The notes under the pieces: generated by a model
Seen by the model: only the letters and a program-made list of their open reading frames with translations
Database searches by the model: none
What the model was told of the DNA's origin: nothing
Program-made: the position numbers and the translations under genes
Source: a virus
Taxonomy: Duplodnaviria > Caudoviricetes
IMG/VR virus record: IMGVR_UViG_3300030433_001936
Coordinates: 10,760 to 74,759 of that record
Length of the DNA stretch: 64,000 bases
Direction: 5' to 3' (one strand)
Shown here: positions 1 through 64,000 of the stretch, piece by piece
Layout: the number at the start of each line of letters is the position of its first letter
Numbering within the stretch: position 1 is the stretch's first letter

Positions 1-187
1 ATGCCACTGATTTACCGTGGTCGCGAGATGCTTTGACGCAATATCGGTTATGCGTCATCAAATTGTCAATCCACTTGGCGTGATGATTGGCTAACTGCCA
101 TCCGCATATGTCTTCAAAGAAGAATTGGAAGTCTTTCTTGCACATTTCAAAGTCAATCTCTTGAATGACTTCGTCAATGTTGCTCAA
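1..187 (-). CDS. terL: Terminase large subunit, N-terminal fragment (runs off the window; absent from the ORF track)
   Basis: My translation from TTG at 187: MSNIDEVIQEIDFEMCKKDFQFFFEDICGWQLANHHAKWIDNLMTHNRYCVKASRDHGKSVA; the A-S-R-D-H-G-K-S Walker A is typical of TerL. Confidence 0.75.
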   Translation of the reverse strand, partial: MSNIDEVIQEIDFEMCKKDFQFFFEDICGWQLANHHAKWIDNLMTHNRYCVKASRDHGKSVA

Positions 188-203
188 TCAATCCACCACC
201 CCA

Positions 204-1376
204 TCAGTTTCCTTTCAAGATGTCTTGGATGCGAGAGAATGCGTCATTGCTGTTTTGGAAAATGCCCGCTTGGTTGCCTTGTGCAAACATGCCAGGTCCC
301 TGTGGTGCTTGTTGTTGCGCCACTTGTCCTGCCGTTGCGGGGTCAACCTGTGCGGTTGGTTCACGCTCAATGAGTTCGTGTTGACCTTGATTGGGGTCAG
401 GTGTTGAAACGGGTGCGCCCGATGCTGCTGTTGGTGGAGTCGCTGCTGGTGGTGCTTGTTGTGGTGGTTGTTGTTGTGCCTGTGCAGCGCGTTGTTGTTG
501 CCGTGCCAAAGCAGGGTTTTGTTGTTGCAGGTTTGCTTGTTGTTGTGCGCCCGCTTCTTGGAATGCGTTTTGCACACCTTGAACCGCTTGTTGACCCATG
601 TTCTTCATGCCTTGAACGGCTTTTCCGCCCAAATTCTTCATAGCGCCAGCGACTTGACCGACTTTGCCCATTGCACCTTGTCCCGTTTGGAAATTTTGTG
701 CTTGTTGTTGTGCGCCACTGCGGGCTGCTTGTGCGCCTTGCTTAGCAGCGTCCGTTGCCAATTGGTTCAAACCGCCTTCGCCACCCATGACTTTGCCGTA
801 TTGACCCGATTGCTTTCCTTTGTGGGCTTGATACATTGAACCGCCAATGCCAGCAAGAACTCCGAGTGGGTTGCCCGTAGCCAATCCGCCCGCTAGTCCT
901 GCACCCATGTGGCGAAGACCACGACCCAATGCGGGAGCAGCCCTTTCCTTAGCCCATGTTTTGAATCGTGAACCGAGTCCTTCCTTTGGTGCGTGAGATT
1001 GCATGTTGCCACCCGCAGTGCCTTGAGATGCACCGCCCGACAATTGTTCCGACCCTTCTTGGAATTGCGGAAGCATGTTCATTGCTGCTTGGCGGTTTGC
1101 TTGTCCCAATCCCTTGCCAGGGCGTTGTGGATTGAAATTTTTGATGATTGAATCAATGTAAGTGAAGACGGCAGTGGACTTTGTGAACGAATCGCCTTGC
1201 AATACCCATGCCATTTCTTGGCGTGTGCCGTCATATTTGTGCATGACTTCAACAGCAGCGCGGTCTGCGCCTTTGTAAAGCGATTCAAGTTCAAACTCCC
1301 GAACAACACGGTTGTAAATTGCTTCATTCAACAAACTACGACTTTCGTATCCGCCACGGGGGTTGTAATTGCTCAT
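204..1376 (-). CDS. Q/G/A-rich low-complexity protein with a glycine-zipper segment, probable virion-internal protein
   Basis: 390 aa ORF; GAGLAGGLATGNPLGVLAGIGG hydrophobic stretch; ends IQDILKGN; directly upstream of terL. Confidence 0.7.
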   Translation of the reverse strand: MSNYNPRGGYESRSLLNEAIYNRVVREFELESLYKGADRAAVEVMHKYDGTRQEMAWVLQGDSFTKSTAVFTYIDSIIKNFNPQRPGKGLGQANRQAAMNMLPQFQEGSEQLSGGASQGTAGGNMQSHAPKEGLGSRFKTWAKERAAPALGRGLRHMGAGLAGGLATGNPLGVLAGIGGSMYQAHKGKQSGQYGKVMGGEGGLNQLATDAAKQGAQAARSGAQQQAQNFQTGQGAMGKVGQVAGAMKNLGGKAVQGMKNMGQQAVQGVQNAFQEAGAQQQANLQQQNPALARQQQRAAQAQQQPPQQAPPAATPPTAASGAPVSTPDPNQGQHELIEREPTAQVDPATAGQVAQQQAPQGPGMFAQGNQAGIFQNSNDAFSRIQDILKGN

Positions 1377-3424
1377 TCAATACCACCAAATGCCACTTTG
1401 ACAGTGCTAACCACAGTGGGCGACACTGATAATGCTTTCGCGACATTTAACCAATCCCCACGCACTTCAGTGATACTGAAAATGTCTTGTGGAGTGAGAT
1501 GGAATTTGTTTGCCATGACCATCAAATCGTCATAATTTTCACGGTTCATCGTGCGGTGTGGCAACATCTTCAACACTTCAGGGTTGCGAGACGCTTCCTT
1601 CTTTTGGATTGATTCCATTGCTTCAAGCAATCGTGTTTCGGCTTCGCCCAATCCATCCGAAAACGAGAACAAACTGCGTTGAGCGGGGTCAGCAGGTGGG
1701 TCAGGTGGTGCGGGTGCGGGTGCTTGCACCACTGCATGCGAATCCATAACCGCCTGACTTGGCACTGACCGCCAATTTTGCGGTAGTGTTGGTCGGGGGT
1801 ATGCTTCTTCGGGATGCCCACGCTCAAAGTCAATTTGATTCAAGCCTTGCAACCCTTCAGACCTTGCGATTCGCCCTTCAGCGATTTGATGATAGATGCG
1901 TCGGATTTCCTGTGATGTCAAATGCGATGGTGTCCCCGCATGAAGTGGTTCACCACTGTGTTGATTCCAAACTTGATTCAAATCATGCCCCATTTCATGT
2001 GCGCCACCAAACAATGCCAACGACTCTTGCGCCCTTGCCATTTTACCTTGACCATATGCGCCACCCGTATATCGCTGTGCGTGTCCGTGGTGTTTGTCCC
2101 ACACATGGGAATGTTCACCAGGTTTCAGTTCCCACATGGTTGGGTCTTGTTTGTATTCTTGATACAGTGCATCTAAGTCATCACCCATACCCATTGGTTG
2201 TGTTTTACGCCATTGGGCAGGTGATTTAGCCCGACCAGGGTGAATACCCGTGGCTTGTCCCAACACATCGTATGTTCGGGTGTACGCACTTAACAAACCG
2301 ACTTTCTTCCCATCAGTCAGCAATGCGGATATGGGCGCACGGGCTAAATCAAAAATTTGATTTTCGTTTAATCCCAATCCCAACAGTGCGTTTTCGGTTT
2401 TGAGCATGTCAATGGTCTTTGCAGATGGTCTTCCACCACGAATCGGGATACGGAAGAAGGCATCGGGGTGATGTGGAATGGTCAATTCGGGTGCAATTTC
2501 ACCGTAGTGTGAGTTCTGCGCCCGTTCCCTTTCCTGTGCGGGTGTCAATGTTCGCATACCACGATGACCTTCCGTGCTTCCTTCACGGGACATCATTGGA
2601 TTCATCATGTGTGGTTCAATGTAGGGTTGGTGGACGAAGTCCATTGACATCCCACGCCCCAATCTGCGATTGAGAACTTCCTTCAGTTCTTTGTAAAACG
2701 GAACTGCACCCGATTCGGGATACGGACCTCGCTCGGGTTCACCCTTTGTTGTGCCACTGTTCATGTAAAATGTAATCAAACGACCCATTGCATCCCTAAT
2801 TGGCATGCGGTCAGATGGCAACACGCGATGTCCTTCCCGCTTTTCTTCATCCTTCGGGAATGCGCCCATGACGGTGCTTAACCACTCGGGTCGTGTGCCG
2901 TTTTCATCGTATAGTGGTGGCAAACGGTCATCGGGATTGCGTTGTTCGTTAAACAATTCAATGGCTTCCTGCACGGCTTCCATTGCCAAGTGATATGAGA
3001 ACGGAATACCGTGGTCGCTTCGCCCAACAAGTGGCAAACCGTCAGTTGATTGTGCAAATCCCTTCTTTTCAATGAAATCATGGATACCTTTGACTACGGC
3101 TTCAACGGGGAACAATACTCTTCCGTTGCCACCTTCATCGCCACCGAATTCGTGATTCCATCCCGATATTCCACGCCCGTTTGGAACATGGGTATCGTGA
3201 TGTCCGTGTGCATGGTGTGTGAGTGTTGCGTATTGACCCGTTGCAGGGTCAATGTTGTGATAATCAATGTCAAACGGATGGTGGTTTGCAAGCAATTCAC
3301 CGTAGTGTTCGGGGTGATAACCCACTGGCACGATGTCGCCAGCAGCGTTTGTTGAATAAACACCCTTTGATTTGAGAATCATGTCATTGCTTTTGGCAAT
3401 AACCATGTTGTGAAAATCAGACAT
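1373..3424 (-). CDS. Hypothetical His/Pro-rich head-module protein
   Basis: Long ORF; start refined to MSDFH (ATG 3424) behind a GGAGGT RBS. Confidence 0.75.
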   Translation of the reverse strand: MSDFHNMVIAKSNDMILKSKGVYSTNAAGDIVPVGYHPEHYGELLANHHPFDIDYHNIDPATGQYATLTHHAHGHHDTHVPNGRGISGWNHEFGGDEGGNGRVLFPVEAVVKGIHDFIEKKGFAQSTDGLPLVGRSDHGIPFSYHLAMEAVQEAIELFNEQRNPDDRLPPLYDENGTRPEWLSTVMGAFPKDEEKREGHRVLPSDRMPIRDAMGRLITFYMNSGTTKGEPERGPYPESGAVPFYKELKEVLNRRLGRGMSMDFVHQPYIEPHMMNPMMSREGSTEGHRGMRTLTPAQERERAQNSHYGEIAPELTIPHHPDAFFRIPIRGGRPSAKTIDMLKTENALLGLGLNENQIFDLARAPISALLTDGKKVGLLSAYTRTYDVLGQATGIHPGRAKSPAQWRKTQPMGMGDDLDALYQEYKQDPTMWELKPGEHSHVWDKHHGHAQRYTGGAYGQGKMARAQESLALFGGAHEMGHDLNQVWNQHSGEPLHAGTPSHLTSQEIRRIYHQIAEGRIARSEGLQGLNQIDFERGHPEEAYPRPTLPQNWRSVPSQAVMDSHAVVQAPAPAPPDPPADPAQRSLFSFSDGLGEAETRLLEAMESIQKKEASRNPEVLKMLPHRTMNRENYDDLMVMANKFHLTPQDIFSITEVRGDWLNVAKALSVSPTVVSTVKVAFGGIE

Positions 3425-4763
3425 TTGAACCTCCCCTTCTGCTATACATGCCAGCAGCGTCAGCGCCCCAATATCGGGGGTCGTCTTCGGGGTCAGATTC
3501 GGTTGCACCTTCGTTTCGTGATGTCTTTTGAGGTCCGTTGGACGGTGCTTCAACCATACCGTCATTGTTTGACCCACCACCTGATATGCCCATCAAACTC
3601 TTTCGTGGCAATCGTGATAACAAGTGCTTCAGTTCACGAAGCAGGTCTTTGAATTCGTGTGTGTCAATGGATGTGAGACCAGGTCCGAGATGACGGACAT
3701 ATGCCTTTGACACTTCCACCAATTCTTCCAATTCTGCCTTTGCAATCCGTGGCATACGGGGCGCACGGGGCTTTGGTGGACCTCGCAATGCACGGCTAGG
3801 ACCTTGACGCATTGCTTGAGCCTGACCTGGCATCAATCGCATCCTTCCCGACCCTGCTTGACCTGGATATCTCAATTGTCCCAATTGTTCACGGGGAGCG
3901 TGTGGTGTATATGGCAACATAACACCTGCACCACCAGCGCCACGGTATGCGGATTGACGACCCAACCATGAAATGTACTTGCCAGGGTTTTCCAACCGAC
4001 CAGGTCTTGGCTTTCCGACCAATGAACCGACACCCAAGTGGTGTGGGCTTAGCGTATATCGCTGACGCATCATACCCGTCTTTGAATTTGAACGAAGGCT
4101 TTTGCCTCCCTGCCCTTTGATGTTGCCAAACAACCGTTGGTGAACGGATGCACGACGCTTTGTTGAAGCCCACGGACTTCTTCCACCGATTGGTCGTGGG
4201 AATGCAGTTACTCGGTGTGCTTTTCTGCCTTTGACACCGCCAGGTCCGATACCTGACCGCATTTTGCGGTCAACAGATTCCAATGTTTCAGTGCCAACGG
4301 GGTCGCCCAACACTTTGAGAAGCAAACCGTCCCATGCTTGTTCCATTGCTTCGCTTCGTGTCAGTCCGAATGCACCCATTGTCGGCAGTTGTGGTGGGAT
4401 TTCACCCATTGCCGACCCCGTGCCTGTTCGTGCGCCAACGGCTTGGTCAAGATTTTCGCCCATGCTTCCCGCAGGACCTGTGTTTTCCGAGATTTCGTTT
4501 TGTTCAGCCAACGGTGTGGATTCTTCAAACGGTTCTTCTTCGTGGTCTTTCTTTGTTGAAATTTTGAGATGTTGCAATCCCGTCCACTTGCGTTGTTGTT
4601 CTTCACGGGATTCCTTCTTCTTTTGCGATTCCAACTCCCTTTGGTCGGGGTCGCCAGGTGCATAGACTTCTTCATCATCCGCATACATGAATTCTTCAGA
4701 TTCACTGCGCGGACTATACATCCGTGTGTCAGAACCAGTGCCTTGCTTCACGATTCTTGACAC
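3417..4763 (-). CDS. Hypothetical acidic-then-basic disordered protein with an internal AWxxLLK tag
   Basis: 448 aa ORF; EAMEQAWDGLLLK at ~4314-4352. Confidence 0.75.
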   Translation of the reverse strand: MSRIVKQGTGSDTRMYSPRSESEEFMYADDEEVYAPGDPDQRELESQKKKESREEQQRKWTGLQHLKISTKKDHEEEPFEESTPLAEQNEISENTGPAGSMGENLDQAVGARTGTGSAMGEIPPQLPTMGAFGLTRSEAMEQAWDGLLLKVLGDPVGTETLESVDRKMRSGIGPGGVKGRKAHRVTAFPRPIGGRSPWASTKRRASVHQRLFGNIKGQGGKSLRSNSKTGMMRQRYTLSPHHLGVGSLVGKPRPGRLENPGKYISWLGRQSAYRGAGGAGVMLPYTPHAPREQLGQLRYPGQAGSGRMRLMPGQAQAMRQGPSRALRGPPKPRAPRMPRIAKAELEELVEVSKAYVRHLGPGLTSIDTHEFKDLLRELKHLLSRLPRKSLMGISGGGSNNDGMVEAPSNGPQKTSRNEGATESDPEDDPRYWGADAAGMYSRRGGSNV

Positions 4764-4774
4764 ACCGAACCACC

Positions 4775-5182
4775 TTACTGCATTTTTAGTAGTTCGCTAA
4801 GGACTTGCGCCCCAAAGTGTTCGGCTTTGGTTGTGATTTCGGGTTTGCTGTCCCGTGTTTTGGCTTCAGCCCGCAACTCGGACAACGCAGACGATGTCGT
4901 GTCGTCGTCGTCATTAGCGGGGTTATCAATGTGTGCCATAACTTCGGGGTGGTATCCTACGCTTCCACCTTCATCATGCCCTGGTTTGTGTGGCATGCCG
5001 TGATGTGGGTCATCAGGGTTTTCGGGGAAAACGCCAACACTGTGTGGAACATAAATCAGTTCGTCTTTGTAGCGAAACACATCATGCGGTTCATCATCCT
5101 TCATTTCTGTTCGCAAAAACTTGGCATCATCGGGCAAACTAACGCCCTTTAGAATACTCATCATGTCTTTCAGTACACTCAT
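4775..5182 (-). CDS. Hypothetical protein
   Basis: 135 aa ORF, coupled to neighbours. Confidence 0.7.
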   Translation of the reverse strand: MSVLKDMMSILKGVSLPDDAKFLRTEMKDDEPHDVFRYKDELIYVPHSVGVFPENPDDPHHGMPHKPGHDEGGSVGYHPEVMAHIDNPANDDDDTTSSALSELRAEAKTRDSKPEITTKAEHFGAQVLSELLKMQ

Positions 5183-5619
5183 ACGAAATCCTCCACTATT
5201 GATTCAAAGGTGGAACGGATACGGGATGCCAAATTGTGATAGAAGTCATGGATTTCAGCAGGACCTGTAAATGGTCGTGCCATGTCATCACAAAATTGGT
5301 CAAATTGGTTGACCATCAAAGCAAAGCGTTGGCGCAATGGCCAGGCTTCTTCGGGGTCATCGTTTTCATATACGGCTTCAACGGTATCACGGAGCATTGC
5401 TACAAATTCATAGCGTGAATCTGCCCAACCTTCGGGGGTTGGTGCGATTCGCCCGACCAAATCCACCCAAACTCCAACGCTCGCTTGAAGCGTGTTGAAG
5501 AATGTGATGACATCTTCTTCGGGGATTGCGCCTTCTTCGGTCAAAATTTCTGCGCGTGGCATTTCCACACACATTAAATCGGCTACGGGAACGGAAACAT
5601 AAGTCGGTTTGTCATTCAT
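5179..5619 (-). CDS. Hypothetical protein
   Basis: 146 aa acidic helical ORF overlapping neighbours by 4-8 nt. Confidence 0.7.
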   Translation of the reverse strand: MNDKPTYVSVPVADLMCVEMPRAEILTEEGAIPEEDVITFFNTLQASVGVWVDLVGRIAPTPEGWADSRYEFVAMLRDTVEAVYENDDPEEAWPLRQRFALMVNQFDQFCDDMARPFTGPAEIHDFYHNLASRIRSTFESIVEDFV

Positions 5620-6313
5620 CTTGGCTCACCTCAATTACATCCGACGCATCCGTATTCAATAAGGATTCCCGCACCCGTCGCCATGTGTCGGGCGATTCTT
5701 TCGCCAATTCAATCTTCATGATGTTGATGGTGTCTGCCTTCATATTGGTTTCAGACAACGACATCCCCGTGCCGTCTTGGATTTTGATGATGTCCTTCAC
5801 CGTTTCACGGACTTCTTTGCTCAAGCCCGTCAAATTACGGACATATTGCGGGTCATTTCTGTCGGCTTCATCCAACATCAATTCCAATTCCCCGTTCAAC
5901 CGTTCAGCGTTCTTTCGCAGTTGGTCAATCTCTTCGCCAGCAGCCAACGCAATGATTGGGGCTGCTGATGCTTTGACGATTGGCTTCAAATGATGACGCA
6001 TGTGGTGATAAACAGTGGATTCAGCACATCCCAATAGTTCTGCAATGTCAGCAGATGGGAAGCCTTCAATCATGTAGCGATGTTCAAGTTCTGCCCGTTG
6101 GTCGGATGTGCAAACTACGCATTGTGAATTTGAACCCATGTGATATTCGCCCATGTGATTGCGAAAATGGCGGTCAGATGTGCCTTCACGCCATCCCATG
6201 TCCTTATCCAATTGCTTCGGGACACTGATTCCCGACACCAAATCCTGTTCAAAAGAATCGCGTGATTCATGCACACAAAAGGGACATGACTTGCGTGTGA
6301 TTCTCTCCGCCAT
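5612..6313 (-). CDS. Tandem CxxC-HTH-HxxxH DNA-binding protein with coiled coil (candidate terminase small subunit)
   Basis: Two repeats: CPFC...DRHFRNHM and CVVC...IAELLGCAESTVYHHMRHHL, followed by a coiled coil. Confidence 0.55.
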   Translation of the reverse strand: MAERITRKSCPFCVHESRDSFEQDLVSGISVPKQLDKDMGWREGTSDRHFRNHMGEYHMGSNSQCVVCTSDQRAELEHRYMIEGFPSADIAELLGCAESTVYHHMRHHLKPIVKASAAPIIALAAGEEIDQLRKNAERLNGELELMLDEADRNDPQYVRNLTGLSKEVRETVKDIIKIQDGTGMSLSETNMKADTINIMKIELAKESPDTWRRVRESLLNTDASDVIEVSQDE

Positions 6314-6361
6314 TGGTCAGTCGTAGCAATGGTTATGAAATGAACCTTTTGTAAAACTACT

Positions 6362-6604
6362 ATGGGCAGGTTGGGTCGTGCGCCAAAAAAGAACTCGTTG
6401 CCAAAAACACTGAAAGAATTGGGTGTAGCGGGCATTGACATTGCGTTGGGGCGCACAGTTTCGCCCGCCAAAGCGAATGAACGGTTGAGTATGTGCAAAG
6501 ATTGTGAATACTACAACGGTTCACGGTGCAAACTGTGTGGTTGCTTTATGCAAACCAAAGTGGGGTTGAAGAATTCCACTTGCCCGATTCATAAATGGGA
6601 CTAG
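6362..6604 (+). CDS. Small Cys-rich protein (DUF6171-like)
   Basis: RLSMCKDC..RCKLCGCFMQTKV..CPIHKW pattern. Confidence 0.6.
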   Translation: MGRLGRAPKKNSLPKTLKELGVAGIDIALGRTVSPAKANERLSMCKDCEYYNGSRCKLCGCFMQTKVGLKNSTCPIHKWD

Positions 6605-6861
6605 CGAGATAACCGACGATATACCGTCCCCGCCAATACGAAGAACCCCATGACCATGACGACAATCCATGTGAGATTGTCGCCACTCAATTGGTTGCCA
6701 CGGGTTGCCAAAATAAGGAATGCACCGAGGAATAGTGAAATCACTTGCACCATAATCATGTCAACCATGACACTGTTGCTTGTGTCATGCATGATTTTCC
6801 AGCCATCGGATAGTTGACCCACAATGCTTGTTTGTGATTTTGGTTGTTGACCTGGTTGCAA
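6601..6861 (-). CDS. Small membrane protein (2 TM)
   Basis: Two hydrophobic segments and a basic C-terminus (YRRLSR). Confidence 0.7.
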   Translation of the reverse strand: MQPGQQPKSQTSIVGQLSDGWKIMHDTSNSVMVDMIMVQVISLFLGAFLILATRGNQLSGDNLTWIVVMVMGFFVLAGTVYRRLSR

Positions 6862-6868
6862 AATTGTA

Positions 6869-7477
6869 TCACCGTCCCGTCAATACTGACCTTACAAATC
6901 CACCCGCACCTTGTCCCACAGATTGCAACACCCCTGGGTCTGCCAATGCGTTATCCAACATACCTTGCATCATGCTTTGTTGTGCCATTTGCAACAGTTG
7001 TTGCTGTTGCATGAGCGATTGTTGCACGGCTTGATTGCAGTTTGATTGCAATTGCGTCATGTCGGCTTGGATGTTTTCGGGTGATAGCGTTTGCAAAGGC
7101 GTTGGCAACGATGTTATGTCAACACACAGGTTGCCGTCTTTGTCTTCAGTGAATTTTGCGTTGCGAAAAAACTCAACCAACGATAGGTTGACGATGTTCG
7201 CAATGATGTTGGTCAGTGTTGCGAGATTTTGACCCGATAGGAATTGTTCAACGGGGCGTTGTTGATGCAACAACCGTGAAACGATTTCCAATTCGGATGG
7301 TGGCATCACGGGTTGGTTTGGATTGTACTGACCGCCCGTTGCACCCGCCATGAACGAATTCATTGCGGATGATTGTTGCTGATACGAATTGAATTGTGGG
7401 TGAGAACCGTATTGCTGACCGCCACCCAATGCCATTGGTTGTTGCGGTTGGGCTTCTTTGTTGCTGAACCACATCAT
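6869..7477 (-). CDS. Q/M-rich hypothetical protein
   Basis: 202 aa ORF in the GTPase operon. Confidence 0.7.
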   Translation of the reverse strand: MMWFSNKEAQPQQPMALGGGQQYGSHPQFNSYQQQSSAMNSFMAGATGGQYNPNQPVMPPSELEIVSRLLHQQRPVEQFLSGQNLATLTNIIANIVNLSLVEFFRNAKFTEDKDGNLCVDITSLPTPLQTLSPENIQADMTQLQSNCNQAVQQSLMQQQQLLQMAQQSMMQGMLDNALADPGVLQSVGQGAGGFVRSVLTGR

Positions 7478-7501
7478 AACACCCCAAGCATTGGCAGTTA
7501 A

Positions 7502-8467
7502 TCAGGGCTTCGGCACTGCGGGTGCATTGAATTCCACTTGATTTTCTTGAATAAGGTCTTGCAACATGCCAACTTGTGCAACTGCAGGTTGAGCCGAAGG
7601 AGCAGCATGCAACAGCGGGCTGTTGTCGCCCAATCGTGCGAATTGGCGTTGGTCAAACACAATAACAGTCAAATCATTCATGCCCGTTTCTTTGTTGGTG
7701 AAGTGTTGGATGGGAATGCCATCAGCCTTCAACATTCGGAAGAACTCTTCATATTTGACAAGTTGATGTGGAGTGTTGTCATTGTTTGACTTTCGCACAG
7801 CAGCGATTGGCACGGCAACGGTGGATACGCCACGCTTCAACTTGTCTTTGAGTGTGCCTTTTTCAGTTTCGTGTGCTTTTTCTTCTTCGTCTTCCCATTG
7901 GCAAAGCAAATCGTATAGATGCAAATGTTCGGGGCAATATGTCGCAGTCAATGTTCGTCCACTGGTCACTCCTTCCCGTGCCAAAAATGCACGGGGTTGC
8001 CCACTTACTTGGTCAACGAAATACTTGTCCCAAAGGGACAATCCCGTTTCTTCATCACGAATATCGGCATAGATGTTGCCAACGATTTGCAAAAGGTTGC
8101 CAACATCACAACCATCAACAGCACACTGCGTGGTGTTGTGATTGTATCGGTATTTACCGCCAATCCATCGTCGTGGCGACCACCATTTGCGTTTCATTGG
8201 TTTCAACAACTGATACGCTTGCTTGATGTCTTTTCGTCTTCGTTTCTTTGGGTTCGGATGCACACTTGGATAGAAATTGACCTTCGGTATTTCAATGTGC
8301 GGTGTTTGTTCGGCAGCAGCCATCATTGCACCCTGCGCTTGAGCAGCGCTTTGTAGTTGATGCACATTCATGTTGGATTCGGCTGATAACTTCACCAAAT
8401 CTGCTTGTGTGTTCATTGCCAATTGGTTGTATTGCATTTGTCGGTTCTTATCAAACATTTTTTTCAA
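7502..8467 (-). CDS. Hypothetical protein with a polybasic/Trp patch and Cys/His residues
   Basis: 321 aa ORF overlapping the GTPase stop; KKRRRK..KRKWWSPRRW. Confidence 0.75.
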   Translation of the reverse strand: MKKMFDKNRQMQYNQLAMNTQADLVKLSAESNMNVHQLQSAAQAQGAMMAAAEQTPHIEIPKVNFYPSVHPNPKKRRRKDIKQAYQLLKPMKRKWWSPRRWIGGKYRYNHNTTQCAVDGCDVGNLLQIVGNIYADIRDEETGLSLWDKYFVDQVSGQPRAFLAREGVTSGRTLTATYCPEHLHLYDLLCQWEDEEEKAHETEKGTLKDKLKRGVSTVAVPIAAVRKSNNDNTPHQLVKYEEFFRMLKADGIPIQHFTNKETGMNDLTVIVFDQRQFARLGDNSPLLHAAPSAQPAVAQVGMLQDLIQENQVEFNAPAVPKP

Positions 8468-9177
8468 CTCCCTAACATGTTCATGAGACTGTTCTCAACA
8501 TTCCACCCGATGCGGGTTGCCATCATACTCACCTGACATACAACCCCATGCTTCTGCAATTTTATCATTGCGGGTCGGAATGGGTCAAAAATGCGGTGTT
8601 CCCGCAATCGTTGTTGTTGCCAAAGCACACTTGCTTGCTCATCCCACCACTTGTCGGCTTTGTTTGCAACCAAAAATACGAACTTGGGTTTGTACTTCTT
8701 CCCTTTGATTCGTCTTGACCACCTTCGGTATCGGTATCTGCGTTCAATGATTGAATCAACGAGATATTCAAAACCTGCAATGGCATCAACAGCGGCAGTA
8801 CCACCAGTTCGTGAACGGTCATCAAACATGAAAATGATTCCTTCCACTTGTCGGTCAACCATATCGTCAACCCATAGCGACCAAAATTTGCGTTCACCAC
8901 CGAGGTCTGCCGAATGCACCACACGCTTTTTCCCTTCATATCGGATACGCTTCCGTGTTGGCATTGGCAAAACATAGTCCTTGCCAATCAGTTTTTTGAA
9001 ATGGGTGGTTCGGTGTTTTTCGCCCAATTCTTCCATTTCGCCAGGTGTGGTCATATACATGTCAAGTGTGGTTTTGCCGACTTCGGTAGGTCCGTAAATG
9101 CCGACCCTTCGTGGCTTCCAATAATCGTACAACTCTTTGCCGTAAAGAGCAGCACCGAGCAACACTGTTCCTGCCAA
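8464..9177 (-). CDS. Small GTPase (Ras superfamily, Arf/Roc-like)
   Basis: G1 GPTEVGKT, switch-I Thr (HRTT), G3 DLGG, G4 NKAD, G5-like MATRIGWNV. Confidence 0.85.
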   Translation of the reverse strand: MAGTVLLGAALYGKELYDYWKPRRVGIYGPTEVGKTTLDMYMTTPGEMEELGEKHRTTHFKKLIGKDYVLPMPTRKRIRYEGKKRVVHSADLGGERKFWSLWVDDMVDRQVEGIIFMFDDRSRTGGTAAVDAIAGFEYLVDSIIERRYRYRRWSRRIKGKKYKPKFVFLVANKADKWWDEQASVLWQQQRLREHRIFDPFRPAMIKLQKHGVVCQVSMMATRIGWNVENSLMNMLGS

Positions 9178-9417
9178 TCAAAACAACCCCGTAATCCAAC
9201 CTAGCGTTGAATTTAGAACGATGTTGTAAAGGCTCACATCCGTGTAGTATTCCACACCCGATGTGATAATAGTTGCAATTGCAGAACAAATCAATGCCTT
9301 TACCCAACCCCATGTTCGCTCATACACACGGTCAACTTGATTTGCCATGTGCAATTGGCGCAGTGTTCCTTCAACTGCGTCGTCGCTTGGTGTTTTGAAT
9401 AGCCAACCCATGTTCAT
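9178..9417 (-). CDS. Small membrane protein
   Basis: MGWLF N-terminus; hydrophobic C-terminal half. Confidence 0.7.
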   Translation of the reverse strand: MNMGWLFKTPSDDAVEGTLRQLHMANQVDRVYERTWGWVKALICSAIATIITSGVEYYTDVSLYNIVLNSTLGWITGLF

Positions 9418-9998
9418 TCCTTCTTATATCGCTTGTCAGGTTTGCCATCCTTTGTCAACGGCACTTCTTTTGTCAAATCAACACCGAGATTAACTGCTTC
9501 CTTCTTGTCGGTGCGGTGTTTTGGTGGTGGATTGAATTCGGACGGTTGTTCTTTGAATGTCTGTGGTTTCGGCTCAACAATCTGTGGGATGGCTTCATAC
9601 CCTGACATTGACATTGCCATATACGCATCGGGGTTCTCTTCCAACATCCGCAACTGCTTTTCCATTTGCATCTGTCGCATTTTCAGTTCGGTTTCCAACT
9701 GTGCATTTGCAAATTGCGAGTTCATTTCACGCAATCGTGCATCACGCACTCTTTGGGTGCGTTGCCATTGGGCTTTGCTATCCATGTTGTCTTGTAGCAA
9801 CAACTTGTAAAAGAAATACGACATACCTTGCAGGGTAAATGCCCCCATTGCATATGTCAAAGCGTTGCTATATGTGTCTTGACTTTTCAGCCACAAATCT
9901 GCGTCAAACACGGCAATAGCAGCCCCAACCAAAATGGATACGAAGCCGATAAAACCCATGACACGCAGTATGTCTTCATTCGTTTGAGCGTCTGTCAT
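9414..9998 (-). CDS. Membrane protein (2 TM) with a cytoplasmic coiled coil
   Basis: Start refined to MTDAQ (ATG 9998, GAGGGAG RBS); two TM segments then Q/E/R-rich coiled coil. Confidence 0.75.
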   Translation of the reverse strand: MTDAQTNEDILRVMGFIGFVSILVGAAIAVFDADLWLKSQDTYSNALTYAMGAFTLQGMSYFFYKLLLQDNMDSKAQWQRTQRVRDARLREMNSQFANAQLETELKMRQMQMEKQLRMLEENPDAYMAMSMSGYEAIPQIVEPKPQTFKEQPSEFNPPPKHRTDKKEAVNLGVDLTKEVPLTKDGKPDKRYKKE

Positions 9999-10056
9999 AC
10001 AGTTCTCCCTCGGTATATGGGTGCAATTGCCCCTCAATAACCATTCCCATGAAACA

Positions 10057-10132
10057 GTATTGATATTATCATGTATTGTGTAAGACAATAATAGCCGTAT
10101 TATTCCCATATGATACATGGGAATATCAATAC
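10057..10132. repeat. AT-rich nested palindrome, copy A
   Basis: GTATTGATATTATCATGTATTGT-GTAAG-ACAATAATAG; outer 20 bp inverted repeat 10057-10076 / 10113-10132 (2 mismatches). Confidence 0.8.
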
Positions 10133-10222
10133 GATGGGTGGGTCGGACGGGAGTGAAGGCGAGAGAGAACCAATCACACGGGCATCCGCCCGACCCGCAT
10201 GCATGCTGGCTTATACGGCATA

Positions 10223-10930
10223 TCAGGCTTGGCGTTGACGACTACCCGTTGATTGGGGTTCATCAGCGCGACCTCGGACACCAACACGAGCGGGCGCTCG
10301 CATTTCAGCACGACGAGATGTTTGGGCAAACGGATTGCTTGGTTGTTCATTTCGTTGTTTGAATGATTCCGCCAAATTGTCAAGAATGTCATCAGCGTCC
10401 CCATCTTCAGCCATTTCAGCATGGCGATGTTCGTGGGGAGCAGCCTCAACACGACCAGGAATTTGTGCGGTCAGTGTTCCCGTCTTCATGCCAGGGGCGA
10501 TACCGCCTTGCACATCGGGCGAAGTGCCAGGGAAAAATTGACGGGATGGGATACCGAGTCTTCGCATTGCACCCATCAATCCACCACCGCCACGGGCTTT
10601 GGGTTCACGACCCGAATGGGGAATGGGTGGGCGACCTTCTTCCATGCGAGCCATATGATGTGCGGGGACATCTGCGCCACCACGCATTCTTTCGTAGTAC
10701 TTTTCCGATGCGGGTGTGCGACCTACGCCACCCATACCTGACCCATCATCGCTTGGGTATCCACGGGGGACACCACGGCTACCGAACATACCGCCACCCA
10801 AATCGGGTGGGGTGATTCCACGGCTTGCCATAGCCAATTCTTTAGGTCCAATCGCTTTCATCACTGCGACTCGCATATCACTGCGTAGTGCAATGTAATT
10901 TATGAACATGTCTGCCATACGGGGTATCAT
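10223..10930 (-). CDS. G/R/P/M-rich disordered hypothetical protein
   Basis: 235 aa ORF. Confidence 0.6.
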   Translation of the reverse strand: MIPRMADMFINYIALRSDMRVAVMKAIGPKELAMASRGITPPDLGGGMFGSRGVPRGYPSDDGSGMGGVGRTPASEKYYERMRGGADVPAHHMARMEEGRPPIPHSGREPKARGGGGLMGAMRRLGIPSRQFFPGTSPDVQGGIAPGMKTGTLTAQIPGRVEAAPHEHRHAEMAEDGDADDILDNLAESFKQRNEQPSNPFAQTSRRAEMRAPARVGVRGRADEPQSTGSRQRQA

Positions 10931-11216
10931 GGCGGGTCAATCCGAACAAGCACACCGCCACAAAATTCAGTATGATACTGAATACGAATCGTCCCCCGAG
11001 CGCATCAAATATCGGGAAGAACTCAACCGTGAGCGAAGGCGAAGGGGCATTTACGGGCGTGGTGGACCTGATGTTAGCCACACCCGTGCAAACACATTGG
11101 TGTTGGAAAGTCCACACAAAAATCGTGCGCGACACTTCAAAGAGCGTGGGACTTTGAAATCAAACCCCGCACCCATTGACCAAGCGTGGTCAGTTTTGAA
11201 GCATCAATTGGATTGA
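10902..11216 (+). CDS. Small basic protein (HNH/His-Me-finger-like) with a C-terminal AWxxLK tag
   Basis: RERRRRG..PDVSH...LVLESPHKNRAR resembles small basic HNH-derived marine phage proteins; ends PIDQAWSVLKHQLD. Confidence 0.6.
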   Translation: MNMSAIRGIMAGQSEQAHRHKIQYDTEYESSPERIKYREELNRERRRRGIYGRGGPDVSHTRANTLVLESPHKNRARHFKERGTLKSNPAPIDQAWSVLKHQLD

Positions 11217-12006
11217 CAGTGCCAACGCCATTGTCATTCGCCCATTGCAACAATGTTTCAGTTGCCAAATTTGCACCCGACCCTTTGACAAACGGACACC
11301 CACCGATACCGCCAATGCTTGTGTCAAACTGACGAATGCCAACATCGTATGCCATTTGCACATTGCCGATAAGCGAATCCCCATGTTCGTTTTCATGCAA
11401 ATGCACTGCCCACTTTGTTGACGGCATACGGGCAATGATGTCGCCAATGCGTTGAATGGATTGAGCATCGGCAATACCCGCAGTATCTGACAACACAACG
11501 GTGTAGCCCAACAATGCCGATTGTTGCAACACATTGGCTATGAACAAATCGTCATACTGACCGTCAGTGGGACAACCGAATGCGTGTGAGATATACACAC
11601 GGATGTTTTCTTTGGGAATACCCCACAACATGCTACGGTATGTTGCATGCAACACTGCCAACGATGAATTAAAATTTTCAGCGTTGAATGTTTCCGATGG
11701 CGATAGGCACACATTGATGTTGGTTGCGCCCACTGCTTTTGCCCGTTCCAATCCTTTTTCGTTTGGCACTAGCACACTCAAATGACACGGCAATTTTTTG
11801 ATTTCATTAAATACTGTTGCAGATGCGCTCATGTTTGGCACAAGTTTGGGATGCACAAAACTGCCGACTTCTATATTGCGGATTCCACAATCATACAATT
11901 GTTCTATCATGCTGACTTTGTCAGCCACTGACACATCACACTTTGCAGATTGCAGACCATCACGAGGTCCGACTTCGTAAATCTCAATCGTACTGCTTCC
12001 CTTCAT
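11137..12006 (-). CDS. hmgL: Hydroxymethylglutaryl-CoA lyase (HMGL-like, DRE-TIM family)
   Basis: EVGPRDGLQ, IEVGSFVHPKLVP, HLHE metal motif, GGCPF..GSGANLATE; start likely MKGSS at 12006. Confidence 0.85.
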   Translation of the reverse strand: MKGSSTIEIYEVGPRDGLQSAKCDVSVADKVSMIEQLYDCGIRNIEVGSFVHPKLVPNMSASATVFNEIKKLPCHLSVLVPNEKGLERAKAVGATNINVCLSPSETFNAENFNSSLAVLHATYRSMLWGIPKENIRVYISHAFGCPTDGQYDDLFIANVLQQSALLGYTVVLSDTAGIADAQSIQRIGDIIARMPSTKWAVHLHENEHGDSLIGNVQMAYDVGIRQFDTSIGGIGGCPFVKGSGANLATETLLQWANDNGVGTVNPIDASKLTTLGQWVRGLISKSHAL

Positions 12007-12148
12007 GACGCAATCCACCCATGCACATGGCTTGCAGTTCTTCGTCATTTTGGAAAACAACAACATCTTTTCCGATGTCATCAAACAACGAAATTATATG
12101 CTCAATCAACGCTAATCCAACAATTGCGGTAATGACCCAACCCCACAT
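11984..12148 (-). CDS. 54 aa single-TM micro-protein (not in the ORF track)
   Basis: My translation: MWGWVITAIVGLALIEHIISLFDDIGKDVVVFQNDEELQAMCMGGLRHEGKQYD. Confidence 0.45.
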   Translation of the reverse strand: MWGWVITAIVGLALIEHIISLFDDIGKDVVVFQNDEELQAMCMGGLRHEGKQYD

Positions 12149-12179
12149 ATGAAGGGGTATGTCGGTGCAAAAAATAAAC

Positions 12180-15100
12180 CTATCTGCCTTTGAGTAGTGA
12201 ATCCCACGCTAAATCAATGGGGTCGCCACGAGTGAAACCTGTTTCTTCATTCCATCGTGTGCCTTGAAATGTCGGAATGTTTTGTTCGCCTTCCGTTTGG
12301 TCGTGTTCACTTGGCAAGTTCAATCCCATTTCACCTGCGATGTTCCTTTCATTGGGTGGGTGCGGTTCATTGTCAAACGCATTCGTCATTCTGCGTGTGC
12401 GTCGTGGGACTCGTGTGCGTCCTTGAATTTCTTCTTGTTCACGCTTCATGTCAGCCATCATGTCGTCGTTATCGGGCATGATACCCATACGAGTGTCGGG
12501 CATACCCGTGTTTGGGTTGATGAAGACTTCAAGACCAGGGTTGGGTATCTCCATGCCCGCTTCTTTCATGGCTTCCAAAATTTCGGGTGGGATGCCATCC
12601 ATTGTCAGTGCTTCGGGATAGTTCTGCATAAGCCACCGTGCAAAGTCAACATTGTCGTCTTCCAAATCCATTTCCACTGCAGGTCTTGAATATGGGCGCA
12701 CTCTTCTCATCATCTCAAACGGGTGGTGTCCGTGTGCCGCTGCATCTTCAAGGAAACCGTGCATTCGTGCCATTGCTTTATCGTCAATATCATTGTAGGT
12801 GATGTCGCCCGCTTCCAATGCTTCAAACAACGCTTGCATAGTCTTTGGGTCTGCCTTTGCACCAGTGGCTAATGATTTGAAGTGGTCAAATGCCAAATCT
12901 TCGGGTTCGTTGTCAACTAATATCTCGGGCAAGTCCATCCCAAACCTTTCATTCAACATGTTGCTGAGTGCGTAGTGCATTGGGTGTTGTGAATTGAATT
13001 CGTTTGGTTGCATTTGAGATGCAAGCAAATCAGCATATTTGTTGGGGTCGTTGTAAAACGCCATCATTTCTTCATCGCTCAACGGACTACCAGGATGCCC
13101 GCCCGCTGCTTGTCGCTCAAACATCGCTTCCATTTCTTTTCGGGCGCGTTCTTGTGCGCGTTGTTGCCGAATCTGCTCTTCTTCTTTTCGTCGCTTACCA
13201 CGGTTGCGAGCCAATGACCCACTAAGGAATGCAGTTTTACCCGCTTGGTCTAGTCCCGCTTTTCCTTCGGGTCGCCTTTTTCCTTGTGGCTTTCCTGCTT
13301 TGCGGTCTTCGGCACTCAATCCCATACGACCTTGTTGCGCGATTTTGTTGCGCTCAGCCTCTTTGCGTCCACTGCTTTGTGGTCGCACATCACGGTTTTT
13401 GCGATTCCTTGCGCCAGTGCCACGCAATCGTTCTTCAAGCACATCGCCCCTCTCTTCTTGGTCTTCTTCATCCCAATCCAACTTGGCAAACAATGTAGCC
13501 CATGATTTCAATGTGTCAGTGCTAAATTGCGGTTCGTCAAAAGCGCGTGGATAACCTGTAGTGTCAATTGCTTCTTCATTGTCAGGACCGCCTTGGGTCG
13601 GGTAATTTCGCCCACCTTGTCCCGCTCTTTTCCGATAAGGGGCGAGAGAGTCATAGGAATTTCGTGCGCGTCCCCCTCTCAATTCCACTTTTGTACTGGG
13701 TTTTTCAAAAATCGGACCTGGACTGTTTGCTTCCAATGCTTCTTGTAATGCTTGTTCACTTACTCTTTCCATCTGTCTGCTTCTCATGCCCTGTATAGCA
13801 GGGTGCATAGTTTGACGGGAAAAATGTCCGTGTACTTGCTCAATATCAGCCTTGAGAACTGCCCATGCAATATCCATCGGTTCGCCCGCATTCTTTTGGT
13901 CGTCATCGCCTTCTTCGTCTTTGATGTCAAACAACGACTTCTTTGGTTTTTCAGCACCTTTGGCTCGTTGTGATGTGTTCCTTCGTGCGGGCGGTGCAGG
14001 TCTTGGATTCTTCTTTTGAGATTCAGCCAATGCGCCAATGTCAGCGAACATGCGTTCTTCATTGCGCTTTTGTTCTTCGGTCATCACTGACCCTTTGGGG
14101 TCAACGGGCAGATTCGCCATTGCTTGTTCACGATTCTTCTGTTCTCTTGCCCTTCTTCGGTCAGCCAATTTTTGTGCGGGCGTTCTTTGACCGCTTTCTT
14201 CCAAATCAGTTGTGATTGCACCGCCAGTGGCTTCCGCCATCTCCCGTGCCATCTCAAGCAATCTGTCGTTTTCTTTTTCTTCTTCAGTTCGCTCGTCCCG
14301 TGGCAAATGCCGTCTTGTGTAGTTTCGTAGTGGCGCTCGCATTGGCAATCCTTCAACTCGTTTGGTGTCTTTGACACCCGCTTCTCGTTGTTTTGCACTT
14401 TGCACATTCATGCGCCCCGTTTTGAATTCACGACCATGCACACGACCAATGGCTTCATTCAATCGGTCTTCTGCCGACATTTCATCCAATTTTTTGCGTT
14501 GCTTTGGTGTGATGACACGCACACGCTTCCCTGCGTGGTCTTTGTCATCACCGATAAATTCACGATACCAATTCGCAGTTTCTTCACCACGGTCTTTCAC
14601 TGAAACCTTATTCGCACCGAGTCTGCGTTGACCTTTTTCGGGTGCAAGCAGATTGTGAACATCAACGGGAATGCCACGACCCATTGCTTGCATCATTGCA
14701 TCATTCGTCCAATTGTCATGCAGTGGATGGTGAATTCCCAACATGTGCGTGGCATTGTCAAGAATTTTACCGTTGCGTGTGCCGATGGCAGTGTATTTTC
14801 CATCGCCTTTGAAATCGGGCGGGATAACTTTGACGGGAATGTTGTTGTCATTCGCCCATCGCTCAACCATTTCATCAACGCCACCATGACCGCCCGTGAT
14901 GATTGAATCGGGCATACCGTTCTTGTCAATCCATGCACCCATCTGGTCATCAATAACACCCAATGCGTCATAGTACTCATTCAACCGATTCATTGGGTTG
15001 ATTGGCAACAATTCGTTTGGTGGGAAATTGCCGAAGTCTTTGTGTCCGAGAACTGCCAAATGTGTTCCTTCCAATTCGGGCTTTGGTGCTGCTGGCGCTG

Positions 15101-15350
15101 CTGTTTTTGCGGGCGCTCGCACTTTTGCCTTTGGTGCAGTGGCGGGTTTGGGTTCGTTGCCCGTTCCGCCAAATTCGGGGGTCAAGTTTGCCATTGTCCC
15201 GCCCGTCAACACTGACAACAAATCTTTTGCTTCCGCAATTTGTCGCTTTTGGTCAGCGTATTCGTCTTCTTCTTCGTCGTCGTCATCGGAAGCATAGTCA
15301 AACAATGACTTCTGCTTCAGCATATACCATGCCTTGTCAATAGCCGACAT
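12180..15350 (-). CDS. Large multi-segment (polyprotein-like) virion-internal protein with three AWxxLK tags
   Basis: Start refined to MSAIDKAWYMLK (15350); internal EPMDIAWAVLK; C-terminal DPIDLAWDSLLKGR; segment ~14700-15000 resembles a YspA/SLOG-like domain (IITGGHGGVDEMVERWA..IPVKVIPPD). Confidence 0.8.
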   Translation of the reverse strand: MSAIDKAWYMLKQKSLFDYASDDDDEEEDEYADQKRQIAEAKDLLSVLTGGTMANLTPEFGGTGNEPKPATAPKAKVRAPAKTAAPAAPKPELEGTHLAVLGHKDFGNFPPNELLPINPMNRLNEYYDALGVIDDQMGAWIDKNGMPDSIITGGHGGVDEMVERWANDNNIPVKVIPPDFKGDGKYTAIGTRNGKILDNATHMLGIHHPLHDNWTNDAMMQAMGRGIPVDVHNLLAPEKGQRRLGANKVSVKDRGEETANWYREFIGDDKDHAGKRVRVITPKQRKKLDEMSAEDRLNEAIGRVHGREFKTGRMNVQSAKQREAGVKDTKRVEGLPMRAPLRNYTRRHLPRDERTEEEKENDRLLEMAREMAEATGGAITTDLEESGQRTPAQKLADRRRAREQKNREQAMANLPVDPKGSVMTEEQKRNEERMFADIGALAESQKKNPRPAPPARRNTSQRAKGAEKPKKSLFDIKDEEGDDDQKNAGEPMDIAWAVLKADIEQVHGHFSRQTMHPAIQGMRSRQMERVSEQALQEALEANSPGPIFEKPSTKVELRGGRARNSYDSLAPYRKRAGQGGRNYPTQGGPDNEEAIDTTGYPRAFDEPQFSTDTLKSWATLFAKLDWDEEDQEERGDVLEERLRGTGARNRKNRDVRPQSSGRKEAERNKIAQQGRMGLSAEDRKAGKPQGKRRPEGKAGLDQAGKTAFLSGSLARNRGKRRKEEEQIRQQRAQERARKEMEAMFERQAAGGHPGSPLSDEEMMAFYNDPNKYADLLASQMQPNEFNSQHPMHYALSNMLNERFGMDLPEILVDNEPEDLAFDHFKSLATGAKADPKTMQALFEALEAGDITYNDIDDKAMARMHGFLEDAAAHGHHPFEMMRRVRPYSRPAVEMDLEDDNVDFARWLMQNYPEALTMDGIPPEILEAMKEAGMEIPNPGLEVFINPNTGMPDTRMGIMPDNDDMMADMKREQEEIQGRTRVPRRTRRMTNAFDNEPHPPNERNIAGEMGLNLPSEHDQTEGEQNIPTFQGTRWNEETGFTRGDPIDLAWDSLLKGR

Positions 15351-15381
15351 ATGTAGTGGGATGTCAGCGCAGGTTATGGAG

Positions 15382-15846
15382 TTAACCACGATTTCGCCTT
15401 CTTTTTTCCGCCAACACTTTTTCAACCGCTTTGCGGTCAAATTGGCGCAAATGTGCGACATTGCGTGGCATCACCACAATTTGTGATGGGTCGGGCATGT
15501 CGTCTTTACCGACAACACGCACCCCACCACCGTCTTTGATATTCCGTGCAGGTCCTGTTGTTGGCATATCACCAATCGGTGCATCACCACGAATACCCAC
15601 TGCAACATAATTGCCTTCGGGGTCGGCTCGCCATCGTGATGCACCATGACCATCTGCGCCCGATGGGTCATCGCCCATCATTGACCAAAATTGCTCGGGA
15701 TACTTGCCTTCCAAATAGTCGGCAATGTGTTGCAATGGTTGTGCGCTGATTTGCTGAATTGGTGGTTGGTCGGGGTAATCGGGAATCCAATTGTACAACT
15801 TTGTTTGTCGTTTCAACAACAACCATGCAGTGTCAATTGGCAACAT
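15382..15846 (-). CDS. Hypothetical protein with an N-terminal AWxxLK tag
   Basis: MLPIDTAWLLLKRQTKLYNW. Confidence 0.75.
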   Translation of the reverse strand: MLPIDTAWLLLKRQTKLYNWIPDYPDQPPIQQISAQPLQHIADYLEGKYPEQFWSMMGDDPSGADGHGASRWRADPEGNYVAVGIRGDAPIGDMPTTGPARNIKDGGGVRVVGKDDMPDPSQIVVMPRNVAHLRQFDRKAVEKVLAEKRRRNRG

Positions 15847-15851
15847 GCATA

Positions 15852-16649
15852 TCACGGAAACCTTTCGTCATATGCCTGTTGTGCATCAGCAATCGCTTGC
15901 AATGCGCTTTGCTCATAATCACCAGTTATTGCTTCTCGCTTGTCAGTCATTGCATCACCCTTTTTCCGTGCGTCTGCAATTGCATCCATTTCATCACTAT
16001 TAGTGCGTCCATGACTGTGTGGATAAAGTGCTAATTGCCTTCGCAATTTGTTTGGGTTCATATTTGCCAATCTCGGATAATTCTTACTGTATGCTTCTAA
16101 TGCATCTTCTAGTGCCGTTGCCCATACATTGTTGGACGGGCTATCGCCCAATGGCACTTGTTCAGTCGTGCGATAACCGCCACGGGATGTCGCAGTTTTG
16201 CGTTTATCCATGTCCCCACGAGTCCATCGTCGTGGCACACCTTCATGTATTGGCAATCTGCTCAATTCATCTTTTTGCTCAATGGCGTTTCTCAAAGCAC
16301 GACCACGCAGTTTGCCTTTCATCACACTCCATGCCATATCAATGGGGTCGCCTTTGACCATCGTTGGCTTTCCACCAACACCTTGCTTTTTACTGCGTTT
16401 GCGTTGCGTCATTGCCCGCTTTTCGCCTTTGCTGTGATGCCGTGCAAGTTTTGGTGTCTTGCTACTGACACGCTTTGATGGTCGGCACTTTGGGTATCCA
16501 CGCTTGCTTTTGTTCGCTTTACTGCGACCACACGGGGGATGCGAACCGTCTTTGTTCGTGCGTGATACATCCACCCACTTTTCTTTGAACCAACGATTCA
16601 GGTTTTTGACAACCATGACATCTTGGCAACCGCACAATTCACCATCCAT
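15852..16649 (-). CDS. Basic protein: WFKEKWVD..CGR..YPKCRP domain plus internal AWxxMK tag
   Basis: LNRWFKEKWVDVSRT..CGRS..YPKCRP resembles a domain of marine phages/NCLDVs; KGDPIDMAWSVMKG. Confidence 0.75.
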   Translation of the reverse strand: MDGELCGCQDVMVVKNLNRWFKEKWVDVSRTNKDGSHPPCGRSKANKSKRGYPKCRPSKRVSSKTPKLARHHSKGEKRAMTQRKRSKKQGVGGKPTMVKGDPIDMAWSVMKGKLRGRALRNAIEQKDELSRLPIHEGVPRRWTRGDMDKRKTATSRGGYRTTEQVPLGDSPSNNVWATALEDALEAYSKNYPRLANMNPNKLRRQLALYPHSHGRTNSDEMDAIADARKKGDAMTDKREAITGDYEQSALQAIADAQQAYDERFP

Positions 16650-17371
16650 TAACCAAACCTCCGTCTGTCTTTTCTTCGTTCAGCGGCAATCAGTTTGTCC
16701 CATTGTTCGGCAGTTTTTATGTTATTCGCTCTTCGCAAATGTGGATTTCTTGCTCGCAATCCCATAATTTCTCTAAACCGTTGTTCTTTTTGCCGTGGGG
16801 TCAATTTGTTGGAAGTCAACGATATTGTACCATCCTTTCCAACTGATGTGCGAGTCGGTGAATCAAGTTGTTGTATGATGTCCGCGATGCCCCGCATGGG
16901 ATGGTCTTCGCTAACTCTTTGACCAAACATAGCAGCAAGCATCCCCTTTGCACCTGCGTTTCTATGTTGATGAGCATTGAGGTCATGCATCAATTCTCGG
17001 TGTGCTGTAAGTGCTGATTCGGGATACTCCATAATGACGGCTGGGTGTTCGGTTCGTGCAGTTGCATCTATGTCTTGACTATATTTGCCATATTTACTGT
17101 CTCTTAAATCGCCCACCCCTGGTTGGTTATCTGTGGTTGCATGACCCCATTCGTGTGCGTTCAATCTCGCCAACGCATTTGCAGTGAATTTGTCAGCGTC
17201 AGCGTCAGAAAAGCCCATGTTTCGTCCATAAGGCAAAATCGCAGCCAAATTGACATTTACCGTATCAGTCCACGGGTCATAATGCCCCGCCCTGTCCCGT
17301 CCATCAAACTCCAAATTGTAGTCAGCGTCATCACTTTTCAAAAATGACCAAGCCGTATCAAATGGGGTCAT
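16649..17371 (-). CDS. Zincin-like metallopeptidase with an N-terminal AWxxLK tag
   Basis: MTPFDTAWSFLK; GHYDPWTDTVNVNL..AHEWGH (HExxH) with downstream E (TEHPA). Confidence 0.65.
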   Translation of the reverse strand: MTPFDTAWSFLKSDDADYNLEFDGRDRAGHYDPWTDTVNVNLAAILPYGRNMGFSDADADKFTANALARLNAHEWGHATTDNQPGVGDLRDSKYGKYSQDIDATARTEHPAVIMEYPESALTAHRELMHDLNAHQHRNAGAKGMLAAMFGQRVSEDHPMRGIADIIQQLDSPTRTSVGKDGTISLTSNKLTPRQKEQRFREIMGLRARNPHLRRANNIKTAEQWDKLIAAERRKDRRRFG

Positions 17372-17559
17372 TTCTTCTTCCCCTTCCCCTTAAACTTGCC
17401 ACGGCAGTATTGAACTGCCCAACCATTGGCATAAGCGGAAGGATAGACCTTGAATTTGCGCTTAGCAGCCGCTTTTCCTGCGGGGCATAACTTCTTTTCC
17501 AAATGGTCAAACGCAGCGTTTGTAGCAACACACAAATCGCAATTGCCACACCCCGTCAT
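17368..17559 (-). CDS. Small basic protein with a KVYPSAYANG motif
   Basis: AKRKFKVYPSAYANGWAVQYCR resembles the PSAYA domain of marine virus proteins. Confidence 0.7.
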   Translation of the reverse strand: MTGCGNCDLCVATNAAFDHLEKKLCPAGKAAAKRKFKVYPSAYANGWAVQYCRGKFKGKGKKK

Positions 17560-17563
17560 GTCA

Positions 17564-18100
17564 TCACCACTTCACTTTGTCTGCCCAATACGCTGCTGAC
17601 ATCGGACCTCGTGCGATGTTCTTGCGGTGTCGTGCTTTGAATGACCTTTGCCGTGCCTTTTCCTTCGGTGTCTTTGGATTTGCACCCGCACCTGACTTAC
17701 CTTGTTGACCAAATCGGATGGTTTTCACTTTGCCACCTGACCGTGCCACTACAATGTGCGATTTCTTGCCATGACCTGGTGTGCGCTTCGGTTTGTTGTA
17801 TCCCGACACACCCGCACGGGCAAGCCGTGGGTCTTTTTTGCCCTTTGCAAATGACGCATTGATACTCTTTCGGAAACGCTTCATCTTCTTCATTTTGCAT
17901 CCCGTTTCGGGTGTGCAATCGCACATCCCCATTGATGCAATGTCGCATAATTCGTCGTCATCTGACGGATAATGCAGTTGCAATGATTTGTTGGTCGTTT
18001 CATTTTCCAACTTGCATTCACCATCGGCACAACCGCATCCACGGGCTTTGCCTACGCACCCCGTTTTCAAAAACAACCATGCAGTTTCGTGTGCCGTCAT
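17564..18100 (-). CDS. Cys-rich N-terminus plus very basic domain (FGQ..SFKARH..SAAYWA), N-terminal AWxxLK tag
   Basis: MTAHETAWLFLK; KTIRFGQQG..RQRSFKARH..AAYWADKVKW resembles a widespread marine-phage basic domain. Confidence 0.75.
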   Translation of the reverse strand: MTAHETAWLFLKTGCVGKARGCGCADGECKLENETTNKSLQLHYPSDDDELCDIASMGMCDCTPETGCKMKKMKRFRKSINASFAKGKKDPRLARAGVSGYNKPKRTPGHGKKSHIVVARSGGKVKTIRFGQQGKSGAGANPKTPKEKARQRSFKARHRKNIARGPMSAAYWADKVKW

Positions 18101-18131
18101 CACACTACCCGATGCGAAAGAATGCAATAAA

Positions 18132-18743
18132 CTAATCGTTCTTCAATAATTGCCATGCAATATCCATTGGCTCACCTTTCATTTGGTCTTGCCACGCCAT
18201 CCGCTCATCTGCATTCTGAATTCCAAAATCGGGATATTCGTCAGTTTCATTGAAAACTCTGCTCATGGCTTGCTGATTGTTATCTGTGTTGGGTTGCATG
18301 TCAATTGATGTATGACCACGCAAATTCAACTCGTCTAACACTTGCTTGCGTTCTTCCGCATGCTCAGGCTTAATCATCCACAACAAATTGCCTTCCAATT
18401 CTTCCGTAGTGATGTTAGCATACGGGCGTGGGTGCAATCCCAACTCCATTTGCCGTTGGCGTTCTATCTGTTCGTCTTTGGATTCTTGTGGTTGGGCATC
18501 GTCTTCAACTGCACCAATGCTCAACAACAAATCCAACAAACCTTGCATCACTTCGGGTGGCATATCATCATCGTCATCGTCATCCACTTTCAACAAACGA
18601 TACGCCAATTTCATTGGCTCACTGTAGCGGAACATGGCATCCTTTTCCGAAGAACTACCCCCTTCACCACATCGTTCTTCGCATATCATCCGCTGATGCG
18701 GAATCGCATGTTCTTGACCACAATAAAAACAACTGTTGCTCAT
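18132..18743 (-). CDS. Acidic protein with two AW/AYxxLK tags
   Basis: EPMKLAYRLLK and C-terminal GEPMDIAWQLLKND. Confidence 0.75.
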   Translation of the reverse strand: MSNSCFYCGQEHAIPHQRMICEERCGEGGSSSEKDAMFRYSEPMKLAYRLLKVDDDDDDDMPPEVMQGLLDLLLSIGAVEDDAQPQESKDEQIERQRQMELGLHPRPYANITTEELEGNLLWMIKPEHAEERKQVLDELNLRGHTSIDMQPNTDNNQQAMSRVFNETDEYPDFGIQNADERMAWQDQMKGEPMDIAWQLLKND

Positions 18744-18758
18744 TTTTATGACCCCTTA

Positions 18759-19508
18759 TCACATTCTTCCTGCCTGTCTTTCTGATTCTGCCCACGCTAA
18801 CCATCGGTCTAATTCCCGTTGGAAATCTTCGGGGTCAATCGCCAATGTTGGGTCATGACCCACTGCATTGTTGATGTATTTGATTGCGTCATTCATGTAT
18901 TGATGCCCGTCAGGGTGGTCGTCCATTATCGCATGATGAGCGAACTGCAACGGCAAATAGTCGGGCATGTGCTGTTCCATCAATTGACGAAACATGCCAG
19001 GATGTTTCTGTTGAAGCGCATCAATCCACCCTTGACCCATATCAGTGAAACCATCAAGGAATGGCGAGAACTTCATGTCGGGGTTGCGAGCCAACACATG
19101 CGGAAGCATTTCAGCCAAGCCTTCAGCGTATCCACGACCACGGACATCTTCATCCACATGTAGTGCTAAATCCCGTTCTGTGCTTATGTCAGGTACAGTT
19201 TCTTCCGACAACGGGTGATACACAAGTTCACCATTCGGCATAAGCGTTGACCCAATTTCCAAACTCCCACGGTATGTAGGTCCGTATGGAGTGGGCTTTT
19301 CGCCAATATGCCCAGTCATTTGCCCACGCTCTTTGTCATGCTCAAAATAAACGGGAACATCCTTTTTCTCTTCGGGGTCATAGAACTGACCTTCATATTC
19401 ATCCATGTCGTCATCAGTGTTGACCCGTCGCACGGTTTCGTGCCGTAGTGGGGCTTTGACGACATGCGTTTTGAGAAGCAACCATGCTTGCTCAAACGCC
19501 CCCTGCAT
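18759..19508 (-). CDS. GNAT-like acetyltransferase with an N-terminal AWxxLK tag
   Basis: MQGAFEQAWLLLK; LHVDEDVRGRGYAEGL matches GNAT acetyl-CoA-binding motif A. Confidence 0.55.
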   Translation of the reverse strand: MQGAFEQAWLLLKTHVVKAPLRHETVRRVNTDDDMDEYEGQFYDPEEKKDVPVYFEHDKERGQMTGHIGEKPTPYGPTYRGSLEIGSTLMPNGELVYHPLSEETVPDISTERDLALHVDEDVRGRGYAEGLAEMLPHVLARNPDMKFSPFLDGFTDMGQGWIDALQQKHPGMFRQLMEQHMPDYLPLQFAHHAIMDDHPDGHQYMNDAIKYINNAVGHDPTLAIDPEDFQRELDRWLAWAESERQAGRM

Positions 19509-19587
19509 GGCACACGCTAAGTGCGACTGCCCGATAAACAATTCCTTCCAGAAAAATTTTTTTCGCGATAACGCGCGCTGCTAGGAA

Positions 19588-20016
19588 GGGCAAAACTGAC
19601 GGGTAAAACTGTCCCTCCGCCTATCTGCGGGTAAAACTGACGGGTAAAACTGCCACTGCCACCCTCGGTGGCACACTGACTGCACCGCACTGCGGTGGCA
19701 CTGTCTGAACGGCGCACTGCGCCACTGTGGTGGTGGGTAAAACCTCACACACACAGACAAGCACGGGCAGTGCTAGGCACTGCCCTACACATGCGTGTAA
19801 GTACCCAACCAACGGTTGGGTAAAACTACAGCGACGGTTCGCCCAAACCGAATCAGTCGCGCAGGCACAGTGGCTAGTGCCACTGTGAAGCCAGCCCCCT
19901 TCATCCCAACCGTATGGTTGGGCAATCTCATTGTCATCCCATCTGATACAGGGTAAAACCGTAGGGTAAAACCACCGAACCCTACCCCAAACATCAGGTA
20001 AAACACAGGGTAAAAC
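19588..20016 (+). repeat. GGTAAAAC iteron-like direct repeats (10 copies, often in pairs 12-13 bp apart) interleaved with hairpins
   Basis: Copies at 19588 (GGCAAAAC variant), 19601, 19629, 19642, 19735, 19818, 19951, 19964, 19996, 20008. Confidence 0.85.
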
Positions 20017-20061
20017 TGCCGACCAAAAGTGAAGGGAAAGTGATGGGAAATCGCAGTTTGG

Positions 20062-20094
20062 TTAAATACCCCTCAAACAACACCATTTATGGTG
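20062..20094 (+). promoter_or_regulatory. Conserved early promoter (TTAAATA-CCCCTCAA + CACC..GGTG palindrome)
   Basis: TTAAATACCCCTCAAACAACACCATTTATGGTG. Confidence 0.8.
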
Positions 20095-20100
20095 AAACAA

Positions 20101-21285
20101 ATGTTGAATACCAAATACGAAGAAACCAACGAAGCATTGATTGAAGCGATTACCAACGATTTCCTCGTTGGCTTGTCTGATGACCGAATGGATGATGGCG
20201 TTGCCATCATTTCCACATTGGTGCATTGCACCAATGTCCTCTCTGGCAACACCGAAGGTGATAAGAAACTGGCAGCCAAAGACATCCGTGATGTCTTTGA
20301 AACAAAGAAGCGAAGTTATGCCGACCTTGTCGGCATTGCTACCGAAGCCCTCAACCAACCTGAAGGTTGGGTTGACCGAATCAATGCCATCCTTGATGGC
20401 ATGGAAGCCGAAGAAGTCAACGACCCTGTCGTTGAAGAAGACAACACCGAAGTGGTGGCATCTGCCACCACCCCTGTTGATGTCCCTGACATCAACGGAT
20501 TGGTTGCCTCCGCTGTTGCTGAAGCAACAGCACCAATCATGGCAATGCTTCAATCAGCGATTGAAACCATGAAGACCAACCACAACGCTGTTGTGGTTGT
20601 TGATGACCCAACTCCTCAACCGAAGGTTGAAACCCAACCGAAGGTTGAAGCACCATCCAATCCTTCGGGATTGGATGAAAAGAAGTCCTACGGCAACCCG
20701 AAGGGTTGGTCGGACAAAACCCACTACTCGGTTTCTGTTGTTGCCGACTTCGTCGGAACAAACAAAACCGATGCCAAATACGGAGTATTTGTTTGCCGTG
20801 GTCTGACTCCTGAAGAAGCGACCCTTCAGGGTCGGAAGGTCGTCCTCCGAAGAATCATCCAAACCATTGACAAGGTCAATGGAAACAAAGCAATCACCAA
20901 AGCCACCCAATCCGAGGATTGGATGGCGGTTGCTTCGGATTCCTTCGGAATCACTGATGCTGTGTTGGATTCGTTCTTGACGAATCCCAACAAATTCCAA
21001 CAACAGTCCCGAAGGACTGGTGAATCCCTTCGTTCCCGTCTCGGTATCACCGATACCGAAACCTTCCACAACCTCGTTGTGGAATTGATTGATGCCAACC
21101 CTCAACCGAAGGTTGCAGCAAAGCCGAAGGCTTCCACCTCAACTCTGTTGACCATGAAGACCGAACCAACGGTGCAACCGAAGGTTGCACCTGCGGTTGC
21201 CACTCTTGACCCTGACGAAGTCAAAGCGGTCATGGCGACCTTCGGTATGACCTTTGCTGAGGCAAAGGCTTACCTCACCGAGTAA
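20101..21285 (+). CDS. First early gene; hypothetical protein with QPKV repeats; DNA tiled by hairpins
   Basis: Open frame behind the conserved promoter and GGTGA; over 30 perfect inverted repeats within the CDS. Confidence 0.75.
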   Translation: MLNTKYEETNEALIEAITNDFLVGLSDDRMDDGVAIISTLVHCTNVLSGNTEGDKKLAAKDIRDVFETKKRSYADLVGIATEALNQPEGWVDRINAILDGMEAEEVNDPVVEEDNTEVVASATTPVDVPDINGLVASAVAEATAPIMAMLQSAIETMKTNHNAVVVVDDPTPQPKVETQPKVEAPSNPSGLDEKKSYGNPKGWSDKTHYSVSVVADFVGTNKTDAKYGVFVCRGLTPEEATLQGRKVVLRRIIQTIDKVNGNKAITKATQSEDWMAVASDSFGITDAVLDSFLTNPNKFQQQSRRTGESLRSRLGITDTETFHNLVVELIDANPQPKVAAKPKASTSTLLTMKTEPTVQPKVAPAVATLDPDEVKAVMATFGMTFAEAKAYLTE

Positions 21286-21422
21286 TCGGTGAACGGGGTT
21301 GGCAACCCCGACCCACCTTCGGTGGGACTCGGTTGACCACCGCCCTTCGGGGCGGTGGTTGACCACTCGTTCTCCTTGTTGGTTTTGGGGGGCAGGGCTA
21401 TCGCCCTGCCTCCCTTTTTTTT
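21276..21422 (+). terminator. Hairpin cluster ending in stem + poly-T terminator
   Basis: ACCACCGCCC-TTCG-GGGCGGTGGT (21336-21359); GGCAGGGC-TATC-GCCCTGCC (21391-21410) followed by T8. Confidence 0.7.
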
Positions 21423-21960
21423 ATACGCGCGCGATTCTCCACCCCTCTTGAGGGGCTTCTCCCTCATGCGTGTGTAGGAATCGGTTTGATTCTGCAGTGG
21501 TTCTGCACCGATTCTGTATCCAATCCTAGTGGATTGACTAGTGTTTTGCCGTCTTCTGTGTCATGCTAGTGCATGACACTGCATCCATTTTGATTCAATG
21601 GCAGACCAGACCCAGTGGATTCAGTGGTTTTACCCAGTGAAAACGACGATGATTAGCAGGTAAAACAGCAGGTTCACTGCAGGTAAAACTGCAGTGGGTT
21701 GTCGTTTCGTACGACAGTGTCGGCTTAGTGCCTCCACTGCCACTCCAACCATACGGTTGGAAACCCTACAGATTCTGGATGACACTGCATCGCCTCCCCG
21801 AAACCTGATGTCCCCCATATCAATCGCTGTGGTTGCCCTGCCGACCACCCATCAGGGTTATCCAAACCCCTACTAGTATGCCGATGAGATGGCATGGATG
21901 ATTCAGCATGATGATAGTGCGTCCGTAGTGGACGCAGTTGTTGTGCAGTTTTGCTGTAGT

Positions 21961-22069
21961 GTATTGATATTATTCAGTATTGTATTAAACAATAATAGAG
22001 TATATTTATCCTAAAGGATACAGGATACGACCAAAGGTAATACAGTCCAATACGATACAGAATAATATC
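21961..22069. repeat. AT-rich nested palindrome, copy B
   Basis: GTATTGATATTATTCAGTATTGT-ATTAA-ACAATAATAG; inverted arm ATACAGAATAATATC at 22055-22069. Confidence 0.8.
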
Positions 22070-22083
22070 GGGACAACCGCCGA

Positions 22084-22118
22084 TTAAATACCCCTCAACC
22101 ATCACCATCTTTGATGGT
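22084..22118 (+). promoter_or_regulatory. Conserved early promoter
   Basis: TTAAATACCCCTCAA..ACCATC-TTT-GATGGT. Confidence 0.8.
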
Positions 22119-22122
22119 ATCA

Positions 22123-22380
22123 ATGGATGAAATCAATGAAATGGAAAGGAAGATGGGTGGCTTTGTCATCAGAACGAATCAAAGAAACGAAAAGGTGTTT
22201 TGGGTGGTTGGCAATCGCAAAAGGTTGCTGTATCGTCATCAAATGACCACTGGCAAGTTCTTCAACAAAGACGACAAAGAAATGTCGGCAAAAGCGGTTC
22301 GTGAAGCCAAAGCCTTCATTGCTGAAATGTCAAAGCCGAAGTCGTTGTTCGCTATCAAGTCCGAAGGTGATTCCCAATGA
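22123..22380 (+). CDS. Hypothetical early protein
   Basis: ORF behind the promoter; ATGA overlap with the next gene. Confidence 0.7.
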   Translation: MDEINEMERKMGGFVIRTNQRNEKVFWVVGNRKRLLYRHQMTTGKFFNKDDKEMSAKAVREAKAFIAEMSKPKSLFAIKSEGDSQ

Positions 22381-22994
22381 AGACCCAACTAGTTCATTGG
22401 GTTGAAGGTGGTTCAATCACCACTGGTGCTGATGTTCCCGTTGTTTGCCAATCCCATGCTGGTTTCATTGAATGTCCTCACTGTGGCAACGATAAGGCAT
22501 CGGTATTATCTGACATGGAGAATGGTCATCCCAACACTATGTGGAGAACCGATTGTGGTGATTGCGACCACAATCAGCATGTCTATGTCATTGAACTGAA
22601 CAAGTATGCTTTTGCTTACCTCAAGTCCATTCGTTTCAATTGCATTGAAGCGATAATGAATTGGGGTCATCAGTACTCAATGATTGGAGAACAAGTCGCC
22701 AAAGACCGTGCCACACTCAAAGAGATACTCATGGATGACCAACGACTTGATGGTTTTGACATGGAGTACTTGTTCGGTGATGATTGGAAGGAAGAGTTCG
22801 GTATCACTCAATCAATTGAGATGACCTATGATGGTGTTTTCTATCATGGTTATCGTGGTGATGTTCCCACTGAAGTCATTGCCGAAGGCAAAGACGCAGT
22901 TCGGATATGGTTGACTGAACATGGTGAACCGATGCCGTATGACTATGATGCTTTTGACAATATCAGATTCAATGGAAAGAAGGATGTGGAATGA
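22377..22994 (+). CDS. Zn-ribbon-containing hypothetical protein
   Basis: CPHC...CGDC. Confidence 0.7.
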   Translation: MKTQLVHWVEGGSITTGADVPVVCQSHAGFIECPHCGNDKASVLSDMENGHPNTMWRTDCGDCDHNQHVYVIELNKYAFAYLKSIRFNCIEAIMNWGHQYSMIGEQVAKDRATLKEILMDDQRLDGFDMEYLFGDDWKEEFGITQSIEMTYDGVFYHGYRGDVPTEVIAEGKDAVRIWLTEHGEPMPYDYDAFDNIRFNGKKDVE

Positions 22995-23326
22995 TGACTG
23001 AATGCGACTGTAGCAACATTGGATTTGTGAACAACGATTGGCTATGTCTTGATTGTGGAGACAAGGTTGAACCACCGAAGGACGACGATGAGTTCCTCAA
23101 GATGGATGAGATGTTGAACGAAGCAACGGGTTGTCCCCACTATGAACTCATTATTGATTCAATTCAAGAACACTTTGACAATGCCCCTGGCGACTTGATA
23201 CCTCAAGATGTATTGCTGAATGCCATTCGGCATTATGGCAAAGCGTTGGAAGATGCACTGAAACTAAATGAAGCCATGAAGAAATCCCTTCGTGAGTATT
23301 TAGACATTGAACACGGGTGGTGCTGA
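22991..23326 (+). CDS. Hypothetical Cys-containing protein
   Basis: CDC..CLDC; coupled overlap. Confidence 0.7.
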   Translation: MMTECDCSNIGFVNNDWLCLDCGDKVEPPKDDDEFLKMDEMLNEATGCPHYELIIDSIQEHFDNAPGDLIPQDVLLNAIRHYGKALEDALKLNEAMKKSLREYLDIEHGWC

Positions 23327-23334
23327 TTTTGTTG

Positions 23335-23364
23335 TTAAATACCCCTCAACAAACACCAAAGGTG
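23335..23364 (+). promoter_or_regulatory. Conserved early promoter
   Basis: TTAAATACCCCTCAACAAACACC-AAA-GGTG. Confidence 0.8.
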
Positions 23365-23373
23365 ATGATTGAA

Positions 23374-23709
23374 ATGGAACGAAGTTATTGGTTTGAAGAA
23401 GCGGTGTGGACTCGTTCATGCACTGGTTGTAAAAAGGTTGGAACACAAAAGGTCGTCAAGATACTCGGTGATGCCCCTGACCAAACCCATGCTTTAGTTC
23501 GTTGTTTCAATGACAGATGCAATTGGAATGATTGCAATTTGCACTTGGTCTTCAACAAGCCCGAGTTCAATGGATGGAAGCCGAAGGGCATTGATGTTCC
23601 AAAGACGATGGTGAAACCATCGCCACAAAAGAAACCCACTGTTGGTTTGGGTGCTTTCTTGAAAGCAAAGCCAACAACCCCAAAGCGCAAGTCGCTGTTT
23701 GACCTATGA
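23374..23709 (+). CDS. Zn-finger-like hypothetical protein
   Basis: CTGC..CFNDRC; ends KSLFDL. Confidence 0.7.
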   Translation: MERSYWFEEAVWTRSCTGCKKVGTQKVVKILGDAPDQTHALVRCFNDRCNWNDCNLHLVFNKPEFNGWKPKGIDVPKTMVKPSPQKKPTVGLGAFLKAKPTTPKRKSLFDL

Positions 23710-23787
23710 GGTGAAGAAGATGAATGAAAGAAAACCATACAGACCTGCTGATGAATTTGATGACATGGCTGGATTTGAACCAACGGA

Positions 23788-26166
23788 GTGATTGAGATGA
23801 CGAATTTGTTTGACATAATGAACAGTAAGAAGACACAACCAAAGAAGGAAGACCCGACAACGGTGTTGTCGGCAACGCAGTTGCATCAACTGTGTCAAGC
23901 CATGAGTGGTCGGGGCGCACCGACTCAACATGATGACATGGGATGGTGCAAAGACACTTGGACTGAAGGTAATCGGCTTGCCGATTTGCCATCGTTGAAT
24001 CGTGAAGATGCCTATCAAGCATCAGTCATCCTTTACAAGTTTGCCAACACTCAACTGCCATTGATTGCCGATGGCTTTGGGTTCAAGTGCAACAATGAAA
24101 TCATGTGGGCGACTCGTCAGCATTTGAAACTGAACACCCTTGTCTTCAAAGACAATTGGGGTGAAAGGATTGCACTGCTCGGTTGGTATAATACCGATGC
24201 CAAAGACGCACTCAAAGCGGAACTCAAGTTCCCCGCCATTGCTTGGACTACATCGGACAAGATTCCCGACTTCCCTGACCCCAATGTTCACGGTGCTTGG
24301 ACTATCCAAAACAAACCCGATGTTGTTTCAAAGGTCGTTGAGATTCTTCAACGGTTTGACATTGACTTCGCTGACCAAGTGGATGCCATGCCGATTCAAA
24401 GTGAGCAACCACCGACTAAGGCAACAGCGACCCAACCGAAGGTTGACCCACGGTACAAAGCCATCGTCAACATTGATTCACTTGAGTTGACCTGGCCCTT
24501 CCTCAACAACAATGCCGACATTCGTTCAGCCATCAAACAAGTTGATGGTTGGAAGTGGGATGGTGAAAAGAAAGTGTGGCGTATTCCTTTGGCTCAAGCC
24601 ACCCGTGTGGCTGATTTGGTTCGTCCCCACTCCGCTCAATTGGCTGATGCCATCATCGCTGTTCCCGAAGTGGCAACGGCATTGGAAGCCACGCTAAAGC
24701 GTGTTCAATTGTCCCAAGCAGTGGAAGCACCTGATGTCATGGTTGATGACATCAAGCAAAGACTTGACGGCAAATTCCCCGATGGTCTTGAGTTGTTCCC
24801 ATTCCAATATGTCGGTGTCGGATTCATTGAGGCTGCTAATGGCAGGGCAATGATTGGTGATGAGATGGGTGTTGGAAAGACCATTCAAGCCATCGGCTAT
24901 GCCGTTCTTCATCCCGAACTCTGGCCTTGTTTGGTCATCAGCCCTGCGAATGTCAAGTACAATTGGGGCAAAGAAATCGCCAAGTGGATTCCCGATGCTT
25001 CATGCACTGTTGTGAAGAACGGCAAGTCCATCATTGAAGATGCAGATTTCACCGTCATCAATTATGACTTGCTTGCCAAGCGAAAGGATGAGTTGTTGGC
25101 AAACGGATACAACCTTGTCATCATGGATGAATCCCACTACATCAAAGAAGAAAAAGCACAGCGCACTCAAGCCGCGATTGCCATTGCCCAACAATCAACG
25201 GGGTTGATTTGTTTGACGGGGACTCCCATCACCAACCGACCTGCCGAGTTCTTTACACAGTTGAATCTGTTGCGACCTGGTCGGTTCGCCAATGTTTGGA
25301 ATTACCGAAAGCGATACTGCGCTGCTCGGAAGACCAAGTGGGGAATGAAATACGATGGTGCATCCAACCTCGCTGAACTCAATGCCGAGTGTCGGGACTT
25401 CATGGTTCGTCGGTTGTTGTCGGAAGTCATTCCTGAAATGCCCGACCTCATCACCGAGTATCAATCGGTGGAACTTGACGATGCCGATTGGAAGAACTAC
25501 ATGGAACTTGTTCGTCAATGGCAACAATCGTATGAGTACTACCTTGACAATCCACCGATGCCCGCTGGCTTTGTCTTGAATATGTTGACGGAACTCCGTC
25601 ATCATTGTGGATTGTTGAAGTGCAAATACACCGCTGATTACATCGTGGACTATGTTCACTCGCAATCCAAACCATTGGTTGTGTTCACTCATCACCGTGA
25701 TGTCATGGATGACATCATTGCCAATCTAAGTGATAAGACAATCCGCTATGGCATCATTCGTGGTGGAACATCACCTCAAGCACGACAGCAACTCGTTGAT
25801 GAATTCCAATCCGATGGATTGGATGTATTGTTTTGTGCCACTGTAGCAGCGAAGGAAGGTATCACATTGACCAACGCTGACACTGTGGTGTTTGTTGAAA
25901 GGGAATGGGTGCCTGGTTGGGAGGCTCAAGCCGCGGCTCGGATTCGTCGTATCTCCCAACAATCATCCCACTGCCGTCAAGTGTTCTTGTCGGTTGCAAA
26001 GTCCATTGACCAGCACTTTGATGCTGTGGTTTCGGCTAAAGCCGAAGTGTTGACATCAGCCCTTGATGGGGATGAAGAAGCCCGTGCCACCAATCAAATC
26101 GTGAACGATTTGTTGAAGCGACTGATTGCTGACAATGGATGGAGAACAAAGAAGGTGAACGAATGA
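23788..26166 (+). CDS. SNF2-family (SMARCAL1/HARP-like) helicase
   Basis: LFPFQ, DEMGVGKT (Walker A), DESH (Walker B), GTPITN, helicase C-terminal motifs; HARP-like WKWDGEKKVWRIP N-domain. Confidence 0.9.
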   Translation: MIEMTNLFDIMNSKKTQPKKEDPTTVLSATQLHQLCQAMSGRGAPTQHDDMGWCKDTWTEGNRLADLPSLNREDAYQASVILYKFANTQLPLIADGFGFKCNNEIMWATRQHLKLNTLVFKDNWGERIALLGWYNTDAKDALKAELKFPAIAWTTSDKIPDFPDPNVHGAWTIQNKPDVVSKVVEILQRFDIDFADQVDAMPIQSEQPPTKATATQPKVDPRYKAIVNIDSLELTWPFLNNNADIRSAIKQVDGWKWDGEKKVWRIPLAQATRVADLVRPHSAQLADAIIAVPEVATALEATLKRVQLSQAVEAPDVMVDDIKQRLDGKFPDGLELFPFQYVGVGFIEAANGRAMIGDEMGVGKTIQAIGYAVLHPELWPCLVISPANVKYNWGKEIAKWIPDASCTVVKNGKSIIEDADFTVINYDLLAKRKDELLANGYNLVIMDESHYIKEEKAQRTQAAIAIAQQSTGLICLTGTPITNRPAEFFTQLNLLRPGRFANVWNYRKRYCAARKTKWGMKYDGASNLAELNAECRDFMVRRLLSEVIPEMPDLITEYQSVELDDADWKNYMELVRQWQQSYEYYLDNPPMPAGFVLNMLTELRHHCGLLKCKYTADYIVDYVHSQSKPLVVFTHHRDVMDDIIANLSDKTIRYGIIRGGTSPQARQQLVDEFQSDGLDVLFCATVAAKEGITLTNADTVVFVEREWVPGWEAQAAARIRRISQQSSHCRQVFLSVAKSIDQHFDAVVSAKAEVLTSALDGDEEARATNQIVNDLLKRLIADNGWRTKKVNE

Positions 26167-26330
26167 AGAAAGAGATAATCGGAATTGGACCAGTGAAAGA
26201 AGGTGAAAGCGCGGCTATGAAAATCATGCAACTGATGTACAACAAACCGCCAGGTATTGGTTGGAGATGGAACAGATTTGAAGCCCACTGGGAAAGAGAA
26301 GTCTTCACCAAAGGAGTTGAAGAAGAATGA
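26163..26330 (+). CDS. Small hypothetical protein
   Basis: ATGA overlap with SNF2 stop; ends EEE. Confidence 0.55.
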   Translation: MKKEIIGIGPVKEGESAAMKIMQLMYNKPPGIGWRWNRFEAHWEREVFTKGVEEE

Positions 26331-26396
26331 AACAGTACGAACATAATGTAGTCATGTGTGCATGCAAGAAGCAAAGTCTTGGATGGTGTGTTGCCA

Positions 26397-26426
26397 TTAA
26401 ATGCCCCTCAAACGACACCGAAGGTG
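26397..26426 (+). promoter_or_regulatory. Conserved early promoter (variant)
   Basis: TTAAATGCCCCTCAAACGACACC-GAA-GGTG. Confidence 0.75.
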
Positions 26427-26435
26427 GTGAAGCAA

Positions 26436-27059
26436 ATGAATGAATTGAAAGAACCAAAGCAAATGATTGATGAAGAGCATGAAGAGATTACTATGTCAAA
26501 GGCGGGGTGGGTTCATTTGAACTACATCAATGTCTGCCGACAATATCGGGCTAGTGATTTCATCAAAGCACGAAGACCAATGGACTCGCACTATCTCTTC
26601 GGAGTATTGGATGAGTTGTTCCACGACAATGGTGGACGGCACTTGGAAGCATTCGTTCACTTGTTCATTCAAGATGAACCTGACCATGACTGTGAAGACG
26701 AAGACTTTGATGAGTGGGAAGACGAATGTGGTGGTTGCAACCATATGCACAGGGCTGACAATCGTGGTATGACTGACCAATTCATGAGCGAGTTTGAAGA
26801 CTTCTGTGCGGGGTTCAAGATGACATGGATGATGGGTGGTGAATCACTACCGCTTGAACAAAAGCGAATGATGTTCCCACTCATCGTTGACTTCGTCAAC
26901 CGCACTCGGGACTTCTTGATTGATGACGAAAGCGATGACACCAAGTACATTGGTCGTTGGACTATGCGAAAATTGGATTCCAAATATCCACTGTTCTTTG
27001 GCAACGATGCCATTGATAACTACATCTCCACATACACTGTGAAGGAGGAAGAAGAATGA
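26436..27059 (+). CDS. Hypothetical acidic protein
   Basis: ORF behind the promoter; ends EEEE. Confidence 0.7.
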   Translation: MNELKEPKQMIDEEHEEITMSKAGWVHLNYINVCRQYRASDFIKARRPMDSHYLFGVLDELFHDNGGRHLEAFVHLFIQDEPDHDCEDEDFDEWEDECGGCNHMHRADNRGMTDQFMSEFEDFCAGFKMTWMMGGESLPLEQKRMMFPLIVDFVNRTRDFLIDDESDDTKYIGRWTMRKLDSKYPLFFGNDAIDNYISTYTVKEEEE

Positions 27060-27313
27060 ACGGAGAAGAGAAACACATACACGAAATTGTACGAAAATGG
27101 AAGCGACAACATGGGGGAAGCGGTGGTGAAACTGCTATCGTGAAACTCATCAAAGCCATGTGCGACTGTGGTCTGACATCAGCATGCATTGGTGTCCTCG
27201 GACAAGGATGGCAACATGACATCAAGACCGTACTCGCTGACCAAGATGCACTTGACCGTGTGGCTCGCCACTTGTGGTGGGGCGAAGACCCAGCAAAGGA
27301 GGAAGAAGAATGA
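27056..27313 (+). CDS. Hypothetical protein
   Basis: Coupled ORF; ends EEEE. Confidence 0.65.
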   Translation: MNGEEKHIHEIVRKWKRQHGGSGGETAIVKLIKAMCDCGLTSACIGVLGQGWQHDIKTVLADQDALDRVARHLWWGEDPAKEEEE

Positions 27314-27618
27314 GGCGAAGGATGAACACACTAAGCGGAAACGGATGCAGTCTTGACCATGCAATGTTGATTGATGTATTGACAATCACACTTGAGCAGG
27401 GTCGTGAACAGATTCGTATCATGATGGCTGAAGCCAATGGTCTTGATGGCAGGTTGTTGCATATCAAGTGGGAACGGATTGAACAAATGGTTCAACATAT
27501 ATCTGATGTGGCTTCGTTGCTTCATGTGCTTCAGCACATGACCACTGACAAAAGACAAGAAGGATTCCGATGGGAAAACCTACCACTAACCGAAGGAGAT
27601 GAAAACAATGATGAGTAA
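27310..27618 (+). CDS. Hypothetical helical protein
   Basis: Coupled ORF. Confidence 0.6.
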   Translation: MRRRMNTLSGNGCSLDHAMLIDVLTITLEQGREQIRIMMAEANGLDGRLLHIKWERIEQMVQHISDVASLLHVLQHMTTDKRQEGFRWENLPLTEGDENNDE

Positions 27619-28192
27619 AGGAATATGCACGGGAGAAAACAAGTACGCTGAAAGCCGAGTATATGTGGCATGCCTCGGATGCTACAACGAAGGAAGGCTG
27701 ACAGGGAAGACGATGACATCAAACGAACTATCGGAAGCGTTGTTGAAAGCCAACGACTATGATGGTGATGAGTGGCATTTGCATCTTCATGGATGCAATC
27801 AGCCTGACCATGATGAGTGGGCTATCCATGATTATGATGGGGACATCGCTAGGGTGATGTCATCGGAACACCCCGACCTTCCAGACCTGATATGGATGAT
27901 GGACTTCGTTGATACTCAAACCAATGCCGTTCCTGCCATTCAGTTGGCATGGGGTATCCACAACATTCCAACGCCTGATGACATTGAACATGTCTATGAG
28001 AACATGGAAATCATAGAAGACATTGCTGATTGGGCATATGAAACCTGCAAAGACTGTGGGTATTTTGAAGAACCGAATGGTTGGCATCCAATCAACTACA
28101 TTGATTGGGAACGAGTGGGCAATGATATGCTCATGGATTATCACTACCAACAGTATGGCAACTACACATACGCCATCCACAGTATGGCGTGA
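27599..28192 (+). CDS. ardA: ArdA-like antirestriction (DNA-mimic) protein
   Basis: RVYVACLGCYNEGRLTG, EWAIHDYD, YIDWERVGNDM; strongly acidic. Confidence 0.8.
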   Translation: MKTMMSKGICTGENKYAESRVYVACLGCYNEGRLTGKTMTSNELSEALLKANDYDGDEWHLHLHGCNQPDHDEWAIHDYDGDIARVMSSEHPDLPDLIWMMDFVDTQTNAVPAIQLAWGIHNIPTPDDIEHVYENMEIIEDIADWAYETCKDCGYFEEPNGWHPINYIDWERVGNDMLMDYHYQQYGNYTYAIHSMA

Positions 28193-28219
28193 AATGATGA
28201 TAGTCGTTGAAATGGGGGA

Positions 28220-28456
28220 ATGAACATGGGAAGAACATACAGTTATGAAACAACATGGGAACAGATTGAGACTATGCTTGACAGAGCGGAACGGGAAGCC
28301 AACAGGCATCTATCAGCGTTGAACGCGACCAAAGACCGCCATCAAAAGATGTTTCACATGAGGAACTACAAAGCCTTGCAAGGTGTTATCACTGCACTGC
28401 GTTGGACTCTTGGCGATGTCAGTATCTCCGAGAACAAGTTATTAGGTCGTGATTGA
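28220..28456 (+). CDS. Hypothetical protein
   Basis: 78 aa ORF. Confidence 0.65.
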   Translation: MNMGRTYSYETTWEQIETMLDRAEREANRHLSALNATKDRHQKMFHMRNYKALQGVITALRWTLGDVSISENKLLGRD

Positions 28457-28460
28457 CCGA

Positions 28461-28493
28461 TTAAATACCCCTCAACCGACACCATTTATGGTG
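28461..28493 (+). promoter_or_regulatory. Conserved early promoter
   Basis: TTAAATACCCCTCAACCGACACCATTTATGGTG. Confidence 0.8.
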
Positions 28494-28500
28494 AAAGTGA

Positions 28501-28683
28501 ATGAACGATGAAGAATATGTCATGATGATTACTGACAAGTGCGAAGCAACTGGTCATGTGTGGAAATTGAAGTCCTGCACAGTATGTGCATCCCTTTCTG
28601 CCGATAGATACGGTGGAGAGAACTGTGAGAAATGTGGGGGAGTTCACAGGAAAGGACAAATCTGCCCCCTTTATGGAGAGTGA
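28501..28683 (+). CDS. Small Cys-rich zinc-finger protein
   Basis: CTVC, CEKC, CP. Confidence 0.6.
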   Translation: MNDEEYVMMITDKCEATGHVWKLKSCTVCASLSADRYGGENCEKCGGVHRKGQICPLYGE

Positions 28684-28687
28684 AACG

Positions 28688-28996
28688 ATGACGAAGAAAC
28701 TAAACTTAACCGTTGAATGTGCCGATGGATACCGTATATCCATTCAAGCGAGCCAATATCACTACTGTAGTCCCCGTGTGGATTATCCATTGGATGGATA
28801 CACTGTAGTGGAATTGGGCTTCCCTTCGGAAGCCGATGATTTGATTCAACCATATGCAGAATCACCAGACGACCCGTGTGGAACTGTATATGGATTCGTG
28901 CCATCTAGTGTGGTGCTTGAACTGTTGACCAAACATGGCGGGATGGTCAAGGGAGAATTACCGCCACTAAACACAAAAGGAAGTGAAGAAGAATGA
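28688..28996 (+). CDS. Conserved phage-type hypothetical protein
   Basis: CADGYRISIQAS..HYCSPR..VELGFPS..VYGFVP pattern. Confidence 0.7.
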   Translation: MTKKLNLTVECADGYRISIQASQYHYCSPRVDYPLDGYTVVELGFPSEADDLIQPYAESPDDPCGTVYGFVPSSVVLELLTKHGGMVKGELPPLNTKGSEEE

Positions 28997-29370
28997 GCGA
29001 AGCGAAGAGAATAATTGGAACGATTGCCAATGGACTGAAGGATGGAGATGAGTTTCATTTCCATTATTTTGACAAGCCTGTTGGTTGCCAGATAACCAGT
29101 TGGAATGGAGAGAACGACAGTGCATCCTGCATCAACATATGGATGGATGGAAGCACTTCAGCATACATCAGCAATGGTGGCATGAGCAACGAGTACGCTG
29201 CCCTGATTGTGGTGCAGACCATCGTTGAACATGTTGTTGAGAAGGACTACGGTGATGGCAAAGCCCATCAAATTCATGCTGAATTTTGGGAGTCAATTGA
29301 CACTGACCCGTGGCTCAATGCCATTTGGATGGAGAACGCAGACAACAGGAAGAAGGAGGAAGAAGAATGA
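28993..29370 (+). CDS. Hypothetical protein
   Basis: Coupled ORF ending EEEE. Confidence 0.7.
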   Translation: MSEAKRIIGTIANGLKDGDEFHFHYFDKPVGCQITSWNGENDSASCINIWMDGSTSAYISNGGMSNEYAALIVVQTIVEHVVEKDYGDGKAHQIHAEFWESIDTDPWLNAIWMENADNRKKEEEE

Positions 29371-29783
29371 AGGCGATGACGCAAAATGGAGAAATGGAAG
29401 TCATTCCATATGACTTCAGCGAATGGAAAGAGAATGATGATGATGGCTACACACAGATGTGTGTCTGGCCTAGTACCATCGTTGAGCCTTGTGATGAAGA
29501 AAAAGTGCAGGAATGGTTCACGGAAGCATTCGGATTGAAGAATCCAGTCCACATAGTGGGTTGTGTTATCACACAACCAGACAAAGTGAATGGAGAACCT
29601 GTGCCAGATACGGGTGGTCGTTGCGACTTCCTGTTCTTTGTACACAATGATGACATTGGCAGGTTCGCAGTACCACGATTACAGTATGGAATATCGTGGT
29701 GGGAAGATGTCGTTGGCAACAAGAGGCACAAGATATATCCGAGCAGTTTCTTGAGTGAAGCGAAAGAGGTGTACTCGTGGTAA
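29367..29783 (+). CDS. Hypothetical protein
   Basis: GGRCDFLFFVHNDDIGRFAVPRLQYGISWWED. Confidence 0.7.
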   Translation: MKAMTQNGEMEVIPYDFSEWKENDDDGYTQMCVWPSTIVEPCDEEKVQEWFTEAFGLKNPVHIVGCVITQPDKVNGEPVPDTGGRCDFLFFVHNDDIGRFAVPRLQYGISWWEDVVGNKRHKIYPSSFLSEAKEVYSW

Positions 29784-29802
29784 GGGGATGGTGTTGGGGT
29801 CA

Positions 29803-29836
29803 TTAAATACCCCTCCCCGACCACCATAAATGGTGG
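29803..29836 (+). promoter_or_regulatory. Conserved early promoter
   Basis: TTAAATACCCCTCCCCGA-CCACCAT-AA-ATGGTGG. Confidence 0.8.
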
Positions 29837-29876
29837 GGAACACCAACAAACAACCAAAGAAAAAAGGTGAAGAAAA

Positions 29877-30644
29877 ATGAGCGAAGGAAACGAAGCAAAC
29901 AACGAAGCAAGCAACGGAACAAACATGATTGAGTTGGGTATTCAAGCGGTTGTCAAAGACGCTGTTGATGCCAAGTTCAATGATTGGGTGCAGTCGGGAT
30001 TTGACCCGTCAGCAATCAACCCCAAGTTGTCCGATGAACAGATTGAGCAAGTGAAGGAAGCCATCATGGATGACATCTTGGATGACCTTGACATTGATGC
30101 GATTGTCAGCAACATCACCGATGGTGATACCGATTGGGTTTGGGAAGTCGTCCAAAACAAGTTCTCAAACGGACACATTGACCTATCAGATTACATTGAT
30201 GCTGATGACATGTTGTACCACATGAGCAGTTATGACCTTTGGGAAAAGGTTTCAGACCACATTGATTACGATGACATTGCCTACAACCTTGATGTTGATG
30301 ACAAAGTGGTATCTGCATTGCAGGATTATGCCAATGGTGGTGGATGTGAAGAAGTCGGCAGAATTGCATGGCGTGGTCTTGAACACTGTGCCAACCAATC
30401 CGACAACAAATATGTCATCCTGACCCGTGAAGACTATGACCGAATCATGGAAGTGGTGAACATGATTAAGCCACTGCCACCACAGCCTCCGACCAACCGT
30501 GATGTTGTGGATGGACTTGTCGCTAACATGGATGTTGCCGAACTCCAAGCGATGATTGCCGTGTCTGTTGCTGACAAAGCCAAGCGTGATGCCGAAGCAC
30601 AAACAACCGAAGGTGGTTCTGATGGCAATTCAGATAACAACTGA
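29877..30644 (+). CDS. Highly acidic helical-repeat protein
   Basis: Repeated D-(Y/H/L)-I-D-x-D-D units. Confidence 0.75.
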   Translation: MSEGNEANNEASNGTNMIELGIQAVVKDAVDAKFNDWVQSGFDPSAINPKLSDEQIEQVKEAIMDDILDDLDIDAIVSNITDGDTDWVWEVVQNKFSNGHIDLSDYIDADDMLYHMSSYDLWEKVSDHIDYDDIAYNLDVDDKVVSALQDYANGGGCEEVGRIAWRGLEHCANQSDNKYVILTREDYDRIMEVVNMIKPLPPQPPTNRDVVDGLVANMDVAELQAMIAVSVADKAKRDAEAQTTEGGSDGNSDNN

Positions 30645-30921
30645 TGGCAAAATTGTCAAGATGAAAGACCGCCCGACTCTTGCTGAATTGCATGAAGCGG
30701 TTGGTGGCTACATTGAGTATGTACCGATTACCGAGTGGGCAAAGCAACTCACGGGGCATACTCACATGTACTGCAATGACGAAGGAAAATTGATGGGTCT
30801 TGAACCGAATCTTCTCGCCACAGAAATGATGCTTAGCGACAACGATGTTATCGTTGGCAATGTGGTGTTGATGACTGACGATGATGACCTTGACCGTGAA
30901 GCGGATGGGGAGGAAGAATGA
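30622..30921 (+). CDS. DUF3846-like protein
   Basis: TLAELHEAVGGYIE..YCNDEGKL..LEPN..AT..IVGNVV. Confidence 0.75.
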   Translation: MAIQITTDGKIVKMKDRPTLAELHEAVGGYIEYVPITEWAKQLTGHTHMYCNDEGKLMGLEPNLLATEMMLSDNDVIVGNVVLMTDDDDLDREADGEEE

Positions 30922-31118
30922 GTGTCAGTTTCAAACCTGTGCCTTGCGTTATCTGTGGAGCAATTTGTGAATCCCTCCTTGATGAGGATGGGAATGTCCG
31001 ATGGAACATCGGTGAAGAAGCCTGGCCTGTGGCTGATGGTAGGTGTTGCATGGAGTGTTATCATGACCTCGTGCTACCGCGCCGTATCTATGAAACAGAG
31101 CAACCACAAAGGAAGTGA
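30918..31118 (+). CDS. Small Zn-binding protein
   Basis: CVICG..AWPVADGRCCMECY. Confidence 0.65.
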   Translation: MSVSFKPVPCVICGAICESLLDEDGNVRWNIGEEAWPVADGRCCMECYHDLVLPRRIYETEQPQRK

Positions 31119-31124
31119 AGAAAA

Positions 31125-31262
31125 ATGAGTGAAGAAAGAGAGATGAAGACATACACGCTGACCATTATCATGGACGCTGTTGATGAAGACGATTTCGTTG
31201 ACGCAGTTCTTGAGATGAATCACGGTGAACTAAAGCAACATGTGGAGTGTGAAGAAGAATGA
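31125..31262 (+). CDS. Micro-ORF (45 aa, below the ORF-track cutoff)
   Basis: MSEEREMKTYTLTIIMDAVDEDDFVDAVLEMNHGELKQHVECEEE, coupled to the next gene. Confidence 0.5.
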   Translation: MSEEREMKTYTLTIIMDAVDEDDFVDAVLEMNHGELKQHVECEEE

Positions 31263-31612
31263 ATCTATTGGAATTGGCAAAAGAGATTGAAGAACTGAAA
31301 GCAAAGGCGGATGCCTTTGACGACATCTATGCCTATTTGGAATCAAAGGCTCACATGAGTCAGCATGATGCCGATGAGTTCTATGCCGTCCGTTGGTTGA
31401 TGCAGAATCGTGGTGCATCATTGTTTGATGCACCGTTCAACATCGCTTCGTTTGAAGAAGACCCACTGTTGTCTGATTTTGATGATGAGAATTGGGACAT
31501 GAACATGTCCGAAGCCGAAGAACGACGACTGTATCTGTTGGAAAAGGAACGGGTATCAGGTCTTGACAAAGCGGAGTTGTATGAGTTGACATTTGGGAGT
31601 GAAGAAGAATGA
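31259..31612 (+). CDS. Hypothetical acidic protein
   Basis: Coupled ORF ending EEE. Confidence 0.7.
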   Translation: MNLLELAKEIEELKAKADAFDDIYAYLESKAHMSQHDADEFYAVRWLMQNRGASLFDAPFNIASFEEDPLLSDFDDENWDMNMSEAEERRLYLLEKERVSGLDKAELYELTFGSEEE

Positions 31613-31959
31613 ATGAAGATGTGAAGACATACTGTGGAATTGCGGATGCACATGGACTTGAGTCCTTTATGGAATGTGAAGGGATGGGTTCAGCCCCATT
31701 CACTCTGACCATGCGAGCGCAATTGAACCGACAACGACACGCTATGGTCTATTGGGTTGAACTACCCGATGACAAAGCGGATGAAATGAGGAATGCTATC
31801 AAGCAAGCACAAGCGGATGGGAACTGGCATGAGCCATTGTTGCTCTTGAAGAATCCCGACTTCTGTGAAACAGTGTCATTTGAACATGACATGCGGAACA
31901 GTTGGGATATGATACCCAATGACAGACTTGACCCTTATTGGGGAGGTGAAGAAGAATGA
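31609..31959 (+). CDS. Hypothetical protein
   Basis: Coupled ORF ending EEE. Confidence 0.7.
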   Translation: MNEDVKTYCGIADAHGLESFMECEGMGSAPFTLTMRAQLNRQRHAMVYWVELPDDKADEMRNAIKQAQADGNWHEPLLLLKNPDFCETVSFEHDMRNSWDMIPNDRLDPYWGGEEE

Positions 31960-32216
31960 CTGTAAAGTGGAAGTGTCCGTGTTGTGGATTTGAAGGTGAT
32001 TGGGAAGACCATGCCATACCTGTTCTTGATGACAAAGATGCGGTCTGTGAACATTGCATCATAATCGTGAAGGGTGGTGCTATATCTGTTGATGCCGACT
32101 TGTGTGAGTTCTGTAGCGATGCATTGGCTGATTGCCGAATCTATGCTGAAGACACACACCGAGTCTGTAAAGCATGCAAAGAGCAGTCGGATAAGGAAAC
32201 GGGGTGGTGGATGTGA
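31956..32216 (+). CDS. Cys-rich zinc-finger protein
   Basis: Five CxxC pairs. Confidence 0.65.
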   Translation: MTVKWKCPCCGFEGDWEDHAIPVLDDKDAVCEHCIIIVKGGAISVDADLCEFCSDALADCRIYAEDTHRVCKACKEQSDKETGWWM

Positions 32217-32728
32217 ATATCTTCGTACTTGATGAAGACCCATTCGTAGCAGCCACTATGATGGACTGTCAGCGTGTGCCGAAGATGATTGTGGAAACCG
32301 CTCAAATGATGGCGTGTGCTGTACTGCGTCATGGTGCTACCGAAGCACAGATGCCATTGACAAAGAAGGGAACGCCATACCGTGGTGGCTACGCCAACCA
32401 CCCATGCAGTAAATGGGCTGGTGATTGCCGTGAAAATTTCCATTGGCTTGCTAAGCATGGCATTGAACTATGTCGTGAATATGAAAAGCGGTTTGGCAAA
32501 AACCATGTCAGTCGTAAAGCCATTGTCAAAATGGGGTTGGTCGGTTTGACACTCATTCCCGAAAACGGTTCTATGACACCGTTTGCTCAAGCCATGCCTG
32601 ACGAGTTCAAGCATGATGATGCCGTTGTCGCATACCGACGATACTACAAATCAAAGGACAATGTTCATTACCGCCACACTGAAGCCCCATCATGGTTCAC
32701 CCAACGGGTGAACCTGTTTGCTTTTTGA
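32204..32728 (+). CDS. denV: Pyrimidine-dimer DNA glycosylase / endonuclease V (DenV-like)
   Basis: NIFVLDEDP..VPKMIVETAQMM..YANHPCSKW..FAQAMPD..AYRRYY. Confidence 0.8.
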   Translation: MVDVNIFVLDEDPFVAATMMDCQRVPKMIVETAQMMACAVLRHGATEAQMPLTKKGTPYRGGYANHPCSKWAGDCRENFHWLAKHGIELCREYEKRFGKNHVSRKAIVKMGLVGLTLIPENGSMTPFAQAMPDEFKHDDAVVAYRRYYKSKDNVHYRHTEAPSWFTQRVNLFAF

Positions 32729-32739
32729 GGTGATTCAAC

Positions 32740-33081
32740 ATGACAGTTGAGAGCAACCCGTATATTGGAGACGCTAATTTCACATGGAAACTAGCACCCA
32801 AAGACATTGATGATGAAGGCATGTACTCATTGGTTGGCATCCGTTCAGACCTCATCGGAACGGAACTCCGTCCACCACCGCCTGACCACAATGACATGTA
32901 TCCAGTCATCGCTATGAAGCGAGCAAAAGACTGCGAAGGATTCAATAGATGCCCATCATGTGCCAAGCGTGTTGAGCCAAACAGACCTGTGTTTGCAGTT
33001 GGTCGGTGGATTGTTCTGCCGTGCCGTTTGTGCAACCAGTGGGTTTGGAAGGCAACAAACGCACTTGAGGGCAACGAATGA
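32740..33081 (+). CDS. Hypothetical protein with a Zn ribbon
   Basis: CPSC..CRLC. Confidence 0.7.
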   Translation: MTVESNPYIGDANFTWKLAPKDIDDEGMYSLVGIRSDLIGTELRPPPPDHNDMYPVIAMKRAKDCEGFNRCPSCAKRVEPNRPVFAVGRWIVLPCRLCNQWVWKATNALEGNE

Positions 33082-33806
33082 GAGAAGAAACCGATTGGCA
33101 ACCAACGGAAGAAGAAGTGGCGTGGACTCGCGCTGCTGTTGAACAGTTAGATGATGACGGTGGCGTATGGTCGCCACATGGTCTTGAATACCAGCGTCAT
33201 GGCAACTCGCTGAAACTCGTCAGCATGGTGCATCATGCGGGTACAGTGGAAGCCCACTCCCGCATCTGCAAAGTCATGGATGATATGGGGTGGGCTGTGC
33301 ATGATGATAGTGTTGAGCGTGTATCACACGAAGTCCCACCCGAACTGATTGCTTCCCAACAGGAAGAGGAACTGAAGCGTATCCAACACATCGTATCTGG
33401 ATGGCTTTGCACTAACGAAGAGTGTGGAGAACATATCGTCAACATGCCACTACATGATGTGGCGTGGGTCAATCACGGAAAACAACCGTTTGTCAATCCC
33501 CAAACAGGGGACGAAGGGGAAGCCGACAGGTGGCTTGCCCACATTCACTGCCACAGTTGTGGTACAGAGATTCAGATGAACCCGCTAGACTATGGCTATA
33601 TCGCGGGCGAGGATTTGTTTTACACTTGGAGATACAGTCCCACGCATGCGTGGCGAGTTCTGACAAGAGAATCAACGGTTGCTTTGATAGACTCGGGTGA
33701 GTCTGGCACAGCACTGGGTTCATTCTATGATGATAATGAGGTGCCTCCCCACATGCAAGGCACATATTGTCAACAGATTCTGTTATCAGAACTTGAAGAA
33801 GAATGA
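33078..33806 (+). CDS. Hypothetical protein
   Basis: 242 aa; CTNEEC..CHSC. Confidence 0.75.
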   Translation: MREETDWQPTEEEVAWTRAAVEQLDDDGGVWSPHGLEYQRHGNSLKLVSMVHHAGTVEAHSRICKVMDDMGWAVHDDSVERVSHEVPPELIASQQEEELKRIQHIVSGWLCTNEECGEHIVNMPLHDVAWVNHGKQPFVNPQTGDEGEADRWLAHIHCHSCGTEIQMNPLDYGYIAGEDLFYTWRYSPTHAWRVLTRESTVALIDSGESGTALGSFYDDNEVPPHMQGTYCQQILLSELEEE

Positions 33807-33826
33807 CCCCAAAAATTGTCCGTCCA

Positions 33827-33860
33827 TTAAATACCCCTCAACCCCCACCATATATGGTGG
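33827..33860 (+). promoter_or_regulatory. Conserved early promoter
   Basis: TTAAATACCCCTCAACCC-CCACCATATATGGTGG (perfect 16 bp palindrome). Confidence 0.8.
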
Positions 33861-33866
33861 AAACCA

Positions 33867-35567
33867 ATGGAAAAGAAAGGAAACCAAAGAATTGTGATTG
33901 TTGGTGATATTGAATCGTCAAACGATAAGCAAACAAAAGTACGATATGAAGCGATTGGCGGTCAACGGATTTGTTATATCCCTCGGCAAGCCATGATTTC
34001 AACGACCAAGACCTCTGACGGCAAAACCGCATTCTTGATTGAGTCATGCGACTTGCAACATGGAAGATATGACATCCATCAGCAGTTCGCTGATGTTAGA
34101 GCGCCACAAATCGTTGATGCAGAACACATTGAAGCCGTTGAAGTCCTTGAGCATGGGGAAGACGGCGCTGAAGAAGTCTTGAACAAGCCTATCCAACCCC
34201 CAACGGGTGGTTTGTTCAGCATCGCTAATGGTGGTGCAAACAACGACATCAGCGATGATGAAGAAGATTGGGATGACGAAGTCATGCCAACGGATGTAGG
34301 CTCATCCATTGAGATTAGCACGATGGATGTTGGTGGCAATGACCCCGTTTGGAACGGGGCGTTGACGAAGGGTGGTCGTGATGAGTTGGCTGCTCATGAC
34401 TGGCGATTTGAGCCAACCATGAAGCCGTTGTTCTCGGCTATCCAAGAAAACGAAAACATGGCACCTACCTTCAGCCCTGTGAACGATGCCAAAGGCAACC
34501 CAATGGCATTCGGTGTCTTCAATCCGACCTATGCATCTGAAGCCCGCCCCGAAGGGGCGTTGCTTTCAACGGTGTCTAAGGATTATTTCCCTGTGTCATA
34601 CCCAACGGTCTTTGACCCGTTGCTTGACATGTCTGCAAAGCATGGTTGGAAGGCTTCAGTTACTGCATACAACGAAGGTGGCAAAGCCCGTTTGGATTGT
34701 GATGTATCACAAGCCACGCAATCAAAGCAACTCGCTGCTCAACGCTTGAAGGACAAAGGACACGCATGGATTAGCACTGATGTCTTCAACGACACCGCCA
34801 AGTCCCTTGACGGTCTTTACCGATATGGGTTCAGCGTCAACAACTCGCTTGACGGCACTCGTGCCTTGTCGGTTCAAGCCGTAGCAATGCGTGTGTATTG
34901 TACCAACCTTGCGGTGATGGGCAATTCACAAACCATCGCTGCTCTGCGACACCGTAAAGGTGTCATGCAAGACCGCAACTGGAACTCGTTTGCAACGAAG
35001 GTCAACGACATCATCATGGACGCACAGAACTCATTGATTGAGATGGAATTCATGCAACACATCCCTGTGGATGTTCAATTGTTTGAACGCTTGATGACCC
35101 TTTGTGAAACAAAGGGATTGATGTCCTGGCCTGCAAAGAAGCCTGACATCGTCAACGGAAAGAATGTCGGTGAAAAATTGACTGGAGGACACATGTGGCG
35201 ACTAGCAATGGATGGTTGGACGAAGCCCCAAAACGAATGGGTCAATGTCAGCGATGAGCAAAGTGGCACACTATACCACGCTTACAATGTTCTGAACGGT
35301 GCAATCACCCACCGTCCCGAGTGGTCTGATGGAAAGACGACCTTGAAGGGTCGTGCGGTTGGCTTTGACACCCTCAACCGAAGGTTGGGAACTGTTCACA
35401 ATGTCATGACCGACATCCTTCACACTGCTGCTAACGATTACCGCGTTGAAACTGGCGCAAAGAAAATCGGGTTTGACGAATTGAAGGACTTCAATTCATA
35501 CATCAAGTCGGACGGACTTGGTGTGCTAAACGACATTCCAATGGCATCCGAGGTCTTGAACATCTGA
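33867..35567 (+). CDS. DUF932-family protein with an N-terminal extension
   Basis: VSKDYFPVSYPTVF, NSLDGTRAL..AMRVYCTNL, TLYHAYNVLN. Confidence 0.7.
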   Translation: MEKKGNQRIVIVGDIESSNDKQTKVRYEAIGGQRICYIPRQAMISTTKTSDGKTAFLIESCDLQHGRYDIHQQFADVRAPQIVDAEHIEAVEVLEHGEDGAEEVLNKPIQPPTGGLFSIANGGANNDISDDEEDWDDEVMPTDVGSSIEISTMDVGGNDPVWNGALTKGGRDELAAHDWRFEPTMKPLFSAIQENENMAPTFSPVNDAKGNPMAFGVFNPTYASEARPEGALLSTVSKDYFPVSYPTVFDPLLDMSAKHGWKASVTAYNEGGKARLDCDVSQATQSKQLAAQRLKDKGHAWISTDVFNDTAKSLDGLYRYGFSVNNSLDGTRALSVQAVAMRVYCTNLAVMGNSQTIAALRHRKGVMQDRNWNSFATKVNDIIMDAQNSLIEMEFMQHIPVDVQLFERLMTLCETKGLMSWPAKKPDIVNGKNVGEKLTGGHMWRLAMDGWTKPQNEWVNVSDEQSGTLYHAYNVLNGAITHRPEWSDGKTTLKGRAVGFDTLNRRLGTVHNVMTDILHTAANDYRVETGAKKIGFDELKDFNSYIKSDGLGVLNDIPMASEVLNI

Positions 35568-35608
35568 TGACCATTTGAAACACACAAAACAAAAGGAAGT
35601 GAAAACAC

Positions 35609-36742
35609 ATGAGTACGAGAGGAAGAAGAGTGAAAGCGATTGCACGGAGCATTGAGTTGATTGACCTTGTCAGCAATGACGAGGGACATAGTCATGCATA
35701 CTACCGTGAGAAAATGGGGTGGACTGCTGGCGAAATGCAAACAGCGGTGCGCTATGCTTTGGAAGACAAACAGTTGCGTCAAGTCGGCAATCGCCGTAGC
35801 GCCAAACTGTATGCACCGTTTGGTGATGTCAGCGAAGAAGAAGCGGAACAAAAGGATACGAGTCTTCGTATCCCACTAGCATGCACCGAAGACTGTTCAT
35901 ACTGTCAACAAGCACCCGTTGAACAATTGGTGTACAATGTTGACGATGATGGCAATGTTGACATGAGTATCAAAGCGAGATACGCTGTTGGTCTGCGTCA
36001 GACATTCCACCTGTGTCGCAGTTGTATGAACCACCGTCTTCCATCGTCAGCCGAGTATCATGAGGATACTGCGGGGTATGGTGAATGGCAAGGACTTTCA
36101 CAAGTCGGGGTGCAACAAGTGTTGCGAGCCAAAGAGTGGAAGATTCTGCAGATTGATGATGATTACAGCGACATGGGTTGCACCACATCAGCAATGTGTT
36201 TGATTGTTGAGCAACTTGATGAGCATGGTGAAGAAACGGACTTCCCCGATGTGTACATTCGGTTCACATTCCCTCAAATGGTTGATGGCTCAAGTCCAAG
36301 TGGAAAAGTGCCAAACGGTCAAACATCGTTTGCCCGTGGCTACCGCTACATCCAACGGATGTTCAGCAATCCAGATGCATTGTTGGGTCAGCGAGTTACT
36401 GTATCCCGTGAATGGAATCGTGGAAAGAAAGGATGGTTCTGGTCATGGACTCCGTTCCCACGCATCCCGACTCAAGTCATTCGTTCCAACCGATTCATGG
36501 CGGATGTTGCCACCACAGTGGCTAACGACATCCCACCTCATGATGTTTCAGTACCCGAACACCACATTCACACCATCATGGATGATGGTGAGTTCACGGT
36601 CATCAAAATCAAGAAGAATTTGCACACAGTCTCCGATACACGATACGAGCATCTCCGTGATGCCGTCATGGATTTCCTACAGGGGGAATGCACAATCGTG
36701 GATTTGAGCGAAACACTGAAAGAAACGGAAGGTGATGAATGA
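35609..36742 (+). CDS. wHTH + Zn-finger protein
   Basis: N-terminal helix-turn-helix-wing pattern; CTEDCSYC, CRSC. Confidence 0.7.
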   Translation: MSTRGRRVKAIARSIELIDLVSNDEGHSHAYYREKMGWTAGEMQTAVRYALEDKQLRQVGNRRSAKLYAPFGDVSEEEAEQKDTSLRIPLACTEDCSYCQQAPVEQLVYNVDDDGNVDMSIKARYAVGLRQTFHLCRSCMNHRLPSSAEYHEDTAGYGEWQGLSQVGVQQVLRAKEWKILQIDDDYSDMGCTTSAMCLIVEQLDEHGEETDFPDVYIRFTFPQMVDGSSPSGKVPNGQTSFARGYRYIQRMFSNPDALLGQRVTVSREWNRGKKGWFWSWTPFPRIPTQVIRSNRFMADVATTVANDIPPHDVSVPEHHIHTIMDDGEFTVIKIKKNLHTVSDTRYEHLRDAVMDFLQGECTIVDLSETLKETEGDE

Positions 36743-37464
36743 TGGCGAAGAAAGTAGGCATATCAAAAGGGAAGAAGGCACACGAGAGCAACAGTTTTCT
36801 GGCACCGTGGAAGCCAAAGCGAGAACGACCAATCACGGTGAACCGTGCCAACGAGATTGAGCGGTTGCTGACAACGCATGGTGGGGACTTCACAGCGAAA
36901 GAAGTCTGCGACATGATTGATTGGTGCAACAAGGACAACATCCGAGCACCGATGAGGAAACTGATTACCGAAGGTCGTGCGAAGGTTGACATTGCGGGAA
37001 AGTTTTTGAGATTCTCCGCACCACCAAACACGGCTGGTACAAAGACCTGCAAAGGAAAGCGGAAGGATGGTCAGCGTTGTGGTTGGCAGATTGAAGAGGT
37101 CTCGGCACACGACTACTGCCAATGGCATCGCAGACAAGACCCGAACCACTTCAGCAACAATCGTGTTGACCGAAGCAAAACGCCACCAGCGATTCGGAAG
37201 GAGCAAAGACCAGGCATCATGCCTGAGTACGATGTTGTCGTTATTCCTGACGAAAACAAAACCGTCGCTGATGTTGATGAGCCGTGGACGATTCTTGTTC
37301 CGACTGACCGACACAATGAGTTGGTTATCAAGTTGCTGAAGCCCGACAAAGGCGATGATGACAACATGTATCGGGACTTGATTCTGTCTTTCCTTGAAGG
37401 TGAAGCCACGATTGCAGACCTACGGAAAGCGGTGAAGGATGTTCAAGAGGAGTTGAAAGAATGA
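36739..37464 (+). CDS. wHTH + C3H zinc-finger protein
   Basis: FTAKEVCDMI..; TCKGKRKDGQRC..YCQWH. Confidence 0.7.
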   Translation: MMAKKVGISKGKKAHESNSFLAPWKPKRERPITVNRANEIERLLTTHGGDFTAKEVCDMIDWCNKDNIRAPMRKLITEGRAKVDIAGKFLRFSAPPNTAGTKTCKGKRKDGQRCGWQIEEVSAHDYCQWHRRQDPNHFSNNRVDRSKTPPAIRKEQRPGIMPEYDVVVIPDENKTVADVDEPWTILVPTDRHNELVIKLLKPDKGDDDNMYRDLILSFLEGEATIADLRKAVKDVQEELKE

Positions 37465-38381
37465 GCGATGAAATGCCAAGCGAAGAATCAGATTTGAGAC
37501 AAACACTGAACGCACGAAGGACGCTGACCGAAGCGGTATTGGAAACATACCTTCGTCAGATTTTCAGAAACCGACGACAATACAGCATGTTCAAGAAAGA
37601 TGGTGGAGATGGTGGATGGGTCAGTCAAGCAGTTGACGATGTCGTTGCCAAACACAAACTCGGTGAAGAGATTGAAGGCGAAGCCTTTGGAGTGTCAAAG
37701 TGTTGGGATGCCATGAATCAAGTTCTGTGCGAAGTCGGTTTCTATTTCCGTGATGTATCACCCTTTGACACACTACACACCAAGCAGATATTCAACGCAT
37801 TGTTCAGCGGAATGAATCAAGACTTCGTTGCCCAAACCACGGCAGAGATGATAGCATCAGCGGTTCAAACAGCGTTTGATTGGAATGATGTGGAATACGA
37901 CCCATCGGATGAAAACATCCGTCAACTGGTCGTTGACATCTATGACATGCAGTTCGCAGCCCTTGAGAATCATGATGACATGAGGCAAGTTATCACAGCG
38001 GTGGAACAAATCATCCCCGAACAAATGCAAATGACTGTTGGTAGTGTGATTGAAATTATCTGCTCCTCGGTTCAGCGTGGTTTGCCCCATGTTGTCATCA
38101 AGTCTTGGGCAAAGGATACCATCCTGTCTTTGTGCGGTGAGTTTTCTGAAGGTGATGGCATCATTGGTCATGCTTACTACCGTGAATGGGTGTGGGACAT
38201 GTTTGCATCTCGCGCTGGTTGGGCTAAGACAATGGAATGGGAAACCCTCGCCAATCACGGTGTCTGCAATGCTACACTGTGGGACATTGTGGAAGACCAC
38301 ATGATGACATATTTCGCTGACCGAGTGAAGGCAATTGAATCCGAAGACACGACATACAAGTTCTCGGAGGACATGTCATGA
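37461..38381 (+). CDS. Hypothetical helical protein
   Basis: 306 aa coupled ORF. Confidence 0.75.
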   Translation: MSDEMPSEESDLRQTLNARRTLTEAVLETYLRQIFRNRRQYSMFKKDGGDGGWVSQAVDDVVAKHKLGEEIEGEAFGVSKCWDAMNQVLCEVGFYFRDVSPFDTLHTKQIFNALFSGMNQDFVAQTTAEMIASAVQTAFDWNDVEYDPSDENIRQLVVDIYDMQFAALENHDDMRQVITAVEQIIPEQMQMTVGSVIEIICSSVQRGLPHVVIKSWAKDTILSLCGEFSEGDGIIGHAYYREWVWDMFASRAGWAKTMEWETLANHGVCNATLWDIVEDHMMTYFADRVKAIESEDTTYKFSEDMS

Positions 38382-38719
38382 GTCGTGGAAAGAAACCAAC
38401 AGTCGTTCATATTGGTGGCAATGACCCCTTCGGTGAGAAGGGCAGTCCGTATCTGTGTGGGCAACCGTATGTCTTAATCGCTGACAAGTATCTGACGGAT
38501 GAATTCTATCGTACTCTTCCCACATGTGAAGAGTGCTTAGCGAAGTCCAACGGAAAGCAAAGGGCGGAATGGATTCCCGTCCCTACTGGTGGGTTGTTTG
38601 ATATTGCGAATTCAAATACCTCTCAATCACCACCAAAGGTGGATGATAAAGAAGAATCCGAGGTGGTGTCAACCAGCCTTGAATGGTGGGCAAACAAAGC
38701 AAAGGAAGTGAAACAATGA
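38378..38719 (+). CDS. Hypothetical protein
   Basis: LCG..TCEEC. Confidence 0.65.
   Translation: MSRGKKPTVVHIGGNDPFGEKGSPYLCGQPYVLIADKYLTDEFYRTLPTCEECLAKSNGKQRAEWIPVPTGGLFDIANSNTSQSPPKVDDKEESEVVSTSLEWWANKAKEVKQ
38612..38642 (+). promoter_or_regulatory. Degenerate early-promoter copy inside a CDS
   Basis: TCAAATACCTCTCAATCA-CCACC-AAA-GGTGG. Confidence 0.55.
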
Positions 38720-38973
38720 GAGTTGGTAGTTGCAAATGTAAAGGAAAGAAATGCGATGGTGGATTCGGTTGGAAGTGGCGAACCGCAGACCTCGGAAACC
38801 GTATCGCTGGACACAAAGCAGGGCGAACATGGGCTGAACCATGTCCCGAATGGGACGGCACACTTGATGTGTATGGTTTGCCTCCTGCCCCGCCAGGAAT
38901 AACGAACATGCGACCTTATCTGACACAGAAGTGGAAGGATAATGTTGACAATTATGTTGGAGGTGATGAATGA
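38716..38973 (+). CDS. Hypothetical Cys-containing protein
   Basis: CKCKGKKC..CP. Confidence 0.65.
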   Translation: MRVGSCKCKGKKCDGGFGWKWRTADLGNRIAGHKAGRTWAEPCPEWDGTLDVYGLPPAPPGITNMRPYLTQKWKDNVDNYVGGDE

Positions 38974-39413
38974 TGGGAACACGAAGTACTACATCGTTTT
39001 ACAAGCGAGACCATAAGCATGGGACACCACAGCATCTGCTGACATATTACCGTCAGTACGATGGATACCCAACATACTACGGAAGCCAATTGGCAGAATT
39101 CATTGACAACTGTGAGATTGTGAACGGCTTCACAACAGCGATGAAGGGTGGCACTCATGCCAACGGAGTTGGTTGTTTGGTCGCTCAAATTCTGATGTAT
39201 TGGAAAAACAATGACGGTCAGTATAACACTGGCTTGGGTGGATTGTATATCCAACCAGAATCCACGAAGAATGGCGAAGCATATCACTATGATGTCGTCT
39301 TTGATGAGAACAATGAATGTTCCATATTGGTCTTCCGATACGGTGAACCAGTTGGTTCATTTACTCCTGAAGAGTTAATCAACAACGCTGTTCACATTGA
39401 GGCAGGTGAATGA
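38970..39413 (+). CDS. Conserved phage early protein (MGTRS..YRQYDGYP family)
   Basis: MGTRS..YYRQYDGYPTYYG..NGVGCLVAQ. Confidence 0.75.
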   Translation: MMGTRSTTSFYKRDHKHGTPQHLLTYYRQYDGYPTYYGSQLAEFIDNCEIVNGFTTAMKGGTHANGVGCLVAQILMYWKNNDGQYNTGLGGLYIQPESTKNGEAYHYDVVFDENNECSILVFRYGEPVGSFTPEELINNAVHIEAGE

Positions 39414-39414
39414 A

Positions 39415-39621
39415 ATGATGAAGGTCAAATCCATCAAAGAAGCGGAGTGGTTGATTCTGAATTTCCTCATCACGGGGGAAGGTGGCAACCTATCCGATGT
39501 CCTTGACATCTATGACATTGATGACCCCGTTCAGTTGAAGCGATTCACAACGGCATCTGACAACATACGCACGGTGCTTGTCAACATGAGAAGCAAGCGT
39601 GATGAACCACAGGAGCGATGA
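39415..39621 (+). CDS. Small hypothetical protein
   Basis: Coupled ORF. Confidence 0.6.
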   Translation: MMKVKSIKEAEWLILNFLITGEGGNLSDVLDIYDIDDPVQLKRFTTASDNIRTVLVNMRSKRDEPQER

Positions 39622-39896
39622 GAATGGCGAAGGATTATTCAAACCAAGAGAACATCAACTACGCCAAGATTCCCGTGAAGGGAAGCGGTGCAGACAAATT
39701 CAGCATTCATGTTGACCGTATCCGATTCACAGATGATGATAGTCGCCATGAGGTTGACATCCGTGTGTGGTCTAACACTGGTCGCCCTTCGGGGAAGGGA
39801 TTGCGATTGACGCTTGACCAAGCAGAATGGTTGGCTACATCACTCCGTGTGCTAGTCAATGACCTCGGTGAGGAATTGTATGGCAAAGAAGAGTGA
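39618..39896 (+). CDS. PC4/YdbC-like ssDNA-binding transcription cofactor
   Basis: EVDIRVW..GRPSGKGLRLT pattern of the PC4 family. Confidence 0.7.
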   Translation: MRMAKDYSNQENINYAKIPVKGSGADKFSIHVDRIRFTDDDSRHEVDIRVWSNTGRPSGKGLRLTLDQAEWLATSLRVLVNDLGEELYGKEE

Positions 39897-40254
39897 ACTC
39901 ATTGCTTTTCGGAAGCAATTTGATACAGCATCTGACATGGTCAGTTGGTTGGCATCGGAAATCAACGATTGGTTTCAAGCACCACAACCCGTCATTGGGT
40001 TGGCATTGAAACTGTTCCACAAAGTCAACCTTGAACCCATCAATGTCATGGCGCACAAGTTGATTCTTGATTGCATCTATCTGACATTCAATGGGTTGGG
40101 ATACCGACTTACCATCCGTGAACTGGTGAAGAAGTCCGATGACATCATTGGTATCAAGGTCAGACCCGAGCCACACAAGTGGGCTAGACCATACATGGAT
40201 GTGATTTGCGACACGCTCAACTGTCTTCCATCTGACTTGCCAATGCGAACATAA
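39880..40254 (+). CDS. Hypothetical protein
   Basis: Coupled ORF. Confidence 0.65.
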   Translation: MAKKSELIAFRKQFDTASDMVSWLASEINDWFQAPQPVIGLALKLFHKVNLEPINVMAHKLILDCIYLTFNGLGYRLTIRELVKKSDDIIGIKVRPEPHKWARPYMDVICDTLNCLPSDLPMRT

Positions 40255-40286
40255 TGACCATAAAGCAGATATGCGTAGGGTTCACT

Positions 40287-41015
40287 ATGTCAGTGGCGTT
40301 TGACAAGGCGTGGGCGGTATTGAAAGCCGACCCAGCGCAGTCCGTATTCATCGCCCAAAGGGACGACCCCATAGAATATCAAACTGAACGCTATGGTGAA
40401 CCAAGAACGGTTGATGATGATTGGCATAAGCGATTGGGGACATTGCACCCTGCACTTCAATGGCATCGTGATAAGATGTTCAGTCCCAATCGGGCTATCC
40501 GCCATGCGAATTTGCGAGTGTCCCCCGAACTAGACCACGACCCCGAAAATCGCATCATTCAAAACATCAAGGATGGTGCTAAAACAGGTAAAGAATTGTT
40601 TGAAGGGTTGACTTTGGAACAGATTCACGGAATCATGGATGTGCAACATGACCGTAGCAGAGGGGGCAGAATTCTTGATGTTCCAACAATGAGGTCTCCT
40701 GACCTTGACAGATGGAATGAGTTTGAGGCACGACCTGAATCAATGCAATGGCTACGAAACAAATTCGGTAGCGCACGAACTGATGGAAAAGAACCCCGTG
40801 ATGATATTGGACGAGGGAAGGCATACATGGGCTTCGGTGGAGGAATGGATGATGCATCCCGATATGAAGACCAGAAGTGGCAATGGGATGGGCATGACAA
40901 TTACTTCACCCGCAATTTTGACCCATACAACAAACCTGTAGGTCCAGCACTTACCGCACAAGAAATGGAAGACCTCCGAAGACAAGGAGGACAATTCTTA
41001 TCAGAGTTCTCTTGA
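40287..41015 (+). CDS. Hypothetical protein with an N-terminal AWxxLK tag
   Basis: MSVAFDKAWAVLKAD. Confidence 0.75.
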   Translation: MSVAFDKAWAVLKADPAQSVFIAQRDDPIEYQTERYGEPRTVDDDWHKRLGTLHPALQWHRDKMFSPNRAIRHANLRVSPELDHDPENRIIQNIKDGAKTGKELFEGLTLEQIHGIMDVQHDRSRGGRILDVPTMRSPDLDRWNEFEARPESMQWLRNKFGSARTDGKEPRDDIGRGKAYMGFGGGMDDASRYEDQKWQWDGHDNYFTRNFDPYNKPVGPALTAQEMEDLRRQGGQFLSEFS

Positions 41016-41033
41016 TGGCGACATTGAGGGAGA

Positions 41034-42413
41034 ATGGAACTATGGCGAGTAGCCCATTTAGCGGAGCATCTTCGGAGTGATGCACCCACGGGCGAGAAAT
41101 ATCTGGTGATTCAATCATTCGTTGAATTGCATGACGATTGGATGGAAGCCATCGTCCTGCTGTATCACGACAGTCCGAGTATCAGCGCGGGGTGGTTCAC
41201 ATCCCGTGCGCCCAAGCACTTCGGTATTCATCCCGAAGAGTGGCTAGAACTCACACGGGAGTCCCCCATAGTCCCCCTTATCGCATCTGAATCGGATGCA
41301 TACGATAGCGAGTGGACTGTTGATGATACATTCCTGTTCTTGTCGTCATTGCCACAGCGAAGGATTGGCGACATCATATCCGACCTATCAAAGAGTGAAG
41401 CCCATTTGTTTTGGCAAGTGGCGTTGAACGATTCACCATGTTTCAGCAAAAGGCACATGATTCGTGCTTTTGCACAGTTCACGGACTACACCGTTGAAGA
41501 ATTGAAAAGAGCCGTTGCTTTTACCCCATTTTTGGAAGTGCTTGAGCGGTCAGTCCGTGGAGATTTGGTCATATCGGTCAAAATGGAAGCAGGGAAGCAT
41601 TTGACCCCACCAGCACTATACAGGGTATGGAACAAGGTCGGATTGCCATTTAGAACAACGGTTGCGGTCTTAATTCCATCACCCCGACTGTATTTGCACT
41701 ACACAGGGACTGATGCTATCGTGTACACCCGTACAGGTGAACTAGTTCAATCGTGGGACTCAACCCACGAAAAAGCGATTTTTGAAATTGAGTGTTCGGA
41801 TGATTATGACCCTGCCACCATCATGTACGCAGATGTGCTTCTTTTGGGCGAAAAGGAGTGGTGGAAGGAAAAATTCAGTTTGCGTCATGCGTTTTTGTCC
41901 GAGCATTATAAGCAAAGGGTAGTCGGAGGCGGGCGGAAAATTGACACTGTGGCAGAATTTAGAATGCTTTTGACCGAAACAGACCCCACGCACACAGTCA
42001 GACTCATAGATGATGTAGCATACTACGATGATGATTTCAACGGTGGCTATATTCTGCACCAACAGTCATACCGATTGCCGTTGTTGCTGACCCACATTTG
42101 CGAAACACCCATTGGAATAAGGGTGAGGCTAGGTGCATTGGATGGATACTCCGTAGTGTATGTAGGTGAAATGACATGTGGAGATGATATTGGTCAGCAT
42201 CTGCGTCAGATACTGGGTCATCGGATAACATCAAAGTGGACTCCCATAGATGATGTCGGTTGCATTTCACGGGTCGTTGCATCGGACATTGTATCAAACA
42301 ATGGGCATTATCATTTGGCATCTCCAAACATCATCTCCATTGACACAAAAATGGGCTTCGGTGATGCGATTCAACTAAGCGATATATTCTCATTTATGAT
42401 GAAGGAGTATTGA
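41034..42413 (+). CDS. ATP-dependent DNA ligase-like protein, catalytic motif I apparently lost
   Basis: Ligase DBD/adenylation/OB spacing (RLYLH..IVYTRTG, IFEIE, YADVLLLG, LGALDG..VYVG) without KxDG. Confidence 0.55.
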   Translation: MELWRVAHLAEHLRSDAPTGEKYLVIQSFVELHDDWMEAIVLLYHDSPSISAGWFTSRAPKHFGIHPEEWLELTRESPIVPLIASESDAYDSEWTVDDTFLFLSSLPQRRIGDIISDLSKSEAHLFWQVALNDSPCFSKRHMIRAFAQFTDYTVEELKRAVAFTPFLEVLERSVRGDLVISVKMEAGKHLTPPALYRVWNKVGLPFRTTVAVLIPSPRLYLHYTGTDAIVYTRTGELVQSWDSTHEKAIFEIECSDDYDPATIMYADVLLLGEKEWWKEKFSLRHAFLSEHYKQRVVGGGRKIDTVAEFRMLLTETDPTHTVRLIDDVAYYDDDFNGGYILHQQSYRLPLLLTHICETPIGIRVRLGALDGYSVVYVGEMTCGDDIGQHLRQILGHRITSKWTPIDDVGCISRVVASDIVSNNGHYHLASPNIISIDTKMGFGDAIQLSDIFSFMMKEY

Positions 42414-42464
42414 TATTATTCTGTATTGTATAAGATAAGAATGAGATGTAATGCACAATAATAC
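42407..42464. repeat. AT-rich nested palindrome, copy C
   Basis: GTATTGATATTATTCTGTATTGTATAAG..ACAATAATAC. Confidence 0.75.
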
Positions 42465-42476
42465 GGGTGATACACA

Positions 42477-42848
42477 ATGCACAACATGGATGATGTCATG
42501 GTCGGATGGTTGGCGAGGGAGTGTCGTTTCTATCTCGGTGTCAATCTGTGTGAGCGTAGCCCCATTGGGTATGCGGTAAAACGACGGTGCGTTATCGCAA
42601 AGGATGATAGTGCATTGTTGCAATCGTGGTTGTCGGAACGGCATGGCATCAACGCACGGTCAATCCAAGACACCGATACGATACGCAAAGTGATTGAGAT
42701 TCTCAAGCCATACGAAGCCATCGTCAAGGACAAGCGCGGTATGGAGAACATGGAAAGAGCGCTGAATGAGTTCCCAAGACGGTGGAAACATGACGATGTG
42801 CTACGGTTTGTGGCATTTCTTGATGGTGAATCACCTTCGTTTCATTAA
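42477..42848 (+). CDS. Degenerate single-domain LAGLIDADG-like protein
   Basis: Helix-beta pattern; IEILKPYEAIVK resembles LAGLIDADG C-terminal helix; catalytic acidic residue not evident. Confidence 0.4.
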   Translation: MHNMDDVMVGWLARECRFYLGVNLCERSPIGYAVKRRCVIAKDDSALLQSWLSERHGINARSIQDTDTIRKVIEILKPYEAIVKDKRGMENMERALNEFPRRWKHDDVLRFVAFLDGESPSFH

Positions 42849-42877
42849 ATACCCCTCAATTACCACCGTGTTCGGTG
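42845..42877 (+). promoter_or_regulatory. Conserved promoter upstream of the replication operon
   Basis: TTAAATACCCCTCAATTAC-CACCG-TGTT-CGGTG. Confidence 0.8.
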
Positions 42878-42884
42878 AAGCGAT

Positions 42885-43844
42885 TTGGAACATTGGCGTG
42901 AACGATACCGACCAAAGGTTGTGGAACATCTTGTGGGATGTCCCGACTTTGCATCGGACTGTGAAGAGTGGCGGGATAGAAACGAATACCCATCGGCAGT
43001 TCTCTTTGTCGGACCTCCTGGCACGGGGAAGACAACGGCTTCCCTTATCATGGCACGACAGATGTTGGGCGAACATTTCAATTCAATGAATTACATTCAG
43101 TACAATGCTTCGGATGACCGTGGCATCAATCTCATCCGCAATGAAGTCAAGCGGGCTGCTCAACAAGGTGGTGTCGGAACGACACGAAAGGCGTTGTTCT
43201 TTGACGAAGCGGATGGTCTGACCAAACAAGCCCAAGAAGCAATGCGAAACACGATGGAAAAATATGCCAAGTACGCGCTGTTCATTCTTACCGCCAACGA
43301 TGAGTCGGCAATCATTCCTGCATTGCTATCACGGTGTATGGTGTATCGGTTCGGTCCTGCACGGGACGCAGATGCTGTCAAGTTGTATCGTCGTATCGCT
43401 GAAGCCGAGTGCCTTCCCGATGAATGGGATGATGAATTTGAATATCTGAATCAAGTGTGCGGTGGCGACTTGCGAAGTGGGATTGACATCCTTCAATCGC
43501 TACCCCGTACTGCCGATGCTTTGACCGAAAGGTTGAGCGTTGAACAAGCAAATTATTCTGACCCCGCCATGTCCGTAGCGGCTGGCGATTGGACGAACCT
43601 CGCAACGGAGTTGCGAAAGATTGCACAGACAGGTGTGCAAAGGTTGTACGCAATGAAGCAATTGCGGAACAACATTTACTCGCTCGGTCTATCAGCCGAG
43701 CAATACTATTCCTTCATTGTGGTGTGGGGTGAGTTCGTTGAACGAGTTCATACCTGGCCTGCTGGCGATGATGCGTACTACGATTACTTCATTGCCACAT
43801 TGATGGATAAAGAAAAAAGAAAAGGAAGTGAAACAAGTGTTTGA
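42885..43844 (+). CDS. rfcS: Replication factor C small subunit (clamp loader)
   Basis: WRERYRP, GPPGTGKT, NASDDRGI, DEADGLT, ALLSRC, GGDLR. Confidence 0.92.
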   Translation: MEHWRERYRPKVVEHLVGCPDFASDCEEWRDRNEYPSAVLFVGPPGTGKTTASLIMARQMLGEHFNSMNYIQYNASDDRGINLIRNEVKRAAQQGGVGTTRKALFFDEADGLTKQAQEAMRNTMEKYAKYALFILTANDESAIIPALLSRCMVYRFGPARDADAVKLYRRIAEAECLPDEWDDEFEYLNQVCGGDLRSGIDILQSLPRTADALTERLSVEQANYSDPAMSVAAGDWTNLATELRKIAQTGVQRLYAMKQLRNNIYSLGLSAEQYYSFIVVWGEFVERVHTWPAGDDAYYDYFIATLMDKEKRKGSETSV

Positions 43845-45144
43845 TGTACCAGGAAAAAGAGACGAAGATGAGAATTTGCCAAACTCCGTGCTTGAAAGAC
43901 TTCAAGCGTGGGCGGAAGCGCAGGGCTTGAGCATTGACGATGCCGTTGAGAAATTCAACGAGTATCTGTCCGACAAGTTTGCGGTTGACGATTGGCGTGA
44001 AGAAGACGAAGACTTCTTGCTTGAAGCAAGTGAAGGCATGGTCGTTCAGCGACGAAGCGGTGGCGGTGGTCTGAAGACCACCAATTTCGTGGGGATGTTC
44101 GTTGGCGTTGATGCCCGTTCAAGGGACAAGCGAGAAAGGACACGCAACGAAGTGGTGAAGGCGTACTGTGAGAACCCACAGAAGGCAATCAACGCAGGTC
44201 TGTGTGCCGAGGTCGTGCAACAAGACGGTGTGTGGGCTTTGAAGAAAGCCGATGGCATCCACCCAACTGAAGAACCCGTTGAGAAGAAGGCGTGGTTCAC
44301 AGTTGACACCAACGAAGGACCTATCGCATTGTTGCAAACAGGAAATTGGTCAAGCAAGGGCAACCCGATTTACCCCGAGTTGCACTCCCGCTTCTATTAT
44401 TTCCTCGGCAATACCGAAGGCGACTTTGGCAATGACATCAAGTTGTGGCGATTGGATTCACCACACCCCGATGCCTATGTGGATTTGTACAAGCCGTGCC
44501 GTGTGAAGGTCGTTCCGAATGACCCCAACCGTGAAGTCAATCCTGACTTCGCTGACATCCTTCGGTTGCCGAAGGGTTGGCACAAAGAAGTGGCACACAC
44601 CGTTGACTTCGTGGAAGAAGAGTTGCAACCGCAACTCGCACCCGAAAAATTCTGCGTGAATCCTGCCATCCACCAATACCATGTGTCGCTGACCGACACC
44701 CTTGAGCATTTCCACGCCAACCAAAAGGTGGTTGCAGGTCTGAACCCAATCGGACCTCTTGTGATTCTCAAAGGCAAAGTCACCAGCCTCTTCAAGGAAG
44801 GATGGGACAACGACTACGATGAAACGGGGAAGGTGTACAACCTTCGCTTCACATCATGGGACTTGCAGAAGGAATACCCAAGCGGTATGCGTTCCGAGAT
44901 GCAAGCAATCATCGGTGGCAACGCTGCTGATAACTTCCATGCTTTTGATTTCAAGGATGATGACGGACAATGGAAGCCATATGCCGAGCGCTCAACCGTG
45001 CTTGTCTTTGGTCGTCTGAAGGTTCGCCAAACCGAGAACGATGGGGAAGTCCCCCAGATTACCGCCTTCGGTGTGTTCGCAGTGCCACGCTTCGTGGTGC
45101 CAGCGGCTGAAGGTGGCAATCCAAACGCTGACCAATTTAATTGA
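43828..45144 (+). CDS. RPA-like OB-fold ssDNA-binding protein
   Basis: Position in replisome cluster; OB-fold beta pattern (ILKGKVTSL..VLVFGRL..ITAFGV). Confidence 0.55.
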   Translation: MKQVFDVPGKRDEDENLPNSVLERLQAWAEAQGLSIDDAVEKFNEYLSDKFAVDDWREEDEDFLLEASEGMVVQRRSGGGGLKTTNFVGMFVGVDARSRDKRERTRNEVVKAYCENPQKAINAGLCAEVVQQDGVWALKKADGIHPTEEPVEKKAWFTVDTNEGPIALLQTGNWSSKGNPIYPELHSRFYYFLGNTEGDFGNDIKLWRLDSPHPDAYVDLYKPCRVKVVPNDPNREVNPDFADILRLPKGWHKEVAHTVDFVEEELQPQLAPEKFCVNPAIHQYHVSLTDTLEHFHANQKVVAGLNPIGPLVILKGKVTSLFKEGWDNDYDETGKVYNLRFTSWDLQKEYPSGMRSEMQAIIGGNAADNFHAFDFKDDDGQWKPYAERSTVLVFGRLKVRQTENDGEVPQITAFGVFAVPRFVVPAAEGGNPNADQFN

Positions 45145-45155
45145 GGTGAAAAACA

Positions 45156-46136
45156 ATGAGTGGATTTAACGCTGTGAAGAAAGAAGAGAACCAGATTGAT
45201 GAGAAGGATGAACCCGATGTCAACATCCCCGATGTTGCACCGACATCACTCTTCTCATCAATAGAAGCAGAAGTGGATGCGGCTGGCAGTGCTGACATGG
45301 GAAGCCATGTATTCTGTGGCATCATCGGCTTTGAAGGAACAGGAAAATCGGGTATCGTCATGGATAGTCTGACGGATGAACAAATCGCCAACGGTGATTA
45401 CATCCTAGCGGTTGACTTTGACGGTGGTGCTGCTGCATGCAAGTCAGCATATCACCGTGGCATCGCACAGAACATCCGTTGTCTGTCCCCGTATGTCATG
45501 TCAACTGAAGACCGAACAACCTACGACTACCCAGCGACCCATGCTCGTGTCATGGAGATTGGTCGCTATGCCGTGAACCAAGCGGTGAAGCAAAACAAAC
45601 CCGATTACACAGGACCTCGGCTCGCCAAGTTCCTGGTGACTGCGGTTGACCAATGGGACAATGTATGCGTGGTCAACATGAAGGTCATTGAACTGGGTTC
45701 AAAGACGGGTGCGAAGGACGGCATTGATGCATCTGACCCGAACAAGTTGGTGGGCAACCAATGGAATTGGAGTATCCGTTCCACACGATTCCATCAACTC
45801 ACCGCCATCTGTCGTGAACTCATGCGCTTCGGTGTTGAAGTGTATTGGGAAACTCACTTGAAACCTGAAGTGTTCCGCAATGAACAGACGGGCAATTGGA
45901 AGGCTGATTGGGAGAAGAATACCGACAACAATCTGAACCAAATTCTTTGGTGTCGTCGTGAATCAGTTCTTGATGATGACGGGAAGAAGACGGGGAAGAC
46001 CGAGTACACGGTTGAGTTTTACAAACAGAAGACCAACATCTCATTGCAGGGGAAGAAGCGCACAGTCGCCATCACCCGTGAAAACGGTGAACCCGAATGG
46101 TATGGTCTTGCCGAGTTGAAGGAGGGATTACTATGA
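45156..46136 (+). CDS. RecA-superfamily ATPase (AAA_24/Sak4/RadB-like)
   Basis: GFEGTGKS Walker A, AVDFDGG, VTAVDQ. Confidence 0.65.
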   Translation: MSGFNAVKKEENQIDEKDEPDVNIPDVAPTSLFSSIEAEVDAAGSADMGSHVFCGIIGFEGTGKSGIVMDSLTDEQIANGDYILAVDFDGGAAACKSAYHRGIAQNIRCLSPYVMSTEDRTTYDYPATHARVMEIGRYAVNQAVKQNKPDYTGPRLAKFLVTAVDQWDNVCVVNMKVIELGSKTGAKDGIDASDPNKLVGNQWNWSIRSTRFHQLTAICRELMRFGVEVYWETHLKPEVFRNEQTGNWKADWEKNTDNNLNQILWCRRESVLDDDGKKTGKTEYTVEFYKQKTNISLQGKKRTVAITRENGEPEWYGLAELKEGLL

Positions 46137-46897
46137 CCAAGATGAATGTTGCAAAGAACGAACTTGTTCGTTTCGTTGGTGGCTTCGGACCTGGTGTGAA
46201 AGACCTCAAACTCAAAGTGGAAAGCAATCAGTTGAAGGCGGGGGTTGCATTGTCAACCCACTTCCTTTCTAAAGCAATCGTTGTTGAACAGATTGAAGCG
46301 GGTGATTTGATTATCAGCGACATCGCCAAGTTCAACAATTTCTTGAAGGCTGCTCAAGGCACGGATGTGCAACTCCAACAGAACCTAGCGGGACGCAACA
46401 CCGAGTTGCGTATCACATGTGGGAAGTCGGTGTTCACCATCCCGTCCACCAATGAGGTGGCGAGTTGTGCTTCGCTTGAGGCTGCTGGCAATCTCGTGAA
46501 GGCATCCGCTGAATCCAATTGGAAGGAGTTCGGTGGCAACGCACTGTCGTGCTACGCCATCGTGGATGTTGTTGATGTTCAAGCGGTTGCACCGTTGGGT
46601 AAGGTCGTTGGAACAGACAACCCATACCGATTGGTGTTGACCAACAAACAGAAGCAAGGTGTCATCAGCACGGGGAAGCATCACAACGGACAAGTGTTTC
46701 ACAAATTTGATTTGATTGACCCGTCCGTTGATGAAACGATTCAAACACAGTTCGGACCTTGGTTTCCCGAAGTCCTCGGCACATTGCCGTTGGGTAAAGC
46801 GGAGATTTACACAGGTGAGAATGCCGTGCTTGTCTTCAACCATCAAGACAAAGACTGTCTGCTTGTTGTGATTGACCAACGACCCGATGAGGAGTGA
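46133..46897 (+). CDS. Sliding clamp (PCNA-like)
   Basis: ~255 aa two-domain alpha/beta pattern between the recombinase and PolB, with RFC nearby. Confidence 0.55.
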   Translation: MTKMNVAKNELVRFVGGFGPGVKDLKLKVESNQLKAGVALSTHFLSKAIVVEQIEAGDLIISDIAKFNNFLKAAQGTDVQLQQNLAGRNTELRITCGKSVFTIPSTNEVASCASLEAAGNLVKASAESNWKEFGGNALSCYAIVDVVDVQAVAPLGKVVGTDNPYRLVLTNKQKQGVISTGKHHNGQVFHKFDLIDPSVDETIQTQFGPWFPEVLGTLPLGKAEIYTGENAVLVFNHQDKDCLLVVIDQRPDEE

Positions 46898-49197
46898 TTC
46901 ACATGATTGTGGATACGCTCTATGATGGGGGCATCGTAGGGAGATACCGTGATGAAGAGAACAACCGTGTGGTCATGGGCGACACTGGCTTCAAGGATTA
47001 TTTCTTTGTGGATAAGGAAGAAGCGTTTGTCGTCAATCTCAATGCGGAGTGGAAGCGTGAGTTTTCTCATGCTGACATTGTGTTCAATGGATACGAATCG
47101 GTTGATGGTGTTGCATTGGCGCAGGTCATCTGCGACCACCCATACGACAAGACACGCATGAAGAAGTACTTCACAAAGACATGGGAAGGCGACATACCGT
47201 TTGCCGACAGGTGGATGATTGACAATATGTACGAGCAACCCAATTGGAATCCACGCAAGTGTTGGTTTGACATTGAATGGAATCCCGATGACAACAATGA
47301 CTTCACTACATGTTGGGCTGGACTTGACTCATACACCAACGAAGCAACATGCTTCGCATGGCGTGAAGGTCAAGATGGATATGAAAAGGTTGAGCGGGAC
47401 AACTACACTCTTCACATATACACATGTGAGGAAGAACTCCACGAAGCCGTCATTGATTACATCGTCAGCCATGACTTTGACATGCTGATTGCCCACGCTG
47501 CTATGTGGGCTGACATGCCACACATGGTCAAGCGATTCAAGAACATCAAACGCATCTCCCCGTATGGTGAAGTGCGAAGGGTGAGGGAAGGCAACGATGG
47601 ATACCGTCATGATGACCAACCCATCGTGGGTCGCCTTGTCTTTGACACCGCTGCTCGCGCTGGTGATGGCACGGGCTTTGAACGGGTGTGGATGGATAGT
47701 GGCAATGGTCAGTTCCCATCACGCAAGTTGAATGAGATTGGTGTGCATCTTGGATTGGGTGAAAAGGACGACATTGATTTAACCAACGATTGGCGAGAAA
47801 ATTTCTTCCGCTATTGCGACTACTGTGTGCGAGATGTTGAGTTAATGAAGGACATTGATGTGTATCTCCATGCGACTGACTTCTTCATGAACATGGTTCG
47901 TTTCTGTGGTGTGTCGTTCACATCCACATTTGAAGTGGGCAAGTTCGCACGGGGATTGGTGAACCGAAGGACGGAACTCAAGTTCCCTTCACGGGCAAAG
48001 GACAGAAGGCGTGAGCGTGGTTCAGTACAAGGTGCTACGGTCATGTCGCCAACGCCAGGTCTGCACAACGGTGTGGCTGTTTTGGATTTCAAGGGATTGT
48101 ATCCTTCAATCATGTTGGGGGACAACCTATGTTGGACGACATATCGTGATGAACCAACGGAAACCACACGCACACTATCCAATGGCACACACTGGTGTCA
48201 AGAGAACAAAGGTATCCTTCCCCGAATCGTTGAGTATCTGTTTGAAGAACGACAGGAGTTGAAGCGACAAGGCAACCGCATTCTTGAGAAGGCGGTCAAG
48301 CGTGTGATGGCTTCGCTGTATGGTCTGGTGAATGAAACACTTGGTCATGGCATGGCGGATGAACGCATTGGTGCGACCATCACGGCACAAGGTCGCTACT
48401 CATTGGATGTGTTGAGGGCAAAGTGTGAAGCCATCGGACACCCCGTACTCTTCGGACACACGGACAGTTGTTTTATTCTGTGTCGTAAGGATGATGTTGG
48501 AAGGGTCGCACAAGCAGTGACTGATGTTATTCAAGACGCTACGGGCAACAAGAAATTGTTTGCGGAAGCGGAAGCGTGGATGCCATTGTGGTTCTGCGGT
48601 GATGTCAAGAACCGATACGCAGGTCTGATTGACTGGCCTGTTGAAGACGCTGGCAAATTGAAAGTGTCGGGCTTTGAAATGAAGCACAGTTCAACACCAC
48701 CATTGGTTCGCGACATCCAAAAGCAGGTATTGATGAGCGTGGTGCAGGGTGATACCGAATGGGAAACCACCGCCTTTGTGAAATCACACATGGACGCATT
48801 GCGAAACGGGGATGTACCCGTTGAGGACATCTCCATCATCACACGGTTGTCAAAGGACATTGAACCTGCACCCGCATACAAACACAACCCCGAGAAGCAT
48901 TACCCTATTACTGCGGGTGGGTATGCGAAGGCTGCTCGCTTTGCGAACTGGTACAACGGGGGTCAATTCAAGAAGGGCGACAGTGTGCGTTGGGTCTATG
49001 TATCCAACAACATGCTGACTACCCATGATACGGATGTGATTGCATACGATGACCCGAAGGATTTGGATGCATTTGAAATAGATATTGAGGGTGTCATCAA
49101 CAAATCGGTGCGGAAGAAACTCCGACTGATTTACGATGTACTCGGATGGGATTTGAACAAAGCGTTGGATAAACACCAACCAAAAACATACTGGTGA
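46894..49197 (+). CDS. polB: Family B DNA polymerase
   Basis: ExoI FDIE, ExoIII YCVRD, LDFKGLYPS, KRVMASLYG, FGHTDS, KNRY. Confidence 0.95.
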   Translation: MIHMIVDTLYDGGIVGRYRDEENNRVVMGDTGFKDYFFVDKEEAFVVNLNAEWKREFSHADIVFNGYESVDGVALAQVICDHPYDKTRMKKYFTKTWEGDIPFADRWMIDNMYEQPNWNPRKCWFDIEWNPDDNNDFTTCWAGLDSYTNEATCFAWREGQDGYEKVERDNYTLHIYTCEEELHEAVIDYIVSHDFDMLIAHAAMWADMPHMVKRFKNIKRISPYGEVRRVREGNDGYRHDDQPIVGRLVFDTAARAGDGTGFERVWMDSGNGQFPSRKLNEIGVHLGLGEKDDIDLTNDWRENFFRYCDYCVRDVELMKDIDVYLHATDFFMNMVRFCGVSFTSTFEVGKFARGLVNRRTELKFPSRAKDRRRERGSVQGATVMSPTPGLHNGVAVLDFKGLYPSIMLGDNLCWTTYRDEPTETTRTLSNGTHWCQENKGILPRIVEYLFEERQELKRQGNRILEKAVKRVMASLYGLVNETLGHGMADERIGATITAQGRYSLDVLRAKCEAIGHPVLFGHTDSCFILCRKDDVGRVAQAVTDVIQDATGNKKLFAEAEAWMPLWFCGDVKNRYAGLIDWPVEDAGKLKVSGFEMKHSSTPPLVRDIQKQVLMSVVQGDTEWETTAFVKSHMDALRNGDVPVEDISIITRLSKDIEPAPAYKHNPEKHYPITAGGYAKAARFANWYNGGQFKKGDSVRWVYVSNNMLTTHDTDVIAYDDPKDLDAFEIDIEGVINKSVRKKLRLIYDVLGWDLNKALDKHQPKTYW

Positions 49198-49201
49198 TAA
49201 C

Positions 49202-49318
49202 ATGACAGGAAGAGGAACATTACGGTTTTGGGGATTGATACTTGACGGACAACGGAAGATTACTGATTGGTTGTTAAATACCCCTCCGAAACCACATGAC
49301 ACGGAGGAAGAAGAATGA
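49202..49318 (+). CDS. 38 aa micro-ORF with a PIP-box-like motif
   Basis: GGTGA RBS; MTGRGTLRFWGLILDGQRKITDWLLNTPPKPHDTEEEE; ATGA-coupled to the next gene. Confidence 0.45.
   Translation: MTGRGTLRFWGLILDGQRKITDWLLNTPPKPHDTEEEE
49274..49287 (+). promoter_or_regulatory. Conserved promoter copy lacking the palindrome
   Basis: TTAAATACCCCTCC. Confidence 0.65.
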
Positions 49319-49518
49319 GCGACATTGAAGATAAGGTTGCTGAAAAAATCAAGCAACGAGGCAAAGTCGGTGAAAAGAAATATGGAGTCAGCATGGCTGA
49401 CGAACATCGGTTGTCATTCAATGAATGGCTGACCCACTTGCAAGAAGAATTGATGGATGCATCGGTGTACTTGGAGAAACTCATGGAGATGATGGAGGCG
49501 AAGAAGGATGGCGAATAA
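49315..49518 (+). CDS. Small all-alpha NTP-pyrophosphatase-like (MazG-related) protein
   Basis: RGKVGEKKYG..EWLTHLQEELMDASVYLEK. Confidence 0.55.
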   Translation: MSDIEDKVAEKIKQRGKVGEKKYGVSMADEHRLSFNEWLTHLQEELMDASVYLEKLMEMMEAKKDGE

Positions 49519-49738
49519 AGGGAAATGGTATGACAACATGATTGACAAATACCTTGTTGAGTTCTTGTCATCGGATTGGAAGTCAGCGAAGTCGTGCTGT
49601 GAATACATCATCAGTGAAGGCAATACGAATGTGCCGAATGCCAATGCGATGTCATCGTATCTCAAGCGACATCCGAAAGTCAAGAGCAGATACTCCACTC
49701 CGTGGAGTCATGACCGATTATACAGGTGGGACTCATGA
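49508..49738 (+). CDS. Small hypothetical (wHTH-like) protein
   Basis: 76 aa coupled ORF. Confidence 0.6.
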   Translation: MANKGKWYDNMIDKYLVEFLSSDWKSAKSCCEYIISEGNTNVPNANAMSSYLKRHPKVKSRYSTPWSHDRLYRWDS

Positions 49739-50070
49739 GTATCGTTGACGACATCATTGCGTTGCAACAGGAAAACGATACGCTTCGCGCTACCTTACAT
49801 GATGTTCGGGACGCATTGCAGATGCTGATGACCATCGTGGATGGATTGATTGAAGAGAATGTGGGTGAGCCTGAACCCGTTGAAGAAGCAACAACGGATG
49901 AAGAACTCATGGAAGAAGAAGAAGGTGAGGAAAGCGTGTGGGAAGTCATAGATGCACCCGAGCCTGAAGAAGCACGGTATGAGTTGACACACTTCGGCAA
50001 CGAAGACAAACAAGGCTCGGCTACATACCGTGTGGATGTGAGTGATGTGCTTGGCGGGAGGGGATTCTAA
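49735..50070 (+). CDS. Coiled-coil, acidic hypothetical protein
   Basis: Heptad N-terminus, poly-E linker. Confidence 0.7.
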   Translation: MSIVDDIIALQQENDTLRATLHDVRDALQMLMTIVDGLIEENVGEPEPVEEATTDEELMEEEEGEESVWEVIDAPEPEEARYELTHFGNEDKQGSATYRVDVSDVLGGRGF

Positions 50071-50990
50071 TGGGGGAACTCAACGAAACATCCACATACG
50101 CATGGACGGTTGATTCCGACAAGCGCATTCGTATCAGCAAATCCACATTGGATACATATTCCAATTGGTGCGCTCAACAAATGTGGTTGGATAAGGTCAT
50201 CCCATCGGGTGAGAAGATAGAGGATTATCTCATCATCGGAAGCAATGTGCATGACCGCACGGAACATTTTTACAACAACGGTTGGGATAATACCGATGTC
50301 ATTGACGAAGCGATTGCGGATGCAAAGCAGGGCAACTACAAATCAGCCCGTGCAAAACTCCGTGGTTTGTTTCCCGATGCGGAAGGGGATTACATTGACC
50401 GTGAGCAACAGTATCAAGATTGGATTCTTGACAACGACATTCAACGACTGAAGCATTGTGAAGACCACACCGACTTCCTTCCCGTTGGGAATGAGTTGGA
50501 CTTGGATGCAATCATTGAGGTGGATGTGGACGGCACGACATACGAAGTGCATCTGCGTGGTATCATTGACCGCATTTTCAAATCGGATGAAGGCATAGCC
50601 CTCATGGAATTGAAGACGGGGAAGTGGCACAACGCTAACACATCTAAAATGAAGGGTGAGATGTCATACTACGCATATCTGCTTGAAGAATCGGGGGCGG
50701 GTTTGGAACTCGGACCAGTGACTCATTACGGGTGGAGGTATCCAAAGGCTGACTATTGGGATTACATGGAAGCAAAGAAGGTATCCATCACCGCCATGAA
50801 GAAGCGGTTGCACAAGTTGGTGCGGGCATATGTTGAGCATGACTTCCCACCAACGAAGGCTGAATTCAAGTGTGGCTACTGCGACTTCATGGCGTTCTGC
50901 CCGAAGTGGACTCCGTATGAGAATCCAATAGAAGTGGCGAATGGTGAAGAACCGATATGGAAGGAGGGTCGTCATGGCGAGAATTTCTGA
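50070..50990 (+). CDS. PD-(D/E)XK nuclease, RecB/AddB/Cas4-like with Fe-S cysteines
   Basis: SKSTL..WC, RGIIDRI, ELKTG, CGYCDFMAFCP. Confidence 0.85.
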   Translation: MGELNETSTYAWTVDSDKRIRISKSTLDTYSNWCAQQMWLDKVIPSGEKIEDYLIIGSNVHDRTEHFYNNGWDNTDVIDEAIADAKQGNYKSARAKLRGLFPDAEGDYIDREQQYQDWILDNDIQRLKHCEDHTDFLPVGNELDLDAIIEVDVDGTTYEVHLRGIIDRIFKSDEGIALMELKTGKWHNANTSKMKGEMSYYAYLLEESGAGLELGPVTHYGWRYPKADYWDYMEAKKVSITAMKKRLHKLVRAYVEHDFPPTKAEFKCGYCDFMAFCPKWTPYENPIEVANGEEPIWKEGRHGENF

Positions 50991-51270
50991 CCAACGGTTG
51001 GAAACAACCGCATTCACTGTAGCGATGGAGTGGTGGTTGCAACGCATGATTGTCAATGGAGAGGTGAGTGTTCGCATGGGCGATGCGAAGAAAGCCCGTG
51101 GCTTTGATGCACACCACGATGACCGTGAAGCCATGTTCGTAGTGGATAGACGATACCTTTCCGACCCCGAAGAAACGATTGACATCATTGAGAAATTGTA
51201 TGCGTGGGTTGAGCATTGGAATGAGATTGAGGAGAGAAAGAGATGCAACTATCAGTTCAAGCAAATTTGA
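50974..51270 (+). CDS. Hypothetical protein
   Basis: Coupled ORF. Confidence 0.65.
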   Translation: MARISDQRLETTAFTVAMEWWLQRMIVNGEVSVRMGDAKKARGFDAHHDDREAMFVVDRRYLSDPEETIDIIEKLYAWVEHWNEIEERKRCNYQFKQI

Positions 51271-52361
51271 TTCACCTTGATTACCCACGGGAAGTCAATC
51301 TGTTCCGTCGCATTGTTCACGACAAAGAACAATTCAACCGATGGTGGGTTTCTTTGGATAATGCTTCGGATGCCTACATGACAGTGTATGGTTTCCGTGA
51401 AACCAAAGCACCGAACCACAGGCGTGGTGATTATCAAACCGCTATCGTGCGACACTTTGTTCTTGACTTTGACTGCACATCCATTGTCGGTGGCAAGCGG
51501 ATTGATGTGCCATTGGAAGTCCCCTTCGGTGAAGTCCAACGGTTGCATGAGTATCTGGTTGAGCAGAACATATGTCATGGCGTATGGTTCAGCGGTGGTG
51601 GATTCCATGTGTGGATTAAACTGGCAAAGGTGCATACCCCACGGACAGGTATGGAGTCATCCATTCTCAAAGGTGCGGGTCGTTGGATGGTTCGTCAATG
51701 GGCGGAGCATTTGAAACTCAATTGCATTGACCCTACAGTGACTTTTGATTTGGCATCGTTGATTCGTGTGCCGAATTCGTATAGCGTCAAGCGTCAACTG
51801 TGGAGCATTCCATTGACCACGGAAGAGATTCAATCATGTAGCGTGGATGATATTCAAGCGCTCGCAAAGAAACACAGGTCTGGATATTTCCAATACGGCA
51901 TGGAAGGTGCAGTGTTGGATTTGGAAAGCAGACCAACGGTTGCTTTAACGGGGATGTTGAATGATACGCAGGACATACCCACCATCACGATGGATGGGAT
52001 TGCAGTTCTGCCGTGCCTTCAAGCGTCGTCGTGTCGTCAAGGTAGCAACCCAACACACGATGCACGGTATCACCTTGCGTCATACCTTGCATCACGGTTG
52101 CGGAATTTCGCACCGCCACAGTCCCAACCACACAACGAGGATAAGCACATCCTAACGATTGTGGACTTCATTGAGTCGTTGGGATGGGTGGATTACAAAA
52201 GAGATATAACGCGTGAGCGTGTGGCGCATATTGTCCGAGGACCGTATTCGCACACCCCATGCTGGAGCCTATTCAATCGTGGTTATTGCGTTGGCAAATG
52301 CCACTTGTGGGATGGTACGGGTACTATCCCCAGTATCAACAAAGGAAGTGAAAACAAATGA
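51243..52361 (+). CDS. priS: Archaeo-eukaryotic primase, PriS fused to a PriL-CTD-like domain
   Basis: VLDFD, FSGGGFH, LIRVPNS; C-terminal [22 protein letters not shown]. Confidence 0.8.
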
Positions 52362-53875
52362 AGAGAGAGAAGACATGTGAGATATTGGTCGGACATGCCA
52401 TTGACCGACTGCGGGGATTGCCAGACAATAGTGTGGATTTGATAGTCACCAGCCCACCGTATTGGGCGTTGCGTGATTACAAGACTGACCCCGTGGTGTT
52501 TGGCGGTGATGTTGACTGTGAACACGAATGGGGAGAAGACACAAGCGAAAAGGCGTGGACCTACAATGTGCCACAGACCGAGCGCGGAGATGATGTCTAT
52601 CCCGATGAAGAACAGGAGAAAACGAAGCACGACATATGCAACAAGTGTGGGGCATGGCGTGGGCAATTGGGTCTTGAAGCAACACCCGATTTGTTCGCTG
52701 ACCATTTGGTTGAAATCTTTGAAGAATGCCGAAGGGTGTTAAAACCAACGGGCAATCTATGGGTCAACCTCGGTGATTCCTACATGCGAAAGTCGGTCTT
52801 CAAAGAACCCGAAACATACGGTTTCCAAAAGCATCGTGATTGGGCGGGGCAGTTCCGACCACAGGAGATACCCGAAGGATACAAGCGAAAGGACTTGGTC
52901 GGGTTGCCGTGGTTGTTTGCCTTCGGTGCAAGGCGAGCGGGATGGTATCTGCGAAACGACATCGTGTGGGCGAAGTCCATCAGTGGACCTCATTACCGTG
53001 GCGGTTCGTGTATGCCCGAACCCGTGGCTGACCGTTGCACACGAAGCCATGAGTACTTCTTCCACTTCACGAAGAAACCAAAGTACTACTATGACCTTGA
53101 AGCCACGGCTGAACCGTTGGCGGAAGGAGATGATATTGACATGACTCGCAACATGCGAACCGTGTGGCACTTCAATCCGAAGCCATACGCTGGCGCACAC
53201 TTCGCAGTCTATCCAAAGCGATTGATTGAACCAATCATCCGTTCATGTTCATCTGATTATGGGTGTTGTGCTGACTGTGGCACTCCGTGGATTCGTCAAG
53301 TTGTTCACAAGCGTGTGGACGGTGGTGAAGTGGGTGGTGGATGGCGACCCAACTGTGAATGTCATGGCAAAATCACCACCGTTGAAGCACAAATACCTGG
53401 TCGGTTGTTCTTGGGCGATTGGCGCAAAGAAGCCGAGAAGCGAAGTGGTGTCAAAGGCAACGCTGGTGGCAACACAGGTCTGCTTGAGTTGGCAAAGAAG
53501 TGGGGGTCGGATAACAAAGGCGAGTACAATGGTTCTGCTACGAAGGATTACCTTGCACACGACGCTGAAGACGCATCCGATGTGAAGCAACGCATCATCA
53601 AGAATCTAAGCGAACCCAAAGTGAAGACGGTGAAGGTGTATGAATCCGACCTTCCGTTGGAAGACCACCCCGTAGCACCTGCTGTGGTGCTTGACCCATT
53701 CAGCGGGTCGGGAACGACAGGCATCGTGGCAATGGAACATGGTCGCTCATACATCGGCATTGAACTCAACCCCGAGTATGCGGAGTTGTCGGAACAACGA
53801 ATCAAACAGGAACGCACAGGATTGACGGAAAAGAAATTTGCCGAATCCGCAATTGAACTGAAGGAGTATTGGTGA
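52358..53875 (+). CDS. Beta-class amino DNA methyltransferase (probably N4-cytosine) with insertions
   Basis: TSPPYW (motif IV) before DPFSGSGTT (motif I). Confidence 0.88.
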
Positions 53876-53877
53876 GC

Positions 53878-54570
53878 ATGGTTGTCATTGACACCAACGA
53901 GCGCGGGTCATTGACCGATGCCGTGGTGCGACGGTGCGAAACCCGTTCACCTCCCGTATCGTATCACCGTGAACACTTGGTTGTTGGAGATTATCTATCG
54001 GGTGGCATCACGATTGAAGCGAAAACAATTGCTGATTTCATTGAGTCCACACGGTCAGGTCATCTATGGCGACAGTTGGAAAACATGGATGCCAATTGTG
54101 AACGAGCGGTTGTTCTTGTTTGGGGTGATGTAGCAGCGTACTTTGCACAGTTGAAGCAACGCTCGCCCACCACGAAGATGACCTTCACCCGTATCAGTCG
54201 TGAAGTCATGAGCGGTCTTGCTCGCATCACGGCTGACTTTGGATTCTCCACGGTGCGAGCCGCGAATGTGTTGGAGGCATCATCATACATCGTGAGTCTG
54301 CATGACAAGATGACCAACCCCGCATCACGCCACGGTGCAAAAGCCGTGCGTCGTGTGTCAACCAATGATGCACGGTTGGATATGTTGTTGACCATACCTG
54401 GCTTTGGTGCTGATTTGTGTGAACGGTTGTTGGAACACTGTGGTTCAATTGAAGAGATGCTTCATGTGGATGCATTGAAGGATGTGCCACGGATGGGGAA
54501 AGTTCTGCGTGGGAGGTTGTTGGAAGTGTTGACATCCGAAGACCCCGTGCGTGTGGAGAAGAAGAAGTAA
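53878..54570 (+). CDS. ERCC4/XPF-family nuclease with HhH
   Basis: VIDTNE, VGDY, IEAKTIADF; IPGFG..VPRMG HhH pair. Confidence 0.85.
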   Translation: MVVIDTNERGSLTDAVVRRCETRSPPVSYHREHLVVGDYLSGGITIEAKTIADFIESTRSGHLWRQLENMDANCERAVVLVWGDVAAYFAQLKQRSPTTKMTFTRISREVMSGLARITADFGFSTVRAANVLEASSYIVSLHDKMTNPASRHGAKAVRRVSTNDARLDMLLTIPGFGADLCERLLEHCGSIEEMLHVDALKDVPRMGKVLRGRLLEVLTSEDPVRVEKKK

Positions 54571-54594
54571 TGGTTGTATTGGTGGTTGTATTGC

Positions 54595-54609
54595 TTAAAT
54601 ACCCCTCAA
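54595..54609 (+). promoter_or_regulatory. Conserved promoter copy
   Basis: TTAAATACCCCTCAA. Confidence 0.75.
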
Positions 54610-54637
54610 CAACCACCGCACATGGAAGGTAATCCAA

Positions 54638-56056
54638 ATGGCGAGAGATTGGAAGAATTATAGAGCAGTACGGGAGTTCCCGTTGTTGAAAGGATATGTG
54701 GATATGTTCAGCGATGTATCATACCACAATGAAATGGCAGGATTGATTTCATTCCTGTATGTTCAAGGAAACACATTGGTGGACTATGTTCGCATACCCA
54801 TCAACAATTCCCACATTGACCCCCGCATCCATTTGTTTTGGGTGCAACCGACAAGGTCTGGGAAAACAATTGCGTGGGAACATACGGGTTTGATTCTTGA
54901 AGAATTGGGAATCAAGACCGACATGTTCAGCACAGGAACAAACGCTGCTCTTATTGGTTCATGGAACAAATACGAAGTGGATGGCGAACAGGTTCTTGAA
55001 TTGCAAGAAGGACTGTTGGCAGGAAAGAAAGCATTGAATTTTGACGAAGGTTCAATTTTGTTTGAAACGAAGAACCAACACCTAAGCGAAGTGGTGTTGT
55101 ATCTGCAACAAGCAATGAACCCCGTTGGGACGAGGGCAAACACATTGGTCAAACACATGAAAGACGGGACGATTGAAACCGAATCCCGTGTGTCCTTTTG
55201 GCTGACGACATTCCCACCGCAAGGTGTTCGTGAAGTCGTGTTGTCAAAGGGTGTGTTTCAGCGTGTGTTGTTGTTGATTCGTCCCTGGCCTATTGAAAGG
55301 CGTGAACAGGTATCTGAAGAAAGAACCAACACCGCCTTCAAGCGACCACCCGAATACGAATACAACATCACAGACTTTGAACGGTACTATCGCACCTTGC
55401 GTGAAGCATGTCAAAGTCGCGTGTGCCAATTGGCGGGTATCACCGCCAATGATTGGATGAAGAAGTCATCCGAAGATAAAGAAACAATTGTTCAGAATGT
55501 GATGTATGATATGTTCACTGCTGACAGGTCGTTTTACGCACTGATGGCATCACACAAAGACCACATGTATGAATTGGTTCGCATGATGGATGAGAAGATG
55601 GCGGATGTGGTATGTGCTTTCATTCCCAATCTGCTCAATTACACCATCAGCATTGCTACACACTTTGCATTGTTGGATGAGTACAACGCCACCGAATCAA
55701 TCCATGATTGGAAGGTGAGTGGCGACCATGTTGAGATGGCTGCTGAAATCATTTACGATTTGTATGAAGAACTGGTGACTTGGTTGGAATCCGAGGTTGA
55801 ACTTGAACAGGTATCAAAGGCACGAAAGGGTCGTGAGATGGCATGGACGGATGCATACAACAAATGCAAGGTCGTGTCGGTGGAAGGCAAAGAAGGCGAT
55901 TGGGTACGCAAGAGCGACCTCATGAATGTCTATGCAAAAGCCAATGGTGGTATCAGTCGGAACACACAATTCCTTCACTACAAGGATGCCAAATCTATTT
56001 TCATTGAAACATCATTGGGGGTCAGCAAGTTCGTCCAACTCGCACCAAAGCAATAA
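54638..56056 (+). CDS. AAA+ helicase, MCM-like
   Basis: QPTRSGKT Walker A, FDEG Walker B, LQQAM, C-terminal wHTH-like region. Confidence 0.65.
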   Translation: MARDWKNYRAVREFPLLKGYVDMFSDVSYHNEMAGLISFLYVQGNTLVDYVRIPINNSHIDPRIHLFWVQPTRSGKTIAWEHTGLILEELGIKTDMFSTGTNAALIGSWNKYEVDGEQVLELQEGLLAGKKALNFDEGSILFETKNQHLSEVVLYLQQAMNPVGTRANTLVKHMKDGTIETESRVSFWLTTFPPQGVREVVLSKGVFQRVLLLIRPWPIERREQVSEERTNTAFKRPPEYEYNITDFERYYRTLREACQSRVCQLAGITANDWMKKSSEDKETIVQNVMYDMFTADRSFYALMASHKDHMYELVRMMDEKMADVVCAFIPNLLNYTISIATHFALLDEYNATESIHDWKVSGDHVEMAAEIIYDLYEELVTWLESEVELEQVSKARKGREMAWTDAYNKCKVVSVEGKEGDWVRKSDLMNVYAKANGGISRNTQFLHYKDAKSIFIETSLGVSKFVQLAPKQ

Positions 56057-56082
56057 TCAAATGCGAAGTGTTGCCGTTTAGT

Positions 56083-56742
56083 ATGGCGGGTGTCTTATCG
56101 TTGGATATTGAAACATCCAACTACTCCCATGAGATAGGAGGATGGGATAAAACCCACATGTTTGAACCAACGGTTGTTGCCACATACGACGGGGATGATG
56201 CCACCATTTTTTGCAATCAAGACATCACTGTAAAGGGTGCGACAGTTCTCCCTTTGCATCCCCGTGATGTCGGTGAGCATCTGATGAAGCACATTGAAGG
56301 CGGTGGTACAGTCGTGGGACACAACATCGTGGCGTTTGATTTGCCCGTCCTTCGTGATGCGTTGGATTGTCATGCTGCTGGTCAGATTCTGACGAAGCAC
56401 AAAGACCAACTCATTGACACCGCACACACGCTACGCAAAGCATCAAGCAATGTCGGGAAAGCGTATCACATTAAACTCAATGATGTGTGCAAGCACACAC
56501 TCGCTAAAGGGAAGACCATGAGTAGCCATGAAGCACCGCTGTTGTGGAAGCACGGGGACTATGATGATGTAGCATCCTATTGTTTGAACGACGCAACGCT
56601 TAATTGGGAGTTGGTGGAGCATGGCATGAACACGGGCATCGTCAAAAGCCGTTCACGGTGGACTGGCGAAATAGTGAAATTAGAGGTTGATTGGAAATGG
56701 GCGAAGGGAGAGATACCAGCACACAGAAAGCACAACAGTTGA
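56083..56742 (+). CDS. DEDD 3'-5' exonuclease (RNase H-like)
   Basis: LDIETS, GHNIVAFD, YCLND. Confidence 0.8.
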   Translation: MAGVLSLDIETSNYSHEIGGWDKTHMFEPTVVATYDGDDATIFCNQDITVKGATVLPLHPRDVGEHLMKHIEGGGTVVGHNIVAFDLPVLRDALDCHAAGQILTKHKDQLIDTAHTLRKASSNVGKAYHIKLNDVCKHTLAKGKTMSSHEAPLLWKHGDYDDVASYCLNDATLNWELVEHGMNTGIVKSRSRWTGEIVKLEVDWKWAKGEIPAHRKHNS

Positions 56743-58193
56743 ACATCAAGGCTGCGATTGCGGTGGCATCCACCGTACGGTCAACGCTAGGTCCACTTGG
56801 GATGGATAAAATGTGCGTTGACCAACAGGGACATTTCATCGTGAGCAACGATGGGGCATCCATCCTTCGGGAATTGGATGTGGCGCACCCTGGCGCACAG
56901 ATGGTGGTCAACATGTCAAAGACGCAGGAAGCAGAATGCAAAGACGGGACGACATCGGTTGTTGTTCTCGCTGGCAAACTGTTGGATAACGCATTGGGAT
57001 TGTTAGCGAAGGGCATCCACCCTAACATCATATGCAAAGGATACCGCAATGCATCCCGCAATTGTTTGAATGAGTTGCCACTTCATGTCTTGGAGTTGGA
57101 TGAGTTTGAATTGGAATCGGTAGCGAAGACCGCAATCACGGGCAAGGCTGCTGAACATGATATAGATAATGTTGCACGATTGTGTGTTGAAGCAGTTGAG
57201 CGAGCCGATGGTGATGACTCCAAAATCAAAGTGGTCAGCCAAATCGGTGGGTCGCTTGACGATTCACATCTATACGATGGTGTCATTCTCAACAAAGAAT
57301 TTGCATCCACATTGGCTACGGGTGGCGAAGGGAAGGTGTTGTTGCTCAACACAGGTCTAACTCCACCACCAATGCATGATTCAATGCGTGTGCAGTTGGG
57401 TTCAATGGAAGCCGTGCAACAATTCCAAATGGCTGAAACACGCATGCTCGTTGAAAGGGCGAGGGCGATTGTTGAACTCGGTGTGAACACGGTCTTCGTG
57501 CGTGATAGTGTGCATGAAGCGGTCATCCACACGCTTGCTCAAGCGGGTATCGGAATCATCACCCGTGTATCTCAAACCGACTTGGAAGCCATCAGTAAAT
57601 TGACGGGTTCACCAATCTATCACATGACCGAAGACGCTGACCCCGAAGAATTGCAAGGTGCAGTCGTCAAAGAGAACTTGATTGGCGACACCCGATTCGT
57701 ATCTATTCAAGCAAACGACAACACCGTGGCGACATTGGTGTTGCGTGGCGCTACCCGTCAAACCATTGACGAATTGGAGCGAGCCTTTGACGATGCCATT
57801 GGTGTCGTCGCTATCGCATACAATGACCGTGAACTGGTGCCAGGTGGCGGTGCAGTATATACCGCATTGGCGAACAAACTCATTGAAACATCTGACACCC
57901 GATTGGGATTGGCGGAAGATGCATTCTATGATTCGCTTTACACTATCCCAACAACGATTGCTGAAAATGCAGGACATGACCCATTGGATACACTGTTGCG
58001 ATTAAAGAAAGCAACGGTTGGTTTATCCATTGACATTGAAACGGGTGGTTTGGACGACATGGCAAAGGCAGGTATCATTGAACCTGCCCGTGTTATCCGT
58101 CAAGCCCTCCAATCCGCAACCGAAGTCGCCATTGCCATCCTACGCATTGATGACATCATCGGGAAGCGTGGTGAAAGTGGGCAAGATTCTTGA
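56697..58193 (+). CDS. thsA: Group II chaperonin (thermosome subunit)
   Basis: TLGPLGMDKM, NDGASIL, DGTTSVVV, ERAFDDA, PGGGA, EP..V..QAL.SATE. Confidence 0.93.
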   Translation: MGEGRDTSTQKAQQLNIKAAIAVASTVRSTLGPLGMDKMCVDQQGHFIVSNDGASILRELDVAHPGAQMVVNMSKTQEAECKDGTTSVVVLAGKLLDNALGLLAKGIHPNIICKGYRNASRNCLNELPLHVLELDEFELESVAKTAITGKAAEHDIDNVARLCVEAVERADGDDSKIKVVSQIGGSLDDSHLYDGVILNKEFASTLATGGEGKVLLLNTGLTPPPMHDSMRVQLGSMEAVQQFQMAETRMLVERARAIVELGVNTVFVRDSVHEAVIHTLAQAGIGIITRVSQTDLEAISKLTGSPIYHMTEDADPEELQGAVVKENLIGDTRFVSIQANDNTVATLVLRGATRQTIDELERAFDDAIGVVAIAYNDRELVPGGGAVYTALANKLIETSDTRLGLAEDAFYDSLYTIPTTIAENAGHDPLDTLLRLKKATVGLSIDIETGGLDDMAKAGIIEPARVIRQALQSATEVAIAILRIDDIIGKRGESGQDS

Positions 58194-58350
58194 TAAACTC
58201 AAGCAACATTGTCCTCAATGCAGTGCTTTCGTATTTGCCAAACGCATCGTTGGAAAATATGTGAGGGATAGCAACCGCATTCTTATATGGGAATGCCCCG
58301 AGTGCGAAGCACTGTGGCGAAAGCCACAGGAGGCGGGAGAAGATGAGTGA
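58171..58350 (+). CDS. Small Zn-ribbon protein
   Basis: CPQC..WECPEC; GTG start overlapping the thermosome end. Confidence 0.6.
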   Translation: MKVGKILDKLKQHCPQCSAFVFAKRIVGKYVRDSNRILIWECPECEALWRKPQEAGEDE

Positions 58351-59257
58351 AACTAAGTGTACAGATTGTGGTTCACGCAATCTATCTGTGGATGATGTCC
58401 GAGGCGAGAAGGTATGCGATGATTGCGGGCTTGTGATTGAAGAAACAATTGCAGACCTCGGTGCTGAATGGCGTGTGTATGCAGACGGCAATGATTCGGG
58501 CATTCGTGGTGGTGAGAAACTAACCAATCTGTTGCATGACAAAGGATTGTCAACAACAATTGATTGGCAGAACCGTGATTACAGTGGGAAGACCATCACC
58601 GCCAATCGTAGCCAACTACACCGCATGCGGAAGTGGCAAAGGCGAGCGCGAATATCCAATTCACGGGAACGCAATCTCGCAGTAGCATTGGCAGAACTCG
58701 CACGGCTTGGTTCACAGATGAGTCTTCCCCAAAGCATGGTTGAAGCAGGGGCTGACATATACCGCATGGCAAACGAAAAGAGATTGTGCCGTGGTCGGTC
58801 AATTGATGCCGTGGTTGCATCATCCATTTACATCGCATGCCGATTGGAAAACATGCCACGGACATTGGATGAAGTGGCAAAGCAATCACGGACAGGACGG
58901 AAAGAGATTGGACGCACTGCCCGTATGATGCAACGGGAATTGAAACTCCGTGTCAAAGTCAGCAACCCCATTGATTACAACGCACGGTTCTGTTCCATGT
59001 TGCAACTGCCACCCGATGTTGAAAGCAAATCACAGGAGATGTTGGAAGAATTGATTGAAAACGAACACACCAATGGGCGAGGTCCTGTTGGTTTGTGTGC
59101 TGCTGCGATTTACATCGCATCAAAATTGATGGGGTATTCACGCACCCAAAGGGAAGTGTCCGAAACAGCAGGGATTACTGAAGTTACTGTGCGACATCGC
59201 TACAAAGAAATGCTTCGGTTGTTGAATTTGGAAGAAGACTTTGAATCATTAAAGTAA
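58343..59257 (+). CDS. tfb: Transcription initiation factor IIB (TFB)
   Basis: CTDC..CDDCG Zn ribbon, AEWR, two cyclin repeats (GRS..AASIYIACR; GRGP.GLCAAAIY; GITEVTVR). Confidence 0.95.
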   Translation: MSETKCTDCGSRNLSVDDVRGEKVCDDCGLVIEETIADLGAEWRVYADGNDSGIRGGEKLTNLLHDKGLSTTIDWQNRDYSGKTITANRSQLHRMRKWQRRARISNSRERNLAVALAELARLGSQMSLPQSMVEAGADIYRMANEKRLCRGRSIDAVVASSIYIACRLENMPRTLDEVAKQSRTGRKEIGRTARMMQRELKLRVKVSNPIDYNARFCSMLQLPPDVESKSQEMLEELIENEHTNGRGPVGLCAAAIYIASKLMGYSRTQREVSETAGITEVTVRHRYKEMLRLLNLEEDFESLK

Positions 59258-60547
59258 ATTGTGCCAACCGTTGCCGTCATACACCCACCGCTTATACCCA
59301 GTGACTGCGTTGCCGTTGAATTGCAATGCTCCCGCACCACCCGACAATTTGACATCAATGATGTGTCCTTCGGGGAATGTTCCCGTTGGCGTGAGATTCA
59401 ATGTGCTACCCGCAGTTGCCACATTGATGATGAAGACCGAATCTCCATACGATGTGATAGGCCAGACGACAGTACCCGCTGAACCCTTCGTCCATGTGCC
59501 GACATCAACACCACGCGTACCCAATCGTGTGGTGAACATACTGCCACCGACTGCTGATGCTTGGTTGCTATTGGCTTGACCCGAAAAATACAGGACATCC
59601 GTTGGTGTGTTTGTTCCACCACCGTCAATGCCACCCGCAACACCCAACCCATAATCGGGGTCAGATGCTGATGGTGGTGTCGCTGACGGTGTATCCCATC
59701 GCTGATGACTGACCCACATGGCTGATGTGTCAATTCGGTTCGCACCAATTGTCCCACCGAAGTCGCCAGATTCGTCATCACCAGCACCGAACACATCCTT
59801 CAGGTCTGTATCGTTGTTGACTCCGCTAACATTCGTCCTGTTGACGCTGACGGCACTCGCTGATGTGGTCGCATTGTTGCGAATCAACGGTGTGTAGTAT
59901 CGTGCAGATGATGATACGAAGTGGCGCTTGTCATTGACTTCAATGATGTTCACTTTGTCGCTTCCACCCGATGCGCTGAATTGGCAACGGATGGTGGCTA
60001 ACACCAATGCGTGTCCGTTCTTTTCACTGACCGCACCCAACACGGTGTTGGGGTTGATGAGATACCCTTCGGGGATTGGTGGATATACATTGCCCGATGT
60101 CGCCACTGGCGACCCACCAGCGATACGGAGACGAGCGTTGGTGTGAGCAGCGTTGGATGACGCACAGATATACACCACATACACCGCTTCTTGCCCTGTC
60201 GTCAATGCAGTGGTGTCGCAGTATGCCAAAGTGTTGTCAATCGTCATGGCTTGTGTGCCACCAGGACCGCCACCGAAGGAGTACAACACCCCGTCCATGA
60301 CACACACCCCACCTGCCACGGTGAATGCGCTTTCAGCGGTGCGTGTACAGTGTCCTGGTGAGTTGGTGGCGGTGTCGTTGCGACTGGTCATCCCGTATGC
60401 ACTGTCTTGTAGTCGGATAATGCCGTTCCCATGAACGGCTTCAACGAGATTGGTCAGCGATGGGGATGTTATCACATCACCATCACGCAATCCGTCTTGG
60501 GCTAGTGTAAAATTGGCTGCTGTGTGTGCGGAGTTCGGGCTTGTCAT
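59249..60547 (-). CDS. Probable virion structural (tail/baseplate) protein
   Basis: G/S/T/A-rich beta-type composition, in the oppositely oriented block. Confidence 0.6.
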   Translation of the reverse strand: MTSPNSAHTAANFTLAQDGLRDGDVITSPSLTNLVEAVHGNGIIRLQDSAYGMTSRNDTATNSPGHCTRTAESAFTVAGGVCVMDGVLYSFGGGPGGTQAMTIDNTLAYCDTTALTTGQEAVYVVYICASSNAAHTNARLRIAGGSPVATSGNVYPPIPEGYLINPNTVLGAVSEKNGHALVLATIRCQFSASGGSDKVNIIEVNDKRHFVSSSARYYTPLIRNNATTSASAVSVNRTNVSGVNNDTDLKDVFGAGDDESGDFGGTIGANRIDTSAMWVSHQRWDTPSATPPSASDPDYGLGVAGGIDGGGTNTPTDVLYFSGQANSNQASAVGGSMFTTRLGTRGVDVGTWTKGSAGTVVWPITSYGDSVFIINVATAGSTLNLTPTGTFPEGHIIDVKLSGGAGALQFNGNAVTGYKRWVYDGNGWHNLL

Positions 60548-60897
60548 CAGTTCACCTCAATTATCAATGTGATACGCATCTCATTTTGATTCGTCTTCGT
60601 GATTGAGCGTATGTCAGTGCGGTATATGGGTATGAAGGATGATGTTGCACTGTCATAATGTTGCAACAACACCTCTTGAACGGTGGATGTGGTGAATGCG
60701 TGGTCAGTTCCGAACCGACCTTCAACCAATATCGTTTGGTCGTCCAACACACGCACCGTTGGTGTGATTTTGGCGAGTGTCCGTGCGCCACCATCGTCAG
60801 CGGTGGCTTGTGTGCCATCACTTCCGATGACCATTTGATTGATTTTACCTGCGAGTTGCTCAACAATGAATCTCTTTGCGTGGTTTAGTACTGGCAT
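60547..60897 (-). CDS. Probable tail/baseplate protein
   Basis: Small beta-rich ORF (MVIGSDGT..QEVLL). Confidence 0.55.
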   Translation of the reverse strand: MPVLNHAKRFIVEQLAGKINQMVIGSDGTQATADDGGARTLAKITPTVRVLDDQTILVEGRFGTDHAFTTSTVQEVLLQHYDSATSSFIPIYRTDIRSITKTNQNEMRITLIIEVN

Positions 60898-62669
60898 TAC
60901 ATCACGACCTCCCGTTTCCCACGGCACATCCTCATCTCATGGCTACGAGGTCGGGCATATATCACCCTTGCATCCGTGGAATATGTGATTGCACTTGCGG
61001 GGGCGCATCCCGTAAAGGTGGTGGCAGTCTTACCCGTATATGTCAGTGTCCGTGCTTTGGTGGCTTCGGGAGATACCACCATGATTGTCCCCGATGTCGG
61101 GAAGTCGGTGGTTGAATCCACCGTCAGCACACCACCCGCAGTTAACCCACCGTTGGTTTTGGTTGAGCGCGATGCACCCACACCAATTGCGCCCCGTGCC
61201 GTGTCATTGACCGTGGTGGTGCGGTGTCCGATAATGAAACCTGCATGACGGTTGACTCCCGCATTGTCGTCGGGCTTCGGGAATTCCCCGACGCTTCGTT
61301 GTCGGGGTTGTGTGCTACCGATAGTGAATGTTGAAACGAATGGTGTGATGTTGAAATTGATGACACCTGTGTTGCTCAAATCAATCGTCGGTGAAAGGAA
61401 TGTAGCATCTTCTTCACTTCCATACGATAGGTCTGCAGTGGATTCTGACATTGCGATGATGGATTCTATTCCCGATTCGTTGTGCATCATGACGAAATCG
61501 CTACTGTGGTCGCGTGTAGTGTGGCTTGCTTTCAACAACGCCATGTACTTGACAATGCCCGTGGACGGGGCTTCGTATTTGACCACATCACCAGGTTCTA
61601 AATCCCATGAATTGATGTGGCTTTTGGATTCAATCACCCGTTGCACTCGCTTGATGCCACGCAGTGTTTCAGCCGCTGCTCGTCGTGATTGCATGGGAGT
61701 CTTTGCCAACGGATTGAAAACAGTTGTTGTTTTGATTGCGCCCATTTTCTTTTGGAGTTCCATGTCTTCAACTGCCACGACATTGTCATCGTTGAACCCA
61801 CGGGGTCTTCCCTGTGATACGACACGGTTTGCTTCTGGCAACAACGGTTTGTTTTTCACTTCCCCGATACCCACCGTTTCGCCCAACGACCTGTTTGTTA
61901 GTGAAAACACAGTGGGTGCATAAAGGAGATTGCCAAATCTATCCATGTAAAGTGCGTGATTGTCAAAACGCCCGTAGTGTTGGATGGCTTCAATGATTGA
62001 CACACCAAACAAATCCATTGCAATGAATCGCTTTGAATGCCGTGCTATGTCAGCACCTTCGTAGGATGTGTTCATCCCACCACGAGGTCCTGTGAAGGTA
62101 TAGCCGATGTCAAATGAGTTGATGGAATTGTATGTTTCGCCATATAGTCGTTGCACTGCATCAGTGGTTCGGAAACCGATGCTGACAGTTTGACCCAACC
62201 GTACAAACGGTTCATCCCAATCTATGTCCTTGAGTCTGCGGTTTTTCATGTTCGGCAATGGCATCAAAGTGCCGTGGTTGTCAGCCGATATGTTCTTTGC
62301 AACCAACCTATTCAGTATTTCATCAGTGCCTATGATGAGAATCGGTGCGGTGTCGTCAGATGAATCCAACCGTTCACCGTTGAACATGACTTGACCATCA
62401 TACCGCATGCCCGCTTTGTGTGGATGGAAGACACGGATACCGTCTTGGGTTTCAGTCCAACGGTATTTGCGGTCATGAACAAATTGGAAGTCATCATGGA
62501 TTGGCGGCTGTATAGATGATGACAAACCATTGCTAAGATTTGAAAACACTTGATATTCTGCGTAAAGGACTGCATTATCCACGAACACGGGTGCGTGTAT
62601 AGATGATGATACACGGTGTTGAACGGTATCTGCCCGTCCGTATTTTGGGGCTACGGGTGTTGTCGGCAT
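60897..62669 (-). CDS. Probable tail hub/baseplate protein
   Basis: 590 aa; LYMDRFGNLLY..NRVVSQG pattern reminiscent of hub proteins. Confidence 0.5.
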   Translation of the reverse strand: MPTTPVAPKYGRADTVQHRVSSSIHAPVFVDNAVLYAEYQVFSNLSNGLSSSIQPPIHDDFQFVHDRKYRWTETQDGIRVFHPHKAGMRYDGQVMFNGERLDSSDDTAPILIIGTDEILNRLVAKNISADNHGTLMPLPNMKNRRLKDIDWDEPFVRLGQTVSIGFRTTDAVQRLYGETYNSINSFDIGYTFTGPRGGMNTSYEGADIARHSKRFIAMDLFGVSIIEAIQHYGRFDNHALYMDRFGNLLYAPTVFSLTNRSLGETVGIGEVKNKPLLPEANRVVSQGRPRGFNDDNVVAVEDMELQKKMGAIKTTTVFNPLAKTPMQSRRAAAETLRGIKRVQRVIESKSHINSWDLEPGDVVKYEAPSTGIVKYMALLKASHTTRDHSSDFVMMHNESGIESIIAMSESTADLSYGSEEDATFLSPTIDLSNTGVINFNITPFVSTFTIGSTQPRQRSVGEFPKPDDNAGVNRHAGFIIGHRTTTVNDTARGAIGVGASRSTKTNGGLTAGGVLTVDSTTDFPTSGTIMVVSPEATKARTLTYTGKTATTFTGCAPASAITYSTDARVIYARPRSHEMRMCRGKREVVM

Positions 62670-63964
62670 TACCAGTCCACCGTCCTCAAGTTTGACCGAT
62701 TGGTTTCGTCTTTGTGGTATTCAGTGTTTTGATTCAATGTTCCATCTTGACCGAGCGAATGCAATGCTTGGCTATATCGTGCGTCCACATCATACACCTT
62801 CCGCAATGGGTTATCATCGGAATCGTCATCATCATTTGACGATTCTTCCGCTTGCCTTCGTGGTGCATCGGAACGGTAGTGTTGCAATGTGTTTTCTGAA
62901 ATCAACAGTCGCCCAACATGTCGGGTCAAGTTGACCGTTCCCACTGATGCGCCTAAAATTTTAGGACCGTGTGCATGGTTGGTGTTGAAATTGGCTTTGT
63001 CGGGAATGTAGGTAGCCACATATGGAGAGTTGGTTGGTGATGGATTGGTGGATGAAACGAAAATGTTGGATGTGGATGCCCTTCCGTTTGGTGTGTTGAA
63101 ATTAAACAACCCGTATCGCCCACCTGCAGTTGCCGTAAAGAAATGACCGTTTAGTGCTGACCGTTGAGGACCTGTGCTGACATGGCTTCGTGGTCGGAAC
63201 AACGACATGTGGCGATAATCCAACACACGCACAGGTCTAACAAGGAATTGGATGGATGTGTCCCTTACATTGGTAGCATTGACCATTGGATTGAGCAACG
63301 CACCAACCGTATTTGATTGATACGGATTGGGCGTAGGTCCGTGTGTGCCGAGAACATAATTCGCACCACCCGTATCAACACCCCACCCACCATCATCAAA
63401 CGGTTCAGACACACTTGACACTTCAAAGATGTAGTTGCCTCCAACACTTGGCAAACCGTGTGCATTGTTGAATCTCAATACGGATGGCTCATCGGTTCTC
63501 CATGTGATGTTAGCAGCGTTGGTCATGTCAAAGTCTGCCAACGCATGAGCAGATACTGTGGCATCAATAGATGGGAACATGTTGATGGTGTACGCACCTT
63601 CAAACACAAACCGTTGACCAACGGCTTTGTCGGTGTGCAAACTGACCGCTTGTGTTGCTTGGATTATGTAGTTCTTCGGGTCGCTATCGTTTTGTTCCGC
63701 CACTGTAAATGCGTCAATGCCAATGCGTGGCGACAATCGTGCAGTTGGGTCTTGGAATGTCAATCCATCCATGCCGAAAATGCCCGTTGCCGTTTCAATT
63801 GAGCGACCTGACATGGCATCTGTCTTCAACAACCCATCAACAGATGCAATGCCCATCTTGCTTGCTATGCCACGCTTTGCTTCGGTGTCATCAATGACCG
63901 TGTTCTTTGGTCGCAATAAACCGAGCGTGAATGGTGGTTCAGCAGTGTGATACGACAACATCAT
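62669..63964 (-). CDS. Probable structural protein
   Basis: 431 aa ORF in the same block. Confidence 0.55.
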   Translation of the reverse strand: MMLSYHTAEPPFTLGLLRPKNTVIDDTEAKRGIASKMGIASVDGLLKTDAMSGRSIETATGIFGMDGLTFQDPTARLSPRIGIDAFTVAEQNDSDPKNYIIQATQAVSLHTDKAVGQRFVFEGAYTINMFPSIDATVSAHALADFDMTNAANITWRTDEPSVLRFNNAHGLPSVGGNYIFEVSSVSEPFDDGGWGVDTGGANYVLGTHGPTPNPYQSNTVGALLNPMVNATNVRDTSIQFLVRPVRVLDYRHMSLFRPRSHVSTGPQRSALNGHFFTATAGGRYGLFNFNTPNGRASTSNIFVSSTNPSPTNSPYVATYIPDKANFNTNHAHGPKILGASVGTVNLTRHVGRLLISENTLQHYRSDAPRRQAEESSNDDDDSDDNPLRKVYDVDARYSQALHSLGQDGTLNQNTEYHKDETNRSNLRTVDW

Positions 63965-64000
63965 ACCGATTGAATTGAATGGAGTGTCAACAGATTGAGC

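What the first reader, a model, noticed from the sequence alone, without database searches (positions are those of the whole stretch)
4314..19508. A portable [I/M/F]-D-x-A-W-x-x-L-K tag on about ten unrelated proteins: candidate archaeal-virus capsid-targeting/maturation system
Seen: 13 clear copies. EAMEQAWDGLLLK (4314-4352), PIDQAWSVLK (11172-11201), DPIDLAWDSLLK (12189-12224), EPMDIAWAVLK (13851-13883), MSAIDKAWYMLK (15315-15350), MLPIDTAWLLLK (15811-15846), DPIDMAWSVMK (16317-16349), MTPFDTAWSFLK (17336-17371), MTAHETAWLFLK (18065-18100), EPMDIAWQLLK (18141-18173), EPMKLAYRLLK (18588-18620), MQGAFEQAWLLLK (19469-19508), and MSVAFDKAWAVLK (40287-40325). Weaker variants: AAFDHLEK, DIKQAYQLLK, WATLFAK. 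Copies differ at synonymous sites, so selection is at protein level. They sit at N-termini, C-termini and between domains, with hydrophobics on one helix face. Established: T4 internal proteins use a ~10 aa capsid-targeting sequence removed by the prohead protease. Inference: this is an unrelated, functionally analogous tag that loads a menu of enzymes and basic proteins into the head, possibly cleaved after K.
Basis: partly seen in the sequence, partly recalled or inferred. Interest (0 to 1): 0.9.

Follow-up and report, generated by a model that had tools for sequence, protein, structure and literature searches.

The report
Portable docking tag on magrovirus proteins
A whole lineage of abundant ocean viruses that infect archaea puts the same 10-12 residue helical peptide on about a hundred unrelated accessory proteins, most likely so that they can be loaded into the virus head, which would be the first such tag known in an archaeal virus.

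Summary
All 13 listed peptides are at the stated coordinates, with one 1-nt slip. The window is a magrovirus-like archaeal tailed virus encoding TFIIB, a thermosome, PolB, TerL and a portal.

The tag reads [M/G]-x-P-[MIFL]-[DE]-x-A-W-x-[LVI]-L-K. A DNA pattern scan of IMG/VR returned more than 116 loci, and 102 of them have magrovirus homologues. They hold 192 distinct tags: 133 N-terminal, 42 internal and 17 C-terminal. The carriers fall into about 100 BLAST-unrelated protein clusters. Synonymous codons vary freely, so selection acts on the peptide.

In genomes where the structural strand is known, tags lie almost only on the strand of the capsid, protease, portal and terminase genes. They never occur on those core proteins. 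Internal tags mark the joints of module chains, with up to 6 tags in 803 aa, and the same modules are separate tagged genes in other genomes. The commonest cargo has an ADP-ribosyltransferase fold.

Best reading (about 0.45): a docking tag, possibly also a cleavage site, that loads effectors into the procapsid, as the T4 capsid-targeting sequence does. Neither binding partner nor cleavage is shown. I found no paper describing the motif. The scan had noted this tag only on this same genome.

The parts
18759..19508 (-). 249-aa carrier with an N-terminal tag (MQGAFEQAWLLLK, nt 19470-19508). The body is GNAT-acetyltransferase-like, as a lead only.
   Evidence: Atlas nearest named clusters are GNAT at 0.88-0.90. 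An R-G-R-G-Y-A motif is seen in the sequence.
18132..18743 (-). 203-aa carrier with two tags. A degenerate internal one (EPMKLAYRLLK, 18588-18620) is followed by poly-Asp. A C-terminal one (EPMDIAWQLLK, 18141-18173) is followed by 2 residues and the stop.
   Evidence: (scores 10.5 and 32.8).
17564..18100 (-). 178-aa carrier: N-terminal tag (MTAHETAWLFLK, 18065-18100), a Cys-rich stretch and a basic C-terminal domain.
   Evidence: phrog_7595 at 1.4e-35 on residues 88-178. Tag.
16649..17371 (-). 240-aa carrier with an N-terminal tag (MTPFDTAWSFLK, 17336-17371). It has an HEWGH motif and is zinc-metallopeptidase-like, as a lead only.
   Evidence: Atlas structural neighbours are IrrE/M78/ArdC-type peptidases at TM 0.34-0.41. 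A homologous domain lies in a 908-aa protein of G003.
15852..16649 (-). 265-aa carrier: DUF5872 domain, then an internal tag (DPIDMAWSVMK, 16317-16349), then a further domain.
   Evidence: PF19197 at 1.9e-9 on residues 16-88. Tag score 28. Relative P0002 joins the same DUF5872-tag directly to the body of the next gene.
15385..15846 (-). 154-aa carrier with an N-terminal tag (MLPIDTAWLLLK, 15811-15846). It is a divergent member of the commonest tagged family, which has an ADP-ribosyltransferase (Tpt1/KptA-like) fold. This copy lacks the family's Y-H-G-T motif.
   Evidence: Alignments A2 and A3. AlphaFold model with pLDDT 80. Foldseek matches to Tpt1/KptA, Arr and PARPs at E 1e-4.
12180..15350 (-). 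1056-aa three-tag protein, with the start taken at 15350. Tags: 15315-15350 (N-terminal), 13851-13883 (middle), 12189-12224 (C-terminal, 'AWDSLLK' variant plus 2 residues). The first module has a SLOG/YpsA-like hit.
   Evidence: PF10686 at 7.6e-6, which is below the family cut-off. phrog_289 at 7e-7.
10902..11216 (+). 104-aa carrier on the opposite strand with a C-terminal tag (PIDQAWSVLK, 11172-11201, plus 4 residues). Its 75-aa body is a module found in more than 20 related proteins.
   Evidence: BLAST to 24 relatives at E down to 3e-40.
3417..4763 (-). 448-aa conserved head-module protein (GTG start) with an internal tag variant (EAMEQAWDGLLLK, 4314-4352). Orthologues keep a tag at the same place with drift such as EPMDIAWQLLK, EPMEDAWSSLLK and GAFVRAFDVLK.
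   Evidence: (cluster 13, 17 loci).
204..1376 (-). 390-aa Q/G/A-rich protein just upstream of the terminase gene. It ends in a degenerate tag (DAFSRIQDILKGN, about nt 207-245). In at least 8 of 22 related loci the gene at this position ends with a clear tag plus 2 residues.
   Evidence: TerL and portal lie just left of the window.
40287..41015 (+). 242-aa carrier with an N-terminal tag (MSVAFDKAWAVLK, 40287-40325). It is the only tag inside the replication-strand block of this genome.
   Evidence: score 27.6. No family or relative found.

Best explanation
The peptide is a Pro-capped amphipathic helix of about 10 residues. It acts as a position-independent docking tag. Each 'tag + module' cassette, whether alone or strung into chains, is brought to one conserved viral partner inside the assembling procapsid. 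That partner could be the scaffold part of the S78 protease-scaffold protein, the inner face of the HK97-type capsid protein, or the portal. In this way a variable set of effectors would be enclosed with the DNA and delivered to the next host cell. The effectors include ADP-ribosyltransferase-fold, GNAT-like, Dam-methylase, HD-hydrolase, SLOG, zincin-like and basic DNA-binding proteins. The prohead protease may then cut chains at or next to the tags.

Shown: the tag, its spread, its portability, its joint positions and its genomic restriction. Inferred: the partner, encapsidation, cleavage and delivery.
For: 1. Same tag on about 100 BLAST-unrelated clusters across more than 100 magrovirus loci. 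The peptide is under selection, not the DNA.

2. Tags sit on the strand of the structural genes: 10/0, 13/0 and 9/1 in three genomes, P = 0.012, 0.003 and 0.01. In five relatives chosen by capsid protein alone, 23 of 24 tags are on that strand. No tag lies on the capsid protein, protease, portal, TerL or fibre-like proteins.

3. Tagged genes lie among head genes: before TerL, between TerL and the portal in G001, after the capsid gene in G003, and in cluster 13.

4. An S78 prohead protease fused to a scaffold-like region, plus a SU10-type capsid protein, are present in complete relatives.

5. Module chains are joined by tags, with up to 6 tags in 803 aa. The modules are different from one another and are separate N-tagged genes elsewhere.

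6. The commonest cargo has an ART fold. Its tag is modelled as a separate N-terminal helix of lower confidence on a linker. This parallels T4 Alt. A tagged Dam methylase parallels P1 DarB.

7. Precedent: T4 internal proteins are diverse defence proteins that share only a capsid-targeting sequence (PMC3012670). The first 30 residues of P1 DarB suffice for packaging (PMC9024508).
Against: - There are no virion proteomics for any magrovirus, and no binding partner was identified.
- The largest tag clusters sit directly next to the divergent control region, so they may be early genes that act in the producing cell.
- Two carriers in this genome are on the other strand.
- C-terminal tags that end 2 residues after K make little sense as cleavage sites.
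- Tiny zinc ribbons and a (p)ppGpp-type HD hydrolase are not obvious injected cargo.
- The specificity of the S78 protease is unknown.
- All nine near-complete tag-bearing genomes also carry a chaperonin, so a chaperonin partner cannot be excluded by absence.
Confidence: 0.45

Rival explanations
1. The tag docks its carriers onto a hub that is not the capsid. Candidates are the virus chaperonin, the neighbouring membrane/GTPase operon or a virus factory, or a host protein (short-motif mimicry). The effectors would act in the infected cell rather than being packaged.
For: Tag islands of 8-12 genes lie at the very start of the structural-strand block, next to the divergent region. They are followed by the conserved membrane/GTPase operon in G000, G001, G006 and G008. 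Every near-complete tag-bearing genome has a Cpn60/TCP-1 gene. The carriers look like host-takeover enzymes.
Against: Tags also occur deep inside the head and tail gene blocks and at the far end near the fibre genes. The usual chaperonin client, the capsid protein, is untagged, while tiny zinc ribbons and disordered Q/G-rich proteins are tagged. No known archaeal hub motif (PIP box, APIM) fits the consensus. Host genomes could not be scanned here.
Confidence: 0.25
2. The tag is mainly a proteolytic junction signal. A viral or host protease recognises it and cuts module chains into single proteins, with no role in localisation.
For: Heterologous modules are joined by a 12-residue conserved junction, with an extra [GS]-E preference that is seen only at internal and C-terminal copies. 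The same modules occur as separate genes elsewhere. An S78 protease is universal in complete relatives, and a zincin-like carrier exists.
Against: 69% of tags sit at residues 2-12 of single-module proteins, where cutting would achieve almost nothing. 10 of 17 C-terminal tags stop 2 residues after K. The strict amphipathic-helix pattern is unlike typical extended protease sites.
Confidence: 0.12
3. The tags bind one another. Multivalent carriers would then condense into a protein body, either an inner-body-like core or a cytoplasmic condensate.
For: Many carriers have 2-6 tags and long disordered Q/G/A- or charge-rich linkers. This resembles multivalent organisers such as carboxysome CsoS2 (own knowledge).
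Against: Most carriers have a single tag. Invariant D, A, W and K point to a defined groove rather than loose self-association.
Confidence: 0.08

Closest known systems
Capsid-targeting sequence (CTS) of phage T4 internal proteins (IPI-III, Alt, gp67, gp68)
   Same: A peptide of about 10 residues shared by otherwise unrelated, fast-evolving accessory or defence proteins. Genes occur in variable clusters. One cargo is an ADP-ribosyltransferase. A prohead protease is present (PMC3012670, PMC9024508).
   Different: No sequence likeness. The T4 CTS is N-terminal only and ends in a Glu cleavage site for the gp21 protease. Here the tag also works, or at least is conserved, internally and at C-termini. 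It joins module chains, the protease is of the S78/HK97 type, and the host is an archaeon. Packaging is untested.
N-terminal packaging signal of phage P1 DarB (Dar system)
   Same: An N-terminal signal directs a large enzyme (methylase/helicase) into the head for co-injection (PMC9024508). A tagged Dam methylase occurs here.
   Different: The P1 signal is known for one protein and is not a shared consensus on many families.
Encapsulin cargo-loading peptides
   Same: Short terminal peptides on diverse enzymes dock to the inner face of an HK97-fold shell (own knowledge, not checked here).
   Different: Encapsulin peptides are Gly/Ser/Leu-rich and extended, mostly C-terminal, and the cargo genes sit next to the shell gene. 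Here the tag is a Trp-centred helix in a true virus. Binding to the capsid protein is untested.
Encapsulation peptides of bacterial microcompartments
   Same: Amphipathic helices at N-termini, C-termini or between domains, on flexible linkers, carried by unrelated cargo enzymes (own knowledge).
   Different: Those peptides keep only a hydrophobic pattern, not invariant residues. No microcompartment shell genes are present here.
C-terminal capsid-binding tails of scaffold and protease proteins (HK97 gp4, herpesvirus scaffold)
   Same: A short terminal helix brings a protein into the procapsid (own knowledge). The magrovirus protease-scaffold has its own invariant Trp-containing C-tail...M-S-W-D-D-V-H-R-L-A, which loosely fits [DE]-x-[AS]-W-x-x-[LV]-[KH].
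   Different: That tail is a distinct motif on one protein. The tag is on about 100 families.

Membership tests
T4-type capsid-targeting sequence | Short leader shared by otherwise unrelated proteins | tested here: met
   About 100 unrelated clusters share the tag.
T4-type capsid-targeting sequence | Strictly N-terminal leader that ends in an L/I-x-E site cut by a gp21-type protease | tested here: not met
   31% of tags are internal or C-terminal. The consensus ends in L-K and has no L/I-x-E. The protease is S78, not gp21-type.
T4-type capsid-targeting sequence | Necessary and sufficient for encapsidation; carriers found in virions and injected | not testable with these tools
   The virus is uncultured and no proteome is available.
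Encapsulin cargo-loading peptide | Binds the inner surface of an HK97-fold shell protein | not testable with these tools
   No multimer prediction is available. An HK97/SU10-type capsid protein is present in relatives.
Encapsulin cargo-loading peptide | Gly/Ser/Leu-rich extended consensus, mostly C-terminal | tested here: not met
   The consensus is P-phi-D-x-A-W-x-phi-L-K. It is predicted helical and 69% of copies are N-terminal.
Microcompartment encapsulation peptide | Amphipathic helix at a terminus or between domains on a linker | tested here: met
   Helical hydrophobic moment is 0.39-0.53. The model shows helix 3-18 followed by linker 19-30.
Microcompartment encapsulation peptide | Encoded together with BMC shell proteins | tested here: not met
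   No such family appeared in the Pfam scans of the window or its relatives.
Viral polyprotein cleavage junction | Conserved motif at every joint between heterologous modules | tested here: met
   P0016 has 5 tags and P0031 has 6. Their modules differ and are separate genes elsewhere.
Viral polyprotein cleavage junction | Motif confined to joints; cleavage demonstrated | tested here: not met
   Most tags are at the extreme N-terminus of single-module proteins. Cleavage itself is not testable here.
PCNA-interacting peptide (PIP box / APIM) | Q-x-x-[LIM]-x-x-[FYW]-[FYW], or [KR]-[FYW]-[LIVA]-[LIVA]-[KR] | tested here: not met
   The logo has neither pattern. Carriers are excluded from the replication block.
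ADP-ribosyltransferase fold (commonest cargo family only) | ART/Tpt1-like fold with an H-x-[ST] and G-x-G-x-[YF] NAD-site pattern | tested here: met
   Foldseek matches Tpt1/KptA at E 1e-4, then Arr and PARPs. Y-H-G-T and G-x-G-x-Y columns appear in A2. The window's own copy lacks these motifs.

The most novel reading that the evidence does not exclude
Magroviruses run a general, position-independent cargo-loading system. A Trp-centred helix docks single effectors and multi-effector chains onto the inner face of an HK97-type capsid or its scaffold, and the prohead protease then releases them. That would be an encapsulin-like loading principle working in a true virus. It would be the first protein-delivery tag of any archaeal virus, and a ready-made handle for packaging foreign proteins.
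Probability: 0.2. Interest if true: 0.9.

Novelty: new variant of a known kind. Interest (0 to 1): 0.8.

Why it matters
Magroviruses are among the most abundant viruses of the surface ocean, yet they are uncultured and most of their genes have no known function. One recognisable tag singles out, in every genome, a set of about 5-14 accessory proteins that share a fate. That turns a large part of the unknown gene content into a defined and testable class.

If the tag loads proteins into the head, it gives three things. It would be the first insight into what archaeal tailed viruses inject along with their DNA. It would link phage capsid targeting with encapsulin and microcompartment cargo loading. 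It would also provide a 12-residue handle for packaging foreign proteins.

The tag is also a practical marker for this virus lineage in metagenomes, and a natural example of domain shuffling at a fixed joint.

Tried and rejected
- A locus search with the 1056-aa carrier gave only one remote hit. The word-based protein search with the 154-aa carrier gave 5 hits.
- Host test: I wanted to count the motif in Poseidoniales genomes. The genome scan with the thermosome found only an Ignavibacteria MAG. The thermosome homologues I followed were again viral contigs. The host test was therefore not done.
- The phage collection holds no magrovirus. The best TerL hits are Bacteroides phages at 26% identity.
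- Literature: there is no mention of the motif in the magrovirus papers I read. Motif strings find nothing relevant.
- Rejected as tags: the TerL 'PIDSAWFHIK' of L061, which aligns to a conserved TerL segment. P0044, a cellular repeat protein. About 14 of the 116 loci, which have no magrovirus homologue and odd contexts.
- A DNA-level explanation (recombination site or 5' mRNA signal) is rejected because of codon diversity and the C-terminal and internal copies.
- Chaperonin presence or absence could not discriminate, because all nine genomes have one.
- I considered reading through stop codons to fuse neighbouring genes for a cis-docking fold. No tagged gene is in frame with a candidate partner except a poor case (L122), so I dropped it.

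Full report
**What the window is.** The window is bases 10760-74759 of a 74,759-bp linear IMG/VR virus record estimated 62% complete. It encodes a TFIIB homologue, a thermosome-type chaperonin, a family-B DNA polymerase, an RFC-like ATPase, an SNF2 helicase, a DNA methylase and a Cas4-like nuclease on the + strand. Just left of the window, on the - strand, lie a large terminase subunit and a portal protein. This is the published gene set of group-A magroviruses, which are tailed viruses of Marine Group II archaea (PMC5434244). The LuxR-type HTH gene and the pyruvate carboxyltransferase gene seen here are also reported for the related family Apasviridae (PMC11706807).

**Observation.** The one error is 19469, which should be 19470. 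A six-frame scan of the whole record finds 12 strict copies that lie in open frames, plus the EAMEQAWDGLLLK variant, and none in the extra 10.7 kb. Ten of the 12 are on the - strand between 12.2 and 19.5 kb.

A position matrix built from many copies gives 34 hits in three genomes, against 0-0.4 in shuffled proteins.

**Spread.** The DNA pattern for P-[IM]-D-x-A-W-x-x-[LIMF]-K was scanned against IMG/VR. Nearly all hits are in frame inside open reading frames, and many loci carry 3-8 further copies that the pattern did not require.

- 102 of the 116 loci share homologues with three reference magrovirus genomes. About 14 look like chance hits.
- After removing duplicates there are 192 tags: 133 N-terminal, 42 internal and 17 C-terminal. 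In 84 of the N-terminal ones, Met lies exactly four residues before the Asp. Ten of the C-terminal ones stop exactly two residues after the Lys.
- The consensus is [M or G/S]-x-P-[MIFL]-[DE]-x-A-W-x-[LVI]-L-K.
- Ascertainment does not create this consensus. Of 54 bare A-W-x-x-[LIMF]-K hits in five genomes, 39 also have the three upstream features.
- All synonymous codons are used at the fixed residues, so the peptide is what is selected.
- Five relatives chosen only by their capsid protein, which is 72-100% identical in at least 469 contigs, all carry the tag core. They have 2-10 copies each, against 0-1 in the control.
- A profile of the tag was searched against 1.84 billion representative proteins. 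It gave 39 significant hits, nearly all proteins with two to six tags. The one hit whose context was checked is in a magrovirus-like contig. One hit is a cellular repeat protein and is a false positive.

**Carriers.** With the tags masked, the carriers fall into about 100 BLAST clusters. Pfam recognises few of them: a D12 Dam methylase, an HD_4 hydrolase, a SLOG domain, a GNAT, DnaJ-type zinc fingers, DUF5872 and DUF6321.

The commonest family was folded with 24 homologues, giving pLDDT 80. The tag forms a lower-confidence helix (residues 3-18), followed by a linker and then a compact core. The core matches tRNA 2'-phosphotransferase (Tpt1/KptA), rifampin ADP-ribosyltransferase and PARP domains. 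The window's own copy (15385-15846) has lost the family's Y-H-G-T motif.

Weaker leads make 18759-19508 GNAT-like and 16649-17371 a zinc peptidase of the IrrE/ArdC kind.

**Where the tags sit in genomes.** Two complete relatives were read in full: G001 (103 kb) and G003 (107 kb, with terminal repeats). They hold an S78 prohead protease fused to a scaffold-like region, followed by a SU10/HK97-type capsid protein. In the window's record these two genes lie beyond the left contig end.

High-scoring tags are 10/0, 13/0 and 9/1 on the structural-gene strand versus the other strand. In the capsid-selected relatives the split is 23 of 24. No tag lies on the capsid protein, protease, portal, terminase or fibre-like proteins.

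Tags occur in three zones:

- A hypervariable island of 8-12 genes at the start of this strand, next to the divergent region. This is the window's 11-19.5 kb block.
- Among the head genes. These include a conserved protein with an internal tag (window 3417-4763) and the variable low-complexity protein just before the terminase, which ends in the tag in at least 8 of 22 loci.
- At the far end, near the fibre-like genes.

**Joints.** Internal tags coincide with module borders.

- A 466-aa protein of L010 with a tag at residue 203 corresponds to two adjacent N-tagged genes in L098.
- A 347-aa protein of L059 with tags at residues 100 and 262 corresponds to separate genes in L040 and L067.
- P0002 joins the window's DUF5872-tag directly to the body of the next gene, as if the stretch between two tags had been deleted.
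- P0016 (5 tags) and P0031 (6 tags) are chains of different modules.
- Internal and C-terminal copies show an extra [GS]-E before the Pro.

**Mechanism.** The fixed Pro, Asp, Ala, Trp, Leu and Lys on an amphipathic helix point to one conserved protein groove rather than to membrane binding. The data fit a docking tag for a shared viral partner.

I think procapsid loading is the most likely use, for four reasons: the restriction to the structural strand, the exclusion from both core structural and replication proteins, the effector-like cargo, and the presence of a prohead protease. It follows the precedent of the T4 capsid-targeting sequence (PMC3012670) and the P1 DarB signal (PMC9024508). 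The chains suggest that the protease may cut at the tags.

None of this is shown. The partner is unknown, and the tag island could be early genes. All nine near-complete tag-bearing genomes also carry a chaperonin, so a non-capsid hub remains a serious rival. A pure cleavage signal is unlikely, because most tags sit at the extreme N-terminus of single-module proteins.

**Novelty.** I found no description of this motif in the magrovirus papers I read or by searching for motif strings. The scan's own earlier notes mention it only on this same genome. It works like known capsid-targeting or cargo-loading tags but is not a member of any of them. The sequence, the helical form, the use at all three positions, the role as a chain joint and the archaeal virus host all differ.

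Noticed in passing
window 26139-58350, + strand: 15 of 49 + strand ORFs end in -EE or -DE. The DNA there reads ...GGAGGAAGAAGAATGA..., so a Shine-Dalgarno-like GGAGG and an overlapping ATGA stop/start are coded inside the last codons of the upstream gene.
   Followed up: partly
L126:1-4609 (-), left of the window; G001 86530-91800; G003 39397-45279: A giant protein of at least 1536 to 1960 aa is encoded between the portal and the prohead protease. It has an ATP-dependent DNA-ligase adenylation-domain hit near its C-end (PF01068, 3e-6 and 2e-4). It may be a large head-internal enzyme.
   Followed up: partly
G001 91810-93273; G003 37981-39351 and relatives: The S78 prohead protease is fused to a scaffold-like helical region. 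Its C-terminal tail ...[LM]-A-x-M-[ST]-W-D-[DE]-V-H-R-L-A is almost invariant. It is a likely capsid-binding tail and loosely resembles the tag.
   Followed up: partly
window 11137-12081 (-) and 10902-11216 (+): An HMGL-like pyruvate carboxyltransferase (2e-27) sits untagged inside the tag island. Its 3' end overlaps, convergently, a real + strand gene that ends in the tag.
   Followed up: partly
window 204-1376 (-) and the same position in 22 loci: The gene just upstream of the large terminase is hypervariable and Q/G/A-rich or otherwise low in complexity. It is unlike a small terminase, and it often carries the tag at its very end.
   Followed up: partly
nine near-complete relatives (G001-G005, G011-G014): Every near-complete tag-bearing genome encodes a Cpn60/TCP-1 chaperonin. 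The 2017 description reports chaperonins in only 12 of 26 magroviruses (PMC5434244). Whether chaperonin-less groups lack the tag was not tested.
   Followed up: partly
window 6601-9998 (-) and relatives: A conserved block of small, partly membrane-like genes always follows the tag island and precedes the LuxR-type HTH gene (clusters 8, 11, 16, 18, 19 and 24). Its function was not examined here.
   Followed up: no

Follow-up and report, generated by a model that had tools for sequence, protein, structure and literature searches.

A compact block of six minus-strand genes in a magrovirus genome (9998-6601) contains a small GTPase from a virus-only family, set among membrane-type and soluble proteins. 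Tentatively, and at somewhat under an even chance, the block F-E-D-C-B-A may be one co-transcribed, translationally coupled operon centred on this virus-specific GTPase; held jointly with that view, and just as tentatively, it may work on the host membrane as a GTP-operated switch in a late membrane event, perhaps for virion release. Magroviruses are abundant in the ocean and have marine archaea as hosts; this group of viruses always encodes a very divergent Arf/Rag-type small GTPase of its own. No published description of this GTPase-membrane-protein module was found.

Setting and conservation of the six-gene block

The window, that is, the whole stretch of DNA analysed, comprises 64,000 nt of the record IMGVR_UViG_3300030433_001936 (positions 10,760 to 74,759). 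PolB, a thermosome and an SNF2 helicase are encoded within it, with TerL and portal just downstream. Packaging genes, an archaeal-type replisome and a chaperonin are combined with a link to Poseidoniales, in which a single-cell genome holds a member of the GTPase family on a 106-kb contig. The virus is a magrovirus (order Magrovirales), a tailed virus of Poseidoniales archaea, as had been assigned initially, and its gene content agrees with magrovirus group A (PMC5434244). The block and its borders are as follows.

9999..10222, minus strand: AT-rich intergenic region of 224 nt upstream of F, with a Shine-Dalgarno-like GGGAG box at 10005-10009 (sequence read)
9414..9998, minus strand: gene F, hairpin membrane protein, 194 aa (orthologues in 78/80 loci; hydropathy)
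9178..9417, minus strand: gene E, small membrane protein, 79 aa (80/80 loci); its stop abuts the GTPase start
8464..9177, minus strand: gene D, divergent small GTPase of the extended Arf clade, virus-only family, 237 aa (motifs, AF2 model, Foldseek, VIA)
7502..8467, minus strand: gene C, protein of 321 aa that is basic and Trp-rich in one segment and has an invariant cluster of Cys and His (alignment), with a 4-nt overlap between its start and the stop of the GTPase
6869..7477, minus strand: gene B, protein of 202 aa, Q-rich at the N-terminus, with a C-terminal domain that is conserved and without TM segments (80/80 loci)
6601..6861, minus strand: gene A, hairpin protein of 86 aa with two TM segments and a basic C-terminus, at the end of the operon (80/80 loci)
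6362..6604, plus strand: convergent Cys-rich ORF, 80 aa (kept in 79/80 loci at 44-57% identity)

All six ORFs proposed in the initial annotation are present on the minus strand at these coordinates, and its description of them as tightly coupled is borne out by their spacing, which is -4, 0, -4, 24 and 7 nt inside the block and 224 and 287 nt outside it. F/E and D/C overlap by 4 nt, and the stop of E abuts the start of D. The order F-E-D-C-B-A is kept, with conservation at the protein level, in 78-80 of 80 IMG/VR loci, so these ORFs are real genes and not chance frames. The same order is seen on a contig with a GTPase of 39% identity and in the distant locus L087 (GTPase 37% identity), where A and B can still be recognised. 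The GTPase is therefore co-conserved with all five of its named neighbours, and the objection that the genes do not travel together fails.

In the most distant locus, L082 (GTPase 30% identity), the neighbourhood of the GTPase includes an F-like protein (hairpin plus coil) and a small membrane protein of the E type; because these two types persist there, membrane proteins are its most lasting companions. The L087 module adjoins glycosyltransferases, away from the packaging genes, and thus travels as an autonomous cassette. In the window, the convergent ORF bounds the 3' end of the operon and separates it from an HTH gene and the packaging genes. Bounded by this conserved gene and by the 224-nt AT-rich leader, the operon is a discrete unit, and its promoter probably lies in the leader. 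Short contigs of 100% identity from two marine metatranscriptome libraries map to gene C and span the junction of D and C; they give a weak hint of operon expression and may be DNA carry-over.

The virus-encoded GTPase

The following elements were located in the GTPase.

9118..9174, minus strand: N-terminal hydrophobic Gly/Ala-rich helix, residues 2-20, candidate membrane anchor (model, conservation, hydropathy)
9070..9093, minus strand: P-loop (G1) GPTEVGKT, residues 29-36 (G29-T36), conserved in family alignments
8896..8907, minus strand: G3 motif DxGG (DLGG), residues 91-94 (D91-G94), followed by the variable catalytic position E95 (alignment)
8683..8742, minus strand: polybasic/aromatic loop, residues 146-165 (R146-K165), from helix alpha3 to strand beta5, ending in Y-x-P (alignment and model)
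8653..8664, minus strand: G4 motif NKxD (NKAD), guanine specificity, residues 172-175 (N172-D175) (alignment)

G1, G3 and G4 appear in order in an alpha/beta G domain of roughly 170 residues, as in TRAFAC-class proteins of the Ras superfamily, which confirms the intact GPTEVGKT, DLGG and NKAD motifs reported earlier. D91, G94, N172 and K173 are invariant across a diverse family alignment, and D175 nearly so. The residue after DxGG, a catalytic Gln in Arf proteins, is Glu in the window protein, and family members differ there, with Q, E, H, D or A. Since the motifs are kept and this residue varies, GTP binding is well supported and intrinsic hydrolysis is not; a timing role through hydrolysis is therefore uncertain. 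The RTT listed in the initial annotation is present (R56-T58), but the identity of the switch-I threonine is ambiguous, the candidates being T57, in an invariant R-T-x-H, and T74, in a 'PT' located 17 residues before DxGG and directly ahead of the predicted strand beta2.

The polybasic insert described earlier corresponds to R146-K165, placed between H127-144 and E166-171 in the AF2 model; a basic loop is a hallmark of the family, found in every member down to 27% identity. Residues 2-20 form a conserved helix in the model, with G3 and G8 invariant among close relatives. This leader had been called hydrophobic and amphipathic; the former holds, but amphipathicity is weak (muH 0.24-0.30, mean hydrophobicity 0.37). 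No 19-residue segment of the N-terminus reaches a Kyte-Doolittle hydropathy of >=1.5, so a TM anchor of the SR-beta type is absent.

By its modelled fold, protein D is a small GTPase of the Arf-like branch. The AF2 model (pLDDT 71, pTM 0.71) matched more than 500 small-GTPase chains in Foldseek, with Rab, Arl and Rho matches at E 1e-7 to 1e-8. In VIA, Z was 14.9-15.1 to LokiRagO and about 14 to Arf6, SR-beta, G-alpha-i, Arl and Sar1. The top 12 of an unbiased structural scan were almost all Rag, Arf, SR-beta, G-alpha, Arl2 and Sar1 (Z 13.0-14.9), and classical Ras, Rab and Rho in the same scan mostly scored 11.4-12.7; the former group thus stands about 1-2 Z over the latter. Among themselves, Rag, Arf, SR-beta and G-alpha are ties, because their differences are under 1.

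By sequence, the protein falls in no curated family. Arf (PF00025) is the most frequent weak Pfam match (10 of 20 family members), but scores only 13.8 bits under a gathering cut-off of 22.3, with a best E among the 20 of 0.0048. SRP receptor beta (PF09439) reaches 13.2 bits against a cut-off of 25. The Rag roadblock domain is absent, the protein stopping at residue 237 right after the last G-domain helix, and no longer or fused forms of the viral GTPase were found, which is weak evidence. The earlier label 'Arf/Ras-like' is better loosened to an extended Arf clade (Arf/Sar/SR-beta/Rag/G-alpha), none of whose families includes the protein by sequence. All 436 homologue clusters are unnamed. 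Neither 1.8 billion representative proteins nor 201 Poseidoniales genomes yielded a cellular relative, the sole match in the genomes (1/201) being the single-cell genome with the 106-kb, virus-sized contig. On these searches, the GTPase defines a virus-only family.

Membrane and soluble partners

F contains a strong TM at residues 13-31 and a weaker second hydrophobic segment around 46-68, followed by an R/Q/E/M-rich helical, coiled-coil-like cytoplasmic stretch and a basic C-terminus that includes a conserved LG...DG motif. Its initial description as a 2-TM coiled-coil protein thus holds for one strong TM and the helical stretch, and less firmly for the second TM. The architecture recurs in L087 and L082. 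The start at 9998 agrees with orthologues of 170-219 aa and with the GGGAG box; a longer ORF to 10118 lacks support. In E, the N-terminal cytosolic peptide MGWLFKTPSDD... is strongly conserved and the hydrophobic C-terminal half is variable; the small MGWLF-start membrane protein of the initial annotation is thereby recovered, though its single TM is marginal by hydropathy. E-like proteins adjoin the GTPase in both L087 and L082. A has two strong TM segments, as had been proposed, and B, C and the GTPase have none.

No holin family membership and no PHROG match was found for A, E or F, and no block protein matched holin, lysin, ESCRT, PVAP or ArvB/ArvC families. The sole holin match, E against Phage_holin_3_1, is sub-threshold (E 0.025; 15.4 bits against a cut-off of 23.8). 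The small size and TM topology of A, E and F are holin-like and not diagnostic. The earlier statement that the window holds no recognisable endolysin or holin is valid for, and limited to, the roughly 45 ORFs scanned.

In C, the basic/Trp-rich segment reported earlier is confirmed, and C115, C120, C178, H181 and H183 (nt 7919-8125) form an invariant cluster, a probable zinc site. The core of its AF2 model (residues 70-205) has pLDDT 80-90; Foldseek gave no match below E 0.1, the best VIA Z was 4.7, and all 606 homologue clusters are unnamed. B is Q-rich, as described before, and its N-terminus is probably disordered.

Possible function and comparison with known systems

In the GTP-switched device proposed here, F, E and A would insert into the host cytoplasmic membrane. 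The GTP form of the GTPase may attach to the membrane by its N-terminal helix and polybasic alpha3-beta5 loop, and may engage F at its cytoplasmic helical arm, E at its conserved N-terminal peptide, or both. The zinc-type protein C, with or without B, could be a regulator or effector of the GTPase. The nucleotide state would then gate or time a membrane event late in infection, most likely disruption or vesiculation for virion release. The direct basis of this reading is the GTPase fold and motifs, the three membrane-type partners, their strict co-conservation and the position in the TerL/portal arm. The ArvA precedent in Haloferax (PMC10927574) also favours it, as do the hosts, which do not seem to provide a comparable system: OapB/ArvB was seen in none of 61 Poseidoniales genomes searched, and the viral GTPase family in only one of 201, on the virus-sized contig. 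The initial interpretation is thus supported in part, as to the Arf-like fold, the magrovirus setting and the co-conservation with the five neighbours. The weakly amphipathic helix, the lack of any known lysis, ESCRT or PVAP family and the unconserved catalytic residue speak against it. The operon may also have a role in assembly, because it sits in the morphogenesis arm.

The egress machinery of tailed archaeal viruses has been described as completely uncharacterised (PMC10791045). We consider it unlikely that the operon is this machinery: a self-contained, GTP-timed device for membrane rupture or scission in which a virus-only Arf-like switch triggers hairpin membrane proteins. If so, a GTPase switch would take the place of holin/antiholin timing in bacteriophages, and the long-sought egress machine of archaeal tailed viruses would be at hand.

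A virion-associated or ejection module, likewise unlikely, would make F, E and A packaged pilot proteins that enter the host membrane at genome delivery, C an internal protein, and the GTPase a co-packaged protein or prohead-loading chaperone. Ejection proteins of tailed phages often have TM segments, and the operon shares its strand with TerL and portal, upstream of both. The block is flanked on one side by about ten proteins (10.9-19.5 kb) and on the other by g3417, all with a terminal or internal P-[IMF]-D-x-A-W-x-x-L-K tag peptide, of which C has an invariant look-alike, D-I-K-Q-A-Y-x-L-L-K; both would fit a virion-associated role rather than a membrane switch. However, the meaning of the tag is itself obscure, none was found in D, E, F, A or B or in L087 or L082, and the look-alike is lost in the L087 orthologue of C, in a module that is not beside packaging genes. 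To our knowledge, a nucleotide switch inside a capsid has no precedent.

Quite unlikely, in our weighing, is vesiculation without lysis, in which the viral GTPase would substitute for a host ArvA-type system, apparently missing from Poseidoniales, and vesicles would serve as decoys, non-lytic release vehicles or anti-superinfection surface remodelling. We know of no vesicle exit among archaeal tailed viruses. The precedent is the Haloferax Arf-like GTPase ArvA, which has an N-terminal helix and drives vesicle formation together with ArvB and the Zn-ribbon ArvC (PMC10927574). The viral layout is the same, an N-terminal-helix GTPase followed by small partner genes, one of zinc type, and the P-loop context I-G-I-Y-G-P-x-x-x-G-K-T-T-L is common to both. 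OapB/ArvB was found in 0 of 61 Poseidoniales genomes searched, against 95 of 201 in the phylum sample. The hhalign match (probability 95-96%, E 6e-9) is significant only from the P-loop to the switch-I region, 42 columns around the P-loop, and the ArvA HMM scores 9-18 bits against the viral proteins, no better than Pfam Arf or Roc; neither C nor B matches OapB or DUF2072, and ArvA has no TM partners. Very unlikely is a signalling mimic for host take-over (a Rag- or G-alpha-like switch on metabolism or division) or an SR-beta-like anchored receptor inserting viral membrane proteins. The high Z to the Asgard Rag-like GTPase (14.9-15.1) and SR-beta (14.1), weak Pfam SRPRB and Gtr1_RagA matches and the SR-beta-like hydrophobic N-terminus favour such a role, but Z is tied among Rag, Arf, SR-beta and G-alpha, nothing follows the G domain in the protein, and Pfam detected no SRX, longin or roadblock partners. 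That the GTPase is strictly linked with three membrane proteins specific to the virus points to a self-contained device.

Among known systems, Rag/Gtr proteins, including LokiRagO (PDB 8YL2), gave the best Z, at an rmsd of 3.3-3.5 over 170 residues, and one distant viral member matches Gtr1_RagA at E 2.8e-4; the viral GTPase, however, lacks a roadblock dimerisation domain and Ragulator-like partners. Arf/Arl/Sar1 proteins, including Asgard ArfR (PDB 8OUM, 8OUK), are similar at Z about 14 (rmsd 2.8-3.0 over 157-163 residues) and share the helix before the G domain, DxGG followed by aromatic-x-L-W, and 'PT' 17 residues before G3. The viral protein differs in two inserts, one of about 20 residues following alpha1 and one of about 20 basic residues ahead of beta5, and it has no conserved catalytic Gln, myristoylation context or known GEF, GAP or coat partners. 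Small GTPases of giant viruses (mimivirus Rab, PDB 5XC5; Z 13.7) are also virus-encoded members of the Ras superfamily, but they are recent, sequence-recognisable captures of host Rab, Ran or Ras, whereas no cellular parent can be detected for the magrovirus family, which is encoded by a tailed virus of prokaryotes.

Phage lysis cassettes (holin, antiholin, spanin; upstream of terminase in lambda) resemble the block in their packed 1-2 TM hairpins, charged C-termini and late-arm position. The viral block differs in having no family matches or muralytic enzyme, in embedding a GTPase and two soluble proteins, and in a host without peptidoglycan. With ArvA-ArvB-ArvC (OapABC; H. volcanii, many Euryarchaeota/DPANN; PMC10927574) it shares an archaeal setting and a small Arf-like GTPase (about 210-240 aa) for whose N-terminal helix membrane binding is proposed, and a full-length profile alignment is possible at 96% probability; membrane deformation is established on the ArvABC side. 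The viral operon has no OapB (PF09846) or DUF2072 homologue, C, B, A, E and F giving no Pfam/NCBIfam match to the ArvB/ArvC families at E up to 0.1, and it adds three membrane proteins and a Q-rich protein. Its GTPase has the polybasic loop, which ArvA lacks, and an insert before beta2, but not the long ArvA switch-II insert; the family is confined to viruses, and ArvB seems to be missing from the host order. Although membership is not supported, ArvABC offers the best-characterised archaeal analogue of the viral operon.

Organization and conservation of the operon

All six open reading frames named in the initial annotation were found on the minus strand, where they form the operon F-E-D-C-B-A around the GTPase gene D.

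Reading frames of the operon and its surroundings (window positions)
11137-12084, minus strand: HMG-CoA-lyase-like gene
10902-11216, plus strand: 104-aa reading frame, overlapping ORF G
10223-10930, minus strand: ORF G, 235 aa
9414-9998, minus strand: F, membrane protein with a charged helical arm
9178-9417, minus strand: E, small membrane protein
8464-9177, minus strand: D, the GTPase, 237 aa
7502-8467, minus strand: C, basic/Trp protein
6869-7477, minus strand: B, Q-rich protein
6601-6861, minus strand: A, membrane protein
6362-6604, plus strand: Cys-rich reading frame of 80 aa, running towards gene A and overlapping the A stop codon
5612-6313, minus strand: HTH/zinc protein, 233 aa

The spacings between successive genes from F to A are -4, 0, -4, 24 and 7 nt, negative values being overlaps. 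The 224 nt upstream of the block form an AT-rich spacer, in which a GGGAG box lies 7 nt ahead of the F start codon at 9998; this previously proposed start is backed by orthologue lengths of 170-219 aa, against a longer reading frame extending to 10118. The Cys-rich reading frame at the other end is a real small gene, present in 79 of 80 related loci with 44-57% identity. The AT-rich spacer before the block and the conserved convergent gene after it thus mark F-E-D-C-B-A as a discrete unit.

The six genes are co-conserved, as their grouping into one system had implied. In tblastn searches of 80 IMG/VR loci, A to E were found in all and F in 78, with the gene order F-E-D-C-B-A throughout, and the same gene sizes and order recur on a contig whose GTPase is 39% identical. 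Profile HMMs made from the orthologues recognized all six genes in the related locus L087 (GTPase 37% identical), where the neighbours of the module are glycosyltransferases and a TFIIB-like gene, not packaging genes. In the most distant locus, L082 (30%), C, B and A were undetectable; near the GTPase are a small membrane protein resembling E and a protein built like F, with a transmembrane hairpin and a charged helix. The GTPase and the membrane proteins E and F thus make up the persistent core. The module tolerates insertions: L087 carries an extra 252-aa gene of no family between E and D (7241-7999 of that locus), and in three magrovirus loci (L052, L067, L079) D and C are set apart by roughly 0.2-1 kb of additional DNA.

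The window is a portion of a 74.8-kb viral contig. On its plus-strand arm (20-59 kb) lie genes for a family-B DNA polymerase, an SNF2 helicase, a DNA methylase and a thermosome-type chaperonin. Its minus-strand arm starts at about 19.5 kb and extends leftwards, past window position 1, into the large terminase subunit and portal protein. The same gene combination is known from group A of the magroviruses, which are tailed viruses infecting Marine Group II (Poseidoniales) archaea (PMC5434244). The distance from the GTPase to a contig end is about 8-10 kb in many long contigs (L020, L023, L026, L040, L045 and L050-L054; also L013, L037, L059, L070 and others); in the window, this distance leads to the divergent region around 19.6-20.1 kb. 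Fixed genome termini in that region, with both arms transcribed inward, are suggested.

Directly after the operon, the HTH/zinc protein was found in 80 of 80 loci, and g3417, a bearer of the shared peptide described below, in 79 of 80 (tblastn, IMG/VR). The former has N-terminal Cys pairs and a sigma-70 region-4/LuxR-type HTH (Pfam E 8e-6), and may be a late regulator or a small terminase subunit; its membership in the operon was rejected because of the conserved convergent gene between them. On the other side, a variable region (10120-11137) separates F from the HMG-CoA-lyase-like gene (Pfam HMGL-like, E 2e-27). ORF G, in this region, occurs in only 2 of 80 loci, and the C-terminal end of the overlapping 104-aa frame is the shared peptide tag; either of these two frames may be the real gene. 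Just 8 of 80 related loci carry the lyase-like gene, and this accessory metabolic gene was previously reported in magroviruses (PMC10160649).

Short contigs 100% identical to the window were present in two marine metatranscriptome libraries from one sample. They fall on C (7894-8096, 8250-8407), across the D/C junction (8307-8479) and on neighbouring genes, and are compatible with transcription, of whatever timing, and with D/C co-transcription, DNA carry-over being another possible source. In the data sets X18 and X20, operon parts without cover carry no information. RNA run X6, which covers the whole stretch in the pattern of its sister DNA run, was left out of the expression evidence, as it probably represents viral DNA.

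The GTPase and its family

The small GTPase reported in the initial annotation is intact, with GPTEVGKT at residues 29-36, DLGG at 91-94 and NKAD at 172-175, and a G5-like segment S/M-A-T-x-x-G-W-N-V is also present. These G1, G3, G4 and G5-like motifs are kept in 26 close and 20 diverse relatives. D is therefore predicted, with good support, to bind guanine nucleotides. Intrinsic hydrolysis is not well supported, because the position of the catalytic Gln of Arf is Glu in D and Q, E, H, D or A in other family members. The switch-I threonine may be T57 or T74. A polybasic insert had also been noted, and it is confirmed as an aromatic polybasic loop before strand beta5, ending in Y-x-P and kept down to 27% identity; helix alpha1 and strand beta2 are separated by a further insert, about 20 residues long, with an invariant R-T-x-H. 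Of the proposed N-terminal hydrophobic/amphipathic leader, the hydrophobic part stands, residues 2-20 forming a Gly/Ala-rich helix, but its amphipathic character is weak.

D belongs to no curated family. Its scores remained below the cut-offs for Pfam Arf (13.8 bits against 22.3), SRPRB (13.2 against 25) and, in NCBIfam, the TIGR small_GTP model (15.9 against 42.5), and phmmer and profile searches of PDB sequences gave no significant match beyond the P-loop. Across 20 family members, the weak Pfam matches were to Arf (10), MMR_HSR1 (6), GTP_EFTU (5), Roc (4) and Gtr1_RagA (1), none reaching its threshold.

An AlphaFold2 model of D from the family alignment (pLDDT 71, pTM 0.71) matched more than 500 small-GTPase chains in Foldseek, with E down to 3e-8, and by this model D is clearly a small GTPase. 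Matches were ranked by re-alignment of the Foldseek hits and by an independent scan of 48,161 PDB representatives, which agree. The best match was a Lokiarchaeal RagA-like GTPase (Z 14.9-15.1, rmsd 3.3-3.5, 170 residues aligned), followed at Z 13.3-14.2 by Arf6, SR-beta, G-alpha-i, Arl2/3/6, Arf1, Asgard ArfR1, Sar1, G-alpha-s and RagD; the G domains of Ras, Rab, Rho and translation factors lie mostly at Z 11-12.7. Z differences of less than 1 are ties, so the appropriate label is "extended Arf clade" and not Arf proper.

Relatives of the GTPase form 436 clusters at 90% identity in a word-indexed search, all unnamed and many on contigs of 90-116 kb. An exhaustive phmmer search of 1.8 billion representatives gave 74 matches, with no cellular GTPase among them. 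In IMG/VR, 292 viral contigs carry a relative. Only five contigs matched in GTDB species genomes, all viral in character, and four of these are binned into unrelated MAGs. The fifth (L094/L095), a magrovirus-sized contig of 106 kb with a 36%-identical GTPase, comes from the Poseidoniales single-cell genome AG-422-I20, and was also the only match in a profile search of 201 Poseidoniales genomes. It links a relative of this virus directly to a Poseidoniales host. No host parent gene came out of the scan of the GTDB species genomes. Occurrence on viral contigs only, with no recognizable host parent, makes the family look virus-restricted. No match was found in INPHARED phage records by tblastn, and a search for fused or longer forms of the GTPase found none, which is weak evidence. 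A 32%-identical member (P0157) lies on an 11-kb contig with Tad2-like, Acb5 and integrase genes; the family may reach other viruses beyond magroviruses.

Partner proteins and possible roles

None of the six proteins has a family in PHROGs. By simple hydropathy, A has the two transmembrane segments first ascribed to it, and B, C and the GTPase have none. F was described as a two-TM coiled-coil protein; one strong and one weaker hydrophobic segment are seen, followed by a charged helical arm, and its orthologues keep both segments, the arm and a C-terminal LG...DG-basic motif. E does begin with MGWLF and has a single, marginal transmembrane segment; the N-terminal peptide MGWLFKTPSDD is strikingly conserved and the hydrophobic half is variable. 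B is Q-rich, as annotated, at its N-terminus, and is conserved in its C-terminal domain; it had no usable match in the ESM Atlas.

Among the partners, C is conserved best, with relatives in 606 unnamed clusters; its start codon and the stop codon of the GTPase gene overlap. It contains the annotated segment rich in basic residues and Trp, and the invariant residues C115, C120, C178, H181 and H183 likely form a zinc site. Its confident core (residues 70-205, pLDDT 80-90) matched no solved fold (best Foldseek E 0.14; best Z 4.7 in the wide VIA scan). A likeness to Rab-binding helical hairpins was discarded, as Z 3.8-3.9 is noise level.

Several late-arm proteins of this genome share a peptide, P-[I/M/F]-D-x-A-W-x-x-L-K. 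It is found at the N-terminus, the C-terminus or internally in about eleven otherwise unrelated late-arm proteins, and once at the N-terminus of a replication-arm protein. It resembles a short linear motif for docking or processing.

Sites of the shared peptide (window positions; plus strand where marked)
4346
11175 (plus)
12218
13877
15341
15837
16343
17362
18167
18614
19496
40299 (plus)

The favoured reading of the operon is a membrane-anchored GTP switch. F, E and A would sit in the membrane; GTP-bound D would dock by means of the N-terminal helix and the basic loop, together with F's cytoplasmic arm or E's N-terminal peptide; C, alone or along with B, would act as a regulator or be recruited. 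The outcome would be a late membrane event, most likely virion release. The base of this scheme is a guanine-nucleotide-binding protein co-inherited with membrane proteins, from which we infer all later steps. What has held of the GTP-switched membrane-remodelling or lysis module of the initial annotation is the co-inheritance of membrane proteins with a GTPase fold of the extended Arf clade, a looser label than the original Arf/Ras-like.

The chief alternative places the block in the virion or in ejection; it is suggested by the position of the block between about ten proteins with the shared peptide P-[IMF]-D-x-A-W-x-x-L-K and another bearer, g3417. A further pointer is a look-alike of the peptide in C, the invariant D-I-K-Q-A-Y-x-L-L-K at about 8227, which might make C one of the tagged proteins. 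On the other side, the look-alike is lost in the distant C orthologue, the other five operon proteins are without the peptide, and the module moves independently of the packaging genes.

Significance and comparison with the ArvA system

Magroviruses are among the most abundant archaeal viruses of the surface ocean (PMC5434244), and the main players in the exit of tailed archaeal viruses have been described as completely uncharacterised (PMC10791045). No paper combining magroviruses and a GTPase was found in the full-text literature, and the main magrovirus and archaeal tailed-virus papers mention no GTPase. The current work partly supports the operon as a virus-specific small-GTPase membrane switch with an undescribed partner set, a device whose kind is known and whose function we infer. 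A strictly conserved, virus-specific GTPase with three membrane proteins is a concrete egress candidate, accessible to heterologous expression despite the uncultured hosts. If the block is virion-associated instead, it would represent a nucleotide switch in tailed-virus particle assembly or genome delivery, which is equally unusual. The range of small GTPases is also widened by an Arf/Rag-branch family apparently confined to prokaryotic viruses, with no detectable cellular parent, and with partners unlike any described GEF, GAP or coat system. These data bear on the origin of GTPase-driven membrane remodelling in Archaea.

The closest functional precedent is the ArvA-ArvB-ArvC system of Haloferax. 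Its Arf-like GTPase, ArvA, has an N-terminal helix and is needed for extracellular vesicle formation; ArvB is encoded directly downstream, and ArvC, a Zn-ribbon protein, is the proposed GAP of ArvA (PMC10927574; PMC10791045). The viral family was compared with 23 ArvA genes adjoining OapB (ArvB), taken from genomes of the host's phylum. Both share the P-loop context I-G-I-Y-G-P-x-x-x-G-K-T-T-L. Profile-profile alignment gave a probability of 95-96% (E 6e-9), its confident part being just about 42 columns around the P-loop; in a permissive setting, G1, G3, G4 and G5 line up over 179 columns. ArvA HMM scores against the viral family were 9-18 bits, no better than those of Arf or Roc, and neither OapB nor DUF2072 (ArvC) matched any viral partner in Pfam or NCBIfam. 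Because confidence is limited to the P-loop, scores are low and the partners lack OapB and DUF2072, membership in the ArvA system is not supported, and the two resemble each other in design. Of 201 genomes in a sample of the host's phylum, 95 were found to have OapB/ArvB (PF09846); none was detected in the 61 Poseidoniales genomes searched. The virus may thus bring a GTPase-membrane device to hosts without a cellular one.

What the first reader, a model, noticed from the sequence alone, without database searches (positions are those of the whole stretch)
20081..21422. A protein-coding gene almost completely tiled with perfect short hairpins
Seen: over 35 perfect inverted repeats (mostly 5-10 bp stems, 2-5 nt loops) laid nearly end-to-end through ORF 20101-21285 and its 3' flank. 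Examples: ATGATGGC-GTT-GCCATCAT (20192), ACATTGGTGC-ATT-GCACCAATGT (20215), ATGCCGAC-CTT-GTCGGCAT (20318), TGCCATC-CTT-GATGGCA (20385), TGGTGGCA-TC-TGCCACCA (20453), GTTGATGTC-CCT-GACATCAAC (20476), CATCCAATCC-TTCG-GGATTGGATG (20654), CAAATAC-GGA-GTATTTG (20775), CCATTGAC-AAG-GTCAATGG (20864), GGATTCGT-TCTTG-ACGAATCC (20967), TCGGTATC-ACC-GATACCGA (21041), TTCCACAAC-CTC-GTTGTGGAA (21064), GGTGCAACC-GAA-GGTTGCACC (21171), CCTTTGC-TGAG-GCAAAGG (21251). Many have C-GAA-G or C-TTCG-G loops. The stems have different sequences and encode different peptides, so this is not tandem duplication, and neighbouring genes are far less dense by eye. Established: C(GAA)G DNA and C(UUCG)G RNA loops are extra-stable and nuclease-resistant. 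Inference: a dual-coded element in the probable first-entering/first-transcribed DNA, e.g. an ssDNA/cruciform shield or injection-control signal, a hyper-stable immediate-early mRNA, or a structured decoy for host nucleic-acid sensors.
Basis: partly seen in the sequence, partly recalled or inferred. Interest (0 to 1): 0.9.

Follow-up and report, generated by a model that had tools for sequence, protein, structure and literature searches.

The report
Hairpin-carpeted gene in archaeal-virus control zone
A real protein-coding gene of an uncultured marine archaeal virus, with the non-coding DNA on both sides of it, is packed with dozens of perfect little DNA hairpins that evolution keeps base-paired, most likely because this 2.5 kb stretch works as single-stranded DNA, probably at the virus's replication origin.

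Summary
Observation confirmed and extended. ORF 20089-21285 (398 aa) holds 23 perfect hairpins with stems of 7 bp or more, against 1.5 in synonymous shuffles. It is the extreme outlier of the 74.8 kb genome.

The ORF is a real gene: dN/dS is 0.27-0.48, indels are in frame, and its middle domain folds confidently. No known family or fold matches.

The hairpin load recurs in all 11 homologous genes, down to about 25-30% identity, weakly in the most distant one. Stems covary: 30 pairs changed on both sides against 14 in shuffles.

The carpet is not confined to the gene. Both non-coding flanks are 12-15 times enriched, covary too, and carry a family-wide GGTAAAAC iteron array.

- Pairing is strictly Watson-Crick, with no G·U signature.
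- Three-base loops dominate.
- About 80% of 3-4 nt loops close with 5'C·G3', in coding and non-coding DNA alike.
- Loops are sometimes replaced by their exact reverse complement.

These point to folded single-stranded DNA, not mRNA.

Best reading: a replication-origin-type zone with an embedded early gene. A stable early mRNA and a template-switch by-product remain rivals. The "first-entering DNA" idea has no support.

The scan has noted hairpin-tiled early genes on other phage DNA. The closest published parallel is coding palindromes in hairworm mitochondria.

The parts
19551..19564 (.). A5T7 palindromic tract at the left edge of the zone, next to the start of the leftward gene block
   Evidence: position conserved in relatives
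19602..20016 (+). Array of 9 direct GGTAAAAC iterons, several in pairs 12-13 bp apart
   Evidence: 12 of the window's 14 copies (both orientations) lie in the zone. The same octamer array is upstream of the gene in relatives wherever enough upstream flank was recovered, including distant L013, L014 and L015
19657..19922 (.). Six perfect hairpins (stems 6-9 bp) in non-coding DNA, interleaved with the iterons
   Evidence: whole upstream flank: 7 against 0.56 +/- 0.75 in dinucleotide shuffles; compensatory changes at the same sites in L004, L006, L009, L013
19905..19922 (.). Conserved palindrome CCCAACC-GTAT-GGTTGGG. Its sequence, not only its pairing, is kept in all relatives
   Evidence: a second copy with the inverted loop lies at 21744-21761
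20062..20074 (+). TATA-type viral promoter TTAAATACCCCTC, the first of 11 copies on the + strand
   Evidence: 11 matches against 0.68 expected; 27 nt before ATG 20089
20081..20094 (.). Start-site palindrome CACCAT-TT-ATGGTG
   Evidence: the same element follows other copies of the promoter
20089..21285 (+). Protein-coding gene, 398 aa (P0001); the start may instead be ATG 20101. Acidic N-terminal helical domain, Pro/Lys-rich linkers with QPKV repeats, conserved middle domain (residues about 193-341), short C-terminal two-helix module
   Evidence: dN/dS 0.27-0.48; middle domain pLDDT 85.6, pTM 0.80; no family or fold found
20153..21268 (.). Intragenic carpet of perfect hairpins: 28 with stems of 6 bp or more. 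Centre-to-centre spacing peaks at 30-36 nt
21294..21422 (+). Four G+C-rich hairpins just after the stop codon; the last one is followed by a T8 run, the likely end of the transcript
   Evidence: That the T run is the terminator is inferred
21442..22020 (.). About ten more perfect hairpins in non-coding DNA, with iterons at 21627 (inverted), 21659 and 21682, and the second CCAACC palindrome at 21744-21761
   Evidence: whole downstream flank: 14 against 0.91 +/- 0.97
21900..22083 (.). A+T-rich segment (G+C 0.36-0.39) at the local minimum of cumulative GC skew; candidate unwinding element
   Evidence: inferred
22084..22096 (+). Next copy of the promoter; right edge of the zone

Best explanation
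Window 19.55-22.08 kb is a cis-acting DNA zone of a magrovirus-like marine archaeal tailed virus, and it is regularly single-stranded. The most likely identity is the replication origin.

The zone consists of GGTAAAAC iteron arrays and one conserved palindrome on each side, an A+T-rich segment, and between them a carpet of short, thermodynamically optimised hairpins that can form on either DNA strand. A genuine early protein gene of unknown function lies inside the zone, so its codons have been shaped to serve as hairpin arms as well.

Proposed mechanism (inferred). The region is opened by an iteron-binding initiator, and perhaps by transcription from the promoter at 20062. Both strands then snap into rows of mini-hairpins. 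This keeps the bubble from re-closing and offers structured single-stranded DNA to the helicase, primase or single-strand-binding machinery.

Stem perfection is maintained by ordinary compensatory substitution, and apparently also by template-switch conversion at the hairpins themselves.

Shown: the hairpins, their conservation and covariation, their Watson-Crick-only and strand-symmetric nature, their presence in non-coding flanks, the iterons, and the coding status of the gene.

Inferred: the origin function and the unwinding-trap mechanism.
For: 1. Excess. The gene has 23 hairpins with stems of 7 bp or more against 1.5 in synonymous shuffles. The flanks have 7 against 0.56 and 14 against 0.91. 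The peak is unique in the genome.

2. Conservation. Homologous genes from independent assemblies hold 25, 23, 23, 18, 18, 17, 14, 8, 7 and 3 hairpins, against 0.6-1.8 expected.

3. Covariation.
- 13-17 double changes between this window and the orthologues at 48-51% identity.
- 41 of 258 RNAalifold pairs are compensatory.
- 30 pairs changed on both sides against 14.0 +/- 2.6 in shuffles, and 4-16 with partners slid by 1-3 columns.
- When one hairpin is lost, a neighbouring one takes its place.

4. DNA level rather than RNA level.
- Non-coding flanks outside the promoter-to-T8 unit carry the same hairpins, with compensatory changes.
- In distant L013 the upstream flank is denser (14.7 per kb) than the gene (4.1 per kb).
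- Broken pairs are G·T as often as A·C. Only 1 of 18 single-mismatch hairpins has G·T. G·T is depleted next to stems, 12 against 25 expected.
- 3-nt loops make up 54-62% of gene hairpins.
- GNA loops are equally frequent on both strands, 13 against 14.

5. Optimised fold. 79-84% of 3-4 nt loops close with 5'C..G3', in gene and flanks alike. The share is 27-33% at other stem positions and 32% in hairpins elsewhere in the window.

6. Hairpins form in DNA. Loops are exactly inverted at homologous sites: AAC/GTT, GAA/TTC, TT/AA, GTAT/ATAC. This is the footprint described for template switching (PMC8794818).

7. Origin-like setting.
- Iterons are almost confined to the zone and conserved across the family.
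- The zone lies at the divergence of the leftward and rightward gene blocks, at the cumulative GC-skew minimum.
- An A+T-rich segment lies at 21.9-22.1 kb.
- The two non-coding stretches, 0.55 and 0.8 kb, are unusually long.
Against: - No origin activity has been measured. The read-depth test could not be run.
- No recognisable initiator gene (Orc1/Cdc6, Rep) lies next to the zone, and P0001 matches no family.
- GC skew follows gene orientation here, so its minimum is weak evidence.
- Iterons could equally be operators for the divergent promoters, or a packaging or partition site.
- Hairpins are also in significant excess inside three other + strand genes (SNF2 11 against 0.75; DUF932 5 against 0.5; 43828-45144 5 against 0.5). 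A strictly origin-local cause does not explain this.
- That the flanks are untranscribed is inferred from promoter and terminator motifs only.
- Other agents' notes report hairpin-tiled early genes in unrelated phages. That hints at an early-expression function rather than a replication function.
Confidence: 0.45

Rival explanations
1. RNA-level function. The hairpins armour the first early mRNA, and possibly flanking non-coding transcripts, against RNases, chemical decay or guide-RNA-based host immunity, or they tune its translation.
For: The gene has its own promoter and a hairpin-plus-T8 end. In this clade the density is highest inside the transcript (23 per kb against 13-17 per kb in the flanks). 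It is the first gene of the block that also carries ArdA. Three other + strand genes are enriched while late genes are not. Other agents' notes describe hairpin-tiled early genes in other phages (leads only).
Against: There is no G·U tolerance on the sense strand: 2.7% G·U in the sense fold, and G·T depleted next to stems. Triloops dominate and tetraloops are only 16%. Identical, covarying hairpins lie upstream of the promoter and downstream of the T8 run. In distant relatives the flanks, not the gene, carry most hairpins. Loop types are strand-symmetric.
Confidence: 0.2
2. Mutational by-product. The zone is a hot spot of template switching or hairpin-templated conversion, for instance because it is often single-stranded. 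That process creates and perfects palindromes whether or not they are useful. The hairpins would then be self-maintaining passengers, as proposed for the coding palindromes of hairworm mitochondria.
For: The perfection is binary: 23 perfect stems of 7 bp or more against 2 with one mismatch in the window gene. Mikhailov et al. make the same argument (PMC6649704). Loops are exactly inverted at homologous sites. Synonymous sites in stems change almost as fast as outside them. The load varies by lineage, and in this lineage it spreads to other genes. The mechanism is documented (PMC8794818).
Against: The load persists at the same locus across very deep divergence. Slots are re-occupied when a hairpin is lost. 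The loop-closing pair is optimised to 5'C..G3' in about 80% of cases, although a drive that favours stable folds could also produce this. Changes fall on both arms more often than on one arm only. The hairpins sit in the confidently folded protein domains, where they should be costly.
Confidence: 0.2
3. Another cis-acting DNA role for the same zone: a packaging (pac) region, a partition site, a large operator complex for the divergent early/late promoters, or a stretch made hard to target by guide-based defence because every spacer-sized (about 35 nt) piece contains a self-pairing hairpin.
For: Iteron arrays on both sides of a gene also occur at pac sites and partition sites. Hairpin centres are spaced 30-36 nt apart. 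The zone lies between divergent promoters.
Against: Double-strand-binding roles do not explain selection for pairing with free stem sequence. Shielding 2.5 kb does not protect the rest of the genome from DNA-targeting defence. No terminase gene was recognised near the zone.
Confidence: 0.1
4. Assembly or sequencing artefact, or chance.
For: None found.
Against: The same architecture appears in 12 independent contigs from JGI, ENA, Logan and TARA assemblies, short-read and long-read. z-scores exceed 10.
Confidence: 0.01

Closest known systems
[quoted passage not shown] 2019, PMC6649704)
   Same: Perfect inverted repeats lie inside conserved, functional protein-coding sequence. Perfection is binary. 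The codon phase is non-random. The repeats turn over between lineages. The function is unknown, and template switching or conversion is proposed as the maintainer.
   Different: Here the arms are 5-11 bp, not up to 284 bp. The hairpins are tiled at about 35 nt spacing and concentrated in one 2.5 kb zone that includes non-coding DNA with iterons. The genome is that of a dsDNA archaeal virus. The loop-closing pair is optimised.
Template-switch mutations that create and maintain hairpins (Ripley quasi-palindrome model; Monttinen and Loytynoja 2022, PMC8794818)
   Same: It explains perfect stems, one-step compensatory change and loop inversion. Loop inversions are seen here.
   Different: It is a mutational mechanism, not a function. 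It does not explain why one locus is affected across a whole virus family, nor the C·G closure.
Origins embedded in or beside early genes, with iterons: lambda ori inside gene O; iteron plasmids (from my own knowledge)
   Same: A cis-acting replicator overlaps a transcribed coding sequence. Direct repeats serve an initiator. Lambda ori needs early transcription through the region.
   Different: Those origins use iterons plus an A+T-rich region, not a carpet of dozens of unrelated hairpins. No initiator is identified here. Origin activity is untested.
Hairpin-based single-strand signals: phage N4 early promoters (5-7 bp stem, 3-nt loop), G4/M13 complementary-strand origins, plasmid ssi/sso sites, HSV-1 OriS* (from my own knowledge)
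   Same: Short DNA hairpins, often triloops, that function only once the DNA is single-stranded or extruded.
   Different: Those are one to three hairpins with conserved sequence. Here there are about 50 with free sequence. The virus uses TATA-type promoters and encodes a TFIIB homologue. No ORF of virion-RNA-polymerase size was found (largest 1542 aa).
Genome-scale ordered RNA structure in RNA viruses and mRNA-stabilising stem-loops (from my own knowledge)
   Same: Dense secondary structure laid over coding sequence.
   Different: Those tolerate G·U and mismatches and are confined to the RNA. Here pairing is Watson-Crick only, strand-symmetric, and extends into presumably untranscribed DNA.
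Rickettsia palindromic elements inserted in frame in genes (as cited in PMC6649704)
   Same: Palindromic DNA that is translated as part of a protein.
   Different: Those are copies of one mobile 100-150 bp element that decay with time. Here every hairpin has its own sequence and stays perfect.

Membership tests
Iteron-type replication origin | Cluster of direct repeats (iterons) for an initiator | tested here: met
   9 + 3 GGTAAAAC copies in the zone against 2 elsewhere in 64 kb. The same array is conserved in the relatives whose flanks were recovered.
Iteron-type replication origin | Adjacent A+T-rich unwinding element | tested here: inconclusive
   G+C is 0.36-0.39 at 21900-22200, and there is an A5T7 tract at 19551. 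Unwinding itself was not tested.
Iteron-type replication origin | Switch of strand composition at the site | tested here: inconclusive
   The cumulative GC-skew minimum lies at about 21.8 kb, but it coincides with the switch of gene orientation.
Iteron-type replication origin | Recognisable initiator gene next to it | tested here: inconclusive
   Neither P0001 nor the small neighbouring ORFs match any initiator family. A novel initiator is not excluded.
Iteron-type replication origin | Replication starts there (marker frequency, 2D gels, autonomous replication) | not testable with these tools
The host is not in culture.
Structured mRNA / RNA-level element | Base pairs kept by compensatory change | tested here: met
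Structured mRNA / RNA-level element | G·U wobble tolerated on the transcribed strand | tested here: not met
   G·T equals A·C among broken pairs. 1 of 18 single mismatches is G·T. G·T next to stems is 12 against 25 expected.
Structured mRNA / RNA-level element | Structure confined to the transcript | tested here: not met
   Both flanks beyond the promoter and the T8 run are 12-15 times enriched and covary. Transcript ends are inferred from motifs.
Coding palindromes maintained by conversion (Nematomorpha type) | Perfect inverted repeats within conserved coding sequence of a functional gene | tested here: met
Coding palindromes maintained by conversion (Nematomorpha type) | Binary perfection: no excess of imperfect repeats | tested here: met
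   2 single-mismatch hairpins against 23 perfect ones in the window gene; 18 in 7 genes
Coding palindromes maintained by conversion (Nematomorpha type) | Biased codon phase of the repeat centre | tested here: met
   For odd-length loops the centre falls on codon position 2, 1 and 3 in 77, 34 and 10 cases.
Coding palindromes maintained by conversion (Nematomorpha type) | Long arms (tens to hundreds of bp) scattered over many genes | tested here: not met
   Arms are 5-11 bp. They are concentrated in one zone, with lesser excess in three other genes.
Coding palindromes maintained by conversion (Nematomorpha type) | Footprints of template switching | tested here: inconclusive
   5 exact loop inversions among 75 same-stem loop differences, about 1.3 expected by my rough estimate. 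Three or four are at clearly homologous sites. No ancestral reconstruction was done.
N4-type hairpin promoters | DNA hairpin with 5-7 bp stem and 3-nt loop | tested here: met
   Shape only: stems 5-11 bp, 3-nt loops in 54-62%
N4-type hairpin promoters | Conserved promoter sequence in and around the hairpin | tested here: not met
   Stem and loop sequences all differ.
N4-type hairpin promoters | Giant virion RNA polymerase gene | tested here: inconclusive
   The largest ORFs of the 74.8 kb contig are 1542 and 1096 aa. The contig may be incomplete, and the 1542-aa ORF was not scanned.
T5-type first-step-transfer / injection-stop region | Lies at the genome end that enters first | tested here: inconclusive
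   The locus is internal in the 74.8 kb contig and in contigs of 105-106 kb. True genome ends are unknown.

The most novel reading that the evidence does not exclude
The hairpin carpet is a functional device of a kind not yet described. It is a kilobase-scale stretch, coding sequence included, built so that both DNA strands collapse into rows of optimised mini-hairpins the moment they are separated. It would serve as a self-locking unwound replication origin or as the entry platform for the viral replisome. Other agents' notes on hairpin-tiled early genes in unrelated phages may mark the same principle, which would then be widespread in viruses of bacteria and archaea.
Probability: 0.25. Interest if true: 0.85.

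Novelty: new variant of a known kind. Interest (0 to 1): 0.72.

Why it matters
One 1.2 kb sequence is under two selective regimes at once: a folded protein, and about 25 perfect nucleic-acid stems. This has held through divergence down to about 25-30% protein identity. It is one of the densest cases of dual coding I know of.

If the zone is the origin, it would be a candidate first replicator for magrovirus-like viruses, which are abundant in the surface ocean and cannot be cultured (PMC5434244). It would also introduce an origin design based on single-strand folding rather than A+T richness.

If it is a by-product, it marks where and how template switching shapes a viral genome. It would also show that proteins can tolerate massive palindromic overwriting.

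Either way it yields concrete, cheap tests: oligonucleotide melting, nuclease mapping on cloned DNA, read-depth profiles, and gel-shift binding assays with the encoded protein.

Tried and rejected
- **Nucleotide and protein searches of the phage collection.** No match for the zone or for P0001. PolB finds only about 22% identity to haloviruses.
- **Family, structure-sequence and atlas searches for P0001.** Pfam, PHROGs, the PDB sequence profile and the ESM Atlas gave nothing usable.
- **Full-length AlphaFold model.** Poor, pLDDT 48.
- **Middle-domain model.** It folds well, but Foldseek against the PDB has no hit at E of 0.001 or better, and VIA-align wide gives a best Z of 3.3. So there is no functional lead. 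This does not show that the fold is new.
- **IMG/VR search with the protein.** Only three spurious low-complexity hits, none hairpin-rich.
- **IMG/VR scan for paired iterons.** 119 or more chance matches and no relative.
- **Rfam.** Nothing near any gathering score in 19000-22600. No tRNAs in the window.
- **Smooth decline of hairpin density with distance from the zone** (as a single-strand exposure gradient would give). Rejected: the enrichment is gene-specific, with zero-hairpin genes in between.
- **One-arm-only clustered changes as a template-switch signature.** Rejected: both-arm changes are commoner.
- **Sense versus antisense folding energies.** The antisense strand folds better with RNA parameters, but mostly because base composition allows more G·U pairs there. 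Not used as evidence.
- **Thermophile context.** I considered it from sample names and dropped it: a TARA Oceans scaffold carries the family.
Full report

Yes.

Between 20081 and 21422 there are 44 perfect inverted repeats with stems of 5 bp or more and loops of 2-6 nt. ORF 20089-21285 holds 37, 28, 23 and 16 with stems of at least 5, 6, 7 and 8 bp.

Shuffling synonymous codons among identical residues keeps the protein and the codon usage. It gives 11.0, 4.1, 1.5 and 0.7 for the same four classes. Permuting codons gives 0.4 and shuffling bases 0.27 for stems of 7 bp or more.

The amino-acid sequence has therefore been shaped as well, because synonymous shuffles still beat codon permutations. 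Folded as DNA, the first 1000 nt give z = -11.

The genome held for this window is one contig of 74,759 bp. Its densest 1.2 kb window has 26 such hairpins; the densest outside the zone has 8. Gene by gene, this ORF has 23, the SNF2 helicase gene 11, and most genes 0-3.

**2. Is it a gene?**

Yes.

- Homologues exist in at least 15 protein clusters.
- Indels are in frame.
- dN/dS is 0.27-0.48.
- The conserved middle part (residues about 193-341) gives a confident model with a 19-row alignment: pLDDT 85.6, pTM 0.80.
- The N-terminal helical domain reaches pLDDT 73-84.
- The protein is acidic overall (pI 4.75), with a mildly basic middle domain.

No family, solved structure or fold could be assigned.

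The start may be ATG 20089 or ATG 20101. The more distant orthologues begin at the second.

**3. What kind of genome is it?**

The window encodes:
- a TFIIB homologue,
- a thermosome-type chaperonin,
- an RFC-like ATPase,
- a family B DNA polymerase (about 22% identical to halovirus polymerases),
- an SNF2 helicase,
- Cas4-like and ERCC4 nucleases,
- ArdA.

A TATA-like 13-mer, TTAAATACCCCTC, occurs 11 times on the + strand against 0.68 expected. Earlier first-reader notes flagged it, and I confirmed it here.

Relatives come from marine assemblies, including a 106 kb TARA scaffold. This fits the published description of magroviruses, archaeal tailed viruses of marine group II (PMC5434244). I did not test membership by phylogeny.

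The hairpin gene is the first gene of the + strand block. It lies directly after the point where the leftward and rightward gene blocks diverge.

**4. Conservation and covariation**

I fetched DNA for ten further distinct homologous genes (twelve contigs in all) from independent assemblies.

Hairpins with stems of 7 bp or more number 25, 23, 23, 18, 17, 14 and 18 in the closer relatives (91-39% identity). They number 8, 7 and 3 in the distant ones (about 25-33%). Synonymous shuffles give 0.6-1.8.

In a codon alignment about half of the window's 220 stem pairs are still Watson-Crick at the same columns in the 48-51% orthologues, with 13-17 double changes each. Many sites keep a hairpin while the stem sequence is entirely different.

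RNAalifold finds 41 of 258 pairs with compensatory change.

On the window's own 214 hairpin pairs, 30 show a change on both sides. Column shuffles give 14.0 +/- 2.6 (0 of 500 reach 30). Sliding the partners by 1-3 columns gives 4-16. That structure was derived from one of the aligned sequences, which favours it on 'cells paired', so I rely on the both-sides measure.

Where a hairpin is lost, a neighbouring one using the same middle arm can replace it. At 20938-20960 the window pairs leftward, while most relatives pair rightward, with a compensated variant in L004.

What is conserved is occupancy by a hairpin roughly every 30-36 nt, not any particular sequence.

**5. The carpet is larger than the gene**

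| Non-coding flank | Hairpins (stem 6 bp or more) | Dinucleotide shuffles |
|---|---|---|
| Upstream, 19542-20088 | 7 | 0.56 +/- 0.75 |
| Downstream, 21286-22083 | 14 | 0.91 +/- 0.97 |

Upstream hairpins sit at conserved places and covary. The arm GGGCAGTGC becomes GGGCAGGGC in L004 and L006. TGCCACC becomes TGCCGCC. CACCGC becomes CACGGC. One site has three unrelated stems in three lineages.

In the distant TARA relative the upstream flank is denser (14.7 per kb) than the gene (4.1 per kb).

The flanks also carry the octamer GGTAAAAC: nine direct copies upstream, two direct and one inverted downstream, and only two more in the other 61 kb. The same octamer, in the same arrangement, is present in the relatives whose flanks were recovered, including those whose protein is only about 25-33% identical.

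A palindrome, CCAACC-(G/A)TA(T/C)-GGTTGG, is conserved in sequence. It stands once in each flank, with its loop in opposite orientation.

G+C drops to 0.36-0.39 at 21.9-22.2 kb, where cumulative GC skew has its minimum.

An earlier first-reader note had already called 19551-20060 an iteron-plus-hairpin array. I checked and agree.

**6. DNA or RNA?**

Five results point to DNA.

- **Position.** The same hairpins fill DNA upstream of the promoter at 20062 and downstream of the T8 run at 21411-21418. That these flanks are silent is an inference from motifs.
- **No wobble.** Where pairs are broken in orthologues, G·T and A·C are equally common: 17 and 17, 18 and 14, 17 and 16. Only 18 hairpins in seven genes carry a single internal mismatch, and one of those is G·T. 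At the first unpaired position outside 172 distinct stems, G·T is depleted: 12 against 25 expected, with a codon-phase-aware null. A·C is raised, 43 against 33. A structure selected in the sense RNA should show the opposite.
- **Loop length.** Three-base loops make up 54-62% of gene hairpins and four-base loops 16%.
- **Strand symmetry.** GNA triloops occur 13 times on the + strand and 14 times on the - strand.
- **Loop inversion.** At homologous sites the loop has been replaced by its exact reverse complement: AAC/GTT between L011 and L009/L004, GAA/TTC between the window group and L006, TT/AA, and GTAT/ATAC. This is the footprint of template switching at a DNA hairpin (PMC8794818), and it implies that these hairpins form in DNA in vivo. 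The excess is modest: 5 of 75 against about 1.3 expected by my rough estimate.

**7. Selected, or merely self-maintaining?**

The loop-closing pair is 5'C..G3' in 76 of 90 three-base and 22 of 27 four-base loops in the genes. In the non-coding flanks it is 33 of 42 and 26 of 33. The share is 27-33% at other stem positions and 32% in hairpins elsewhere in the window. The reverse closure, 5'G..C3', is almost absent.

From my own knowledge, this closure is the most stabilising one for small DNA and RNA loops, and it reads the same on both strands. So the hairpins are tuned for stability, in coding and non-coding DNA alike.

This argues for selection on the fold. A conversion drive that acts more often on stable folds could mimic it, however.

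Other results fit the conversion model that Mikhailov et al. proposed for coding palindromes of hairworm mitochondria (PMC6649704):
- the binary perfection,
- the near-normal rate of change at synonymous sites within stems,
- the lineage-specific spread of hairpins into the SNF2, DUF932 and 43828-45144 genes.

I therefore keep 'by-product of template switching' as a serious rival. Both readings share one inference: this DNA is often single-stranded.

**8. Most likely mechanism**

The zone shows conserved iterons on both sides, a conserved palindrome pair, an A+T-rich segment, a position at the divergence point, two unusually long non-coding stretches, and a carpet of strand-symmetric, stability-tuned hairpins. 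This best fits a replication-origin-type element.

My proposal, which is inferred and not shown: opening of the zone lets both strands fold into rows of mini-hairpins. These hold the bubble open and present structured single-stranded DNA to the viral replication proteins. Transcription of the embedded early gene may help, as it does at lambda ori (from my own knowledge).

Confidence that the feature is real, conserved and DNA-level is high. Confidence that it is an origin is moderate. No initiator was found, GC skew is confounded by gene orientation, and the read-depth test could not be run.

**9. Comparison and novelty**

The nearest published case is the Nematomorpha coding palindromes. It shares the dual coding, the perfection and the phase bias. 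It differs in arm length, tiling, restriction to a zone, and the iteron context.

N4 hairpin promoters and single-strand origins share the hairpin shape but not the number or the sequence freedom.

I found no paper describing this in magroviruses or any archaeal virus.

Notes of other agents in this scan describe hairpin-tiled early genes in a mycobacteriophage family and in jumbo phages. These are unchecked leads, but they suggest the phenomenon is wider than this family.

I class the finding as a new variant of a known kind.

**10. Unexplained**

- The G·T deficit and A·C excess beside the stems.
- The 30-36 nt spacing.
- The gene-specific excess in three other + strand genes.
- CACTG motifs upstream and YAGTG motifs downstream of the gene, in opposite orientation.

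Noticed in passing
window 23788-26166, 33867-35567, 43828-45144: Three other + strand genes (SNF2 helicase, the DUF932 protein, a 438-aa ORF) also carry a significant excess of perfect hairpins. They hold 11, 5 and 5 with stems of 7 bp or more, against 0.5-0.75 in synonymous shuffles. Neighbouring genes and the leftward block have about none. Their loop closures look less optimised.
   Followed up: partly
window 20062, 22084, 23335, 26397, 28461, 29803, 33827, 38612, 42845, 49274, 54595: There are eleven + strand copies of TTAAATACCCCTC (0.68 expected). Several are followed about 20 nt later by a CACCAT-NN-ATGGTG palindrome. This is probably the viral early/middle promoter, perhaps read with the virus's own TFIIB homologue (58343-59257).
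   Followed up: partly
window 19905-19922 and 21744-21761: The same sequence-conserved palindrome, CCAACC-loop-GGTTGG, stands in both flanks of the gene about 1.84 kb apart, with the 4-nt loop in opposite orientation (GTAT and ATAC). In L004 the upstream copy has the flipped loop.
   Followed up: partly
window 19654-19881 and 21495-21957: CACTG is clustered on the + strand upstream of the gene (8 copies in 230 nt). CAGTG/TAGTG is clustered downstream (13 copies in 460 nt). This is an inverted arrangement of a second short motif around the gene. Several non-coding hairpins have TAG or TAGT loops.
   Followed up: no
window 20089-21285 and orthologues: At the first unpaired position outside perfect stems, G·T is half as frequent as expected (12 against 25) and A·C is raised (43 against 33). 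This is a strand asymmetry that none of my readings explains.
   Followed up: partly
window 20520-20620 (alignment columns about 525-600 of A2): The orthologues are mosaic. In this segment L011, L009 and L006 share one version with its own hairpins, while the window, L008 and (partly) L007/L004 share another, cutting across overall similarity. This suggests recombination between lineages inside the gene.
   Followed up: no
window 27599-28192; 53869-54570; 50070-50990; 56691-58193; 11137-12084: The virus encodes an ArdA antirestriction homologue in the early block, an ERCC4/XPF-type nuclease, a Cas4-like PD-(D/E)XK nuclease, a thermosome-type chaperonin, and an HMGL-like enzyme in the leftward block.
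   Followed up: no
L010:6001-6915 (ENA long-read contig, 105,190 bp): In this close relative the gene was called as only 304 aa, with small ORFs after it. A frameshift in a polished long-read assembly is the likely cause, not a real truncation.
   Followed up: no
It is just upstream of the 43.6-44.6 kb hairpin cluster, so this may be a second, minor site of the same kind.
   Followed up: no
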